In this document: positions 1-64,000 of the stretch, piece after piece
Numbering within the stretch: the first letter of the stretch is position 1
Layout of the letters: the number at the start of each line of letters is the position of its first letter
Assembly: GCF_947568905.1 (NCBI RefSeq)
Contig: NC_079170.1
Span: 53,506,001-53,570,000 of the forward strand
Origin: Ostrea edulis
Taxonomy: Eukaryota
Direction of reading: 5' to 3'
Length of the DNA: 64,000 bases
Program-made: the position numbers and the translations under genes
Notes under the pieces: generated by a model
What the model was told of the DNA's origin: nothing
What the model saw: the letters and a program-made list of their open reading frames with translations, nothing else
The model's database searches: none

Positions 1-739
1 ATGAAATCTATAAGCAGAGTATTGACATAAAGTTTGTTTACAGGAAAAAAAGTCAAATCCATGTAATCGAAAAGTAACACCGCTAGCCTAGAAAAATTGA
101 GAGCGGGCGTTTTCAAATATGTAGGCATAAATATGACTTCTTATGTGATCAAAATATCGCAGGATTGATCGCCCGATTGTCCGTTTCACTGCTTGATCGT
201 AGTTCGTAAAGTAGATGTAAATGTGAAAGTAGCACGAACACATACGACCGTTTCACTAAAAAGTTACGACTACAAAAGTACATGTATTTACCTGACTGAG
301 TTTGTTGACAATATGTGGAAGAAGAAAACAATCATTACTTGCAGTCTGCATTTGCACACGAATAATGTGCAGTCCGAGCCCGAATTTGAAATATATTAGA
401 GTTATCCTTCTTTGCTACATGTACGCACACAGTCGACAAAATAAATAAAGGCATTGAATTTAATAAAATTATCGCTTCAGTCACTCTTACATTTCTACTT
501 TCATTCATTACTACTTTTAGAAAGAGGGAGGCGACGGGGTCAATACATCAAAATTTGTATGCACATGTATGTAATAACGAAAATAAGTTTCTTTTTAATA
601 AAGGGGGGGGGGGGTGTTTGCCTGCGTCAGCATTAGTGATCATAAACTAGACGTTTTAGACACTGACTATGTTGTTTAAGTCATTTATTTTTTATATTTT
701 TTTGTTACCTCTACGCAAAAGAGTTCCTTGTTGCTATAG

Positions 740-905
740 CAATTTAAGATTCTAGACTTAGACTTAAGTTAAGACAATCTTAGTTAAGATTTGCTTAAGT
801 TCGTTTTGTGATCCATTTAAGTCAGCAATCTTAGCTAAGTTCAAATCTTAATTTAAAGTCAAAATTTTGACTTAACTTTAAGACAGTTTGATGATCCCGG
901 AGCCA
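740..905. mobile_element. Palindrome-rich MITE-like remnant
   Basis: Nested short inverted repeats such as ttaaagtcaaaattttgacttaa and many cttaag/ttaag motifs; only one plausible terminus seen (gatcccggagcc). Confidence 0.3.
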
Positions 906-1032
906 GTGGATTATTTTCTTACGAAATAGAATTAAGAACTCAACAATCAAGACTCAAAACCAAGTTACTAAGCTGTGTTTAATTGATAATGGTGACATAA
1001 GATAGATCTAAAGTCTCCTTATTCTATTATCA

Positions 1033-3835
1033 TTATACTTTGTAATGTAGAACATCAGTTTTCATGGGCATTGAAATATACTCTTTCTCTCTAGATTCTG
1101 GATGGTTTTCATAAAATTTGTTGATTTCAGTCAATGCTCTCTTTTTCTCAGTCTCCTCTAAGGATTGAATGAAACTAAGTGTAGATGCCAGGTGTACTAC
1201 TTCCTCGATGGAGCCCTATAAATATAATTCCGTATATGTGAGAAGTTTTTCAGACCATATAAGAATTACTGCAATATTTAAATAGATACTGTATTTCCCA
1301 TTGACACAATAGATCGACAACTTTACCCCTAATTGAACTCCGCCTAACTGTTTTCTTGACACCAAGCGGACCTGATTACATCTATCCAAAAAATCCTTCC
1401 ACGCTCCGTCAAAATACTGTGGCGTATCCTTTACCCATTTCAATATCAGATTTCGAAAATCAGAGTTTAAGAGAGAGCTCTGGTCTTTAATGTTCCAGAT
1501 GAGAACTGTGAGTTTAAAAATATTTCATATTAGAACATCATTTCAACACCATATATATCATCTTTAAAACTGATTTGCATATCATCTGTTTTTCCATACT
1601 GACCAAAATTTCCTCCCGGTTTCAATACTCGTGTAATTTCTGTAATAGCTTCTGGTTTTGCGAACCAGTGAAAACACTGTGCAGCGATTATCGCCTGAAA
1701 AAATAGTAGGAAATGGTGAAGACGTTGTAAGTTGTCTGAACATTCATGTAATATAATATGTTAAAATCAAATCGCAGGGGGGAAAATGTATCCATGCATG
1801 CATTTAAATATTTAGACAGCAGTTAATAGATCGAACTTTCAAGCTACTTGATTTATGAATACAAAGATGGATTCTGTGTGCACCAAAGAATTCTGATACT
1901 TATGAAAAAGGTGAAAATAACGAACAGTCATCAATCGCAAGGATCCGACAAAGATAGGACTAACATTGACCCCTGGAAACACTAGAGGTGGGACCATGGA
2001 GGAGTAAGCATCCCCTGTCGAGTTTTTCCTTTTCACATTTAGTCCACCGTTTGGCATAATCTTTGTCAAAAATTCATAATAGAAATGAATTTCTGTCGTC
2101 AATTAAAAGACAGGGGCTCTTTAGAATTTCGAACCTTTTAGATTGAGTGATTTCAGGTCGACAATTTAAAATTATATTTACAACACCAGTAATGACATGT
2201 CCAGCTGGATTGTTGTTAAAAGAAGAACGTGTAGGAGGGCTTTGTTGAAGTTATATCTAGGCACAGTAAAGTTTGTTTGTAATCAATGTTTGGATGAATA
2301 GTAGAAGTATATTTTTAGGAAATACAGAGTGTAGACTTTAACTTGAAATATGATGGGATACAAAACTGGTTTTATTTTTACGCCATTTATTCGTAAATAT
2401 ATACATGTATCAATAAAGCCTTTATTTCTGTGATGACATTCCATGATTAATCAATTTGTCTATAATTTTGTAATTCTTTTATTACAAGGAAACGTTTTAA
2501 AATATTGATTAGACATTTGATTGTGAGGGCTGCAAATTACTTGAAGTTTCGGTACAGTAATCAGGAAATCGACATATGTACTTATTGCAGTTTTATATTT
2601 TAGCTAACCCATGATTGCGCTAAGATATGAAGCTCTCTTTTCATTACCGTACACGATGGTTTTGTCTGAGCTTACTGGAAAGGCCCGAGAAGTTTCTCGT
2701 GTACATGAATATTTCCATTCTATGTTCAACTTAGTAAATAGAACGTTATATCATATCTTTAATTTCACCTTTTCAAAATAAAATTATCTTGGGCCAATCA
2801 TTCCCCAAATATTTGTACTATATATAACTTAATGAAATTAAACGAAATTTCAAATTACATTGACGGAGTGATCGGTCACAGGAATGTTGTCGGCGCTGCA
2901 CTGTCTCGTATTCATATCGGGGAATTTCTTCTCCAATGTTTTGAGGAAATTTTCCGATGGTTCTGTTAGCAAGACTTTCAGCTCCTATTGATATAAGTAC
3001 TACTATACAGTATTGCATAGTTGATTTAGTTTCCATCTGTTTCTACCATATGACAACACATTATTTCTAAATATACTCAGATAAAATGAATGATCCATTA
3101 AATGACAGGTGAAGATTACGAACAGGGATCAATCTCATAACTCCTACAAGCAATACAAAATTGTTATTTTTACAGTCCTAAAGATTAGGTTTTCTTTCTT
3201 TTCATTCATTATTGCAAAATCAATGATGTAAAAAGTGCCAACCAACATTTCTACACTTTAAATATTTTCCACGTATATTGTACCTGGGGAATATTCTTTA
3301 ACAAACACTGTGTGAATTTTCCCGTTCCTGCTCCCAGTTCTAGGATATCGTACTGACAATCTACATACAGAAATACTTCTCATGTCAAATATATACCTAC
3401 ATTATGTACATATACGTACATTGTTATACACAGTTAAAAAAATATTTAAAGTAAATTTACCCGAGTTATCCAAAGCATATTTACTAACACAAAGCCGAAA
3501 GCTTGACTTTTTGTAGAATAACTTGCCTCCTAAAGACTTTATCGAGTCTGTTGCCATAGAGATGACTTCTTTGACTGCCTCATCTGTGTATCCAGGGCGA
3601 TGCGCCTCGTAGTTACCTCCCTGGATGTTAATAAACATTTGTTTTTATCACAGGGAGTCTTTGTACTCCACATTATTTTTTTTTTTTTAAATAAGACAGT
3701 ATGATCTGAATCTTTTATGCCTTAACATTAAAATTAATGATAAATTAAAAATCATAAGGTGAGAAAATGTGTACGTACATCAACAAAACCAAATTTTGCC
3801 ACAGGTATAACATTGATATTTCTCTCGGATGACAT
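1033..3835 (-). CDS. Class I SAM-dependent methyltransferase (Methyltransf_11-like), 7 coding exons, about 268 aa
   Basis: Exons (minus): 3835-3779, 3620-3527 (or 3620-3461), 3360-3284, 2984-2859, 1694-1604, 1505-1327, 1215-1033. All phases are consistent. Translation contains IPVAKFGF, NYEAHRPGY, motif I ILELGAGTGKFT, LLTEPSENF, AIIAAQCFHWF and TRVLKPGGNFVLIWN; stop TAA at 1035-1033. Confidence 0.9.
1895..2020 (+). repeat. Dispersed repeat family B (fragment)
   Basis: aggtgaaaataacgaacag...ccctggaaacactagaggtggga...ggaggagtaagcatcccctgtcg. Related pieces occur at 3100-3170, 5212-5355 (reverse) and 11648-11698 (reverse). Confidence 0.6.
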
Positions 3836-4278
3836 CGTTGTCTGTACAGGTACTAAAAAATTACACCTGGGATAGGTTAATATTTAGTACACAAAAACGA
3901 ATCGCAGTGGCTTCACAGGTAAAATCAATGATAAGCCAGCATGTAGGCCAGACCTTCGTCGACAAAGATTTACGGAATACTACATAGGTAAATCCACTTG
4001 TAAATGCTGTCCGAAATGAATAATCAAGTATGCATCGATTCAAAGTATTAAAGTGATTTTCTATCCAATAAACACAAAAGGAAAACCCTTACAAAAATAT
4101 AAATTCACAAATAAGCAAGACAACTTACAAAGACCAGATGACAAATACACCTATACTGCTGAGCACAATGAAATACCTCCGCTCGTCTTATGAGTTCGCG
4201 AGAAAAGAGAGAGATTACGTCGTGAGTTCCCGTAGGACAACGAGTCCGACCGGGAATGGTGCCCCAGCCCCTGGAATT

Positions 4279-4543
4279 CCGTGGAGATCCGGGTTAGAAT
4301 AGATCCTAGTATCCCTTGCTTGTTGTAAGAGACGACTAGATGGGGCACTCCTTCGAATGAGACTGAAAAACCGAGGTCCCGTGTCATATTAGGCGTGACA
4401 CAATAAAGATATCTCCCTGCTGAAGGGCTGTAAGCGCCGAGCAAAGGCCTAAATATTTTGCAGTTCTTCACCGGCCATGGTGACATCTCCATATGAGTGA
4501 AAGATTATCGAGCGAGACGTTAAACAATATACAAACAAACAAC
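4279..4543 (+). mobile_element. SINE-like family A, copy 1
   Basis: ccgtggagatccgggttagaatag...gacgttaaacaatatacaaacaaacaacc; collinear with four other copies; short simple-repeat tail. Confidence 0.8.
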
Positions 4544-5211
4544 CAGGCCCCTGGAGGAACCAACCAAGCCAAACTGACTAAACAATTCATGCCCATGCTG
4601 ATCGAACACTACGACACCTTGCCCTGAATCTTGTCCCACATCAGGAAAGGCCTCTCCTCGGGACGACATTCTACAAACTGAGATATGGCCTCAGGATTTC
4701 TCACAACACAAGTACTACACACTGTGTCAACTGGAAGAATGACACACAACTGACAACAACCAGAAACAGCTGCTTGATTATCCAAGGTGACAAACCGGCA
4801 ACAGCTACCTCCTGAGCAGGCACAGTGGTCTTCACTAGACCGAAAACTCGGAAGCACCAACCCCTGTGCTTACCCTTCCCAGACAACGAACCCCCACATA
4901 ACTAGGTCCACTTTGAACCTTATCACCGATACAGCTTTTGTATTTGTATGCTTAACCAATGGAGATCGCAACTTTGAGCTATCTTGACCTGTCAGACTAG
5001 TGAGGAACCATAAAACATCTCCCTTTCGACATTGTTCATAGACTAAAGATACTTAACATCCATAAGAACGTTATGAGGCCTATGAAGTACTGTGGGACAT
5101 GTACTTTGCCCCAATTGCACGTCACTCGTCTGGAACATTAACAAATGCGACACATCGACACCTGAATGATCCTGAAAGAGATTTTGACTACGTACGGATT
5201 ACTCCGTTTTC

Positions 5212-5355
5212 CTGATCAAGACATGGGGCTCACGGCGGGTGTGACCGCTCGACAGGAGATGCTTACTTCTCCTAGGCACTTGACCCCACCTCTGGTATAT
5301 CCAGGGGTCCGTGCTTTCCCAATTCTTAAATTTGTATTCATTATAGGTTGGTTAG
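5212..5355 (-). repeat. Dispersed repeat family B (reverse copy)
   Basis: cgacaggagatgcttacttctcctagg...cccacctctggtatatccaggggtccgtg is the reverse complement of the 1975-2020 motif. Confidence 0.6.
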
Positions 5356-5591
5356 TCATGTAGCTTGAGAATATTTCACTTATATGACTAAGTGATATAC
5401 TTCCGGTAAGCATGGCCGCGCACATGGACAACGTGCAGAGGTAAAAAAAAAAAAACAACAACAAACAAACAAAAAACACCATCACGGTACCTACCTCAAC
5501 CCCGTATTATTTATCATAGCAAATTGATTTAAAAAGATATAAAGTTTTTCTGAACAATAGTAAATTACGCAACTTTAACTCAAAATACAAA

Positions 5592-7351
5592 ATGCCGAGC
5601 ACACGAACGAACAGGGGTACTGCTCCGGCTAAATACAGTAAATGCATTTTTGGGTCAGAAATTGATGAAATAGTTGATGAGAACGAAACTTCTCCAAAAG
5701 TACACCTACAATGTGATGGCAAGATTAACAATTTCATATAGCTTGTGATTTAATACCCGCATGGAAAAGAGCAGTTCTTGATTTTTTCAGCGAGAAAAAA
5801 CCAACGACGACGACGAGTGATATTTGCTGCGGTATCAAAGTTCTATTTGAGTATGAAGGCTCAGACAACAACTCGGTGAACATAAACTTCTACCAATCAG
5901 GTTCAGTGGTAATCCAGGGAACAAAATGTGCTCAATTTAAAAACAACTAGTTTACCTCCCTTAATCAGCTAGCAAAGAGCCTGCATGACGCTGAGGGTAC
6001 ACTAATTCCTGGATGTGATGATAACACGAGTGATACAAATGAGACAAATTTAGAGCAATCAGATATTGAAGAATCAAAAGACCCAGAGGTCATAGTTACC
6101 AATATCACAAATATTACACACAATGCTGCAATACAGAAAATGGATGCTGGCTGCAACACAGAGCAACGTGTCCCTACAGTAGAATGTGAAAGTATTGCAC
6201 TCAGGAAACATGTGGATACCCAAGTGATAACATTCATGTCCAAAATGGAGACCCATTTCACAGCTGCAATTGAAAGGATATTCACTCAACAATCAGCAAT
6301 ATTAACAACAAAACTTGAAACAATGCAGAAGCTGCACAATCAAAGCATCCAAGCCAATGATGTGAATTTCACAAAACTACTGGAAAAATTTGATGAACTT
6401 ATGAACAAGACGACAGATCTTGAAAAAGAAAACACAGAACTCAAAACCAAAATGAACAGTCTAAACCACATGTTGACACTTGAAAAAGAGGTATTAAAGT
6501 CAAACCTAGAAGCAAAGTGTTCTTCCCTACAACACCAGAATGGCACTTTATCTGAGAAAATGAGAAAGTATACAGAAGAGCTAGAAAAAACTACAAAGGT
6601 TGTGGCAGATAGATCAGCCTAGATAGACTAACTAGAGACAAAAATTACAACAATGAAGGCACATCTGGATAAGAAAGATGAAAACATTGCGAGTTTAAAG
6701 TTACACAACTGCCGTGACGATAACAGCGGTTCCTTCCAGTTAGCACCAAACACAAAAACAACTCACCACAACCAAGGAAAACTTCATGTCACATTGATTG
6801 TAACTTCCAATGTAAAAGGAATAAATCCAAACAAGCTTTCTTCCCAGTACAGTGTGAACAAAATAACTGCCTATACCTTAGAAGAAACGGAAAAAGAAAT
6901 CAGAAATTTAGCAGAGACTCCAGACCTCATTGCATTACACTCGCTAACAAATGATTTAAGAAATAAATCTCCCAACACATGCGTAGAAGAGGTGTCAGGT
7001 ATTTGGAAATTAATCCATGACCATTTACCACTTAAAAAGATTGTGATCTCTCTCCCGACCCCAAGGAAGGACTCGGATGACTACAATACCAGAGGTCAGA
7101 TAGCCACTGCCCTGCTGAAACAGAGACTAAAGGATGGCAGTCTTGTTATATTTTGTGACAACAGCAACATGGCACACAAGGGAGAAGTGATACCAAGATA
7201 CGTTGACGCTAAGGATGGATGCCATCTTTCATATCAAGGTACAGCAGTGCTCGCTTCTAGCATCCGCAGCTCAATTGATAGGGCTTTGAATTTATCCAAT
7301 CGGTCTACAAAACGCCAAGGAAGAGGCTACCATAATGCTAACAAGGGTTGA
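5592..7351 (+). pseudogene. LINE ORF1: coiled coil plus SGNH/GDSL-like esterase domain, interrupted
   Basis: ATG at 5592; VNINFYQSGSVVIQG near 5880; coiled coil in 6140-6622; LIVTSNVKGI, LIALHSLTNDL and DGCHL in 6653-7351 match SGNH blocks I, III and V; stops and frameshifts between segments. Confidence 0.7.
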
Positions 7352-7693
7352 GGAGGTAGACGTGAACGTGCACATGATTTCCAGTTCCATCAGTAACTCC
7401 GATATACAAAATCCTGAGTACAAGATTAAACTTTTTTCTTTCTTTTTTCTACCTCAACAAACTGTTACAAATTGCCAAGTGATAAGTCTAGTCACTCTTG
7501 TGTTTTTCAATTTATTGAATAGCAGCTTGATCAACAGTCAAGTCTGTTAAACAACCACCTTAGTTGTATAGTTAACTGTTTCGTTGTGATAGTTTGTACA
7601 GAAATCCAATATTTGTCCAACCAATTATCGTGGTGATAAATGATACAGTTTGCACTTGATAACTGTTCCTACAACCTGCATTATACAGTTCAC

Positions 7694-10600
7694 ATGAGAA
7701 CCAGTTTAAATATTTGTAGTTGGAATGTCGGGGGTCGGTTATCTGAACATTATGACAAGAGAGTTTTGGGGAGAATTTAATAACTTTGAATTAGTTCTCT
7801 TAACAGAAAACACGTGTGGGCTATGAACACAAAATCCAATTCCAAGATTTTCACTACTATCCATTTTGTCGTCAACAGTTGAGGAACAATCGATATTTTG
7901 GAGGTCTTGGCATTCTGATACGTAAAGACATTAAAAAGGGACTTAAAATTCTCAATGATGGCACTTCAGAATATCAGTGGATAAAATTGTGCAAGGATTT
8001 CTTTGACTTTAAGAGGGATATATACCTATGCATTATATAGTATGCTCCAAAAAGCAATACTGACCTATTAGAATTGCTGGAAAAGAATAGTTTAGAGAAA
8101 TATAAAAATTTAGGGGATATTGTTTTGACTGGTGATTTTAATGCCAGAACAGGTTCAGATGATGAATATATAGCAGGAGACAGTAACCTTCACATTCCAG
8201 TAAACCATAATAACTACAATGTTGAATTAGCAATTGAACAGAGAGTTAGCCAAGATAATGCTGTTGATCTTAGAGGCAAAGACTTGTTAGAATTTTGTAT
8301 ATGTAACCAAATACGTATTTTAAATGGAAGATGTTTTGGTGATAGTTCGGATAATTTTACTTGTTTCTAACCTAATGGTTGTAGTCTAGTTGATTATGTG
8401 CTTGTCTCACAAGATTTATTTCATGATATTCTATATATGGGTGTGTCAGATTTTAAAGCAATTTTTTCTGATTGCCACTGTAAACTCTCTTTCAAGATTT
8501 TAGCACCTTTTGATAATAACAGTAGGAACAATGTGTCTTGTTTACATGATTTCCCTTTAAGATATATGTGGAATATAAACAGTGCATTAAATGTTCAAGA
8601 AACTTTGGCACACCCTGTAATTCAAAAGGAAATGAGACAGTTCTTAGATGAAGAAATCACTTTAGACAGTTTGGGAATAAATAATGCCACTAACAAAGTT
8701 CACATGATTTATTAAAAAGTTTGTATATTCTCACTAAAGAAAAAGAAGTCTAAAATGCTAAACAAGAAATGGTTTGATCAAGACCTAATGAAAATTAAAA
8801 TGAAAAAAAGCACTAACTCTATCTCATTTCCCTAAAGATCTGATAGTGCGAGGTTCTTATTTCAAAATGAATAAACAATATTCAAAACTAAGAAAACTGA
8901 AGAGAAAAGAATTTAAACAAAACATTTTAAACCAGCTTGATGAATTTGAGTCTAACAATCCTAAAGAGTATTAGTAAACCAGCTGCGAAATGAAAAGATA
9001 GGTGATCAAAACTGTATTGAGGGTGATACATGGTTCCAATATTTTTCAGATCTTACTTCTGTCTCAGACAATATACGGAAAAAACTAGATACTCTTGAGG
9101 AAAAGCTAAAGTAATGGAACATAATAATTTCAGTTTTTTCCCTGATAGACAAGAAAATTACAAAAGCAGAATTACAAGAAGCATTTTCTAAACTTAAATC
9201 CAAGAAAGCTCCTGGATTAGATAATATTTCTAATGAAATACTTAAAGCATCACAGCACTTCATCAATCCTTTTTTGCTGAATCTTTTTAATGCTGTGTTT
9301 ACAGCTGGAGAATACCCCTCAAAATGGTCAGAAAGCTTTATTTGTCTTCTTTTCAAATCTGAAGATCCAAAATAAGCCAGAAAATTACAGAGGCATAGCT
9401 ATTAACAACAGTATTGGAAAAGTGTTTAACTTAATAATGCACCACAGACTTGACAACTTCTTGCTGGAGAATGATATCATTCATAAATCACAGATAGGTT
9501 TCTCTAAGAAATCTCGCATTTCAGATGATATTTGTGTGTTGAAATGTTTGATTAACAAATATCTAAAGGCTGGTGATAAGAAATTATATGCCTGCTTTGT
9601 TGATTTTCGCAAGGCATTTGATAAAGTCATTCATGTTGGCATTATGTATAAACTACAATCATATGATATCAGCGGGTATTTTTACAGAATTCTTAAATCT
9701 ATGTATAAAAACGACCGATTGTGTGTGAAAATAAATGATAAAAGGACAGATTTTTTCACATCTAGGTTTGGAGTTAGACAAAGTGATGTCCTTAGCCCAT
9801 CTTTATTTAAACTCTTTATAAATGACCTCCCAAGTATTCTAGATGACAGTTCTGTTCCTGTTACTCTAGATAATGAAAAGATTTCATTCTGTATGCCGAT
9901 GACCTTGTACTATTATCCAATACCAAGTCAGATCTCCAACATAAACTAAATATCCTTCATGATTACTGTAGTGAATGGTGTCTAGAAGTAAACATTAAAA
10001 AAAAAACAAAAGCAATAATTTTCAACAACTCGGGTAGACTACTAAAGGAAAAATTTTGTCTTGATAATGATACTATAGAATGTGTAAAACACTACAAATA
10101 TTTGGGTTTAACTCTTGAAAGCAATGGAACGTTTATTGAAGCAAAGAAACAGTTATATCAAAAACGCTTAAAGGCATGCTTCAAATTTTACAGAGATGTA
10201 AAAACTGCTAATCCCTCTATAAAAAGTTTTTTTTACATATATTTGATCATTGTATTAAACCCATAGTATTGTATGGTTGTGAGAACTGGAGCATTATTAA
10301 TGTTACCCCAAAAAGAAGAAACCTCGCACTTTTTTATATATTCAAAGAGGGGGAGGTGGAAAAGCTAAATATGAAATTCTGTAAATATATTATGGCGGTG
10401 TCTAAAACTTGTACAAATATAGGGATCTATTCTGAACTGGACAGGTACCTATTATATATTGATATGCTAAAGCAAACATTTATGTACTGGTATAGACTAG
10501 AACACTCAACTTCAAACCTATTACAGACTGCTTTCAATGAGTGCAGGTCTAACACCATTAACAGTGACTGGTATTCTAGTATATCATTCTACAGTGAAAA

Positions 10601-11177
10601 ACTAAATATCAATTTGCCCCACTGCAAAAAATTATGTGAAAATAAATTTAAATTGTACATAAAAAAGCAACTGCGTAACAATTTCTCAAACTTTTGGGAA
10701 AATATCTGTACCAGTTATATGCAAGGATTTGGAAAATTAAGTACATACTTCCAGTACAAAAGGTTGTTCAATTTCGAAAAATACCTGAATTTAAAAACTC
10801 GAGACAATCGGGTAATTCTCACTAAATTCAGAATTAGTAATCATTATCTACGGATAGAAACAGGCAGATATGAAAGAAAAATTGATAACCATGGTAAATA
10901 TGAAATTCTTCCTAGATGTGAAAGAGTCTGTCAACACTGTATCTCAAGTTCAACAGAGGATGAATTGCATTTTCTACTTGAATGTCCACTATATAATAAT
11001 CCTAGAGGAGAATTTTTTAATAAGATATTTAAAACCTTTCCAAACCTAGTACTGCTTAACAATACTGATCTGTTTACATGGATTATGTCAAATGAAGATC
11101 CTGAGTTTGCTGTTTTATTATGCCAATATTTAATTGTGAATTTCAATACAAGAAAACGACATACATGTACAATATAG
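7694..11177 (+). pseudogene. LINE ORF2: AP endonuclease, reverse transcriptase and C-terminal cysteine motif, frameshifted
   Basis: MRTSLNICSWNV at 7694; GDFNARTG; NYRGIAINNSIGKVF; LYACFVDFRKAFD; GVRQSDVLSPSLF; YADD at 9892-9903 after a frameshift; LRIETGRY...CQHC...EDELHFLLECPLY. Confidence 0.9.
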
Positions 11178-11422
11178 TTATGTGCATGTATAAGATGCAA
11201 GTTGATAACTGCAACATAGTTACTATGCTTGTACTATATGAATATGTGTTTTGTGTGTTTATTATGCATTGATAGATGTGATGGCTAACTCTCTGTTCAT
11301 CATGCAGTGCAGTTGTCTTTGTTTTCCTTTGGCATGTGCTTCTGTGATTTTGGACTTTGTCAATGTACATCATTATGCTCCTCTTGATGCCCAAATTGGT
11401 TGAATAAATATTCTAATTCTAA

Positions 11423-11632
11423 ATGGAGACATCACCATTGCCGGTGAAGGACTGCAAGTTTAGGCCTATGCTCGGCGCTTACGGCCTTTGAGCAGGGATC
11501 GAGGGATCTTTATCGTATCACACCTACTGTGACACGGGGCCTTGGTTTTTGCGGTCTCATCCGAAGGACTGCCCCATTAAGTCCCCTCTTACAACAAGCA
11601 AGGGGTATTGAGGACCTATTCTAACCCGGATA
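11423..11632 (-). mobile_element. SINE-like family A, copy 2 (3'-truncated)
   Basis: atggagacatcaccattgccggtgaagg...gaggacctattctaacccggat is the reverse complement of copy 1; it abuts the LINE tail. Confidence 0.8.
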
Positions 11633-11699
11633 TATATGGGATTATTCCTTAGGGAGTTATGAGATTGGTCACTGTTCGTTATCTTCACCTTTTCATTGA

Positions 11700-12530
11700 T
11701 GACTCGGGAACCCGAAGGAAGAAGCGCATCCTGGGAGGACTGAGGTTGGTCATGGTCATTGATGTTCCCCTCCGCTTAGAACTACTCATAGGGCTAACAT
11801 AAAATGTGTTTCCCCAAGGCACCATCCCTTTAAAGCTGATGGCTCTTGTGTTGGCGCATCCTGATCCACCTCACCGAGACAAATAACCTGCTCGCCCAAT
11901 ATAACTGGCCGCGTTGGCTCAAAACAACACTCTACTTGACCTATACAGGCAAGCTCTCCCAACCTGGATTTATCAGTGAAATCTCCAAATCATTCCTGGG
12001 CTGAGGCCTGAGGAACAGTTACCTACATTCCCAGGACACTCCGCTTGCTGATGAGCCACAAAGAGTAACCTGTCGCGATCAACATGTCCAGCCACTCGCA
12101 ACATCTTATCGGTTATTTACTCTTCAGCTGTGCCAACTGGGTCTCTGCCCTTAGGATTCTCTCTTCCTGCGACAGTTTACTTCTCTCTGTCCCTAGTTTA
12201 AAGCTGCACTGCGACTACATGTGTGATTTTAGGTCGTACAACTGGGCTATCCCATGCTATCCCCTTACCTCCACAATACATTAGGATGGGTAGTAAACCC
12301 CTCGAATCAGTCATTCCGGTCAATTTTAAGTCTCCCTGTGGTCCTGTATTCCATTCTTGGGTGCCCGTCAAGTAACCCCACATGAAGTCGCCCCGAATTA
12401 CCCCTGCCAGCCTTTCATCCAGCATCTCTTACCGGGGTACCCGCCAAGCTCCCCGCCTTATCCCCGGGATGTACCCGTCACCTAGCCATGTCTGACTACC
12501 TCGAGGAGAATACAACGCCATTGCAATTTC
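11700..12530 (-). mobile_element. Decayed gag-like fragment (retroelement)
   Basis: Higher-GC segment. The minus strand gives ...LSQEERILRAETQLAQLKSK*PIRCCE / VAGHVDRD, a frameshifted CCHC-knuckle-like motif. Many stops. Confidence 0.3.
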
Positions 12531-12608
12531 TGTCTAACCACAAACCAGAATCAAGAAGACAGTGCATCAACTTATAATACTGATTAACCAATGAATTACT
12601 CCATTTTC

Positions 12609-12732
12609 CATTTTCAACATGTCCCCTGTCCCGAGTTTACATTAACTGGTCTTGGGAGCTGTCACAATAGGGGACCAGTTAAGAGAAAAGCAGGGTTGTG
12701 ATTTAAACCGGGACAGGGGCATGTTGAAAATG
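12609..12732. mobile_element. 124-bp hairpin MITE-like element
   Basis: cattttcaacatgtcccctgtcccg ... cgggacaggggcatgttgaaaatg terminal inverted repeat, with an inner aactggtc/gaccagtt pair. Confidence 0.6.
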
Positions 12733-13413
12733 AATTAATTGCAAGTAAGTTTTGATTTCCTTGTGGTGGTTTTGTGCATTGCTGTTAAATATTTGAAAAC
12801 AAGTTGCCTATTGCGTAAATCCAGGCACATCTGAGTCGAAACGTCGGTCGAAGCATAAATCGTCACCGACTCCGGCAATTACACGTTTTCCAGAATCAAA
12901 ATATGAATGCTTGCGAAGAGAAGTCGATGAAGGCTATGCTTCTCGACTTCTCTAAAGAGAATACGTGGGACATGTGTCCCGGACTACATTAACACCCACC
13001 CGTAATTTATTCAGATTGAACAGTTGTGAATTTTTCTTTTAAATTTGAAAGGTTATTCATTTTACCTTTCATTATCAAAATATATTCCATGTGCCTTTCC
13101 ATAATTTTATACTTTCAACACTTTTCTTTAAAATGCAAATAAATCGGGCTCGGTATGCTGTAAATATTTTACAAAATTGTATGTCAAGTTGCCGTTTTTG
13201 CGTTTAGGTTACCAGCTGTTAAACATTAATGTTTTGGGGAAAATCTAAGGTATCTGTACAATACACACTATTCTTATTTGTTATTCTTTTCATGCATTGA
13301 ATAGAAAAGTTGTTAACTATACCGTAATGATCTATGTCATTGAGTATGTTTGTGCACACAGAGTAAATTCGAAAGGTAACACACTAACCGGTCCTTGACG
13401 GTACGTAGAATCA

Positions 13414-13555
13414 CCGAAATTACCGCTAATCACTGAAATTACCAAAGAAATTACCGCTAATCACTGAAGTTACCAAAGAAATGATCGAAATTACCGCTAA
13501 TCACTGAAATTACCAAAGAAATTACCGCTAATCACTGAAATTACCGAAATCACTA
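13414..13555. repeat. About 31-bp minisatellite (gaaattaccgctaatcactgaaattaccaaa), about 4.5 copies
   Basis: Direct tandem copies visible in the sequence. Confidence 0.85.
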
Positions 13556-14378
13556 ATTAAGGAGCTAAAATACCTTAGTAAGAATGATCTAACTGTGTCT
13601 CGGAACACACCCTCATCGTAGGACAGTATCATTTTAACAATAGAACATTAATTTATCTAAAATTACCTCAGTATATGTTTATCTATATGTCATCTAGTCA
13701 CACATCAAATTTCACATAAATGACTGGTAATGATAGACTTAGAGGAGGCTGTGGACATAAAACCGACTATCGTGAAGCGTAAATACTGTGTAACCATTGT
13801 GAAATTCTATGTGACTCATTTTATTGCATATATTATTTTAATAAGACTGAAAAAAGCAAAACAACAAACCTTGATCTTCATGAATATTTTTTTAAATGAA
13901 ATTCAGAAAAGCAAGCCAAACTTTATATAATCATATTTTAATTCCGTTATACAGTAAGCCATTGAACATGAAATGAAAACAAATTAAGATATTGCAACAA
14001 GAATCATTCAGTTAGAATTCAACGACAGTGAACTAAAAATCTACAGATAGTTATTTGATAATGTACAGAGTTTTGTAAAGGGATATATCTCAGATTTACA
14101 CTTCACAATAGTCGGTTTTCATGGCCACCACTCCTTTAAATTGTTACCAATCTTCATTCAATTTCATGTGTGACTAAATGACTTATAGATCAAAATAAAC
14201 TGTTGTAATTTGGGCCCTTTATTGGTAATTTCCGTCATTTCTTTAGTAATGTTGATGATGAGCAGTGATTTTATGCACCTGGTTGTTGATAGATAATTGA
14301 AACCCTTTCAACTCAATCTACGCTCAGATACGGTTTTAAATGGATTTTCATTTGTAGGCGCAGACAACAGACCAGACT

Positions 14379-16149
14379 ATGTCTAGTACTACTCCGAGAA
14401 TTCCGGAATCAACAGCTCTGTTTCAGAACTGTGAAGTTTTGACCACGGAATGGGGAAGCAGAGTCTATCTACTGGGTACCAATGGGTTCTGCAAAAAATG
14501 TCTGCTTAATATTTCAAAGGTATCTAATAGTTGTAAAAAAAAAAATATAAAATTAAAAAATATCCATATAAATTATAGTGAAAATCTTTAAAAATCTTAT
14601 GCTGATTTGACATATGATATGGATTTTAACATGTAATATTCCTATATTTTATGTACTTGAAAGTATAAATAATAAAATGTTTTTCTTTGGTTTGTTAAAC
14701 AGGAGGTAAAGGTCCCAAACATTACAGAAAAAAATTGCATAATCCGCTAGTGTGAGAATAAAATATCTAACGCGAGTTGTGCATTTTTTCTGCAGTGTTT
14801 ACCACCTTCATTTACAATCCAAAGAAACTTTTTTATCATATATTATTAGTCACATTATACTCCTTATCATGAGATAAATAAAGTCTGACAGAGTTTATTT
14901 CATGAGTCATAATAACTGCAGCTCAGTTTTTGTATCCAGTAGGCTGAGTGTTGCATCTAAAGGGGTTTCATTGTTGTCCACTTGTCTAACTATCGGACAC
15001 TCTCTAGAGTATGTTGTAGCTATCATGATTATTGCATCACAGTGTGTCCATCTGTTTGTCTGGTTTTTTGTCCATCACAGAATTCCGTAACTGAGAAATA
15101 GGACTTTAATATTGGAATATGTACTTGTGTCAATTACATGTAATATGCACCATGACAGCTGATGTCATAGTTATGTATAGATGTTCATTTATTGAACATA
15201 TATTTTGTTTATATTAGCACCCAACTTGTAAACTGATAGAGTATGTTCTTGTTTAATGTCCTATGAATGAGATTTCAGGATGTGAAATGAGAAGACACTG
15301 ATAGTTATGAGTTATAAATTGCCATTCTAGTAGATTGTAAAAGCCATGTTCTATATAGCACTAACTAACAGGTGAAAAAGTTGTCATTTGGATTATCTCC
15401 TATGGTAGACCATCCAAATCAAATGCCATGCATGTAGATTCAAATTGAAACCGAAATTAGATATCGGATATCACTAGTTACAACTACATTGAAAATGGAG
15501 AAAAGAGTCACAAAATATCGGTTAGTATTTGTTTGTTACTAGTGCATAGAGGGTTATATAAGAAAGCAGTACATGTAGGTATCAGGGCTAGAGTAACACC
15601 AGACAGCTTTTTCTCACATTATCACCAGTGTGAGATCGACTTTACCCATGTGAGACAGCCATGTGAGATTTTTCTGTCTCACACTGCTGCGACGTCATTT
15701 GATTGTGACGTCATATATTTTCTATGATTTACGTTACACGGTGAAGATTTACGTTACACGGTGAAGCAAAAATATTTTGCATTGTTATCTTTAAATTTTA
15801 ATGTATATAGCTTTCTGTTGGACAACCTGGGGTTTTTTAGTTTACACTTACAGTGTAAACCATTTTCGGATACGCTCTTTCTGCCTATCTAATTAGTTTT
15901 TGCATCGAGGTTCAAATGAGGATTTTGATAATTTAGAATTTTCTCAAAGCTCCTAAATTTATGCACTAAACTGTAGGTAAAATGTGAGAAAAATAATCCT
16001 TCATTATTAACTCGTGTGGGGTAGGGAAATTCCACCTCTGGAACAAGATTCGCTGTCTAGGACTCGGCAAAGCCTCGTCCTAGACTGCGAATCTTGTCCC
16101 CTCGGTGGAATTTCCCTATCCCACACTCGTACTAATAAAGGATTCTATT

Positions 16150-16206
<57 letters not shown>

Positions 16207-19200
16207 GTCAATTTTTCAAGATTCCTGCTTTTTATACAGGTTATCCAACAGCTTCAGCCCAGTGTTGTTTCCTTGCAATGCTGCTCTACCAGATTAGATG
16301 ACATAAAGTTAAATGAGGAGGATGCTCTTAGGAAACTTCAGATATCTTCAGTGTCTCTTTATCTGAGGATGTTATTGACAACACTGCTTGGTGTAAGTCA
16401 CAATAACATTTTTATTGATTTCTTGTTAAAACAATGAGAGAGAGCATATTCGAATTTATGTTAAAATTTATTTTCATATGCATGCAATTTCATTGATAGT
16501 CCTGACAATTCTGTGTCTTTGTATGTCAATTTATTCCAGGTAATGTTTATCATTAGTGTTCATTTTATCAGAGCCATTGATTAAATAATTCTATATAAGA
16601 GTGTTGAAATGTAACTAGTTGTACATTTTTCTACAGAATGGACTTGTCTCAGCCTTGCTCTTCAAACAAACAGTGTTGAATTCCCAGCAGTCAGGACTGG
16701 CATCAGAGGCAGATTTCAGACGAGCTTTGACAGAGGTAAATCTTCTAGGTCAAAGTCATTGTTAGAAATTAGATATTACCGTGACAACTTAGGGAGAGTT
16801 GTATAATAGTATTACAGGGTTATGATCAAATTGATCAAACAGTTTCATGCTACTGGTTATTATAATAATAATAATATGTACAAAAGCTTACACATCAGTC
16901 CAATGTAATATAAACAGGAACATCTCTATAGCAGTATAGGTGTGGCCAGTATTGTTTTCTGTATAAGCGAAACCGTTACCCTATTTAGATAAAAAAAAAA
17001 TATGAACTATTAAATATGTCTGTAACAGATTGTTTATGTTTGTTGGATAATCACCAATGAATTAATTAAATGGTGCAGCAGACAACAAATTCCATTAGGG
17101 ATAATATCCAAACTTGTATACCGGTACTGGGCATATCGATTTCTCTATTTTGTCGTCTCCTTAAAACAGGTGAAGAAGATTCCAAATTGTAAACTTCATC
17201 TGGCAGATATACCAGTGGAAGTACTAGAGGAGAAGTCCTGGGGTGTTCCTGGTGTGAGGGAGAAGTTAACCTATGCCAGGAGATTGTATGAAAAACAGCA
17301 AAAACAACAAAGCAGGTGAGTATCATTATTTTTCAGGATTACTCAGAAAGGAAAGCATGCATGGACATTTGTACAGCTGTACATTTGATGTTTTTTTAAT
17401 TCTGAATTCAATAAAGGTGCCTTTTTAGCATGTGTACATGAATGATGAGAAAGTATCAAACTAAAATGCAGACATTACATGCAATTTTCCAGCCCTGAGG
17501 ATGAACATGATAGGGAGTCTGACAAAGAGTATAGACAGTGTGAAATAGAGAGGGAATTCAGTTCCTTACCAGCATTCAAAAGAATCTTCATCAGTGACAG
17601 AAACAGATATCTAACTTACTCACTGAAGAAGGCTGCAGAGCCTACTCCAGCAGGTCAGTGGTCGCGGTCCATCAAGCTCTGTAGGATTGGGAGATGCACA
17701 GTAAAATATGAGCATAACAAGGGGTTATTCCTGTCTTGCCAATATTTCAATTTTTTTTACGTTTTCTTACTCATCAGTGTGGTTTTTATACACCCTCATG
17801 ATTATCTGGTAACCGTCTGTTTTATCATCTGCACTATTAATGTTACCTGAACTCGGATTAGTGGAGAGAGTAAAGAAAATAGATAATAAAAATTTCATTT
17901 TGTACAAATTTAAATGTATTGAAAATTAATGATTCACAGATTGCTTAATCATTTTGATATTTGTCTGTATTTTGGACAATGAGAGATATTTTTCAATCGT
18001 CAAGTGTCAGACAAACTTAAGGTTAATTTGTTTTGATATTAGCTTGATTCATCAAGAAATAATAAATGGACATTTAATAACCGTAGGGAATCTTATTTTC
18101 TTGTTAGTTTTCATTCATTGTCAGCATGTTTGTTTTAACCATGTTAAATCAAAGTGCTACAGCTGAACTTGTTCCTGAATCTAAAAAAAATTAAAATTTT
18201 GACTACAGTATCATTAAATTACAAAAAGGAGTCTCTCATTGCAGTAAAAGATGTACAGCATTGCTCACACACAATCTTTAGATACTCTATTCCAACTTAC
18301 AATGTTTGTACCTAGGATCTGATTTAAATTTGTTATCAGCTTTACAATACCATGAAAGTAATTATGATGGTAATTACTCTAAATGATAATGACTGATCAG
18401 GGTTGGCAAAAAAGTGGTCAATATGAGTATTGACCGGGCCGGTAGTCAATATTGGTCAATACTGGTTAAAACCGGTCAATACTGGTCGATTGAAGATTAT
18501 TTGGTCATTATAGTCTGTGTTATTTATTTTAAATGTTTAAGTGACCATTATGGTAAATAGAAATACTGTAATTCATAACATGCACTATCAGTTTATAATA
18601 ATGTGCAAATGACTCTGTTGAATTGGGGAAGATGTAAAAGTTTCTGTTCAAATTTCTTAGTTTAACAAGAAATACCTATAAGTATTGTTTCATCAATCTT
18701 CATTTTTAACTGTTGAATAAACATTTGAGGGGGTGGGTTGGTGATGTTTTCATAACAATAACAGGCACACTGGTCATCTCTGGTCCCAGCCTATGCTTAT
18801 TTTAAAACACCTGTCAACTCTGCTTCCTGTGCTCAGGTAATGACCAGCTACCTTTTATTCTTAATCTGTCCAGGTACATGTTTTAAGAGGTCTGTCTCCA
18901 ATTGTCAAACTATGCTATACAATGTAGTACTGTGACCCTCTGGTAGGTACTGAAGATATTGCAGTCAGTTTCAGCAAACCAAATATATTAAACTTATGAA
19001 ATTACATTTGATTATCTAATGAAAAATATTAATCAACAATTGATCCATATAATGAAAAGACTTAATTTATCTTTATCTTTGCAAGAAATGTACAAAAATA
19101 GGAAAATGGACAGTTTAAATCACAATTGACCAGTATTGACCACTTGGGGAGTATTGACCGTGACGGTTAAAACCCGGGGGTGGTTTTAACCGCCCAACCC

Positions 19201-20661
19201 TGATATGATGAGGTGTTGGTATTAAACCTTTACTTTTAAAGCTTGAATTTTTTTCATATATTTTGATAATTTTACAATAATTTGATAGTAAATTTTTCTT
19301 CAGATAAAACACCAGTTGTGTTAGGAATAGTGCGAAATGAACATGTGGAAGGAATTAAAGCTAACTGGGACACGGTAGATCTAGATGCAGACAAACTAGC
19401 AACGTAAGTACATAGAAGATCCCAATCCAGACAAACTAGCAATGTCAGTACATAGAAGATCCCAATCCAGACAAACTAGCAATGTAAGTACATAGAAGAT
19501 CCCAATCCAGACAAACTAGCAATGTAAGTACATAGAAGATCCCAATCCAGACAAACTAGCAATGTAAGTACATAGAAGATCCCATTCCAGACAAACTAGC
19601 AATGTAAGTACATAGAAGATCCCAATCCAGACAAACTAGCAATGTAAGTACATAGAAGATCCCAATCCAGACAAACTAGCAATGTAAGTACATAGAAGAT
19701 CCCAATCCAGACAAATTAGCAATGTAAGTACATAGAAGATCCCAATCCAGACAAACTAGCAACGTAAGTACATAGAAGATCCCAATCCAGACAAACTAGT
19801 AATGTAAGTACATAGAAGATCCCAATCCAGACAAACTAGCAATGTACATGTAAGTACATTGAAGGTCCCAATCCAGACAGACTAGCAATGTAAGTACATT
19901 GAAGGTCCCAATCCAATCAGATAATCTTTGATGAAAGAATTTTGCTGGAAAATTGAGTACATGTGTTTAAGTCAGACTTTAGATTAGGCCAACCATGATA
20001 AATTTTAAATTTTACTGTAACTTTGTCTTAAGTTATATAAGAGGGGATGAAAATGTAAACAAACAAAATTTCAAAACACTGCAGTCTAATACGTGCATCT
20101 TTGTAGTGTGTATCCAACTATACATCTTCAGAAGCCAAGAGTCTGACTTGCTGTCACTCTAATATACCCTTAGGCAGATCTAGTCCCATTTTATATGGCA
20201 CCCCCACCACCACCACACACACACCTATAGTGCTTTTCACAAAAGATCTTACGATAAATAATCATCGTAAGAGAAAATGTACGATTTTTTTCCCTTTTCA
20301 CAAAGAAACTTACATATATTTAAAACTTTCCAAACCTACGTACATGGTTGATGTAAAATGAAGAATTCATTTAAGTCTTATGTAGTGGATAGATTATCAG
20401 TATATTAGATAACAGTGGAGTTTTGAATCTGCTGCAATCAGTTAATACTACTTTATCAGTTATCACCAATAACAAATAACACTTTTTATTACAAAGTCAT
20501 AATGCACTGTTGTACACTTTGTTTCCAGTTTAGAGAAGAATTATGCGCTGTACGAAGGCTTGAAGTATGGTGCTGTGATAATGACAATCACCTTTTTTTA
20601 TACAAGAAGACTGCGCAATAGAAAAGCCTGGGACAATTATTTCAATGTAAAAAGACGCTAA
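14379..20661 (+). CDS. Divergent TraB-domain protein (TRABD-like), 7 coding exons, about 310 aa, with C-terminal transmembrane anchor
   Basis: Exons 14379-14519 (acceptor at 14357; the start may lie further upstream), 16240-16392, 16637-16735, 17170-17315, 17493-17653, 19304-19403, 20529-20661. Phases are consistent. Collinear with TRABD as I recall it: GSRVYLLGT, IQQLQPSVVSLQCCSTR, NGLVSALL, DFRRAL, IPNCKLHLADIP, FISDRNRYLTYSLKKAA, PVVLGIVRNEHVEGIKANW, then a hydrophobic segment followed by RRLRNRK. Confidence 0.85.
15550..16140. mobile_element. Non-autonomous element ending in a long hairpin (Crypton-like, tentative)
   Basis: Arms ttattaactcgtgtggggtagggaaattccacc...gtctaggac and gtcctagac...ggtggaatttccctatcccacactcgtactaataa surround the loop tcggcaaagcctc (16004-16138). 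A similar short hairpin lies near 45080-45160. The family assignment is from memory of such elements. Confidence 0.4.
16152..16202. repeat. (CT)n microsatellite
   Basis: Pure CT run about 35 nt upstream of the acceptor at 16239. Confidence 0.95.
18398..19202. mobile_element. Non-autonomous TIR element (CAGGGTTG termini, hAT-like)
   Basis: Starts cagggttgg and ends ccaaccctg; subterminal ggtcaata/tattgacc repeats at both ends; no clean TSD found. Confidence 0.55.
19388..19915 (+). repeat. 40-bp minisatellite containing the exon end and 5' splice site of the TRABD-like exon 6, 13 copies
   Basis: Unit cagacaaactagcaat|gtaagtacatagaagatcccaatc; the first unit overlaps the exon (donor at 19404). 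Confidence 0.95.
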
Positions 20662-20835
20662 CATGATCTCTTAAAATTTTCATACAACATATTATAGTAA
20701 ATAAATGTATTCATAATATATTTTGATTTCATTTTATTTTTATTTAAGAAACTATATTTGCTGTATCTGTTTGTAAAGTTACTTTCACTGTAATCCATAT
20801 AGTACTAACTACCTGCAAATTCATGTACCAGACTT

Positions 20836-21021
20836 ATCCGGGTTAGAATAGGTCCTCAGTACCCCTTGCTTGTCGTAGAAGGCGACTAAATAGGGCGGTC
20901 CTTCGGATGAGACCGCAAAAACCGAGGCCCCGTGTGTCACAGCAGGTGTGGCATGATAAAGATCCCTCCTTGCTCAAAGGCCATAAGCGCCGAGCATAGG
21001 CCGAAATTTTGCAGGCCTTCA

Positions 21022-21053
<32 letters not shown>

Positions 21054-21096
21054 TATTCTCGAGAGTGACGTTAAACAATATTCAATCAATCAATCA
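20836..21096 (+). mobile_element. SINE-like family A, copy 3
   Basis: atccgggttagaataggtcctcagtaccccttgc...gacgttaaacaatattcaatcaatcaatc. Confidence 0.85.
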
Positions 21097-21127
21097 TATA
21101 GCTATGTCTTATACTGTAGACTTCAGC

Positions 21128-21292
21128 CAAGGGAGATTAGAATTGTGTAGACTCAATTCAAGGGAGATTAGAATTGTGTAGACTCAATTCAAGGGAGATT
21201 AGAATTGTGTAGACTCAATTCAAGGGAGATTAGAATTCTGTGTAGACTCAATCCAAGGGAGATTAGAATTCTGTGTAGACTTGATCCAAGGG
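21128..21292. repeat. 31-33-bp minisatellite (caagggagattagaattgtgtagactcaatt), about 5 copies
   Basis: Direct tandem copies. Confidence 0.9.
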
Positions 21293-21647
21293 AAATATTT
21301 TTCTTCTACACATTTACCCAATATGTTGTTATTGTGCTCCAAACCTGGTACTATTTGCCGATATTTTAAACTACTTCGATATTCCATCTGAAATATTTAA
21401 TGTATTTTTATAAACCAGAGAAGTGTGTGACTGAAAAGGATAAAACTTGAATTACCAATATTGAAATACATTCAAAGAAACCACAGATATAGCCATTTCC
21501 TTACTAGCATTCCGTTCTCTCAACAGAGGGAACATTATGCAACATACTTATTTATACCATTACCTACTACCCATCTGGGGCATACGCTGACCACAATATT
21601 TCTCCAGGCCCCTCTATCATGTGCAGTTTGTTTTAGTTCTTTCCACA

Positions 21648-22245
21648 TTTTTAGCCGAGTTGGAACGAAGTTGAACTCGGCTATTGGTTTGGTGATGCGG
21701 GCGGTTGGCCGTCAACAATTGGTTTCCAGATGATAACTCGAAAAGTTTACAATCTAATCAAATGAAACTTTGAAATATTGTTGGGTACCAGGTAAGGAAG
21801 ACCCCTATTGATTTTGGAGAAAAATTGTCAAAGGTCAAGGTCACAGTGACCGAAAATAAAATGAAAATTTAAGAAAAATTTGGTTTCCGGATGATAACTC
21901 AGAAAGTTTAAATCTGAATCAAATGAAACTTTGATATATTGTTGGGTACTACGTAAGGAAGATCCCTATTGATTTTGGAGAACAAAGGTCAAGGTCACAG
22001 TGACCAAATATCGAATGAAAATTTCAGAAAAATTTGGTTTCGGGATGATAACTCAGAAAGTTTAAATCCGAATCAAATGAAACTTTGATATATTGTTGGG
22101 TACCAGGTAAGGAAGACCCCTATTGATTTTGGAGAAAAAAGGTCAAAGGTCAAGGTTACAGTGACCGAATATAGAATGAAAATTTCAGAAATTTTTTGTT
22201 TCCGGATGATAACTCAGAAAGTAAATCCGAATCAAATGTCCTCCA
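21648..22245 (+). mobile_element. Helentron-associated (HINE/pearl-like) element with about 160-bp internal satellite monomers
   Basis: Starts tttttagccgagtt...aactcggct (subterminal hairpin), followed by about 3.3 monomers of 154-163 bp containing aaaggtcaaggtcac and tttccggatgataactc; 3' end missing. Confidence 0.7.
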
Positions 22246-22265
22246 TGTATGACCCTGCATGTCAA

Positions 22266-22532
22266 GATTGATTGATTGATTGAATGTTGTTTAACGTCCC
22301 TCTCGATAATATTTCACTCATGGTGACCACTGCCGGTGAAGGGCTGCAAAATTTAGGCCTATGCTCGGCGCTTATGGCCTTTGAACAGGGAGGGATCTTT
22401 ATCATGCAACAACTACTGTGACACGGGACCTTGGTTTTTGCGGTCTCATCCGAAGGACCGCCCATGCAATTTAGTCGCATTCTACGACAAGCAAGGGGTA
22501 CTGAGGACCTATTCATACCTGGATCCCTACGG
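22266..22532 (-). mobile_element. SINE-like family A, copy 4
   Basis: gattgattgattgattgaatgttgtttaacgtc...gaggacctattcatacctggatccctacgg. Confidence 0.85.
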
Positions 22533-22826
22533 AATTGTATGTCAAGGGTCAAGTGTTCATAGGAATTGCGGATAACATTTACAAGTTTACCAGGTACTCC
22601 ATAATGCCACAGTAGCTTCCACATTGTCTTCCTGTCAACACTGTCGAAAGCTTTCTCATAGTCGATAAAGATTACACATAGGAAAGGATTCCATCCATGA
22701 CATTGCTCAGTGATGATACGAAATGTTGCTATTTGGTCTGTAAAAGATCCATTTTACGAAAACCAGTTTGTTGGTCACGTAGCTTGTCATCCACTTCTTG
22801 TTTCATTCTGTTTAGTATTATCATGA

Positions 22827-23081
22827 CTGCGTTCAAGATCGTAGCAGCTAGCCTAGGGGCTTGGTATGGTAGCTGATTAGCGCCAGTTTACAATGTGTTG
22901 TCTTTTCGTTATTTTCAGGTGAAAAGTAGCTACTATTATCATTTTGTCGTCCTTTCGTTATTTCGGGGCGAAAATTCGCTAAAATTTTGCCTCGAAATAA
23001 CAAAAAGATGATGTAGTGTAAAATGGCACAAATCAGCCACCACATCTAGCCCCTAGGCTAGCTCTACGATCCTGAACGCAG
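22827..23081. mobile_element. 255-bp MITE with about 35-bp TIRs, inserted in the RTE RT domain
   Basis: ctgcgttcaagatcgtagcagctagcctaggggct ... agcccctaggctagctctacgatcctgaacgcag; RTE coding similarity resumes on both sides. Confidence 0.8.
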
Positions 23082-24271
23082 CCCAGGTTGAATATCTTGC
23101 CTGGAATATTTAGTAGTGTTATTCATCTATAGTTTGCACAGTTACTAAGATCTTTTTAGGAAGCTTGAGTAGGAACCCTTCTTTCCATTATTGAGGAATA
23201 GTTTCTACTTCCCATATTCTCTTGAAGAGTAGGTGGAACATGTCAACCGAGCTGTCAAGATCTGCTTTTAGTGCTTCTGCTGATTTTTATCGGGCCCTGC
23301 TGATTTGCCATTTCTCAGCTGTTTTATGACTACTTTTATCTCTTTGGTCGGTGGCCCATAGTCTATTTCTAGGTCTTCCTCTGTCGATGTGATATCTGGA
23401 GGATTGGGTGGTACTGGCCTATTCAACAGCTCTTCAAAGTGTTCTTTCCATCATTATCTTTATAGTTCTTCACCTTCTATTTGCTTCCCTGTCTTGTCTT
23501 TGGCTGGTTTTTCTGGTTTGCTTCGTTTTCAAGATAGGTTCTTAGTTATATTACACATATCTTTCATGTGCCCAGCTTCTGTTGCCTGTTCTACCTCTGT
23601 TGCTAGATGTTCAATCTACTTTTGTCATCTTTGATACTCTGTTCTCTCCTCCTATCTGGCTCTGCATACTATTCTTGTACTTTTGCTCTTGTCCCACTGT
23701 AATTAACTACATGATGGTATTTCCTCAATCCAATGTACTTTCGTCAGCTTTGATACTCTGTTCTGTTCTACTGTGTGCCTCTGCATATTCTTCTTGTGCA
23801 TTTGGGGTTTTTTCCAGCTTTTGGCCTACTGGAATTAACTACAGCTACCTTCTTACCTTTCGTTCCCTTTACTTTCCTGAGTGTATCATTACTGATGGTA
23901 TTTATAGTGATCCCTGTAGTGTTTGGGTATCTTTGATGAGTCAGTTGTTATATTTGAGTCTCGGTGAGTTTATTTGTGCTTTGTTTTTCTTGAGTTTCAT
24001 TTCGATATTCGCTTTCAATAGGGGGTGGTCTGAAGCTGTATCTGCTGCTTGTTTGACCCTACTATCTTCTAAACATTTATCATTGCGGATTGGCTTATTT
24101 GGTTTTCAGTTATGCTGTCTGGTAATACCTATGTGGCTTTGTGGATACCTTTGTGTTGGATTATTGTGCCATCTACGATCAGTTTGTTGAATTTCCACCA
24201 TTTTCCTTCATATGGCCCAGTCCGTGTTGTCCCATTACCTCTTCATATTCGGTGTTGTCTCTAATTTTGAC

Positions 24272-24515
24272 GTCCCATGGGGATCCGAGCTAGAATAGGT
24301 CCTCGGTACCCCTTGCTTGTCGTAAGAGGCGACTAAATGGGGCGGTCCTTCGGATGAGACCGCAAACACCAAGACCCCGTGTCACAGCAGGTGTGACACG
24401 ATAAAGATCCCACGCTGCTCAAAGGCCGTAAGCGCCGATCATAGGCCTAAATTTTGCAGCTCTTCACCGGAAATGTGAGTGAAAAATTCTCGAGCAATAT
24501 ACAGCCAACCAACCA
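24272..24515 (+). mobile_element. SINE-like family A, copy 5
   Basis: cccatggggatccgagctagaataggtcctcggtacccc...ctcgagcaatatacagccaaccaacc. Confidence 0.85.
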
Positions 24516-24994
24516 ATTTTGGCGTTTAGATTTCCCATCAGGATGGTGACATCTCTTTCTAAACAGGTGTCAATAAAACTTTGAAATTTATCGTAAAAAT
24601 CATCCTTTGTGTCTTCCTGTTGGAGCATAGTTGTGCTAAGGTGGCTCATTACCGGGTATACTAAAAAAATTAATGGCTCATTTAAGCACCTCGTATGAAA
24701 CATGATTTCACCACCGAAAGAGTGATACAAAATATCAATTATTTTATGTTTTTTGTGATTTTTTCCAGAATGATAAAACGTTTTTTCTTCGCAAATAAGA
24801 GATTTTAAAATCCAAGCTGTCATTTGATGCATGCTATAAAAATCTAATAAAACCTGCGAAGAAGACTGGTGTAAATGCTCTGATTTTTAAAAAAAAAAAT
24901 CTATGAAAATTGCAACTTGGGGGGAGGGGGTAATATTATTTAAATCTACGGCTAAAATCTTCAAGAAACATATCTTTGGAAAATATATATTACT

Positions 24995-25858
24995 TTACTT
25001 CCTCTTCCTCTTTGTATATGGGCTACAAGGTCACTTCAATGACCCCTGTCCTGCGCTACTCACCATATGGTGTTCCAGTTGTATCCAGCCTCTTTCATCT
25101 CAGTCTCTATAGCTCTTCTCCAAGTTCCTTACGATATCCCAAGTCTTCTCTTTCCAGGTGGTGCCCACTTTATGGCTCTTCTTCCAATGCTGTCTTCCTC
25201 CATTCTAAGTACATGTCCCAGATATCTCCACCTTCTGCACTTTATCTCATGTTTATGTCTCCAATTCCAGTTCTCTCCGCTACCTCCTTGTTGCTGACCC
25301 GATCTTGCCACCTCACTCCAAGAATCCTTCGTAAGCAACCCCTCTCAGTCTGCTCTCCTTGTTAAACCTCCATGTTTCCGCAGCATATAATAGCTTAATT
25401 GACTTCCTCCTTCACCTCGCCATTGATATTCACCACGCTCCCAATGTTACAGAATGCCTTTACTTCCTCCAGATCTTCTCCATCTAACTGATTGTGTTGG
25501 TGTTCCTGTTGTTCATTCTCATAACCTTAGTCTTCCTTTTATTGATTTTCAGACCGATCTTTCCACCCTCTTCCTTTAACTGCCAGGTTTCCTGCATCTG
25601 TTGTTGCGTGTGGCTCAGTAGACTGATGTCATCTGAAAAGTCTATATCTTCTAGACTCGCTGTTATAGTCCAGTGAATCCCACGGGGCTCCTCTGTCACT
25701 CATCTCACCATCCAATCAATGCATAGAAAGAACATGAATATTTGAGATGATGCACCCTTGTCTCACATCATTCAGATGTTGATCCTTCGTGTGCATCGGA
25801 ATCCATTATACATGTCTTTTATGATGCTTATGATCTTTTTTGATATTCAATATCCCTC
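24995..25858 (-). mobile_element. 5'-truncated decayed RTE-clade LINE (copy B)
   Basis: Minus strand: KKIISIIKDMY, EPRGIHWTITASLEDIDFSDDISLLSH, RRWRYLGHVLRMEEDSIGRRAIKWAPPGKRR. Confidence 0.75.
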
Positions 25859-28552
25859 CATTATTTTAAATATTACACAAATGTTTTAAAAAGAAATTGT
25901 ATGAAATTACCAAATTTCAGAAACATCGCTATTTGTTAAATTTGACCCAAACCAGAGAAAAAAAGTATCGATCCCGATCAAAATTGATAGAAATTACTAA
26001 AATAATCATATTGTTGCTAATTTTATACACTTTTCATTAAGAAAGTAGTCTCCTTTCTACATGTACATTCATTTAATGTGTAAGCCATTTTACATCAAGG
26101 AAATTAAAGATTTGAAAAATCCCAATATTTCTGGACTTTGGCCATTTCATTTCAAATTCTTTCTTAAATATATATGCAAGATATAATTGTTTCTACTTGA
26201 CATGTTTTTTGAAGAAGAAAAATTAGACGTAAGTTTAAAAAATATTTTCAATAACGTTTTCAATTTTCATAAAGAGTTTTCATATTTAAAAAGAGAGAAT
26301 GTCTATCTGGGTATTTTAGGCATATCTTATTAGATTTCATATCATGCATCAATACTTCGCGCAAGTTATGTCCCTTGTCCGATATCTCCTAGTGAAAAAT
26401 CGTGTTTCCTTACGTTGGCCTTTGTAATTTCCTGATCTGTAGCTTTGACATTTGTTATTTTTCCACCAATTGCAGTCAGCTACAATATAAGGGTGGGGCA
26501 TATTCCAAAAAAAAAATTATATAAAATAAATGAGAGGTTGATGGTGAAATCATTCTTCATACGAGGTGTTTTAAAATAAAATAAAATGTTGGTGTAATGA
26601 GCCAACATAATTCTTTTGTTTTTTATATAATTTTATATATTTCCAAAATCGATTGCATATTAAACACGCGTTGTGTTTAGTATGAAGTTGGTTTTGGAGG
26701 TATATAAAATAATGACAATGTTTATGTTTTTGGCACATACGTCTAGTAAAACGAATAATTAAATGAAAACGAATTACATTTATTCCATAACTACTACTTT
26801 TGTTATTAAATTCTTTCTGATGTTTAGTAGCAGAAGGCGTTATAGTACTTGAGCACTATTTTGGCAAACCGTGATCTTGTTAAGAATGCTTTACACTCTT
26901 AGCTGTTGGTGTCCTTCCCCCGACCACGATTACAGCAAAGTTGAATCCATACTTTAAGAATATTTCCCAAGAAATTGAATTTTAGCCTTGAAAAACTTTA
27001 CAAACCTCGAGTGTCACGATTTGAACAAACTTGCATCAACATTTTATAACGGAAAGCGATCACAAGTTTTGCTATTTCTGCTTCTTTGGAAGATTTTCAA
27101 TGACCTAATTTTACTAGCTACCGGTAGCTTTTATTTGTCTCCCCTCGGAAAGTGGTGTAACCCTTTCTTTAAGTTATGGTGAACATAACCTCGTTTTCCA
27201 AGGATGCTTTGTGGTAAGTTTGGTTGAAGTTGATCTAGTAGTTTTTAAAGTATAAACAGATCACACCAGACAGACAGTGCGTAGGATTAGTGATTTGAAC
27301 TTTCGGACCGTGATCAGATGAATATGTATTGCTTTATTTAGTAATAATTTCTATTGGTCTTTCCTCTTTCATGCACTTTTTGTAGAACAAATTAATATCC
27401 AATCTTCCTTTTCAACGTAATAAGCATTTTTTAACACTTATACGAAGCATTTTTTTAAATATATTTATCAGGTGTGACAAATCACAATAAGATTCTCGTC
27501 ATTGATAAGGTGCACTTTTCTACGTGCTCAGGAATAATTCAGACATGTTAATTTCAAGATTTAGACCCCTGTCAATCAAACGTTAACCCTCAGCAGGAAC
27601 TGTCATGTCTATCATTTACATAAATATTCAACGAGTGTCCTGGTTAAAGAGAAACTAAAAGACGAATTAAAAGTAGAATAATTTATTTTGGATCAACATG
27701 AACAACAAATAAATAACATGAAGGAAATATACAATGGAATTCATGGATGATTCTTGGTTTCTGTATAAAACCATGAGCAGTGCTTCCTTACACAACAAAC
27801 TGAATCAATGAGGGAAATCAAGAGACAATCTATGGTAAAGGCTAAAATGTCCTATATTGACTTTCAATCTTTTGAAGCAAAATTAACCTTATTTTGATTA
27901 AGAGATTTCTGATATATGCTGTTTATAAAAAAAAAAAAACAATGCTGTGCATTCTGAGATATAACGCCATGAATGCAAGACCTGTCCCAGAATTTAGAAT
28001 TTTTGATGAAAAGGGCGCAATCTCGTACCATTTCCTTTTCCTCAAACACAGACAGCATTGGAGACGATGATTTATTATATAACTAAACGTGTATCCCTCA
28101 ACGATATGTAATGGTTCAATACAAAATCACGCGCTTCAAGTTTATTTAATTAAAAAGTCCTAAAAGTGACATTATCAGTGAAAAAATAGACACGCCAAAG
28201 AATACTTCATTTCTGACGTCGAATTCAAGAAAAGACGAAAAAACTGGTTGTTAATATTGTCATGGTTTTGTCATGCAAGAATAAAAGTTTCAAGAAATAT
28301 ATTACAGGTCTCGAAGATTTCCTTCAATTTTCAGGGGCCAAACTAATTAGTTATCATATATAGCTCTTTGTAGAAGTGTAACGTCTGTGTGATGCACAGT
28401 AGTTTTGATATACATTCCAGACTAGTCTGCAAACTATTGATTATGTCACTACAGGCAGAAAAGATAAAATGGTGAATTTGAAGGGTGTCATTGAACCACT
28501 GCTTGTAATAAAGGTTTTACACTGCTTCCAATTTGATATCATAATTTAAAAA

Positions 28553-30325
28553 TTAGTATATCTTTTTCTCTTTTGGGGTAATACAAACATTGCCGCACCC
28601 CATATCACAACATTTGTCAACCCCTGGGCATTCATCGTCGTGTGTGCATTCTGACTTGCACCGCCGGTACATTAAATTTACTGGACATGAGCCTCGTTTT
28701 TCCGGTTTGAAGACTTCCACGTCTGGGTATAGTAAACTATTGACGGGGTAGATGCTGTTGGATTCGGGCGGTTCCATTGTTTTCTCGAGGTAACTGGCGA
28801 AGTGATTGTCAAACGAAGATTGTGTGGCATCGCTTTGTTCTCTCAGAGGTCCATACTCATCGATAATTTCGCGTTCATACTTTCGTTCTGCCTGAGAAAC
28901 GGCGTCGAACACAGCTGATTTTCCTAGAGGTATTTTTCGCTTGGACATTGGATCTATTATGTGCCAGATCGGTTTAAATGAGGGCAAGGAGAGCCCAACA
29001 GGTATAGCAGCTTCAGCCAAACTGTTCTCTGACATGGTGTCAACGGACAACAGGCCGTGTAGATTTTCAGATGGTGGTGTAACAGGTGTGGTAATTGGCG
29101 ATGAAGTTCCGGCGACAGATACTTCCAACGGTGTTCCTAGAGAGCTGCTAAAATTGGGAACTATCGTGGTAGTTGATGGAGGTATTTCTGGTTCTGGAGA
29201 AGAAAGTACTTCCGGTTCTGGAATGACCACAAGATTTTCCTCTGGATAACTTTCCGGTTCGCTACTTGGAGGTAGTATCGGTTTCCTTGTGGTGCCCAAA
29301 TTTTGTGAATTGCTTGGGTTGTTCGATGTTGGGCTCTCTGTGCTTACTGTAGAGGGAAGTACACTAATAGGAATAATTATGGGATTTTGTGTATGGGATA
29401 CTGCAGGAGTTACCGTTTGTCCACTTGTCACAACCGGTGTAGACATAGGGATCCCAGGTGACGATGTGATCGGCACCCAGTCAGGATGAATTGCTTCCCC
29501 AGGTGATGGTGTAATGCTGTTATATTTCAGCGACACAGTAGATAATCTTGCAGGCTTGTTAATCATTTTCGAGGGTAAATGTAAAATATTCTTTCTTTGT
29601 TGCATAAACCAGTTGATAAATTCCCCTAGCTTCCGAAAAACCTTCTGCTGTACAGACTTTTTGGGCGATAATTTTGCTAAAAGTTTCTGAATTCGTGGAT
29701 TGACATTGATAGGTTTTTTATGATTCTTCGGTTTTTTCATAGTCTTCAATTTCAATCTTTTTAATAGCCATCGATTGGCTGCAGCAAGATGGTTGCCTAC
29801 ACTAGGCCCTAGGACGGGTTCTTTATATTTTGGAAGGATGTCAACAACAGTTGGATATACGCAAATAGACGCTTGTCCATAGTTACAGCAGATCTGTGGT
29901 TCCATGCAGGCTGCGTCACTGTCGCAAGCCAGCCCAGTCTTAGAATCCACAATAACGGGGCATTCTCCTGGACGCATGGTGGCGACATCTGTCGTCGCTT
30001 CCGGTTTCATGCAAGCAAACCCAGCTAACGTGTGGGGACAGCATTTAAGTGACCCTGTACAGTCCGAGTCCTGCTTACAGTCACCTCCAGCATTCGTGTA
30101 GGTGGGAATGGGACATATTCCAGATTTATGTAACGAAACTAGAGCCCTAACTCCTGTAAATTAATGAACATAAGAGTTTAGATCTAGTTCAATATACAGT
30201 TACATGTATGTATTTGATTTACTAAAAAATTTATGTCTTCTCAGAAACGATTAAAACAATGATATCTTCGATGACGTACCTGTGATTGCAGAGATGAGAA
30301 AGACCAAATTTCCAAAGCTTCCCAT
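28553..30325 (-). CDS. Secreted WAP (four-disulfide-core) domain protein with a long basic / Pro-Ser-Thr / acidic linker, about 548 aa
   Basis: Exon 30325-30280 (MGSFGNLVFLISAIT, signal-peptide-like, phase-1 donor gtacgt) plus exon 30153-28553. WAP-like units: KSGICP...KCCPHTLAGFACMKP, RPGECP...ICCNYGQASICVYP and KRGSCP...KCCDMGCGNVCITP. Confidence 0.85.
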
Positions 30326-32557
30326 CCTGCCAAAGAAATGAAATGGGCATGATTTGTTGAATCTCATAAGTATCTAAGTACAAATTTCAATATTAATAAG
30401 TATAATCGGTACGCTGACAAAAAAAATAATTGGAAGTCAAAATAATTATTTGCATTTTTTGTGAATTTTACACATGTAAATGACAATTTAAATGCCTGTT
30501 TGACAAGTAATTATTAGCCTGGTACACGAGCGTACAAAGCTTTAGTGCTAATGAATATTATTGTTCCGCTCTGGACAACATGTCCAAATCCTGATAAGTA
30601 TAAAGGGGATAGGTGTACTTGTTTGTAAATGCATTTTCTCTCTCAATCTCTAATCTCTTTCTCTTTGATTTAAAAAACGTACCAAAAATTCTTAGATCGG
30701 TATCTAATTATCATATCTAGCTCTCAACCCCGTGCCCCTTTATCATATTGAGTGAATAAAAAACAATCTTAATTGAAACTTAATTCAAATTAATTCTTAC
30801 CTTGTTTGGAAGTGTACAACGATATCAGGGTATCTGCAGACTTTAAGATCCGTATCCGTAATGCCGTTTTAATTTTATCCACTTCGTGTCAAAAGAAAAT
30901 ATTTCATTTTATGCAGTGTCACCATAACAGTCATGACGGCTGAAATCAGGATTCACAGTGGTGTGTTCGCACGGGAGGACTGTTTCGTTTCAAAGTGACC
31001 CATGGGGTTTTAAGAGAAGTTATTTGAATATATTTGATCACTGACAAGTCGCTAATTACAAATTTAGAACATAATTATTTGCATGCATAATGTGTGTAAT
31101 TACGATTCTCTGTCGATCAGAAATTGAATTGAAAATGAACTGATCACCATATTTATATCAAATTCTTTTCCGCGTTTTAAAATTATGCACATGTAAATGT
31201 ATATATCGGGCGTATATATGTGTTCTGACAGGACCTTGCCTGTAAGTCCGTACATTAGCGAATAGAAATATTTTGCTGGGATAGTAAAATGTGTATATTG
31301 CATTATCTTGGTTCTATGACCGCTGTTCTGAGAGTCATGTTCGCAAAGATTTATCTATTTATTGTTCTCAATTCTTCAATTTCATTGTAAACGTATAAGA
31401 AAAACACATATTAGCTCTTATAAAGTAACTTCGATTCTGACAAAAATATTTAGTAATGCATAATTTTTAGTTTCACCTCCCCACCCCTCTTCTTGCGAGG
31501 GCATTCCGTTAATGTGTGACTAGAACTTTAATGCCCATATACACCTGCCACAATGCGTTTCAATAATACATGTAGATGTCCCTCACAGATCTTCGAATTT
31601 CCAACTGCAACATGCATTTCTTTATTGTAGCTTTCTACATGACAATTGTATCGATTATGTAAGGAGAAGAACTTGTAAGGTGTATAATTTGTTTCTAACC
31701 ATCTTGATTACATCAATAACTATCCCTTTCCTTTGGATTTCTACTTTCGTTTTCGCGTTTCCGGATAACCGGCCACCTATGAACTGCATGCATTCGAAAA
31801 CAAGTCTACCTGTCTGCAAAATCAGATAGGGGGCCAGTGTAATCTGATGTCTTACAAAATATCAAATCCGTCCTGCAGCCATTTATATCTAACCGATATA
31901 TACATGTGTAAAACCAACCAGAACGAAACTTCCAGAGAGCGCCCCCTCCCCCTCCAAAAAACTTTTGTTCGCATGAATGTACTTGTTCTAGTTGCCATTT
32001 CTCCTTTTTAGGATTGCACGTTCAAAACTGTTAGTTAAAAATACTAGTATCACATCTTTTTAATGTTACTAAAGTAAAGCCATTGCTCCTTTGTAAAACG
32101 CTCGGCATTTAGAAGTGAGAATCACGGGTCTATCCCGTGAACGCTAATGTATGGTACAGCACCAGTAACTGGTGGAACATTATCGACAGGACGTAAAACA
32201 AACAACTAAATTATGTAAATGTCAAAGTTCACACGCTCAGCGCTATTCAGTACATTTGATTTGTTGTAAGTCACAAGTACTGTTAATTGTTACACCGACA
32301 ACAATCAAAAGATTTTTTAAACATATCTGTACAATCACTGGGTTTATAAAACTTGAATTGTTTTGAGTGTGCCGTGTTATAAATGCCAACATCGGTCTTG
32401 TCATTTTGAAGAATCGTGTGAAAACAGTTCATTGTGATTCATTCAAACCCTGTTTGGAATTCAATTTTGAAACGTGTGTGGCAGAATCTTTCAATAATAT
32501 TGCAAATTTTTGTATAGTATAATTAGCTAAATTTCACTCCGATAAATGCATGTCTTC

Positions 32558-32689
32558 NNNNNNNNNNNNNNNNNNNNNNNNNNNNNNNNNNNNNNNNNNN
32601 NNNNNNNNNNNNNNNNNNNNNNNNNNNNNNNNNNNNNNNNNNNNNNNNNNNNNNNNNNNNNNNNNNNNNNNNNNNNNNNNNNNNNNNNN
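32558..32689. other. Assembly gap (132 N)
   Basis: Run of n. Confidence 1.
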
Positions 32690-33144
32690 TCCTTTACTGT
32701 TGACTGCAATGTAGTTTTTCTATCTCGATCCACTAAATAAAACGATACCAACAATTCTACGAATTGGTATATCTTATTAGAAATATCTAATGCACTATCA
32801 CGTTTCTCGACATTGGCAAGTTTATAAACCGTCTCTTTCTCTCTCACATGTACACATCTAACTTGAATTTTTATCTCTTTTTTTTTTTTATCTTTTATGA
32901 AGTAAAGATCTCTCTAATTCTCTGTGGCCCAGGACTACTTTTGGATTTTCTTCTGCTGTTTGTAGTATTTTCATGAAGACCTGAATGTGAATAATATTTC
33001 AATCAGACAACATTCTTGGGGTGTTCTTTAACAAATTTCATTGACATCGCGATTTTTTGTTTTGAATTTCGAAAGTCGTGTTTTGTTTTATTTGGGGGAA
33101 GGTGTCCTGAATGACTCCCACCCCAATACATGCCTATTTATATC

Positions 33145-33773
33145 AACACACCCACCCATCCACACACTCGTATTAACACACACACCCATCCACACACACA
33201 TATCAACACACCCACCCATCCACACACGCATATTAACACACACACCCATCCACACACGCATATTAACACACCCACCCATACACACACACATATCAACATA
33301 CCCACCCATCCACACACACATATCAACATACCCACCAATACACACACACATATCAACATACCCACTCATCCACACACACATATCAACATACCCACTCATC
33401 CACACACGCATATCAACATACCCACTCATCCACACACACATATCAACATACCCACCCATCCACACACACATATCAACATACCCACCCATCCACACACATA
33501 TATCAACATACTCACTCATACACACACACATATCAACATACCCACCCATACACACACACATATCAACACACCCACCCATCCACACACATATATCAACATA
33601 CCCACCCATCCACACACACATATCAACATACCCACCCATCACACACACATATCAACATACCCACTCATCCACACACACATATCAACATACCCACCCATCC
33701 ACACACACATATCAACATACCCACCCATCCACACACACATATCAACATACCCACTCATCCACACACACATATC
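33145..33773. repeat. 30-bp CA-rich minisatellite (cacccatccacacacacatatcaacatacc), about 21 copies
   Basis: Direct tandem copies; the source of the spurious repetitive ORFs at 33041-33850. Confidence 0.95.
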
Positions 33774-35481
33774 AAGACAAATACGCAAGAAATGGTAAAC
33801 ACACGTACAATGTATATTCTGTTGAATTCAACGTGATTTTATTTTTATGATCGTTTTCACTACTAGTATTTAAATTATGTTTATATAGACACATACTGAT
33901 AATCTTAATATATAAAATTGAAAGCAGTGTATCACAGTCATAGAAAAGGGGCCATGTTGAATCTAATCCCCGAAATTAATATCACATCAAAAATAAATAA
34001 GTCTATAAATAAATGATTCTTGGTAGTAAGTTTAACCAGCTGGGAGGGGGTCCTGCGTTTTTCTATGATAACTATTTATGAGAAGAAAATACACTTCCGT
34101 CAAATTTTCCTGGCAGGTTTTATCAATGCATCGCTCGAAATAATTTCGGAGTTGCACAGGGAAACTATGGGAGCTCTCTAGGATTGAACATAGTTAATTC
34201 TAGGGACATTGACAGATAAATGGAAAAAGGTATGGAAACGGAAAACTCCTGAAAATCATCTTTTTCAAAAGGAATAGAGGTTACATGTATTCGACCTGAA
34301 GAGTGTCTGTTTATTGCAGACTGCATCTATAAGTTAATTAGATTCTAATTGCACTCCATCCCTGTTGTATCCTGAAAGATTTTATTTTTATTTTTCAATT
34401 TCTATATTTGAACAACTTATACATATTTTAAACATATGTATTTCTTGGTCAATTTAATGTGAATTTGAAACGATTTACAATTAAAATTGGGGCGTGATTT
34501 AATTTACAATTTAAATGTCACTTCGGGGTCAAATTGAAATGAAACTAGTTTTCAACCTTTCTATTCTTAGTGGAGTGATTTAAATGAAATTCAGAAACTG
34601 CATTTATAATTATCAAAATCTGTTAATTGAAGCCGTAATCAATATGTTAAGCATATGAACTGACAAATGATAATTATTTCTTCGGGTCTTTAATGAGTCA
34701 ACTAATTCAAAATGATTTCAAGAGGTGAATTTAATTAATGCTGTGTTAAAAAATGTACATTTTCGTGTTAAATTTAGATATCATGACATATAATCACTTG
34801 ACCTTTTTCATATTTAGATTATGAAGCTATTTTTTTCTATTTCATCCAGTTGATGGACAGAATATAAATACCGGTGTATATTGCTCGTTGTTTACTCACA
34901 GTTGAAGTACATTGCACTACGATTCGTTCGCCCTCACAATGTGGCGGTATGTGGAGCAAGCACAGCGTGTATTAGACTTGTTTGATTTTTTTTATTTTAC
35001 CTGAGTGAAAGGTCGAATGATTTAAGGGGTTATGATTTCAGAAAGAACAAGGTACGATTGTATACATAAAAAGGCCCAAAAAATTTCTCTATAAAATGTG
35101 TCTGGAATTAACCTTAATCAGCGTTTTAATAAAGTAAAATATATGCCAGGTATACTATGTCAACAAAATCAGAATGATATTCCTAAATGGATAGCATTAT
35201 GATGAATATGAATTTGCTCGACGCATGCGCTGTATGTTTTCTGAATGGAAAACCACTTGAATGTGTGGATATTTTCATTGAAAATGGCATTTTTGCAATT
35301 TTATGCCAACTTCAAGCTCTCGTCATATGACACAAATCATTTTGCTGATCAAACTGAGCGAATTTTGGGTTTGCTAATCTATTCCTTATTTGAATGCCAG
35401 GGTTTGAGCTCCAAGTGAAATCATCGATATTTTGGGCCAGATGACGTTAAAATATGATTTTATGAATTGAATCTTGTCTGC

Positions 35482-35484
<3 letters not shown>

Positions 35485-35524
<40 letters not shown>
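35485..35524. repeat. (AT)n microsatellite
   Basis: Pure AT run. Confidence 0.95.
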
Positions 35525-35526
<2 letters not shown>

Positions 35527-35565
35527 AAATTGTGTTTTTAAAAAAATCACAGTGTCCGGTATAAA

Positions 35566-35754
35566 ATATTAAAAGAAATAGAATAAACAGTACACAAAGT
35601 TAAAAATTTAACGCAAGCGCTTTCATTTTATAATCCTCAGGCGTTACATGTTAAAATTTATAATTTTAAAATGTAACGCCTGAAGATTATAAAATGAAAG
35701 CGCTTGCGTTAAATTTTTAACTTTGTGTACTGTTTATTCTATTTCTTTTAATAT
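35566..35754. repeat. 189-bp near-perfect palindrome (foldback/MITE-like)
   Basis: atattaaaagaaatagaataaacagtacacaaagttaaaaatttaacgcaagcgc... is mirrored by ...gcgcttgcgttaaatttttaactttgtgtactgtttattctatttcttttaatat; centre near 35660. Confidence 0.9.
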
Positions 35755-36784
35755 ATATATATAAACGCATTAAAACTTTTTTAATCATTTAAATTGATCC
35801 TCTTTGATGTATAGCAACCTATTTCATTGCCTGTCTGATTATATACTTCTTTTTTTATCAATCGTTGCAACTCTGATGGTTAATCGGATATGTGTACTTC
35901 ATGCAACAATGTATACCAGTCTGACAAACAGGACTCTACTGCAGTACTGTGGTAGGGACTGAAAATTATAAACGTTCATACAGCTACTCTTCTGCATTCC
36001 TTTGGAACACACTGTCTCAAAATGTTCGAAACTCTTGTTCGGTTGGCATTTTTAAAGTTGTGGAATATTTTAATAGAAGTAGCACTTAAATATCGTGCTT
36101 TCCTCTTTTTGTTCAGGTGTGCCATATGTAGTTGTGATATGGCAATGTGTTTGCGTGTGTCATGTGATATTTTTTTTTCTTCTTTCCTTTTATGTGATGT
36201 GTTCATATTTAGATAATAATTTTATTACTAATTAGTTGTGTCTTATGCTATGTTTTCCCCATTTCTTTTTATATCGTATTCATATTTAGATAATAATTTT
36301 AGATGTTAATTTTAAGTTTGTGTATATGTTTTATAGCAGGACCACAATGGAAACTAGCTATAGGCTATAATCTGTGTTACCCTGGATAAATAAAGGCTAC
36401 CATTATTATCATTAGGGACGGGCTGATTGTAGTCAAACTGCATTTATGTGAATAAATTCTAAAGTAACATTCTATAATTTCTAAAACGATTGCATCAAAT
36501 TATATAGGAAGTAAATAATAAATAAGTGAATAATTCATTATAGTGGCGTGTATAATAGAACATTTTCATTTCAGTCCGATACCTGTTAATACCATTATAC
36601 ATCCGGACTAACTGACTTCAAGGACACAATAAACGATGTTTGCGCATGTACAGTCATGTGAATATATATTTTGATACATAATTAAATTTTGTGGCTTTCT
36701 ATATTTTTTGGTATTATAAGAATTATAAATAAATCGGGGGAAATTACAAACAATATCAATGAACACTGAGTCATCAGTTTGATT

Positions 36785-36991
36785 TTAATTTGCATGCATT
36801 AAGTCTATTTTCAATATACAGGATCGAATTTCTTTGCTCGTTATGAAAGGAACAGAGTAGTGGGATTCCATTTCATGTAGGTCACACATAAAACATTTTC
36901 TATCCTCGATAGGTTCCCCATTATATCGACCCTTTTCGATCTGTAGGGGCAGGATTCCACATCTGAACATTTTATTGGTTTTAGAATGCAC
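36785..36991 (-). mobile_element. LINE ORF2 C-terminal remnant
   Basis: FRCGILPLQIEKGRYNGEPIEDRKCFMC resembles the LRIETGRY...C..C tail of the element at 10850-10990. Confidence 0.55.
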
Positions 36992-39148
36992 GATGTTACG
37001 TAGTTTTCTACGTTTTAACGTAAAAAGGGTGCAAGATTTGAAATATGCTGTAAATCATTTCATTGTAAGCCAATCGATTTCCATATTTAAACGTATTTCC
37101 TCTAAATGTTGTAAATTACAAGGTGTAGAATTTGGATTGATATTTTAAAAGTATAGCGAATCATGATACTTTTTTATTTGAAAATTCCAATTCGATTTAT
37201 ATTCTTCTCAGAAAATATAATACATTTTGTGGAAAAAAGACATGTGTAAAATTGATATATCAGATACATGATTGTATTAAAAAGTGACACTCCTGTCAGA
37301 TAACTAAATTAAATATATTTTGTATTTCCTACATGAATGGGTTGGGGGGGTGCTATTTATATTTGTTTTTGTTTGTTTATTGTTTTTAGTAACATGTTTA
37401 ATTCAAAATCCTAATCATAGCTTTATTTGCGAAATCATAACCCAAGAAAGACGGAAATCAAGGTTACTATTTTTTTAATTTGATCAGTCAGACATGTTTT
37501 ATCTTTAAAATTTTATCATCATCACTACATGTCTTAATCATCGTATACACATCAACACATCGCACGCGGTTTTTAACCGCAATATGGATAATTAACTTGT
37601 TGTGAATCCGGATATAATCCTAATCCCCCACATTTAGCGGAGACATCATAGGTGTTTTATCACAACAAAATAGCCGTAATGTTGACTTGGATTACCAAAA
37701 AATCCATCTCCTAATTAATACAAATGGCTTCCATGTTTTTGTAACAAGTGTGCGCTTTTTCGACGATGCGCTGTGCCGCGGAAATGATGAGTTTTGAAAT
37801 TGGCGGAGAGATGAAAAGAGCATGCGCGTGTATTTTGATAACGGTTAGTGTGTGAGTCTCGGATGGTTTCATACTGATCATTTTTGAGAAAATAACGGAG
37901 ACGAAACGTTCTATGAAAAACTGAGGTAGGTGATTTTAGTCGTGTTTATTTATTGTTACAATTTGTTTTATTGGTATTTTTATACAGTTGTGTTATTATA
38001 GGTAGTATGAATTTAGATACATGTAAATGCATATAATTTTAGATTAATATAACACTTTAATAATACACGCTATATCTAATTTTCAAAATTAAAAAAAAAT
38101 ATCGAAATGAGCAATACACTGTAGAATAATACAAATTAATAGTTATCTTGCTTACAGTAACGACAGCAGTAACATTTAGTCTAAGTATTTATATTTGTCA
38201 TTAAATTGATATCCATCCTCCGCAATTTTCTAACCTTTCCAAAACTTCTTCCTTTTCCTTGTTTACAGTAATGTTTTTCTACACAAAGTAACCAAGACTT
38301 GTAACAGTTGATTTGTAACAGGAAATTTTAATTTGATGTGTCGCTTCTCGTTTATTAGTTTCACGTAAAATTGATAATCTGTTTTTAAGTGTTTCTATGC
38401 CGTTCCTACAATATGATATATATCTAAAGGGCAAGTAAGAAATAAATTTCATTTTTGAAAATACATGAGGGCATGGGCTGCGACGCTTCCCGCCATCCTA
38501 CTTCATGAATTTAAGCGCGTTCGCAATTTGTTAAGACTGCGTTTTCTCCGCACGTTTACCTAATACTACTTTATAATTACTGTATTATTATATACCCTAG
38601 TAGTCCTCATCTCTTAACGTAGTGAACTTACATTTTATAATATCTATTTTAGGAGAAATTTTGGACTAATCGAGAAATAGCCTACATACATATATATGCG
38701 TTTGAGCTTTGAGAATACAGATAAAAATCGCTGTATAACTTAGCTTGTAGATTATAAAGACTTACCGATTATAAATTAGTCTCCAAAAAAAGTATGTAAA
38801 AACTAAAACTTTGAATAAATTATCTTTTTAGTTAAGGGTGTATTTCGCGAAATCATTCGTTCTCTGTGATCTTGCCGAAATTTTCGCAACATTCTGCTGC
38901 GATATTTAACATGAAGAAGGAAGAGGGATTAGACAAAAGAATTTGTTGGGCCCTTGAATAATGTCGATGAATTATAGAAGCTGTTAAAATATGAATTTTG
39001 GTAATCTATCGATATAATCGCCGCACATTACAGACTCAAGGATACTAGGATAATATCATTCAAAAGCAGAAACCCGATGCGGAAAAAAAAATATCTAGTG
39101 TAATAAGGCTTTTTTATGTAAACAGTATTTTATTCATAAGTATACATA

Positions 39149-39184
<36 letters not shown>

Positions 39185-39458
39185 AATCTGATTAAAATCA
39201 GCAGACTTTTATCCACATCGTCCACTTTGTCTGTGCTGCAGAGTATACAACACGGATCTAAGAAGTCTGATTTTAATCAGATCGAGATAGATCGCTTGAA
39301 GATTTCACATTTATTACAAAGCGCCTTGGAATATATATGCATGCACTTTTTTTCTATACCAAGAATGAATGGGGGAAATGGAAATATATTTTTTAGAAAT
39401 TAAATAAAAGAATTAATTAGATAATTATGAATAAAGGAGGTGGCAATGCAATTTGGTG

Positions 39459-39670
39459 CCGATGTTGTAGCATAGACTTTTCCCCCGCATAGACTTTCCA
39501 CCCGAAAAAACGGGCCCGGAATAGATCTTCCCCCATAGGTGGAAAAAGCGCCCCAACATATAATTTCCTCCTTTGTACAAAGTCAGTATAGAGTTTCCCC
39601 CTGGGCGGAAAAACCGCCCTGGTATAGAATTTCCCCCCTCCTGTTTCCGGATTTCATCGATCGGAATCTT
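39459..39670 (+). repeat. Left arm of an inverted repeat pair
   Basis: ccgatgttgtagcatagactttcccccgcatagactttcc... matches the reverse complement of 44085-44266. Confidence 0.7.
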
Positions 39671-40164
39671 TTTTCCTCTCATATAGAAGCTTTTGAATAA
39701 ATATATGAATGAAGCAAACCCATGCAATTGAAGATAATAATCAATGAAATTTGTTATTATTGCTATAAAGAGGTACATGTTATTAAAAAAAAAAGTTATA
39801 AAAAAGAAACAAATATTGCTGTTAAATTGTTATATTTTAATGAAATAGATATGCGCTCACTTTTTTAGATGTTCAAGTTGGGTTTACACGCTGAAAACTT
39901 TGAATTGCATATAGTAAATACAATATGCTTCCCAAAAGATTGTAACGATGGTCAATATCATTTGATGTTTTTCGTAAAACGTCGACTAAAAGATATACAA
40001 TTAAAATATTTGAAAAGTAAAATGGATGCACTGTATAAATAAAAGTAATTTAATTTTCCCGTTTATTTAAATTCGAAATTTTAGATTTAAAAAACTCATT
40101 AACTTCTTCCCAACTTCACTATTTCAGATGTTAGATACTAGTTACTCGCTCACTGGATACTGTT

Positions 40165-43100
40165 AGTGATTGTTATCACATCAGTGCCGCTATGGTATCC
40201 CTCCATGTCACACGGTCTTTGGCTATATTTTCGGCCTCCTGATATGCTAGGCCCGCAGTTGTAAAGTTTCTTGCCAGCGTGTCTCGCCATCTCTGCCGCT
40301 GTCGTCCTTGTTTTCGTCTGCCTTCGACCGATGTAGGGTCCCACTCGTACATTCGCGTAGGGAATCTTTCGTCTCCCATCCTCGACATGTAACCAAACCA
40401 TCTCAGCCGATTCCTCATGAGTAGTGTTGAGGCTTATGGTTGATCTGTGAGCTCTCGAATGTCACTGTTGCGCCTTCGTTCCCACCATTTGGTCTTCAGA
40501 ATAATTCATAATTCTAAGACATCTGGAATCGAAGGCGTCTAGTCGTTGCTCATGTTTTCTGGTTGTGGCCCATGTCTCAGATGCATACAGCAATGTTGGA
40601 ATGACAACTGCTGTATATATTCTCATTTTTATTTTGAGGCTTATCTTTGCTCTCCAAGTGTTGCGCAAGTTCTTAAATGCATTGGCGGCTATTCCTGTAC
40701 GAATGTTCAGCTCAGTATCGATGGAATTAATTGGTGTTACAGTTGAGCCTAGGTAGTTAAACTTCTCAACTTTATCAGTGGTAGACTCTCCATCTTTCAC
40801 GCATGCCGATGTTTCACCTATTGGCATAACCTTAGTTTTCTCTGCAGAAACTACAAGGCCAACCTCTTCTCCTGCTCCCCTGAGTCTTGTCAGTGCTGCT
40901 GCTGATTTTTCCTCGTCTGGTTCTATCAGAGCCACATCATCAGCAAAGTCGAGGTCTGATAGTTTCCAACCGTCCTCGATTCCCCTGAGTGTACGAACAC
41001 GCTTCTTCATCTGCAATCCATGACTGTCACAGGACTTTCTTAATACCCAGTCTATGAGAATGCCAAACAGTAGGGGAGACGAAACACAACCTTGCCTCAC
41101 CCAAGTCTCGACAAAAAAAAAAAAAACAGTCGGAAAATTCGCCTCCTACTTTCACTCTAGCCTGAGATCCATTATAGGTGTTTCTGATAATGCTTATGAT
41201 CTTATCTGGGATGCCGTATTCTTTCATTATTCTCCATAAGGATGGTATATGTACGCTGTCAAAAGCTGCTTTAAAGTCGACAAAAGTGGTGACTGCTGGT
41301 ATTTGAAACTCAAGACATTTTCCGATCAGTATTCTCAGACAAAATATTTGATCAATACATTCTCTCGATCTCCTAAACCCCGCTTGATTCTCTCGTAGTC
41401 TTGTATCTACAGCATCTTTTATCCTGTTCAATACAATCCAGGCGAAGGCTTTTCCTGCCACAGACAATAGTGCAATGCCCCTGTAGTTCTTGCAGTCTTT
41501 GATGTCACCTTTTTTGTTTAAAGAGAATACAAAGTTCACTCTTTTTCCAGTCTAGAGGCACCTGCTCTTCTTGCCAGATCTTAAGCAAGAGTGAATGGAA
41601 CCTGGCTCTGGTGGGTTGACCTCCACATTTTATCAGTTCTGCTGTAACACTGTCTGTACCAGCTGACTTGTTGTTCTTCAGTTTGTTGATTGCCTTTTCT
41701 ACTTCCTCCTCTGATGATTCACTTGTATCTATATCTAGTTGTTCCCACATCTGTTGACTTGGATGGTACCTTCGTGCTGGGGCTGGTCTGTTCAGGAGCT
41801 CACAGAAGTGTGCTCTCCATCTGTCTTTCACTTGATCTTTGACAGTCAGCATGTTTCCTTCCTTGCTTTTTACAGACATGGGCTGTGATGTTGATTTCCC
41901 ATTCATCTTTTTCACAATCTGAAATACCTTCCTTTGATTTTTCATACCAGATGCTACCTCTAACTCACTAACACATTTGTCAAACCAATTTCTTTGCACT
42001 CTTTTTTACAAGGGCATCAAGCTTTCTGTATTCCTCTGAGCTTCGCCTAGTTTCAGTTGAATCCTCCCTTGCTTTTGCCGTTCGTCTCTTTTCCACCAAT
42101 TCTTCTGTTTGAACACTAATCCATTCTTTTCTTTTATGCCTAATCCTACCAATGGTGTTTTCTGCAGCATGTAGAATTCCATTTTTTGATGTTATCCCAG
42201 TCTTCTTCTATCTCAAGCTGTTGACTGTTCTCCTCTATCAGATGTTTCTTCACTTCTTGTTGGTATCTTTCTTTCATTATCTGGTCGTTAAGTTTATAAG
42301 TGGCAAACTTTCCTTTTGCACCCCTTGATTTAGGTTTTGCCAGTTTCATGGTGATAGTAGAAATTAGTAGCTCATGGTCGCTGAAGATATCAGCACCCCT
42401 GTAGGTTCTACAGTCTGTCATGGAGCGTTTCCATCTACTATTGACGATGATATGATCAAGCTGTGCTCTTGTTCTTGATACTGTATTGCTAGTCCACGTA
42501 TACTTATGAATTTCCTTGTGCTGAAAGATGGTGCCGGCAATTGCTAAACCATGGGTACTACATGTGTCAAGGAGTCTCTGTCCATTCTCGTTCATGTCAC
42601 CCATGCCATGTTGGCCTATTACTCTGGGATATGCTGTTATATCTTTTCCCACTCTAGCATTGAAATCACCAATCAAGAGGCACATATCATGTCGTGGTAT
42701 ATTGCCCAGAATGTTGTTCAACTGGTCATATAATTCATCTTTTTCTGGTGTGTTTGCTACTTCTGTTTGTGCATACCCTACAATCACAGTAAGGTTAGTG
42801 ACTCCAGCTTTAAATCTGATCTTTAGTAGGCGCTCACTAATACAGTCGGTGGAATTAACTGCATCAGCTGCTCTCTTGGATAAAAGTACACCTACTCCTG
42901 CCTCATGTTTTTGGTCATCTCTGCCTGAGTATATAAATGTCCATGAATTATGCCGGATCTTGTCCTTTCCACTCCATCTAACTTTCTGTACTCCAACTAT
43001 AATAAGATGGTACCTTTCTGCATTATCACAGAATTCCTTCAACTTTCCTATTTGTAGTAATGTCCGAACATTTCATGTACCGACACGCAGTTTTCCTTTA

Positions 43101-43790
43101 CAACTGAGCATTTGTGATTTCCATTTAGGTTTCCCCGTCAGGTTGACACTATCCTCTCGGCTTTCAGTGCCCGCCATCATGATAGGTATTTGACCTGAGG
43201 TCCCCTGTCCCCTGTCCTGGAATAGTGTTATTTACTATAGCGGTTTCTGTAGCTAGATAAATAAATTCAGCTGGATAGGTTGCTGGCCAATCACAGCCTA
43301 GACCGGATTTCCACCTGGATGAGTCTGGCCGCCCAGGCTTTGTGATCAGAGTGATCCATTTCCTAGATGGGCTGCTTGACATGGCTATAGAACCCCATCT
43401 GTCCTAGTTTGATTTTGGAGTGACTTTTTCCTAGGAGGACTGCTAACCAAAGCTTATGAACTCTTCCTGTCCAGTTATTTAACCCATAACTGGGGCTTGT
43501 TGGTGGACGTCAGGGCATATCCATCCGCCGATGGGCCTGCACATCGCACTTCTGGGGGCCAAGCTCCTCCGAGATCCCTGACTGTTCAGCCTGGAACTGT
43601 GAGACGCCAGTGGATGTGTGGTACCACGTAGAGGTACAGTTAGGATCTTGGTGATGGAGAGGCTATATACTGTCAGGGGGGACTTATGCAATTTTGCCCC
43701 CTTTTCGCCCAGAAGGGCTATACAGCGGCAGCAGCTGGGAGCAAGCAGTGCAAGCACTCACTATACTACATTAAACTACCACCAAGACGC
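40165..43790 (-). mobile_element. Near full-length decayed RTE-clade LINE (copy C)
   Basis: Minus strand: KLRVGT*NVRTL; APE domain (42146-43042, LIGDFNARVG, SDHELL); NYRGIALLSVAGKAF; FVDFKAAFDS; DLDFADDVAL; RLRWFGYMSRM. Several frameshifts; about 600-bp 5' UTR. Confidence 0.9.
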
Positions 43791-44084
43791 ATCACATCAT
43801 CCTGTGCACACTCTCATGTACACTTAACCACACTTAGATACTAGTAGATAACAGCAAAGATTTGAAATGTCATAATGAATTTTGATATACCATTACACGA
43901 CTTGAATAATTTTCTTGTTTTGAAAAAAAAACCATACGATGATGATTGTGATACACAAGACCCTGCTCAAAATAAAAAAAATAATAATAAGAATTCCTGG
44001 GTCTAGATAAACAAGATAATTCTAGTAATAGAACTGGAAACGGATACATAGCTAAAATGTAAGAAGGGGGGGGGGGTACTGTCA

Positions 44085-44266
44085 TTTAGGGGAAATTCTA
44101 TACTAGGACGGTTTTTCCTAGGGGGAAATTGGGCTCGGGTTAATTCTTCCTAGGGGGAAATTATATGCCAGGCCCATCTTTCCGGGGGGAATGTATATCC
44201 CGGGCCCGTTGTTTCGGGGGGAAAGTCTATGCGGGGGGGGGAGAGGATTCTATGCTACAACACCGG
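44085..44266 (-). repeat. Right arm of the inverted repeat pair
   Basis: ...ggggaaagtctatgcgggggggggagaggattctatgctacaacaccgg. Confidence 0.7.
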
Positions 44267-44313
44267 TTCTGATAAGTATAACAAATGCATACACTTGAGA
44301 CTCAGAAATATGT

Positions 44314-44620
44314 TTAACGATACAATGAACTTACTGAGTAATATGTACATACATTTTTGAACAACAGTATCAAATACTGAATCTTTTTACTTTTTTCATC
44401 AAAGGAATATGTAGCATAAAATGTTTTTGAATTAGTAATACAACATTTACCATTGACACAATACAGCGATATTTCGACTGTTACAGACATTAATAAGAAC
44501 TTATTTAAGAGTTTCTCTCTCTGTACATTGTAATATGGACATTCTATGAAGAAATAGCAACCACAAAGATTACAAGATGGGCTATTTATAAGGCAATAAC
44601 TAAAGATTGCGAAGCTTGTA
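44314..44620 (-). mobile_element. LINE (CR1/L2-like) 3' remnant
   Basis: SPSCNLCG-YFFIECPYYNVQREKLL motif. Confidence 0.45.
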
Positions 44621-46039
44621 CTGTATGATAAAACCGTATACGGCGAGGGGAAAGCCTTTGAGGGGAATATAACATTGGATTTCTCCAACATCGGACCAAA
44701 AATAAACTGAGAATTTTTTTAAATAATACGATTGACTGTTATTGCTATTTCTCGTCACTCAATGACAATTCGTGTCTCTACTCTCGTCGTTTGACAATAT
44801 TGTACTACTATTATTTGTAAAGAAATCGTAACTTCTATCACCAACAAGAGTAACAATATTGAATCATTGTAACATGGAACCGATTAAAGATAGCCAATTA
44901 AGTATCGTTTGGTAAGTTCTGGTAGCCGGTTTCGATGATTTAGATTATTTAGTCATGTGGTAAACATTAACACGAGTCTCTAGTCACATTCCCCTGGGTC
45001 TTGCAGTTTAACTGTACACAAAGATGGCCGACTAGGTATCGTTTCATAGGCTCTAGTAGCCCGCTTTAACTGCCCTCGATGTACACTATTCCCTCGCCCC
45101 GGGGCTCTGTGAATAGTGTACTTCTCAGGTAGTTACAGCATCGTATTGACCGAGGAAATGTCAATAATTGTATAATATTACTAGCTTATCACGCTGAAGA
45201 CATTTATCCACTTACTGATATTCCGTGTTCCTTACATTTATCCGCCGATATTCCGTGTTCCCTACATTCACTTGTACTGTGTAATATCAAACGTGGAAGA
45301 ATAATAAATTAGACAACAAAATTTGAAAGATTTTATCAGGTCCTTTAGGCCAGCTGTGATTTGAAGAATTCTAAATTTGGAGACATAAAGTCGTTACTCT
45401 TCTCATAATTATACAAAATCTATTTGACGTAATTTCTTGTATCAATTGTATACATTTTTACAATGGGTTCATCTAAATTGTTTCCAAATGCACGAGTTAT
45501 TTTCCAGACCAGACCATGCATATTGTATTTTTTTTTAAAAATAAGAAAAGAAAAATTAATGATATCTATAAACTTTGAAATTATTACATGTTCATTAAAA
45601 GTTATATTAGGAGTTAACTTGTGTAGCAGATTGATTTTTTTGTCCAGGAAGCAAAAATTTTCAGGGGATGTAATTTGAAAATTATAGTTGTTTTAAACTT
45701 GGTTTTAAATGCATTATTATTTACAGGAAATGACTTATACTAGTCATTTGGACTCAATTTAATTCTTTTAAAAAATGAACAAAATGACCTTTACTATCCC
45801 CTTTAACAAATACCCCCCCCCCCCCCCCCCTGTTTAAAATGATCACAATTAATAGACTTTCGTATCAAAACAATTTGCCCTTCAATTTGCACACAAAAAC
45901 GTTGAGCTCAGATAAGATCGCTAATGATATGTATCTATAAGTATGGAAAGCCATAGGGTACTTGTACCCCCACATCATTATTATTTTTCCCTTTACAAAA
46001 TACCGAAATTATAATCTAAGCATCAAGATCATTTTGTAG

Positions 46040-49000
46040 ATGGGCGTGACTACAGAATCAAAAAGAGGCGCTACAAAGCCGAGGACCAAATATTCACCTG
46101 AGCAGGTAATATCATGAATTAAAACTGCTAATAAAAATGCATTATAACATTTACATGCATTAGAGGGGGGTGGGGAGTAATTCCATTATGCGAAAATCGA
46201 ATGCCTTAGCTCTACAAGGTTTTAAGGCTTAACTAGTTTGTATAAACTCGTCAATGGAAGTATATAATGTATTTTTGGATGCACTATACAATGGCGGATC
46301 CAGAAGGGGGGGAGGGTCCATGGTCCGAACCCCCTTTATGCGGACCAAAGAGTTTAAGTAATTCAATTTTAACGAGTCTTTGAGTTAAAATGATATGAAA
46401 GGTGGATACTTAATTGCATCATTCTAATTTATCAATACCAGTATATCATAAGAAATAGTTACGATATTATCGTCAGATACAAGTACCACTTAAGAATTCT
46501 TAAAAAGTATACTATGTATGTAACAAAAAAGTTTTGTTTAAGAAGTAGACAATTTGAAAGTGAAAAGGAAGCGCCAGGAAACGCTCAGAATCCAGGATTT
46601 TGCGCCATTTACCCCACGGCTTCTGAGGGCCTGGACGGCCCCCAGACTTCCAGCCTATTGGAGATAACCTTTAAATCAGCTTTTTTACCAATTATTATTG
46701 TTTCACTGCGAAATAAGGTCTGAGTATAGCGATTAGAATGACTAAACTTTTGGAAACAATAAATATACTACTTAGCATTTGCATACATAAAACTATCTCA
46801 AGATATTCCCTTAGATATTATGTACACCAGCAAAGGGTGTAAATGGGGTAGAGATGGAGGTTGTGAAAAGTATGTAAAATATCAAATGCTAGACCCCCCT
46901 TTCACAAATTCATGGATTCGCCTAGTAGATGCACTACATATCTTAAGGAGGTACTCTACATCGCCATAATGGTTGACTTTCTTTTAAAATATGGATGAAA
47001 ATATGAATATTAGTAATATTTGTCTATTCATTCAAAAAGTTTTCGCCTATAGCTGAGTAGCTAAATAGATTAGCACGTCGACTGCTAAACTGTTGATCGC
47101 AGGTTTAAGTCCAGCAGGGATTTTAAATTTGTTTCAAATTGCTTTCGACTAAAACTGCATTTTTTGACTAAATACAGTAAATTTGAAAAATTTTAATTCC
47201 AAAATATTGTTGTACATATCCTCCACTATTCATCCATATCAAATTTCTCTGGTGTAGCATATCTCCTTAGAGTTATACCTCAACAAAACATTTGCATAGC
47301 ACTTTAAAAAAGGATTTATGGCATCTAGGTATAATACGCATATAGATATATGTAATACTATGAATAATTAGTACCGGTCACGTGGGCTCAATGAACTAAT
47401 TAACGATCTTATTTCCCGTACAGCTAGAGTTACTAGAGAGCGCTTTCCAGGAGTCACAGTATCCGGATACAGAGACATTAGAGAACCTGGCGGAAAAACT
47501 GGACGTCAATACAGACAAGGTGTCGGTAAGTCCCGCGTCTGACATCTATCAATATAGCACCACGTCTGACGTCCATCAATATAGCACCGTGTCTGACGTC
47601 TATCAATATAACACCGCGTCTGACGTCTATCAATATAACACCGCTTCTTACGTCTATCAATATAACACCACGTCTGACGTCTATCAATATAACACCGTGT
47701 CTGATGTCTATCAATATAACACCACGTCTGATGTCTGTCAATATAACAGCGCGTCTGACGTCTATCAATATAACACCACGTCTGACGTCTGTCAATATAA
47801 CAGCACGTCTGACATCTATCAATATAGCACCGCGCCTGACGTCCATCAATATAACACCGCGTCTGACGTCTATCAATATAGCACCGCGCCTGACGTCCAT
47901 CAATATAACACCGCGTCTGACGTCTATCAATATAACACCACGTCTGACGTCTATCAATATAGCAGCGTGCCTGACGTCCATCAATATAACACCGCGTATG
48001 ACGTCTATCAATATAACACCACGTCTGACGTCTGTCAATATAACAGCACGTCTGACGTCTATCAATATAGCACCGCGTCTGACATCTATTAATATATCAC
48101 CGTGCCTGACGTCTATCAATATAACACCGCGCCTGACGTCTATCAATATAACACCACATCTGACGTCTATCAATATAACACCGCGTCTGACGTCTATCAA
48201 TATAGCACCGCGTCTGATGTCTATCAATATAGCACAGGGTGATAGGTGTCGGCAAGTCCCGTGTCTGATGTCTATCAATATAACACCGCGTCTGATGTCT
48301 ATCAATACCGGGTTATAGGTGTCGGTAAGTCCCGTGTCTGCTGTCTATCAATATAGCACCGCGTCTGATGTCTATCAATATAGCACCGCGTCTGTTGTCT
48401 ATCAATATAACACCGGGTGACAGGTGTCGGTAAGTCCCGTGTCTGATGTCTATCAATATAACACCGCGTCTGACGTCTATCATTATAGCACCGCATCTGA
48501 CGTCTATCATTATAGCACCGCATCTGACGTCTATCAATATAGCACCGTGTCTGACGTCTATCAATATAACACCACGTCTGACGTCTATCAATATAGCACC
48601 GTGTCTGATGTCTATCAATATAACACCGCGTCTGACGTCTATCAATATAACACCACGTCTGACGTCTATCAATATAGCACCGTGTCTGATGTCTATCAAT
48701 ATAACACCGCGTCTGACGTCTATCAATATAACACCACGTCTGATGTCTATCAATATAACAACGCGTCTGACATCTATCAATATAGCACCTCGTCTGATGT
48801 CTATCAATATAACATTGCGTCTGTCATCTATCAATATAACACCGCGTCTGACGTCAATCAATATAGCACAGGGTATGACGTCTATCAATATAGCACCGCG
48901 TCTGACATCTATCAATATAACACCGCCTCTGATGTCTATCAATATAACACCACGTCTGATGTCTTATCAATATAACACCGGGTGACAGGTGTCGGTAAGT

Positions 49001-52000
49001 TCTGCCTCTGATGTCTATCAATATAGCACCGCGCCTGACGTCCATCAATATAACACTGCGTCTGACGTCTATCAATATAGCACCGCGCCTGACGTCCATC
49101 AATATAACACCACGTCTGACGTCTATCAATATAGCAGCGTGCCTGACGTCCATCAATATAACACCGCGTATGACGTCTATCAATATAACACCACGTCTGA
49201 CGTCTGTCAATATAACAGCACGTCTGACGTCTATCAATATAGCACCGCGTCTGACATCTATTAATATAACACCGTGCCTGACGTCTATCAATATAACACC
49301 GCGCCTGACGTCTATCAATATAACACCACATCTGACGTCTATCAATATAACACTGCGTCTGACGTCTATCAATATAGCACCGCGTCTGATGTCTATCAAT
49401 ATAGCACAGGGTGATAGGTGTCGGCAAGTCCCGTGTCTGATGTCTATCAATATAACACCGCGTCTGATGTCTATCAATACCGGGTTATAGGTGTCGGTAA
49501 GTCCCGCGCCTGCTGTCTATCAATATAGCACCGCGTCTGATGTCTATCAATATAGCACCGCGTCTGTTGTCTATCAATATAACACCGGGTGACAGGTGTC
49601 GGTAAGTCCCGCGTCTGACGTCTATCAATATAACACCACGTCTGATGTCTATCAATATAACAACGCGTCTGACATCTATCAATATAGCACCTCGTCTGAT
49701 GTCTATCAATATAACATTGCGTCTGTCATCTATCAATATAACACCGCGTCTGACGTCAATCAATATAGCACAGGGTATGACGTCTATCAATATAGCACCG
49801 CGTCTGACATCTATCAATATAACACCGCCTCTGATGTCTATCAATATAACACCACGTCTGATGTCTTATCAATATAACACCGGGTGACAGGTGTCGGTAA
49901 GTTCTGCCTCTGATGTCTATCAATATAGCACCGCGTCTGACGTCTATCAATATAGCACTGCGTCTCACGTCTATCAATATAACAGCGCGTCTGACGTCTA
50001 TCAATATAACACCGCGTCTCACGTCTATCAATATAACACCGCGTCTGATGTCTATCAATATAGCACCGCGTTTCACGTCTATCAATATAACACCGCGTCT
50101 GATGTCTATCCATATAGCACTGCGTCTGATGTCTATCAATATAACACCACGTCTGATGTCTTATCAATATAACACCGGGTGACAGGTGTCGATAAGTCCC
50201 GCGTCTGACGTATATAAATATAGCACCGTGTCTGATGTCTATCAATATAACACCGGGTGACAGGAGTTGATAAGTCCCGCGTCTGTTTTGAGCGCCAAAT
50301 TAACATAAACTCAAATAATTGAAGATATCTTCAATTATTTGAAGGTATTATCATTTCATTTGATGCGCTCAACAATTTCATTAAAGATCTCTTCAAATAA
50401 TTAATGATATCTTCAATTCTGAATTATTGCGCGCATTTATTGAATTGATGATAGCATTAATTCTTCAGCTGCTTTGATGCGCGCTTTAATTGAATTAATG
50501 ATATCTTCAAATGAATTAATAATATCAACAATTGAATTGATGCACGCTACAATTCAATTGAAGAGAGCAATAATTGATATGATGATCGCATTAAATCAAT
50601 TGATGAAAGCAATAATTGAATTGATGTGTGCATTAATTAATTTGATGAGAGCAATAATTGATTCAATGCCTTTATTAATTCAATTATTGCTCTCTTCAAT
50701 TGAATTAAATATATCATTAATTCTTTGAGAGAGAGCAACTATATAATTAAAGATATCTTCAATTCAACATATCCACAATTGAATTAATTATATTTTTAAT
50801 TGAATTGTTGCTGTCTTTAAAAGAATTGATGCGCACATTAATTCCTTATACAAAAGCATTGTAAATGATTAAAGATAACTTCAATTGAATTGAAGAGATC
50901 ATCAAACTATTTATACTGAGCTTTAAATTAATTATTGTGAGCAATATTTCTACTAAATTGATGCTCCCACCAATTAAATTGAAGAGAGCAATAATTGAAT
51001 TAATGCGCACATCAAATCTATTATTGCTCTCATTAATTCAATTGATGTGCGCATCAATTGAATTGAAGAGAACAATAATTGAATTAATGCGCGCATTCAT
51101 TCAATTATTGCTCTCCTTTATTCAATTGATGCGCGCATTAATTCATTTGATGAGAGCAATAATTGGAACTAATGCGCGCATTAATTCATTTGATGAGAGC
51201 AATAATTGATTTAATGCGCGCATTAATTCAATTAAAGAGAGCAATAATTCTTCAATTATTTGAGTTTATGTTAATTTGGCGCTCCATATGTCTGATGTCT
51301 ATCAATATAACACCACGTCTGACGTCTATCAATATAGCACCGTGTCTGACGTCCATCAATATAACACCGCGCCTGACGTTTATCAATATAGCACCGCGTC
51401 TGATGTCTATCAATATAGCACTGTGTCTGACGTCCATCAATATAACACCGCGTCTGATGTCTGTCAATATAGCACCGTGTCTGACGTTCATCAATATAAC
51501 ACCGTGTCTGATGTCTGTCAATATAACACCGTGTCTGACGTTTATCAATATAACACCGCGTCTGATGTCTATCAATATAGCACCGTGTCTGACGTCCACC
51601 AATATAACACCGCGTCTGATGTCTGTCAATACAACACCGGGTGACAAATGTCGGTAAGTCTGGCGTCTGATGTCCATCAATAAAGCACAGGGTGACTTAG
51701 TCCATATCTTTCTGCTGGTTATGTCCGATCCACTCTTGTGTTAGGATCTAATCAAATACATATTGGGATGGTTTTCCCCCTCACATTAAACATCTTGACG
51801 TATGAACAATGTATATACAGGTGTGGTTCCAGAACAGACGTTCTAAGTTCAAGAGACAGTCCAAGAATTCTCACGTGGCCTGGATGCGAAAGCAATTTTA
51901 CAACTCGGACATGCACAGTCCATGCCAACTTGCTTCTGGTGATGGGAAACAGCACGTGTTGTCACCGCCGAATCAGACACGAGGGGTAGCTGAGAACATG

Positions 52001-54847
52001 CAAACCATGCCAAACAGAAAGTAAGACAACTAAATTAACATTATAGATGACATCACGGTACAGTAAGTAGTATCATATAATTTGTTTGAACAAAAAGTAG
52101 AGTTGGTTTATCGACTACAGCGTAAATCGTGGGGGTGGGGGGGGGGGGATATCACGATTGATACATCTTGATATTTTATGGAAACTTTAGTGAGTGGATG
52201 TTTTCAATTTATTTATTATTGAGCGCCAATGATAAACTCAAATAATTTAAGATATCTTTAATTATTTGATGATATCATCAGTTCCATTATTACACGCAGT
52301 AATTCAATTGATGCGCGCATCAACTCAGTTATTTCTCTCATTAATTCAATTTATGCGCGCATCAGTTCAATTGTTGCACGCATTAATTGAATTGATACAT
52401 GTCACAATTCAATTGAAAAGAACAATGATGAAATTATCGCGTGCATTAATTGAATAATTGCTCTCTTCCATTGAATTGTAGTGCGCATCGAGTAACAAGT
52501 CAATTATAGCGCGCATCCAATCAGCAGAATAATTAAATCTATCAACAATTCAATTAATAATTCAGAATTTTAAAGATATCATTAATTATTTGAAGATATC
52601 TTTAATCGACTTATTGCGCGCATCAATTGAATTGGTGATATCTTAAAATCATTAACCCTTTAACTACCAGGAATTTTCGAGTTTTCTTTCAAAGCTGATA
52701 AAAATATTTCAAATTGAAATTAAAGCATTTTCTAGTCATATTTTCATAATATAATCTATACATATTCTGAAAGGACGAATCTTGAAGATTTTAATAATGC
52801 ACTAAAATGTGGTGTAACGGTTGCCATGACAACAAAAATAGCCCACAAATCCCCAAAAATGTGCCTTTTCACCCTTTTCGTCACCTAAAACACACCTATT
52901 GAATGTTTATCAGCCATCATTTAAATAAATATTTGGATTAGTTGTATTCATATACATGTACAACATACATTCATGAAATTGAGTGTCATTTATTGTAAAT
53001 ATATGCATGTACATAAACATTGAAGTACAAGATGCGCATAAGTTACAGTAGACTACCTGTGATTATTTTAAAATTGTCCTTAAAACTTGATGGAGAAAAA
53101 ATTTAATGAAAATTTTAAAAAACATTCTCTACGCATATTTTTAGAATATAACTCATAATAATTTCAAAATGGAAAAAAAACAACTTTCCAATTATGTAGT
53201 GTACCGAATTTTTCAGTTACCATGGCAACTAACTGAGCCCATGAATCACGAAAATATGTTGTTGTTTTTTTTTTGGGGGGGGGGACATTTTCGTTGTTGA
53301 TTTTTCATCCCTTTCTTTACATAAAAATACAAATTGACCTGTAAACTACTACAGAAAGTTTTGAATTATGTAGTATGACCTGATGTTATGGTTGCCATGG
53401 CAACACAATAATCCATAAATCACTAAAATGATTTTTTCATCCTTTTTTCCCTTGAAATAAAAAAATTGTCCAATAAACTATCACAGTATTTACGTCATGT
53501 ACGTAATGATGTCATAAAAACTAGCAGTAGAAGTTCAAATCTAAGGTTTATAAACCTTCAATACATACAAACCATATACCTACAGAAATTAAATACCTTT
53601 ACTCTTCAAATTCTAATATAATATTGTTCAGCAGATATAAATGCGTCAACCTAAGGCGTTCAATATCGGTACTGACTGTTCTGCGTGTCTTGTATTTCCG
53701 TAAGATATCGACATTTTCTTTACATGAAATCGATGCATTGTATCCTCCTCCTCTTGCATTACATTGTTATATGTCTAAAATACAATTATAACATGTAACA
53801 GGTTAAATGTGTACAATTATAACATGTAACAGTTTAAATGTGTACAATTATAGCATGTAACAGTTTAAATGTGTACAATTATAGCATGTAACCGTTTAAA
53901 TGTGTACAATTATAACATGTAACCGTTTAAATGTGTACAATTATAGCATGTAACCGTTTAAATGTGTACAATTATAACATGTAACAGTTTAAATGTGTAC
54001 AATTATAACATGTAACAGTTTAAATGTGTACAATTATAGCATGTAACCGTTTAAATGTGTACAATTATAGCATGTAACCGTTTAAATGTGTACAATTATA
54101 GCATGTAACCGTTTAAATGTGTACAATTATAGCATGTAACAGTTTAAATGTGTACAATTGTAGCATGTAACAGTTTAAATGTGTACAATTGTAGCATGTA
54201 ACAGTTTAAATGTGTACAATTATAACATATAACCGTTTAAATGTGTACAATTATAGCATGTAACCGTTTAAATGTGTACAATTATAGCATGTAACCGTTT
54301 AAATGTGTACAATTATAGCATGTAACCGTTTAAATGTGTACAATTAAAACATGTAACCGTTTAAATGTGTACAATTATAGCATGTAACCTTTTAAATGTG
54401 TACAATTAAAACATGTAACCGTTTAAATGTGTACAATTATAGCATGTAACCGTTTAAATGTGTACAATTATAGCATGTAACAGTTTAAATGTATACAAAA
54501 TAAACTACGATTGAACTTTTTTCAGTTTACATTACATGCCATTGGTCCATTCGGACAGCAACATCAACTACGACTACCAGAAATCCACGAGTCAGTTTTC
54601 TTCAATACCCCGCCATTTTCCGCTAGGACCAGTCTCGTATGGCGGCACTCCTTCTGCAAGCAGTTTCTGGGATCAGATGGACGCCCAGCAGAGGACGAGG
54701 ATCCTGTCCCATCTTGTGTCCGAACAAGCAGAGCAGACATACTCCAGACCGAGCTGTCAGTACACCAGCGGACAGGCCCACAGTACAACACAGTTCCCAC
54801 CGCCCCACAATGTCGCCTCGGTAACCAACAATGGACTGGGATTTTGA
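46040..54847 (+). CDS. Divergent PRD-class homeobox protein (Q50), 4 coding exons, about 229 aa
   Basis: Exons 46040-46105, 47424-47525, 51821-52020, 54526-54847; phases 0, 0, 2. Homeodomain ATKPRTKYSPEQ|LELLESAFQESQYPDTETLENLAEKLDVNTDKVS|VWFQNRRSKFKRQS, with the PRD-class intron between residues 46 and 47; S/P/Q-rich tail. Confidence 0.9.
46947..47266. mobile_element. Kolobok-like non-autonomous element containing a tRNA-like segment
   Basis: ttaa|ggaggtactctaca ... tgtagcatatctcc|ttag; internal 47045-47119 has A-box-like tagctgagtag and B-box-like ggtttaagtcc. Confidence 0.5.
47527..51690 (+). repeat. 27-bp minisatellite (gacgtctatcaatataacaccgcgtct) filling homeobox intron 2, with interspersed copies of the exon end and donor
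   Basis: Starts immediately after the donor at 47526; blocks at 47527-50285 and 51289-51690, split by a TIR element; the source of all repetitive ORFs in this interval. Confidence 0.95.
50286..51288. mobile_element. IS3EU-like non-autonomous DNA transposon, copy 1
   Basis: TIR ttttgagcgccaaattaacataaactcaaataattgaa ... ttcaattatttgagtttatgttaatttggcgctccata; flanks cgtctg / tgtctg (6-bp TSD with 1 mismatch); AT-rich internal repeats. Confidence 0.7.
52217..52650. mobile_element. IS3EU-like element, copy 2 (truncated)
   Basis: tattgagcgccaatgataaactcaaataatt... with the same internal gcgcgcattaatt repeats; interrupted at ttaaccctttaactacc (possible piggyBac-like end). Confidence 0.6.
53781..54497. 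repeat. 31-bp minisatellite (tacaattatagcatgtaaccgtttaaatgtg), about 23 copies
   Basis: Direct tandem copies ending about 28 nt before the acceptor at 54525. Confidence 0.95.
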
Positions 54848-55283
54848 GTAATGGAACTGATGAAACACTGGTCAAATGAAGTGCGATTTTTTTGTGGGTG
54901 CCTTGGTTACTTCCATCCATAAGTACGGATGTATGATGAAAAATACTCCATTTTGTTGTTCGGAATGAATATAAAAACTTACGATACCTGTATATAGTTT
55001 CAATAACCTAGGCATGGAATATTACGTTCTTGTGCAAGCGGTTTTCATGCGTTTGGTATACATATGTCACATGTTCTTTTTGCATATAAACCAATGGTGC
55101 TATTATTTTATAAATACAATCTGTAGTGTTGCAGCATCTAGGACATGCATTAAATTGATGAACTGCATTGGATGTTTGTGTTTATTTCCTGCCAGTGTTG
55201 TTTATTCACTACTATATTGTAAGGTTTCCAAATGAATCAATCAAAAAGTTACAAGAATAAAACTGAATAAAATGACACTCGTG

Positions 55284-55798
55284 TATGGAACGCCAAATTA
55301 ACCGCGCATTAATTCAATTAATGAGAGCAATAATTGATTTGATGCCCACATCAATTCATTTGATGAGAGCAATAATTGATTTGATACGTGCATCAATTCA
55401 TTTGATGAGAGCAATAATTGATATGATGCACGCATTAAGTCCATTGATGAGAGCAATAATTGATGTGCGCTCCAATGCAATTATTGCTCTCATCAATTCA
55501 ATTGGTGCGAACATCAATGTAGTGGAATTATTGCTCGCATTAAATTTGGAGCTCGGTATAAATGATTTGACAATCTTTTAAATTCAATTGAAGATATCTT
55601 TAAATAATTCAATTATTTGTGCGCTACAATTCATTTGAAGAGAGCAACAATTATAACGATCATCAATTCAGCAGAATAATTAATGCCATCATCAATTCAA
55701 TTAATGCGCGCAATATTTCAGCGCGCATCAAATGAAATAATGATATCATCAAATAATTAAAGCTACTATTTTAGTTTATGTTAATTTGGCGCTCCATA
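55284..55798. mobile_element. IS3EU-like element, copy 3
   Basis: tatggaacgccaaattaac ... gttaatttggcgctccata; flanks ctcgtg / ctcgta (6-bp TSD with 1 mismatch). Confidence 0.75.
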
Positions 55799-56087
55799 CT
55801 CGTAAAGTCTACACCCAAGCCACCATTTTCAGTGGATCCGCCTAAAATTCCTGTTGGATCTGCACTTGCTTTATTGATACACATATATTCTACATGAGGT
55901 AACTATCATGCATATTTTCAAAGTTATGAACAATACACATCGCATATATAGCTGACATTTAAATGGAATGCATTACAAAGTTTACACACGAGTCATGTAG
56001 GGACGTGGACATACGGTTTTCCATTAAATACATGACAAGTATCGTTCGTTCTGGCTTGAGATTGCCATGCAATAGTCCACATATATT

Positions 56088-56220
56088 GGTAACCACTGTC
56101 CTCAGTTTGACACACATATTTGTGACCACTGACCCTGTCCTCAGATTGACACACATATTGGTGACCACTGACCCTGTTCTCAGATTGACACACATTGGTG
56201 ACCACTGACCCTGTTCTTGG
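56088..56220. repeat. About 39-bp minisatellite (gtgaccactgaccctgtcctcagattgacacacatattg), 3-4 copies
   Basis: Direct tandem copies, probably in the XPOT 3' UTR. Confidence 0.85.
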
Positions 56221-57301
56221 ATTGCCATGCACACTGTCCACCAGTTTGTTTAGTCCATAGTAAAACTGTATTTACATTCTTGTTCAACAAATGTTAAGAT
56301 TTCCTGTGCATTGTACTTCCCTGTAAAGTGTAGAGAGATAAAAAAAAAAAAAAAACCCACAAAATAAACAAAAAATAATTTGGGTATAGCACACCAAAAG
56401 TAAGACATTGAGGTGTAAAGAATATATAATACATACATGTACATTCTGCCTCAATGGAAGAACCCAAGTTGATAACAAACTCTCTAAACTGTTTCAAGCT
56501 TTATTGACCAGAAGAAAAAAATTCAATGATAACAATATCAATAGCAGTAACAACCCTATTTGTAACACATACAAATTAAAGAGAAAGTAACACAAAATGT
56601 ATATTGCTGGAAAGTAATCAGAAACATTTATGTAACCCTGAATGCACTGCTTTTATGCATATTGTAAAACTGAAAGAAAGAATCATGAAAAAAAAAAAAT
56701 CATGATTTGTTTGGTTTTTTTTAAAACAAATAAATCAAAATAAAACTGAATAAAATATTTTCAAGATTTCTTGAACAGTATATTTGATTAGAAAAGTGAC
56801 ATCTTTTTGTGTGATCCAAAATTATAAAATGTACCAACTCGCATCTCTCTTTCTCCCCTCTCATTAAATCTATTGCAAAATAAGACAATGGTCTAACCAA
56901 CATAATACTTAAACATTCACATATCAACACACAACACACAACAAGGGCACATAATCCAAACAGTCACACAGCATTATGACACATATGGGATGTAGCTTGG
57001 CTTTAAAACAGAAGATGAACATGATCATTTTTAAAATCAGTGTTGTATGAATGAACTATAATCACAACGGTATAACACCACTTTTCCCCCCCGATGAAAA
57101 TGATAAAACAATGAACAACTTCATTTTCATCACAGTGTATGTGGGGATTCACTGATGACTACAAAACAAGTCACCATTGGTTCAGTCCTCCAGTTCGCTT
57201 TGCAGAACACAGACATCTTTTTGGTGGCACCAAGCAGTTTGTATCGACGAGATGACTATTCCTTATCTACATTGATCTTCCTAACAGTCACCAACCATGT
57301 G

Positions 57302-59926
57302 TCATGACTTTGCCTTCAGGAAAAAATTCTGCAAGCAAGCATATTACTGTTTATAATTCTATAATAATGTAAAATTGTGATTGCTATGTAAATTTATTGA
57401 AAGATTTCCCTAGAGAGACTTCACACTAATATTAAAGCAAACCTGAATTACTTATGTTTAAGAGGGAAGCTACAGTACAATATTCAAGCTTCATTTCAGA
57501 TTAAATGATCTTCAAAGAATTGCAAATTAGGTTATGAGTGACTAACAGCTTTAGCAAAAAATTAGTGAGCACTTCAAGGTATCATGCACACATTTTAAAG
57601 AATTAAAGATATAAGACCTTGAATTTTACCTCTCAAGGTTGAAATTTTCGAGAGATTATGAGTTTAAGAATAAATTTATTTATAGATATAGGGAAAACCA
57701 TACGGACTGGGAGACTACTTCAAGAGATCGAGAACTTAAAAATATCGAAGTTCAAGTCATTAAGAGTCAACTGTATTTCACTGTCAACCTAACAATCTCT
57801 GTTGTCTCAATATACAAAATAAAACTTCATTTTCATTTTCAAAAAAAATCTATTGACTTTGGAGGTTATTATTCAACAATTTCCACCTACAAAGTCATTA
57901 TTTCTTAATTAATGAACTATATATATGCAAGCATCTGTAATTACATGGTTGTAACCTAATGAGATAAATATTTTCCTTTACTCGTTACTCACCTTTAGAT
58001 AAGTTCTAAAAGTTCTATAGTCGGTTTTTAAAGCTTCACAAAATTCCTGTAAATGCAAAAAACATCTTTCATGATTAAAAATGCTTGTACTTTAAATTCG
58101 AAAATCGTATACTGTAGATAACTAACATTTTTACTTCTATTTATGAGAATGTCATATCAAAATTGTCAACCCCTGCTCAACAACAGTCTTCAAATTCTGT
58201 AATTTAATGGTTACATTTGCATTATCATCTTCTAAAGACAGCAGATTTTTTTTATCTAATTCCATATTTAGTATAAAAGAAATCAGCCAATTTTGCTGAA
58301 GGTTGGGAGTTTCAAAATGCTTTGATCAACACTATGACCCTGCTGGTGGCTGATCCATTCAACAGTTAACATTGATCCACCACACAAAAATCTCCATCAC
58401 CCACAACTTGTAATCTATCAATGAAGTCAGCAATCCTTATCATCTAAATTAAATCTAGTCTCGGACTTTTTAGAGAGTATGAACATTACCTGAATGTTTT
58501 CAGCTGGTACATTTATTTAGAGAGTATGAACATTACCTGAATGTTTTCAGCTGGTACATTTAATACAGGCAGGTAATCTGTGGACAGGTAGGTCAAAAAC
58601 TCCTGGCCCTGTGACAATACAATCGGTAAAGACCTTTGTTATCTTAATGTAGAATAGTCTATACATGTACTTTCATTATTGTCACAAGAACATGAACTTT
58701 TTGTACTTTTCTTGATAATTATCATAATAGTGTAAAATGTGCCATTACTACTAACTTCCTCAAACTTACCCTTTTGTCAACCATACACTTCAGACAATGA
58801 GCACATTCTCCCAGAGCCTGCAAAAGACAAAATACTGAAAAGTCAGGTTTCAGATTATTTTAACAATCTTAAATATCTGAAAAATACAAACTGTTATTCC
58901 AAACATATACATGTGTGTGTACAGGGTTCCAACTTCGATTGAATACCTTAGGGGCCAAGTGGGCCCCTGAATAAGAAATCCTGTTAGCCCACATGGAATT
59001 TTAGTAGCCCACACATAACATGAAATTGAATAACATGGTTTTTTTTTTTAAAAGAAAAAGAAACATCAAGTCACATTGCAATTTATTTAAAAAATTAAAA
59101 TATCAATATTTAAATTCTGTTTCCTTCCCCGTAATTCTTTCAAATACCTCTCTCATTTCCACTCTCATTACGTCAACCTAGCAAAAATATCAGAGTTCAT
59201 GGACTTTTATGATCTTTGCTGCGTCTGACTTTAACTCACATTTCTTCAGACTTTTTATGTTATTTCAAAATTTCTCAGCTTTACGATGCTGTCAAGTTTA
59301 TAACTTGGGCAAGCTGTCACAACGATTGGACCTTTCGTGTCATGTTTTGTACACACAGCACGTCATCCCCTTTTCGCCGTCATCGAGCCATATTCTCCCC
59401 TTCTTTCCACTTTGGTTAAAAGCAGACGCTTTCTTTTCGTTTGAAGTAACCCTTGCGTTGTTCAACTTCGGGTTTAAATACATTTTGGAAGGTTTGATAC
59501 CCCAGGAATGTCTCGCCAAGTGGCAAAACCTCAACCGGAAATTGAACTTCAATTATAATAGGACTCGAATCGGTCGGAAAGAAAAATGTTGATCGGACAA
59601 TTATGGTCGCCAAGTGGGCGACGAGAACGGAAATTTTGGGTGCCCACAAGCAAAGTTTAGTCGCCAATGCGAGTGGGCGAGCGGTAATTTGGAACCCTGG
59701 TGTAAATATATACATATATATATATATATAATTATTATTATTTATAATTATTTAATAGTTACATGTATATGGATTCTTGGCAGAGTATATGGACTCATAC
59801 TCCCTGTCAAAGTTTATGGGAGAATATATACTTTGACAGGGAATGTAAGTCCATATACCCTGCCAAGAATCCATATAACAAATATGTCCTACAACAGAGC
59901 AATCAATGTAGAAATCGGACAATCAA

Positions 59927-59971
<45 letters not shown>

Positions 59972-62900
59972 TTCGGAAATTGAATTTTTTTTTTTTTTTT
60001 TTTTTTTTTACATTTTTGAACCAATTTAACAAACAACTTTTAAACAAGAACAATCATAATTTTTTTTTTTTTTTAACTTTCCATTCAATGTGAGAAAGTT
60101 ATTAATAATATATAGGCCTTTATCATATTACCCTAACCCAAACAGCTGCCTCAGAAGCTGTGACACAACCGCATGCAGCAAACTTGTTGATCGCCATTGT
60201 TTTGATTCATGGAGTTGCGCATCTATGTTTAAATTGTGAATTGTGCATCCCTGCAAGGATGGAACATTTGGTACTTGCTGCTGGATAAAAGGTCATCCAA
60301 ACTCGGGGAAAATATCATTGAAGTTTTTGCCATCGAGGTGCGAATTTTGTTCAGGCAAAATTGATGTGAAATTAGAGTTTGAGTTGATGGTGGCATGATA
60401 ACTGGCATTTCAATGGATTTTGGGAAGTGCTGATGTGTATTGTCTTGCAAAAATAGTGTTAAATTTAGTGTTCCTTTTTCACGGCTGGATAACCGTTGGT
60501 ACACAGATGGATTTGTGACCGGTAAACATCGTTGTCACGTCACAATTACATTTATCATTTAAATAAATGTAATTTTTGAGTTGGAAATTTAAATATTCTC
60601 CAACTACGTTATAGAGACAATGAAACAAAAGAAATCAAATCACCAATGAAGTCTGTCCATCGTTTAAATCAAAAGTTGGTTTCATCGGGCCAAGGAAGCA
60701 GGCTGGCAGGAAACTCTTGTACATAAAATCCACAAACCCCACCAATCCATTGTTGCCACCTAGGGATAGGAAAAAGGACTACTGTCAGTCTGCTCAAAAT
60801 CTAGTACACTTACAACTTAAACTATGACATTAATGTGCAGTATGATATACAGTACCCGCAATGTTATACTTGACATGATAAACGATAGAACACGATACAC
60901 GCACGATAGGATACACACACGATACGATAGGATACACGCACGATACGATAGGATACACGATAAACCTGATAACCGCAAAACCTGATAAACGATCTTCACG
61001 ATAGACCTGATAAACACAAAACACGATTCACGATAAACGGAAAACCTGATAGAAATGTTGTAAATTTGGACAGAACGAAATTTTTATCCCTACAACATAA
61101 TAACATTACGTTGATAATAATACTGAAGGATTTCAATATTCATCATACACCTAAAACGTACAATTTCTTTAATCCATGGTCGTACTTATTTTTCAAAAAA
61201 TTATTTTTAATTCAATTTTTTACGCCATCACTGCTAAAATCAGAAAACTAAACTATATACGGTTTTTAATTCATGATTTGATATCTATATGAATTGTTAC
61301 AGCCAATGATTCTAAAATTATAGTTAATATAAATTACACGGAATTAACTAAATGTAATATAATGTAGTGATATCATGCTTCAGTAGCTTTCTTATTCTAA
61401 TGTCTATTATCTTGAATGTGAAATAAAACCAAGTAACAGTTTTTGTGTAGCAACGAGGGGATTCTTTTGCATCAAGCTCTAAGTTCACCGGTCATTCAAC
61501 AATTACAATTAATTTCATCAAGACCGCTTTGAAAAAATCCACTGCACTACACCAAATCTTCATACATTAGATATTTCTACACTATGAGTGATAATTGATA
61601 GTCATAAGTAATTGGAACATATGTATTTGAATTGATATCTTAATAACAAAAAATAAATAAACTATGAAAAAATGAACAAAACCCGGCCTTTTTAAATTCA
61701 CAATTTTGAAACGCTTAAAGATTTTTGTGTTTAGTATGTAAAAAAAAATTCAAATAATCACCAAAACCGGCATCAATTTTCAGTATCTACCCGTACGACT
61801 ATTGGTACATGTATAAGTATACATGTACAAGTAAAAAAAAAAAACAACGATGACAGCCAATTCGTGCCCAGTTGAGCAGACTTATGGGAGATGCAACACC
61901 AATGCAACCTTTAAAAACTTAATCTTCTAAATGTGTGAAATACAATGACCCCGAGAATGTTTGCAGTCAAAACACGGGTGATACATGGATGCGCACAAGT
62001 TCAGTAGTTGGTATATAAATAGAATACAGGTGGAAAAAATCGAAAGAAAAAGAGTCTTTATTAAAATATATGTAATAAACAATGTAATTTACTGCTTTTT
62101 CCTTTCAAATCGGAACTTCCTATTTCTCTGTTAGTGTTAATTAAAAATAATTGTTTCTAGACAAACAAACGTTTATGAACTTCAGATGAAGGAGCTTTCA
62201 GATTTACTGTCTCCGGTTTGCTCGGCAAATCACTGCCTAATTTTCATACTACTTAGAATGAAATTGTGATTAATTTTCACCATCTCTGGACAGACATATA
62301 GTTCTTCTTCTGCCTTAAAATCGACAGCTTTATGTTCTCCTTCAATCATAGATTTAATATACAATCCCGATAGTTTCTGAAGCTACACGATAAACGATTT
62401 TCACAATAAATGGAAAACCTGATACACGCAAAACACGATACACAATAGACCTGATAAACGCAAAACACGATAGAAAACGGAAAACCTGATAAATGCAAAA
62501 CATGATACGATAGGATACACGCACGATACGATAGGATACACGCACGATACGATAGGATACACGAACGATAGAACACGATAGTAATGTCAAGAATAACGTT
62601 GCGGGTACTGTACATGTGCAGTACATGTAACTAGATGACTGTATCATTGGCCTTATGCCAGAAATACACAAATTCTGACTTTATGTTTACAAACTAAAAT
62701 AACAGAAAACTTTCAAAGATGTACTATACACCGGAGAGTAGAATTAGAGCCCAAGCAAACACATTAAACAATGCAGCCACTACTTACCTCACCACATGTC
62801 CTACCACAGCCCACAACATACCCCTCACATACCCTACTGAAGCCCACAACATTCCCCACTGCAGCCCACTATATACACCACTACAGTCCACTATATACCC

Positions 62901-64000
62901 CACCACAGCCCACAACATACCCCTCACATACCCTACTGAAGCCCACAACATTCCCCACTGCAGCCTACTATATACCCCACTACAGTCCACTATATATCCC
63001 ACTACAGCCCACTATATACCCCACTACAGCCCACTATATATCCCACTACAGCCCACTATATACCCCACCACAGCCCACTATATACCACACTACAGCCCAC
63101 TATATACCCCACTACAGCCCACTATATACCCCACCACAGCCCACTATATACCCCGCTACAACCCACTATATACCCCAATACAGCTCACTTTACACCCCCC
63201 TACAGCCCACTATATACCCCACTGCAGCCCACTATATATCCCACTACAGCCCACTATATACCCCACCACAGCCCACTATATATCCCCCTACAGCCCACTA
63301 TATACCCCACTACAGCCCACTATATATCCCACTACAGCCCACTATATATCCCACTACAGCCCACTATATACCCCACTACAGCCCACTAAATATCCCCCTA
63401 CAGCCCACTATATACCCCACCACAGCCCACTATATACCCCACCACAGCCCACTATATACCCCCCTACAGCCCACTATATACCCCACTACAGCCCACTATA
63501 TATCCCACTACAGCCCACTATATACCCCACCACAGCCCACTATATACCCCCCTACAGCCCACTCTATACCCCACTACAGCCCACTATATACCCCAATACA
63601 GCCCACTATATACCCCACCACAGCCCACTATATACCCCACCACAGCCCACTATATACCACACCACAGCCCACTATATACCCCACCACAGCCCACTATATA
63701 CCCCGCTACAACCCACTATATACCCCAATACAGCTCACTTTACACCCCCCTACAGCCCACTATATACCCCACTGTAAGCCACTACATACCCCACTACAGT
63801 CCACTATATACCCCACTGCAAGCCACTACATACCCCACTACAGTCCACTATATACCCCACTACAGCCCGCTATATACCCCACCACAGTCCACTATATACC
63901 CCACTGCAAGCCACTACACATCCCACTACAGCCCACTATATACCCCACCACAGCCCACTATATACCCCACTGCAAGCCACTACATACCCCATGTCTCGAT
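57302..64000 (-). CDS. XPOT: Exportin-T, 3' end (gene continues beyond the window)
   Basis: Exons (minus): beyond 64000 to 63988 (IETW G), 60758-60644 (GGNNGLVG-FVDFMYKSFLPACFLGPMKPTFDLNDGQTSL, 1-nt deficit), 58817-58770 (ALGECAHCLKCMVDKR), 58608-58537 (GQEFLTYLSTDYLPVLNVPAENIQ), 58046-57993 (EFCEALKTDYRTFRTYLK), 57328-57302 (NFFLKAKS*). Collinear with the vertebrate XPOT C-terminus as I recall it. Confidence 0.9.
58469..58562 (-). repeat. Perfect 47-bp tandem duplication spanning an XPOT exon-intron junction
   Basis: tttagagagtatgaacattacctgaatgttttcagctggtacattta x2; on the minus strand each copy contains ATTCAG|GTAATG. Confidence 0.95.
58922..59699 (-). mobile_element. Internally deleted hAT-type transposon in an XPOT intron
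   Basis: Termini cagggttcca / tggaaccctg; minus-strand SAFNQSGKKGRIWLDDGEKGMTCCV resembles the TTF-type zinc finger at the N-terminus of hAT transposases; flanked by gtgta on both sides. Confidence 0.65.
60850..62610. mobile_element. Non-autonomous Tc1/mariner-like element (TA TSD) in an XPOT intron
   Basis: ta|cagtacccgcaatgttatacttgacat ... atgtcaagaataacgttgcgggtactg|ta; subterminal cacgata/cctgata arrays. Confidence 0.75.
62800..63987 (-). repeat. 22-bp minisatellite (tacagcccactatataccccac), about 50 copies, starting at an XPOT donor
   Basis: On the minus strand the unit reads gtggg|gtatatagtgggctgta and begins directly after exon end TGG G|GTATGT at 63987; the source of the spurious ORF 62719-63777. 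Confidence 0.95.

What the first reader, a model, noticed from the sequence alone, without database searches (positions are those of the whole stretch)
19388..63987. Recurrent splice-donor-seeded tandem arrays: four independent cases in three genes within 45 kb
Seen in sequence: four intronic tandem repeats with unrelated units (40 bp, 27 bp with a higher-order unit, 47 bp, 22 bp) each begin at a 5' splice site in the direction of transcription and carry copies of the last exon bases plus the donor. The sites are TRABD-like 19404, homeobox 47526, and XPOT 58536 and 63987. The other minisatellites in the window show no such link. Inference: duplications spanning an exon-intron junction may be tolerated because the first donor still works and the extra copies fall into the intron. 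They could then expand into decoy-donor arrays that act as a length-variable modifier of splicing or NMD, or as raw material for intron gain and micro-exons. A mechanistic link to splicing (R-loops, pausing or repair at donors) is also possible. I do not know of this being described as a genome-wide pattern in molluscs.
Basis: partly seen in the sequence, partly recalled or inferred. Interest (0 to 1): 0.9.

Follow-up and report, generated by a model that had tools for sequence, protein, structure and literature searches.

The report
Minisatellites that begin at splice donors
Four unrelated tandem repeats in three oyster genes each really do start on an exon end plus its splice donor; this is a kind of repeat long known in human genes such as F7 and CBS, and it is unusual here only because it recurs so densely.

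Summary
All four arrays exist as described, and all four sit on real 5' splice sites.

- **TRABD-like donor:** the exon ends at 19403. RNA contigs from two runs join 19403 to 20529.
- **Homeobox donor:** the exon ends at 47525. The Pfam homeodomain profile continues across the intron.
- **Two XPOT donors:** the exons end at 58537 and 63988. The exons are collinear with XPOT homologues.

Every array carries copies of the last exon bases plus the donor: 16, at least 9, 26 and 4 exon bases respectively.

Under uniform placement of the 15 intronic arrays, about 0.24 donor-anchored arrays are expected. P(at least 4) is about 4e-5 to 1e-4. That figure is nominal, because the window was picked after the fact from 792 scanned windows of this genome.

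The kind is not new. Borensztajn et al. 2006 (PMC1557585) list human F7, CBS, IFI6, LMNB2 and PDGF minisatellites whose first unit spans an exon-intron boundary. In F7 only the most upstream donor is used.

My best reading is that these are neutral junction-spanning duplications, tolerated because the first donor keeps working, and later expanded.

Decoy use, NMD tuning, intron gain and a splicing-linked mutational hotspot remain untested.

First readers of this scan noted similar donor arrays, and also acceptor arrays, in many other windows of this genome. All of those notes are unchecked.

The parts
19304..19403 (+). TRABD-like penultimate coding exon. Its last 16 bases (19388-19403) form the start of array unit 1.
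Evidence: RNA contigs of X1 and X2 cover 19301-19403 with no differences and join 19403 to 20529. The open frame runs across all junctions.
19388..19915 (+). Case 1: 40-bp x 13 array. Each unit is exon tail plus GTAAGT. Reading through the first donor gives ACG TAA, an immediate stop.
   Evidence: DNA contigs of X4 and X6 enter the array from both sides (up to 19417 and from 19817) and break inside it.
19404..20528 (+). TRABD-like last intron, 1125 nt, GT..AG.
   Evidence: Joint 19403->20529 in two RNA runs.
20529..20661 (+). TRABD-like last coding exon (44 codons plus the stop), with a hydrophobic C-terminal stretch and AATAAA downstream.
47424..47525 (+). Homeobox exon encoding homeodomain profile positions 9-45. 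It ends TCG|GTAAGT.
   Evidence: Pfam PF00046, E = 2.6e-8, profile positions 9-44. Sequence. The exon start is inferred from the acceptor and has no RNA check.
47526..51820 (+). Homeobox intron, 4295 nt. It holds the 27-bp arrays and 11 copies of the exon end plus donor at 48244, 48317, 48422, 48987, 49416, 49489, 49594, 49889, 50184, 50262 and 51646.
47533..50255 (+). Case 2: 27-bp x 102 array with 51/73-bp higher-order units. An approximately 1174-bp block occurs twice (48181-48466 and 49355-49637).
51290..51639 (+). Second run of the same 27-bp unit near the 3' end of the same intron. It is closed by one more exon-end-plus-donor copy at 51646.
51821..52021 (+). Homeobox exon encoding VWFQNRR... 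(homeodomain profile positions 46-57). Its end is approximate.
   Evidence: Pfam PF00046, profile positions 44-57. Acceptor atacag|GTGTGG.
63988..64000 (-). Last 13 bases of an XPOT exon (..IETWG). The exon is cut by the window end.
   Evidence: IETWG matches IELWG of P0147. It is exactly collinear with the next exon, GGNNGL against GGSNG or GGTNGL.
62793..63991 (-). Case 4: 22-bp array of about 53 units. It begins 4 bases before the donor G at 63987.
60761..63987 (-). XPOT intron, 3227 nt. No homologue-matching exon lies inside it.
60642..60760 (-). XPOT exon, Exportin-T profile positions 587-623.
   Evidence: Pfam PF19282, E = 3.2e-5. tblastn against P0015, P0145 and others.
58537..58614 (-). 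XPOT exon ending ..PAENIQ, CAG|GTAATG.
   Evidence: tblastn: P0015 residues 353-378, P0145 residues 921-946, P0110 residues 200-225. Collinear with the exon 58052-57993.
58469..58562 (-). Case 3: perfect 47-bp tandem duplication of 26 exon bases plus 21 intron bases. Using the second donor would add 47 nt and reach a TAA stop at the eighth inserted codon (after seven sense codons).
57993..58052 (-). Next XPOT exon (EFCEALKTDYRTFRTYLK). It is the last or next-to-last coding exon.

Best explanation
These are four independent, locally born minisatellites of different ages. Each began as a short tandem duplication (22 to about 51 bp) that happened to span an exon-intron junction.

Such a duplication leaves the exon and its own donor untouched and places the copy of exon tail plus donor inside the intron. 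The spliceosome keeps using the most upstream donor, the one that follows the real exon. The allele is therefore close to neutral, and the array can then grow by slippage or unequal exchange like any other minisatellite.

The arrays are passengers rather than devices. Their density reflects a genome with very many intronic minisatellites and short introns.

Shown: the anatomy, the reality of all four donors, and use of the first TRABD-like donor. Inferred: the neutral origin, the expansion mechanism and silence of the decoys.
For: - **Array anatomy:** the exon-tail share of the unit is 16/40, at least 9/51, 26/47 and 4/22, a spread that random breakpoints would give.
- **Different ages:** unit identity is 100%, 94%, 87% and about 79%, and the units are unrelated.
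- **Exon came first:** the copied exon tails encode residues aligned to homologues or to Pfam profiles at conserved junctions.
- **First donor is used:** TRABD-like RNA contigs from two runs use only the first donor and give an open frame to the stop.
- **Decoys look unconstrained:**
  - In case 1, eleven of the 12 later units carry CAAT where the exon keeps CAAC before G. That is a CpG-to-TpG change, which would be non-synonymous in the exon.
  - In case 4, most decoys have lost the +5 G and about nine have lost the GT.
  - In case 2, four of the 11 copies have GC or AT at the donor.
- **Local origin:** DNA depth at the edges of the case-1 array is about 1-2 times the single-copy baseline. 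Transposon parts of the same introns reach 10^3 to 10^4 times baseline.
- **Precedent:** F7 IVS7 pseudo-sites are functional but silent, because the most upstream site is selected (PMC1557585).
Against: - A purely neutral, uniform-placement model predicts only about 0.24 donor-anchored arrays here. Four were found (P about 4e-5 to 1e-4).
- The excess grows if transposon-borne arrays are removed from the denominator.
- First-reader notes report windows with 3 to 7 such arrays elsewhere in this genome (unchecked).
- The RNA evidence comes from assembled contigs, which drop rare isoforms, so low-level decoy use is not excluded.
- Only one of the four donors has RNA support.
Confidence: 0.6

Rival explanations
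1. Exon-intron junctions are true mutational hotspots for the birth of tandem duplications in this oyster. Possible causes include transcription, splicing or chromatin-linked fork stalling or repair at exon boundaries. On this view, junction arrays are enriched well beyond what random placement gives.
For: Four of 15 intronic arrays are donor-anchored against 0.24 expected. Several of the non-anchored arrays are transposon-borne rather than locally born. Many unchecked notes describe 3 to 7 junction arrays per window elsewhere in the genome, at acceptors as well as donors.
Against: - The window was chosen after the fact from 792.
- A rough genome-wide expectation under the null is up to about 0.2 per gene-rich window. 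That is on the order of 100 or more across 792 windows, and it is not exceeded by the 48 notes found.
- The breakpoints show no preferred position relative to the donor.
- No mechanism is known, and I found no paper reporting one.
Confidence: 0.2
2. The arrays are maintained by selection as functional elements. They might be decoy or auxiliary U1 binding sites that strengthen a sub-optimal authentic donor. They might also divert a copy-number-dependent share of transcripts to truncated or NMD-targeted forms.
For: The authentic donors are imperfect (AAC|GTAAGT, TCG|GTAAGT, GGG|GTATGT). Every decoy use would give an early stop. In human IFI6 and CBS the proximal pseudo-sites are used (PMC1557585).
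Against: Decoy donors decay. No decoy joint appears in the RNA contigs. The unit sequences and periods share nothing. The 47-bp case is a fresh two-copy duplication with no time for selection to have acted.
Confidence: 0.08
3. The direction is reversed. A pre-existing intronic array supplied the donor, and the exon end is itself a repeat unit that was recruited into the exon.
For: In case 4 only 4 exon bases are shared. In case 1 the copied exon tail (..DKLAT) lies in a poorly conserved part of the protein, and no orthologue was available for comparison.
Against: In cases 2, 3 and 4 the exon tails encode residues aligned to a Pfam profile or to homologues, with the junction exactly collinear. 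Exon-side copies keep coding-compatible bases while the array copies drift.
Confidence: 0.07
4. The arrays, or their copy numbers, are assembly artefacts.
For: Short-read contigs cannot span the arrays. A gap elsewhere in the window shows that the assembly is imperfect.
Against: Independent DNA runs from two studies reproduce both edges of the case-1 array without differences. The arrays have internal variant structure and higher-order blocks typical of real minisatellites. The other three arrays were not checked.
Confidence: 0.05

Closest known systems
Human F7 intron 7 37-bp VNTR (Borensztajn et al. 2006, PMC1557585)
   Same: The first monomer spans the exon-intron boundary (4 exon bp plus 33 intron bp). 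The donor is reiterated 4 to 8 times in the intron, and only the most upstream site is used. Case 4 also shares 4 exon bases, and case 1 matches closely.
   Different: The host is an oyster. Copy numbers reach about 53 units (case 4) and 102 (case 2). Polymorphism and silence of the pseudo-sites have not been shown experimentally here.
Human CBS intron 13 31-bp VNTR and IFI6 (6-16) intron 2 minisatellite, as summarised in PMC1557585
   Same: The minisatellite lies on the exon/intron border and provides many donors.
   Different: [quoted passage not shown] No such use was seen here, although only contigs were available.
Human LMNB2 100-bp and PDGF intron 4 81-bp repeats, as summarised in PMC1557585
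   Same: [quoted passage not shown] This resembles the homeobox intron.
   Different: The homeobox array consists mostly of a 27-bp sub-unit without a donor. Junction copies occur only in higher-order units.
Intron gain by tandem duplication of an AGGT-containing exon segment (Hellsten et al. 2011, PMC3265369; Ma et al. 2016, PMC4974935)
   Same: A tandem duplication yields duplicated splice signals, and splicing hides the extra copy.
   Different: In that model a new intron is created inside an exon. Here the introns already exist at conserved positions and only get longer.

Membership tests
Junction-spanning minisatellite with reiterated 5' splice sites (F7 IVS7 type) | Head-to-tail tandem array inside an intron | tested here: met
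   TRF rows for all four arrays. Host introns are defined by RNA joints or by homology.
Junction-spanning minisatellite with reiterated 5' splice sites (F7 IVS7 type) | The first monomer contains the last exon bases plus the authentic donor | tested here: met
   The exon share is 16, 26 and 4 bases in cases 1, 3 and 4. In case 2 the 24-bp junction part of the 51-bp higher-order unit is the exon end, while the plain 27-bp unit starts at intron base 8.
Junction-spanning minisatellite with reiterated 5' splice sites (F7 IVS7 type) | The donor sequence is repeated in later monomers | tested here: met
   Case 1: 11 GTAAGT copies. Case 2: 7 GT copies plus 2 GC. Case 3: 1 identical copy. Case 4: 4 identical and 31 GTATAT copies.
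Junction-spanning minisatellite with reiterated 5' splice sites (F7 IVS7 type) | The most upstream donor is the one used | tested here: inconclusive
   Met for the TRABD-like gene at contig level in two RNA runs. Rare decoy use cannot be seen in contigs.
Junction-spanning minisatellite with reiterated 5' splice sites (F7 IVS7 type) | Copy number varies between individuals (VNTR) | not testable with these tools
   Only short-read contigs were available, and they break inside the array.
Intron gain by tandem duplication (Rogers model) | A new intron lies between duplicated exon segments at a position that lacks an intron in relatives | tested here: not met
   The introns separate non-duplicated, homologue-collinear exons. 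The homeodomain intron lies between profile positions 45 and 46.
Transposon-borne satellite | The array lies inside an element with termini, or its unit is dispersed at high copy number | tested here: not met
   The units contain host exon sequence. The junction 16-mer occurs nowhere else in the window. Depth at the case-1 array edges is near single copy. By contrast, the arrays at 60882-61046 and 62389-62585 lie inside an element with 32-nt inverted termini.

The most novel reading that the evidence does not exclude
In this oyster genome, exon-intron junctions (donors and, according to other notes, acceptors) are preferred birthplaces of minisatellites. On this reading there would be hundreds of natural arrays of competing splice sites. 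They would reflect an unknown link between exon boundaries and tandem duplication, or selection for auxiliary splice-site arrays, and would form a length-polymorphic layer of splicing variation.
Probability: 0.28. Interest if true: 0.7.

Novelty: new member of a known kind. Interest (0 to 1): 0.45.

Why it matters
Each array is a natural experiment in 5' splice site choice: up to dozens of near-identical donors compete for one acceptor, in a non-vertebrate.

If the density seen here holds genome-wide, two things would follow. The oyster would offer hundreds of such experiments. It would also raise a real question about why tandem duplications arise, or survive, at exon boundaries.

If the density does not hold, these are ordinary neutral by-products of a minisatellite-rich genome. 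They would then matter mainly as a trap for gene prediction and variant calling.

Tried and rejected
- **Is the 27-bp homeobox unit a decayed copy of the exon tail?** The local alignment score is not above shuffles or random window pieces (p = 0.12 to 0.17). Rejected: only the 24-bp junction part is exon-derived.
- **Confirming the TRABD label.** Pfam on single exons gave no TraB hit. The protein atlas on one exon gave only noise. The label stays unverified, but the gene is expressed, spliced and has an open frame.
- **XPOT exons between 60766 and 63987.** Homologue slices found none. The only collinear match is the 5 residues at the window edge, so this is a single 3.2-kb intron.
- **RNA check of the XPOT and homeobox donors, and DNA check of those arrays.** I spent it on the donor that homology could not settle: it carries an in-frame stop at the junction.
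- **Sequencing runs.** The first request for sequencing runs failed as busy, and I repeated it unchanged. All runs were kept as contigs, so rare decoy junctions and copy number could not be measured.
- **Literature.** Searches for a genome-wide or mollusc description found none. A preprint on oyster Helitron satellites has nothing on splice junctions.
Full report
**What was claimed.** Four intronic tandem arrays with unrelated units are said to begin at a 5' splice site and to carry copies of the last exon bases plus the donor. The sites are in three genes within about 45 kb. The proposal is that such junction duplications are tolerated, expand into decoy-donor arrays, and may reflect a genome-wide pattern.

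**Are the arrays there?** Tandem Repeats Finder gives the following:

| Case | Coordinates | Unit and copies | Matches |
|---|---|---|---|
| 1 | 19388-19915 | 40 bp x 13.1 | 94% |
| 2 | 47533-50255 | 27 bp x 102, with 51- and 73-bp higher-order rows at 48181-48466 and 49355-49637 | about 79% |
| 2 (second run) | 51290-51639 | same 27-bp unit | — |
| 3 | 58469-58562 | 47 bp x 2.0 | 100% |
| 4 | 62793-63991 | 22 bp | 87% |

- **Case 1.** Reading the sequence and splitting the units shows 13 units. Each is 16 exon-tail bases followed by GTAAGT. Unit 2 has GTCAGT, and unit 12 has a 6-base insertion.
- **Case 2.** The plain 27-mer starts at intron base 8. The 16-mer AGGTGTCGGTAAGTCC (9 exon bases plus 7 intron bases) recurs 11 times inside the intron with at most 3 mismatches, and nowhere else in the window on either strand. 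Seven copies keep GT, two have GC and two have AT.
- **Case 3.** This is a perfect duplication of 26 exon bases plus 21 intron bases.
- **Case 4.** The first unit holds TGGG|GTATGT. Of about 53 units, 31 read GGG|GTATAT, four have the same nine bases as the authentic site, and about nine lack GT.

The four units are unrelated apart from the donor motif.

**Are the donors real?**

- **TRABD-like.** This donor was the least certain, because reading through it gives ACG TAA, so it could have been the true stop with the array in a 3' UTR. I therefore spent the single reads call here.
  - RNA contigs from two runs (X1 and X2, one study) carry the exons 16238-16391, 16637-16733, 17168-17313, 17493-17650 and 19301-19403, as the aligner reports them.
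  - The contigs join 19403 to 20529, skipping 1125 nt with GT..AG ends.
  - With boundaries refined to 16238-16392, 16637-16735, 17170-17315, 17493-17653, 19304-19403 and 20529-20661, the spliced sequence has one frame open through all junctions to a stop at 20659-20661.
- **Homeobox.** The exon ending at 47525 matches Pfam Homeodomain profile positions 9-44 (E = 2.6e-8). The exon starting at 51821 (VWFQNRR) matches positions 44-57.
- **XPOT.** A search with the exon 60760-60642 returned Exportin-T relatives (Pfam PF19282).
  - tblastn of P0015, P0145 and P0110 places four collinear exons at 60760-60642, 58817-58770, 58614-58537 and 58052-57993. This fixes the donor after 58537.
  - The 13 bases at the window edge read IETWG. 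Homologues read IELWG or VDLWG directly before the GGxNG that opens the 60760 exon.
  - The acceptor cctag|GTGGCAAC completes the split glycine codon. The exon therefore ends at 63988, and a single 3227-nt intron follows.

**Is it more than chance?**

- I listed the 15 minisatellites that lie in introns of the three genes. Each was given the probability u/(I+u) of spanning the donor of its own intron, where u is the unit length and I the intron length.
- The expected number is 0.24. P(at least 3) is 1.2e-3 and P(at least 4) is 4e-5, or 1.3e-4 with a more generous target.
- The excess is larger if transposon-borne arrays are dropped.
  - The two arrays at 60882-61046 and 62389-62585 lie inside a 1.8-kb element with 32-nt inverted termini.
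  - The small TRABD-like arrays lie in DNA whose depth is 10^3 to 10^4 times the baseline.
- Two cautions apply.
  - The window was singled out from 792 windows of this genome. The same null predicts on the order of 0.1 to 0.2 anchored arrays per gene-rich window, so many dozens genome-wide by chance alone.
  - I could not test any other window.
- First-reader notes list 48 hits for 'donor minisatellite', 20 for 'donor tandem exon' and 16 for 'acceptor tandem exon', some claiming 3 to 7 arrays per window. These are unchecked leads. The total is compatible with the null. The clustering would not be, if it were confirmed.

**What is it?**

- The exon tails that were copied encode residues aligned to homologues at conserved junctions. 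In cases 2 to 4 the exon therefore came first and the array copied it.
- The decoy copies behave as unconstrained DNA.
  - In case 1, eleven of the 12 later units have CAAT where the exon keeps CAAC before G. That is a CpG-to-TpG change, which in the exon would replace Thr by Ile.
  - In cases 2 and 4 many copies have lost GT or the +5 G.
- The arrays differ in age, from 100% down to about 79% unit identity.
- Depth at the edges of the case-1 array is close to single copy, so the array is local rather than a dispersed satellite.
- The simplest account is four independent junction-spanning duplications. They were tolerated because the first donor, which follows the real exon, goes on being used, and they then expanded.

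**Comparison with what is known.**

- Borensztajn et al. 2006 (PMC1557585) state that several genes hold minisatellites whose first monomer spans an exon-intron boundary, so that the donor is reiterated in the intron.
- Their examples:
  - **IFI6 (6-16):** 25 pseudo-sites, with the two proximal ones used.
  - **CBS intron 13:** 15-20 repeats, with two pseudo-sites used.
  - **LMNB2:** 10-15 repeats of 100 bp, with only the authentic site used.
  - **PDGF intron 4:** 16-18 repeats of 81 bp.
  - **F7 intron 7:** 37 bp, made of 4 exon bases plus 33 intron bases.
- For F7 they show that the pseudo-sites are functional but silent, because selection runs 5' to 3' and takes the most upstream site.
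- The oyster arrays meet the anatomical criteria of this class. Use of the first donor is met at contig level for one gene. Polymorphism could not be tested.
- They are not cases of intron gain by duplication (PMC3265369, PMC4974935), because the introns pre-exist.
- I found no paper describing a genome-wide or mollusc-wide pattern.

**What decoy use would do (inference from sequence).**

- In case 1, any decoy splice leaves the TAA directly after the exon. The product would lack the last 44 residues, including the hydrophobic tail.
- In case 3, the second donor would add 47 nt, with a TAA stop at the eighth inserted codon.
- No decoy joint was seen. However, assembled contigs drop rare forms, so this shows only that the first donor dominates.

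**The assembly gap.** The gap at 32558-32689 lies in AT-rich non-coding DNA, well away from all three genes. Continuity across it cannot be tested here. It matters only for the stated 45-kb distance.

**Verdict.** The tolerance argument is supported. The functional and mechanistic ideas are untested. These are new members of a known kind of repeat, at a density that deserves a proper genome-wide test.

Noticed in passing
window 60845-62615: A roughly 1.8-kb element with 32-nt terminal inverted repeats (91% complementary) and sub-terminal 21-bp and 16/41-bp tandem repeats at both ends sits in the XPOT intron. It is probably a non-autonomous DNA transposon. Its arrays came with the element and were not born locally.
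   Followed up: partly
window 53781-54498: A 31-bp x 23 array (95% matches) ends 27 nt before the probable acceptor of the next homeobox exon (ttttcag|TTTACA at 54526). It does not copy the acceptor.
   Followed up: partly
window 15550-16149 and 18350-19349: Two stretches of TRABD-like introns have word depths of 10^4 to 10^5 in DNA runs, against a baseline of about 29. They are also present in RNA runs. They are high-copy repeats, presumably transposons.
   Followed up: no
window 50311-50685, 50956-51250, 52276-52396, 55305-55464: A partly palindromic, AT-rich 21/42-bp repeat family (AATTGATGCGCGCATTAATTC-like) occurs at four places in and beyond the homeobox gene. It looks dispersed rather than junction-derived.
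   Followed up: no
window 48181-48466 and 49355-49637: The homeobox array contains a block of about 1174 bp that is present twice, with the same order of junction copies. This is a large higher-order duplication inside the minisatellite.
   Followed up: partly
window 59929-60009: A run of 41 G is followed 15 bases later by a run of 25 T, inside an XPOT intron.
   Followed up: no
window 5500-11200 (+): Long open frames with endonuclease- and reverse-transcriptase-like sequence, probably a non-LTR retrotransposon, lie upstream of the TRABD-like gene.
   Followed up: no
window 16272-17562 and 20577: The RNA contigs (labelled organism A) differ from the window at a few exon bases where the DNA runs (labelled organism B) agree with the window. 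Examples are 16272, 16332, 17258 and 20577. These are allelic or close-relative differences, not evidence of editing.
   Followed up: no

What the first reader, a model, noticed from the sequence alone, without database searches (positions are those of the whole stretch)
19388..19915. Thirteen tandem 5' splice sites after TRABD-like exon 6, which could switch off the membrane anchor
Donors lie at 19404 (real), 19444 (gtcagt), 19484, 19524, 19564, 19604, 19644, 19684, 19724, 19764, 19804, 19850 and 19890, nearly all GTAAGT. Reading through the first donor gives ACG TAA, so use of any later donor ends the protein at DKLAT, before the transmembrane exon. By the 50-55-nt rule the second donor would escape NMD (soluble isoform) while later ones would trigger it.
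Basis: partly seen in the sequence, partly recalled or inferred. Interest (0 to 1): 0.75.

Follow-up and report, generated by a model that had tools for sequence, protein, structure and literature searches.

The report
Splice-donor minisatellite in oyster TRABD-like gene
In a flat-oyster TraB-family gene, the last 16 bases of the second-to-last coding exon plus its splice signal have been copied 13 times in a row into the intron; this is a real example of a known, usually silent kind of repeat, and nothing here shows that it switches off a membrane anchor.

Summary
A 40-bp tandem array (19388-19915, 13.1 copies, 94% alike) starts inside the exon. It places 13 splice donors at exactly the listed positions: twelve GTAAGT and one GTCAGT. 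Using any donor after the first reads ACG TAA and ends the protein at ...DKLAT.

The gene is the annotated Ostrea edulis 'traB domain-containing protein-like' (324 aa, 8 coding exons). The array follows coding exon 7 of 8. The annotated protein is reproduced exon by exon only if the first donor (19404) joins 20529.

The unit occurs nowhere else in the 895-Mb assembly. The orthologous Saccostrea intron has no array, so it is young and local.

This is the same kind as the human F7 intron-7 minisatellite, where only the first donor is used, and as the amphioxus 'mirage' minisatellites. This scan has already reported the kind in many other genes of this genome (CEP152, DOCK7, OXCT1, VPS35 and others).

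All indirect evidence favours silent decoys.

Verdict: a new member of a known kind, of low to moderate interest.

The parts
13229..13249 (+). coding exon 1 (MFWGKSK) of the TRABD-like gene
   Evidence: The exact peptide of P0007 is found here, followed by gtatct.
14358..14519 (+). coding exon 2 (residues 8-61)
   Evidence: The translation is a substring of P0007. Acceptor ag, donor gtatct.
16240..16392 (+). coding exon 3 (residues 62-112)
   Evidence: The translation matches P0007. Donor gtaagt.
16637..16735 (+). coding exon 4 (residues 113-145)
   Evidence: Donor gtaaat at 16736.
17170..17315 (+). coding exon 5
   Evidence: Donor gtgagt at 17316.
17493..17653 (+). coding exon 6 (residues 195-247); its real donor is GTCAGT
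19304..19403 (+). coding exon 7, the second-to-last (…DKTPVVLGIVRNEHVEGIKANWDTVDLDADKLA + ac); its last 16 nt form the start of the first repeat unit
19388..19915 (+). 40-bp minisatellite of 13.1 units, each unit being the exon end plus a 5' splice site
   Evidence: TRF score 925. Units are listed. The unit is found only at this locus in the genome.
19404..19409 (+). authentic donor GTAAGT, the one used by the annotated protein
   Evidence: P0007 is reproduced only by joining 19403 to 20529.
19405..19407 (+). in-frame TAA, reached whenever the first donor is skipped
   Evidence: Read directly from the sequence.
19444..19449 (+). decoy donor 2, GTCAGT, 36 nt after the TAA
19484..19895 (+). decoy donors 3-13 (GTAAGT at 19484, 19524, 19564, 19604, 19644, 19684, 19724, 19764, 19804, 19850, 19890)
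20529..20661 (+). last coding exon (T)LEKNYALYEGLKYGAVIMTITFFYTRRLRNRKAWDNYFNVKRR with its stop; conserved hydrophobic segment followed by basic residues
20700..20705 (+). AATAAA 39 nt after the stop, a likely poly(A) signal, so the intron holding the array is probably the last one
   Evidence: Its function is inferred.

Best explanation
This is a young, locus-specific 'splice-junction' minisatellite of the F7-intron-7 or 'mirage' type. A 40-bp piece spanning the end of coding exon 7 and the start of the last intron of the flat-oyster TRABD-like gene was duplicated in tandem. It was then expanded and homogenised by slippage or unequal exchange.

The intron therefore begins with 12 extra near-identical donors. 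Splicing most likely takes the first donor met after the exon's acceptor (19404), as in F7. The other twelve are removed with the intron, and the full-length tail-bearing protein is made.

Shown here: the array, its register with the exon, its uniqueness in the genome, its absence from the Saccostrea orthologous intron, and the fit of the annotated protein to the first donor.

Inferred: that the decoys are silent or nearly so, and the way the array arose.
For: - Array anatomy and donor list.
- The unit matches only this locus in the 895-Mb assembly, and the gene is single-copy.
- The annotated O. edulis protein P0007 is rebuilt exon by exon only with the 19403/20529 junction.
- The last exon is strongly conserved in four oysters. 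The exon 7/8 junction is kept in spliced transcript contigs of a related oyster.
- Word searches returned no truncated O. edulis form.
- RNA-type runs hold no more than 0.09 of the sampled words, although the array is 34% of the stretch.
- Five interior units are identical and the two 3'-most units are the most diverged. That is the usual pattern of minisatellite turnover.
- The Saccostrea echinata orthologous intron has no array.
- The same Saccostrea gene has an independent 45-bp x 40 donor array after another exon, and its annotated protein also uses the first donor.
- A random 200-kb sample of this genome held another clear case, at L014:5165-5778.
- Precedents: in F7 IVS7 only the most upstream donor is used although the pseudo-sites are functional (PMC1557585). 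Amphioxus mirages do not disturb splicing (PMC3087553, PMC3902484).
Against:
- The annotated model may rest on prediction, and contigs drop rare isoforms.
- The decoys are as strong as the real donor (7 of 9 matches to CAG|GTAAGT each; decoy 12 has 8 of 9).
- From my own knowledge of in-vitro work on duplicated consensus donors, the site nearest the acceptor can be favoured. The F7 paper notes that such duplication studies gave opposite results.
- First-donor dominance was shown in mammalian cells, not in molluscs.
Confidence: 0.7

Rival explanations
1. Leaky decoys that weaken the gene. A measurable fraction of transcripts use later donors, more so with more copies. These transcripts carry the TAA and are degraded or give a tail-less protein. 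The array then lowers expression as an unselected cost that depends on copy number.
For: The decoys are as strong as the authentic site. All of them lead to the same premature stop. GTCAGT is a working donor elsewhere in this gene.
Against: F7 pseudo-sites are not used even at low efficiency (PMC1557585). The array words are missing from RNA-type runs. The last exon is intact and conserved.
Confidence: 0.15
2. Regulated choice among the 13 donors makes a soluble, anchor-less TRABD-like isoform (donor 2, escaping NMD) or NMD targets (donors 3-13). This would control membrane anchoring or dosage.
For: The stop codon and distance arithmetic hold. The human TRABD C-terminal segment is necessary and sufficient for targeting to the mitochondrial outer membrane (PMC12329661). 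The oyster tail is conserved.
Against: The array is absent from the Saccostrea orthologous intron, so it is not a conserved device. Arrays of the same kind sit in many unrelated genes of this genome, which argues for a mutational by-product. Donor 2, the only one that would escape NMD under the vertebrate rule, is the one GTCAGT variant. EJC-type NMD rules are not established in molluscs (my own knowledge). No truncated protein is on record.
Confidence: 0.05
3. A helpful U1 landing pad. The repeated donors recruit U1 snRNP and so strengthen recognition of the first donor or protect the last intron from premature cleavage. Copy number would then raise expression.
For: This is inference from general knowledge of U1 binding within introns. 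No AATAAA lies on the + strand within the intron.
Against: Nothing in this locus requires it. The array is young and not conserved. The F7 study found no autonomous regulatory element in the neighbouring intron sequence (section heading in PMC1557585).
Confidence: 0.07
4. An assembly artefact that inflates or invents the array.
For: Tandem arrays can be mis-sized in assemblies.
Against: Three DNA-size runs hold 0.74-0.86 of the sampled words of a stretch that is one-third array, although one of them may be the source sample. The units carry distinct point variants in a fixed order. Arrays of the same kind occur in a separate Saccostrea assembly.
Confidence: 0.02

Closest known systems
Human F7 intron 7 (IVS7) 37-bp VNTR minisatellite (Borensztajn et al. 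2006, PMC1557585)
   Same: The first repeat unit spans the exon-intron boundary, so the authentic donor is followed by several near-identical 5' pseudo-sites. Unit size is similar (37 vs 40 bp). Use of most pseudo-sites would introduce a premature stop.
   Different: F7 has 5-9 sites against 13 here. Silence of the F7 pseudo-sites was shown with 50 constructs in mammalian cells, whereas nothing was measured here. Here every decoy gives the same stop, and the part lost would be a C-terminal tail rather than a protease domain.
Amphioxus 'mirage' minisatellites (Adh3, globins, PGBD5, TnC; PMC3087553, PMC3902484)
   Same: Tandem repeats that span an exon-intron boundary and multiply splice signals. 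They are reported not to disturb normal splicing. They show concerted evolution of inner units, with the edge units left out, as seen here.
   Different: The phylum differs (mollusc vs cephalochordate). Amphioxus units range from 10 to about 160 bp and include acceptor-side cases. Length and somatic instability were shown there and not tested here.
Other splice-junction minisatellites noted by this scan in the same flat-oyster genome (CEP152, DOCK7, OXCT1, AKR, sialin-like, ABCH, VPS35)
   Same: The anatomy is the same: exon end plus donor repeated head to tail at the start of the intron.
   Different: Those are AI notes on other DNA. I confirmed only two fresh cases myself: L014:5165-5778 in this genome and L009:7387-9244 in Saccostrea.

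Membership tests
Splice-junction ('mirage' / F7-IVS7-type) minisatellite | Tandem array whose first unit spans a real exon-intron boundary | tested here: met
   The array starts at 19388, 16 nt before the exon end at 19403. That exon end is fixed by the annotated protein P0007.
Splice-junction ('mirage' / F7-IVS7-type) minisatellite | Each unit carries a copy of the splice signal | tested here: met
   All 13 units carry a donor: 12 GTAAGT and 1 GTCAGT.
Splice-junction ('mirage' / F7-IVS7-type) minisatellite | Local origin from the gene's own sequence, not a dispersed satellite or transposon | tested here: met
   Three units used as a query match only this locus in the 895-Mb assembly.
Splice-junction ('mirage' / F7-IVS7-type) minisatellite | Normal splicing uses the authentic (most upstream) site and the copies stay silent | not testable with these tools
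Indirect evidence only: the annotated protein uses the first donor, and RNA-type runs lack the array words.
Splice-junction ('mirage' / F7-IVS7-type) minisatellite | Copy-number polymorphism (VNTR) | not testable with these tools
   No second O. edulis assembly or reads were available. Metagenome scans found nothing.
TraB / TRABD family (Pfam PF01963) | Match to PF01963 above the curated cut-off | tested here: not met
   P0007 scores 14.4 bits against a cut-off of 26.8. The orthologues score 14.3-20.2 bits. A six-frame genome search with the family does not pick up this locus.
TraB / TRABD family (Pfam PF01963) | Significant homology to a protein that does carry the domain | tested here: met
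   P0007 against P0009 gives BLASTP E = 3e-24 over residues 33-250. P0009 scores 62.5 bits on PF01963. NCBI names P0007 'traB domain-containing protein-like'. The GTAHFS and GMGH motifs of P0009 read GTNGFC and RNEH here.
TraB / TRABD family (Pfam PF01963) | C-terminal transmembrane anchor as in human TRABD | tested here: inconclusive
   The tail is conserved and has a 13-15-residue hydrophobic stretch followed by RRLRNRK. Its Kyte-Doolittle mean is only 1.17 (15 aa) or 0.97 (19 aa). The AlphaFold model draws a helix at 276-306, but pLDDT is below 50. The human anchor is described in PMC12329661.
Regulated alternative 5' splice site coupled to NMD | Transcripts that use the alternative donors | not testable with these tools
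No truncated protein is on record.
Regulated alternative 5' splice site coupled to NMD | Conservation of the alternative sites in related species | tested here: not met
   The Saccostrea echinata orthologous intron (L009:10200 onward) has a single donor and no array.

The most novel reading that the evidence does not exclude
In flat oysters the decoy donors of this array are used at a rate that depends on copy number. The VNTR would then act as a heritable dial that diverts TRABD-like transcripts to a tail-less, non-anchored product or to decay. This would be one instance of a genome-wide class of splice-junction minisatellites that tune gene dosage in a highly polymorphic bivalve.
Probability: 0.06. 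Interest if true: 0.7.

Novelty: new member of a known kind. Interest (0 to 1): 0.27.

Why it matters
Taken alone this is an ordinary, tidy example of a repeat type already described in human F7 and in amphioxus.

Its value is as a clean natural test case. It has thirteen equally strong donors, a single acceptor, and one shared premature stop. Any use of a decoy could therefore be seen at once in cDNA.

Together with the many similar arrays in this genome, it could show whether the 'first donor wins' rule established in mammalian cells also holds in molluscs. It could also show why oyster genomes tolerate, or perhaps generate, so many repeats at splice junctions.

Tried and rejected
No junction reads were obtained.
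2. Pfam scans on single exons found nothing. A six-frame genome search with PF01963 found only a Tiki-like gene on another chromosome, which has no BLAST similarity to this gene.
3. I did not build or search a joined spliced model. I found the database's own annotated protein P0007 through a single-exon HMMER search. I then checked it against the window exon by exon.
4. The look-up of encoding contigs gave no record for P0007. Contigs L012 and L013, which carry exon 6 from other samples, end before the array.
5. Metagenome scans by protein and by a unit pattern found nothing.
6. A genome-wide enrichment test was cut short. In that sample the strict GT[AG]AGT hexamer was present in about 5 of 78 arrays, close to my rough estimate of what base composition alone would give. 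Only one of those was a clear exon-end array.
7. The AlphaFold model of P0007 from four sequences was too poor (mean pLDDT 49) to settle whether the tail is a membrane helix.
8. Micro-exon or recursive splicing idea: each unit reads ccag|13 nt|gtaagt. I rejected it because the tract before the AG is purine-rich, the gap between a donor and the next unit's AG is only 27 nt, and inclusion would shift the frame.
9. Dispersed satellite or transposon origin was rejected, since the unit is unique to this locus.

Full report
**Observation**

The stretch 19388-19915 is a 40-bp tandem array of 13.1 copies with 94% matches and a TRF score of 925.

- Each unit is the last 16 nt of an exon (cagacaaactagcaaC/T) plus the first 24 nt of the intron (gtaagtacatagaagatcccaatc).
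- Twelve are GTAAGT. The second is GTCAGT.
- Each donor matches the CAG|GTAAGT consensus at 7 of 9 positions. Unit 2 matches at 6 and unit 12 at 8.
- Chance is not an issue at this score.

**The gene**

Single exons gave no Pfam hit. I therefore searched one exon (window:17494-17652) with HMMER against the representative library. That returned a 319-aa oyster protein, P0004.

A word search with P0004 then found P0007, 'traB domain-containing protein-like [Ostrea edulis]', 324 aa. It lies on a contig of 88,744,346 bp, the length of the window's own chromosome piece.

I did not build or search a joined model of my own. I checked P0007 against the window exon by exon.

| Coding exon | Coordinates |
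|---|---|
| 1 | 13229-13249 |
| 2 | 14358-14519 |
| 3 | 16240-16392 |
| 4 | 16637-16735 |
| 5 | 17170-17315 |
| 6 | 17493-17653 |
| 7 | 19304-19403 |
| 8 | 20529-20661 |

- These add up to 975 nt, which is 324 codons plus the stop.
- The array therefore follows coding exon 7 of 8.
- The annotated protein requires the first donor joined to 20529.
- AATAAA lies 39 nt after the stop, so this is probably the last intron.
- The gene is single-copy in the assembly.

**Family**

- Pfam PF01963 (TraB) scores only 14-20 bits on the four oyster proteins, below the 26.8-bit cut-off.
- P0007 aligns at E = 3e-24 with P0009, which does carry the domain at 62.5 bits.
- 'TRABD-like' is therefore fair, as a divergent member.
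- The GTAHFS and GMGH motifs of P0009 read GTNGFC and RNEH here. This agrees with another note of the scan that the protein may be a pseudo-enzyme.

**Consequences of using the decoys**

Skipping the first donor reads gca acg TAA (19405-19407), so the protein would end at ...DKLAT and lose the 43-residue tail.

- The junction lies 36 nt after the stop for donor 2 and 76-482 nt after it for donors 3-13.
- The tail is strongly conserved in Ostrea, Saccostrea, Crassostrea virginica and a fourth oyster.
- It holds a short hydrophobic stretch (YGAVIMTITFFYT) followed by RRLRNRK.
- Its hydropathy is moderate: 1.17 over 15 residues and 0.97 over 19.
- The AlphaFold model is too poor to decide whether it is a membrane helix (mean pLDDT 49, tail below 50).
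- In human TRABD a 15-residue C-terminal segment is necessary and sufficient for anchoring in the mitochondrial outer membrane (PMC12329661). An anchor role here is therefore plausible, but inferred.

**Whether the decoys are used**

The indirect evidence is as follows.

- The only O. edulis product on record uses the first donor. No truncated form appeared in two word searches. Records of this genome may, however, be withheld from some tools.
- Six RNA-type runs hold only 0.05-0.09 of the sampled words of window:19150-20700, where the array makes up 34% of the letters. DNA-size runs hold 0.74-0.86. This argues against abundant use of far-downstream donors. It cannot exclude use of donor 2.
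- The tail exon is intact and conserved.
- GTCAGT is the real donor of exon 6 in this gene, so donor 2 cannot be dismissed as dead.

**Origin and age**

- Three units used as a query match only this locus in the 895-Mb assembly. The array is therefore not a dispersed satellite or a transposon.
- Units 3, 4, 6, 7 and 8 are identical, and units 1 and 10 are identical to each other.
- The last two units are the most diverged. They share ttgaaggtccc, and unit 12 has a 6-nt insertion. This is the usual picture of inner homogenisation with older edges.
- In Saccostrea echinata (locus L009) the orthologous exon ends ...atagctag|gtaagt, and its intron has no array. The array therefore arose after the two genera split.
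- The inner units carry T where the real exon has C at its last base. An unequal exchange involving unit 1 could therefore change Thr281. This is an inference.

**A wider pattern**

- The same Saccostrea gene has an independent 45/94-bp array of about 40 copies (L009:7387-9244). Its first unit is the end of a different exon (...RRLYKRLQTDQNN) plus caa|gtaagc. The annotated protein there again uses the first donor.
- In 200 kb drawn at random from two chromosomes I found 78 arrays. One was a clear exon-end case: L014:5165-5778, 44 bp x 14, after an open frame ending ...VQFYDPMSG|gtaagt.
- The strict donor hexamer alone was not clearly over-represented among arrays: about 5 of 78, close to my rough composition-based estimate.
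- Earlier notes of this scan report the same kind of array in many genes of this genome and claim about nine-fold enrichment. I treat those notes as leads only.

**Comparison with what is known**

- The human F7 gene has a 37-bp VNTR whose first unit spans the exon 7-IVS7 boundary. Its 5-9 identical donors are all functional, but only the most upstream one is used, in several cell types (PMC1557585).
- Amphioxus 'mirages' are tandem repeats spanning exon-intron boundaries in Adh3, globin, PGBD5 and TnC genes. They are reported not to disturb splicing and show the same turnover pattern (PMC3087553, PMC3902484).
- I found no paper describing such arrays in oysters in the held library. That does not prove there is none.
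- The present array meets the structural criteria of this kind. The behavioural criteria (silent copies, length polymorphism) could not be tested.

**Verdict**

The best explanation is a young, tolerated splice-donor minisatellite whose extra donors are silent or nearly so (confidence about 0.7).

- The idea of a working switch has no support. The array's absence in Saccostrea, the ubiquity of such arrays in unrelated genes, and the published precedents all count against it.
- The 50-55-nt NMD rule is a vertebrate rule and has not been shown in molluscs (my own knowledge).
- This is a new member of a known kind, already met repeatedly by this scan in this genome. Interest is low to moderate.

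Noticed in passing
L009:7387-9244 (Saccostrea echinata, GCA_033153115.1): The orthologous gene in another oyster genus has an independent 45/94-bp array of about 40 copies. Its first unit is the end of a different exon (...RRLYKRLQTDQNN) plus caa|gtaagc. The intron orthologous to the one studied here has no array.
   Followed up: partly
L014:5165-5778 (G000:C4:85085940-85086553): In a random 10-kb sample, a 44-bp x 14 array repeats the end of an open frame (...RVQFYDPMSG) plus gtaagt. This is a fresh example of the same kind of array. The open frame has no Pfam match.
   Followed up: partly
window 47533-50255 and 58469-58562: Two more duplications that include a donor lie in the same 64-kb window. 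One is a 27-bp array in a homeobox intron, with 51/73-bp variants holding ggtaagtc. The other is a perfect 47-bp x 2 duplication. Both are covered by other notes of the scan.
   Followed up: no
window 14358-19403 (protein P0007): Motifs conserved in a bona fide TraB-domain relative (GTAHFS, VVLEIC, GMGH) read GTNGFC, VSLQCC and RNEH in all four oyster proteins. This suggests a conserved but catalytically altered paralogue.
   Followed up: partly
window 7800-11200: Long open frames with endonuclease- and reverse-transcriptase-like sequence upstream of the gene, probably a non-LTR retrotransposon. This was judged by eye only.
   Followed up: no
window 21128-21293 and 21719-22238: Two further minisatellites (31 bp x 5.2 and 161 bp x 3.3) lie just downstream of the gene's likely poly(A) site. 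161-166-bp arrays recur in the random sample (L016, L017, L018, L019, L027), so that period may belong to a dispersed repeat family.
   Followed up: no
G000:C4:16526090-16532787 (L007): This is the only locus in the genome that passes the Pfam TraB cut-off in six-frame search. It is a Tiki/TRABD2-like gene ([26 protein letters not shown]...).
   Followed up: no
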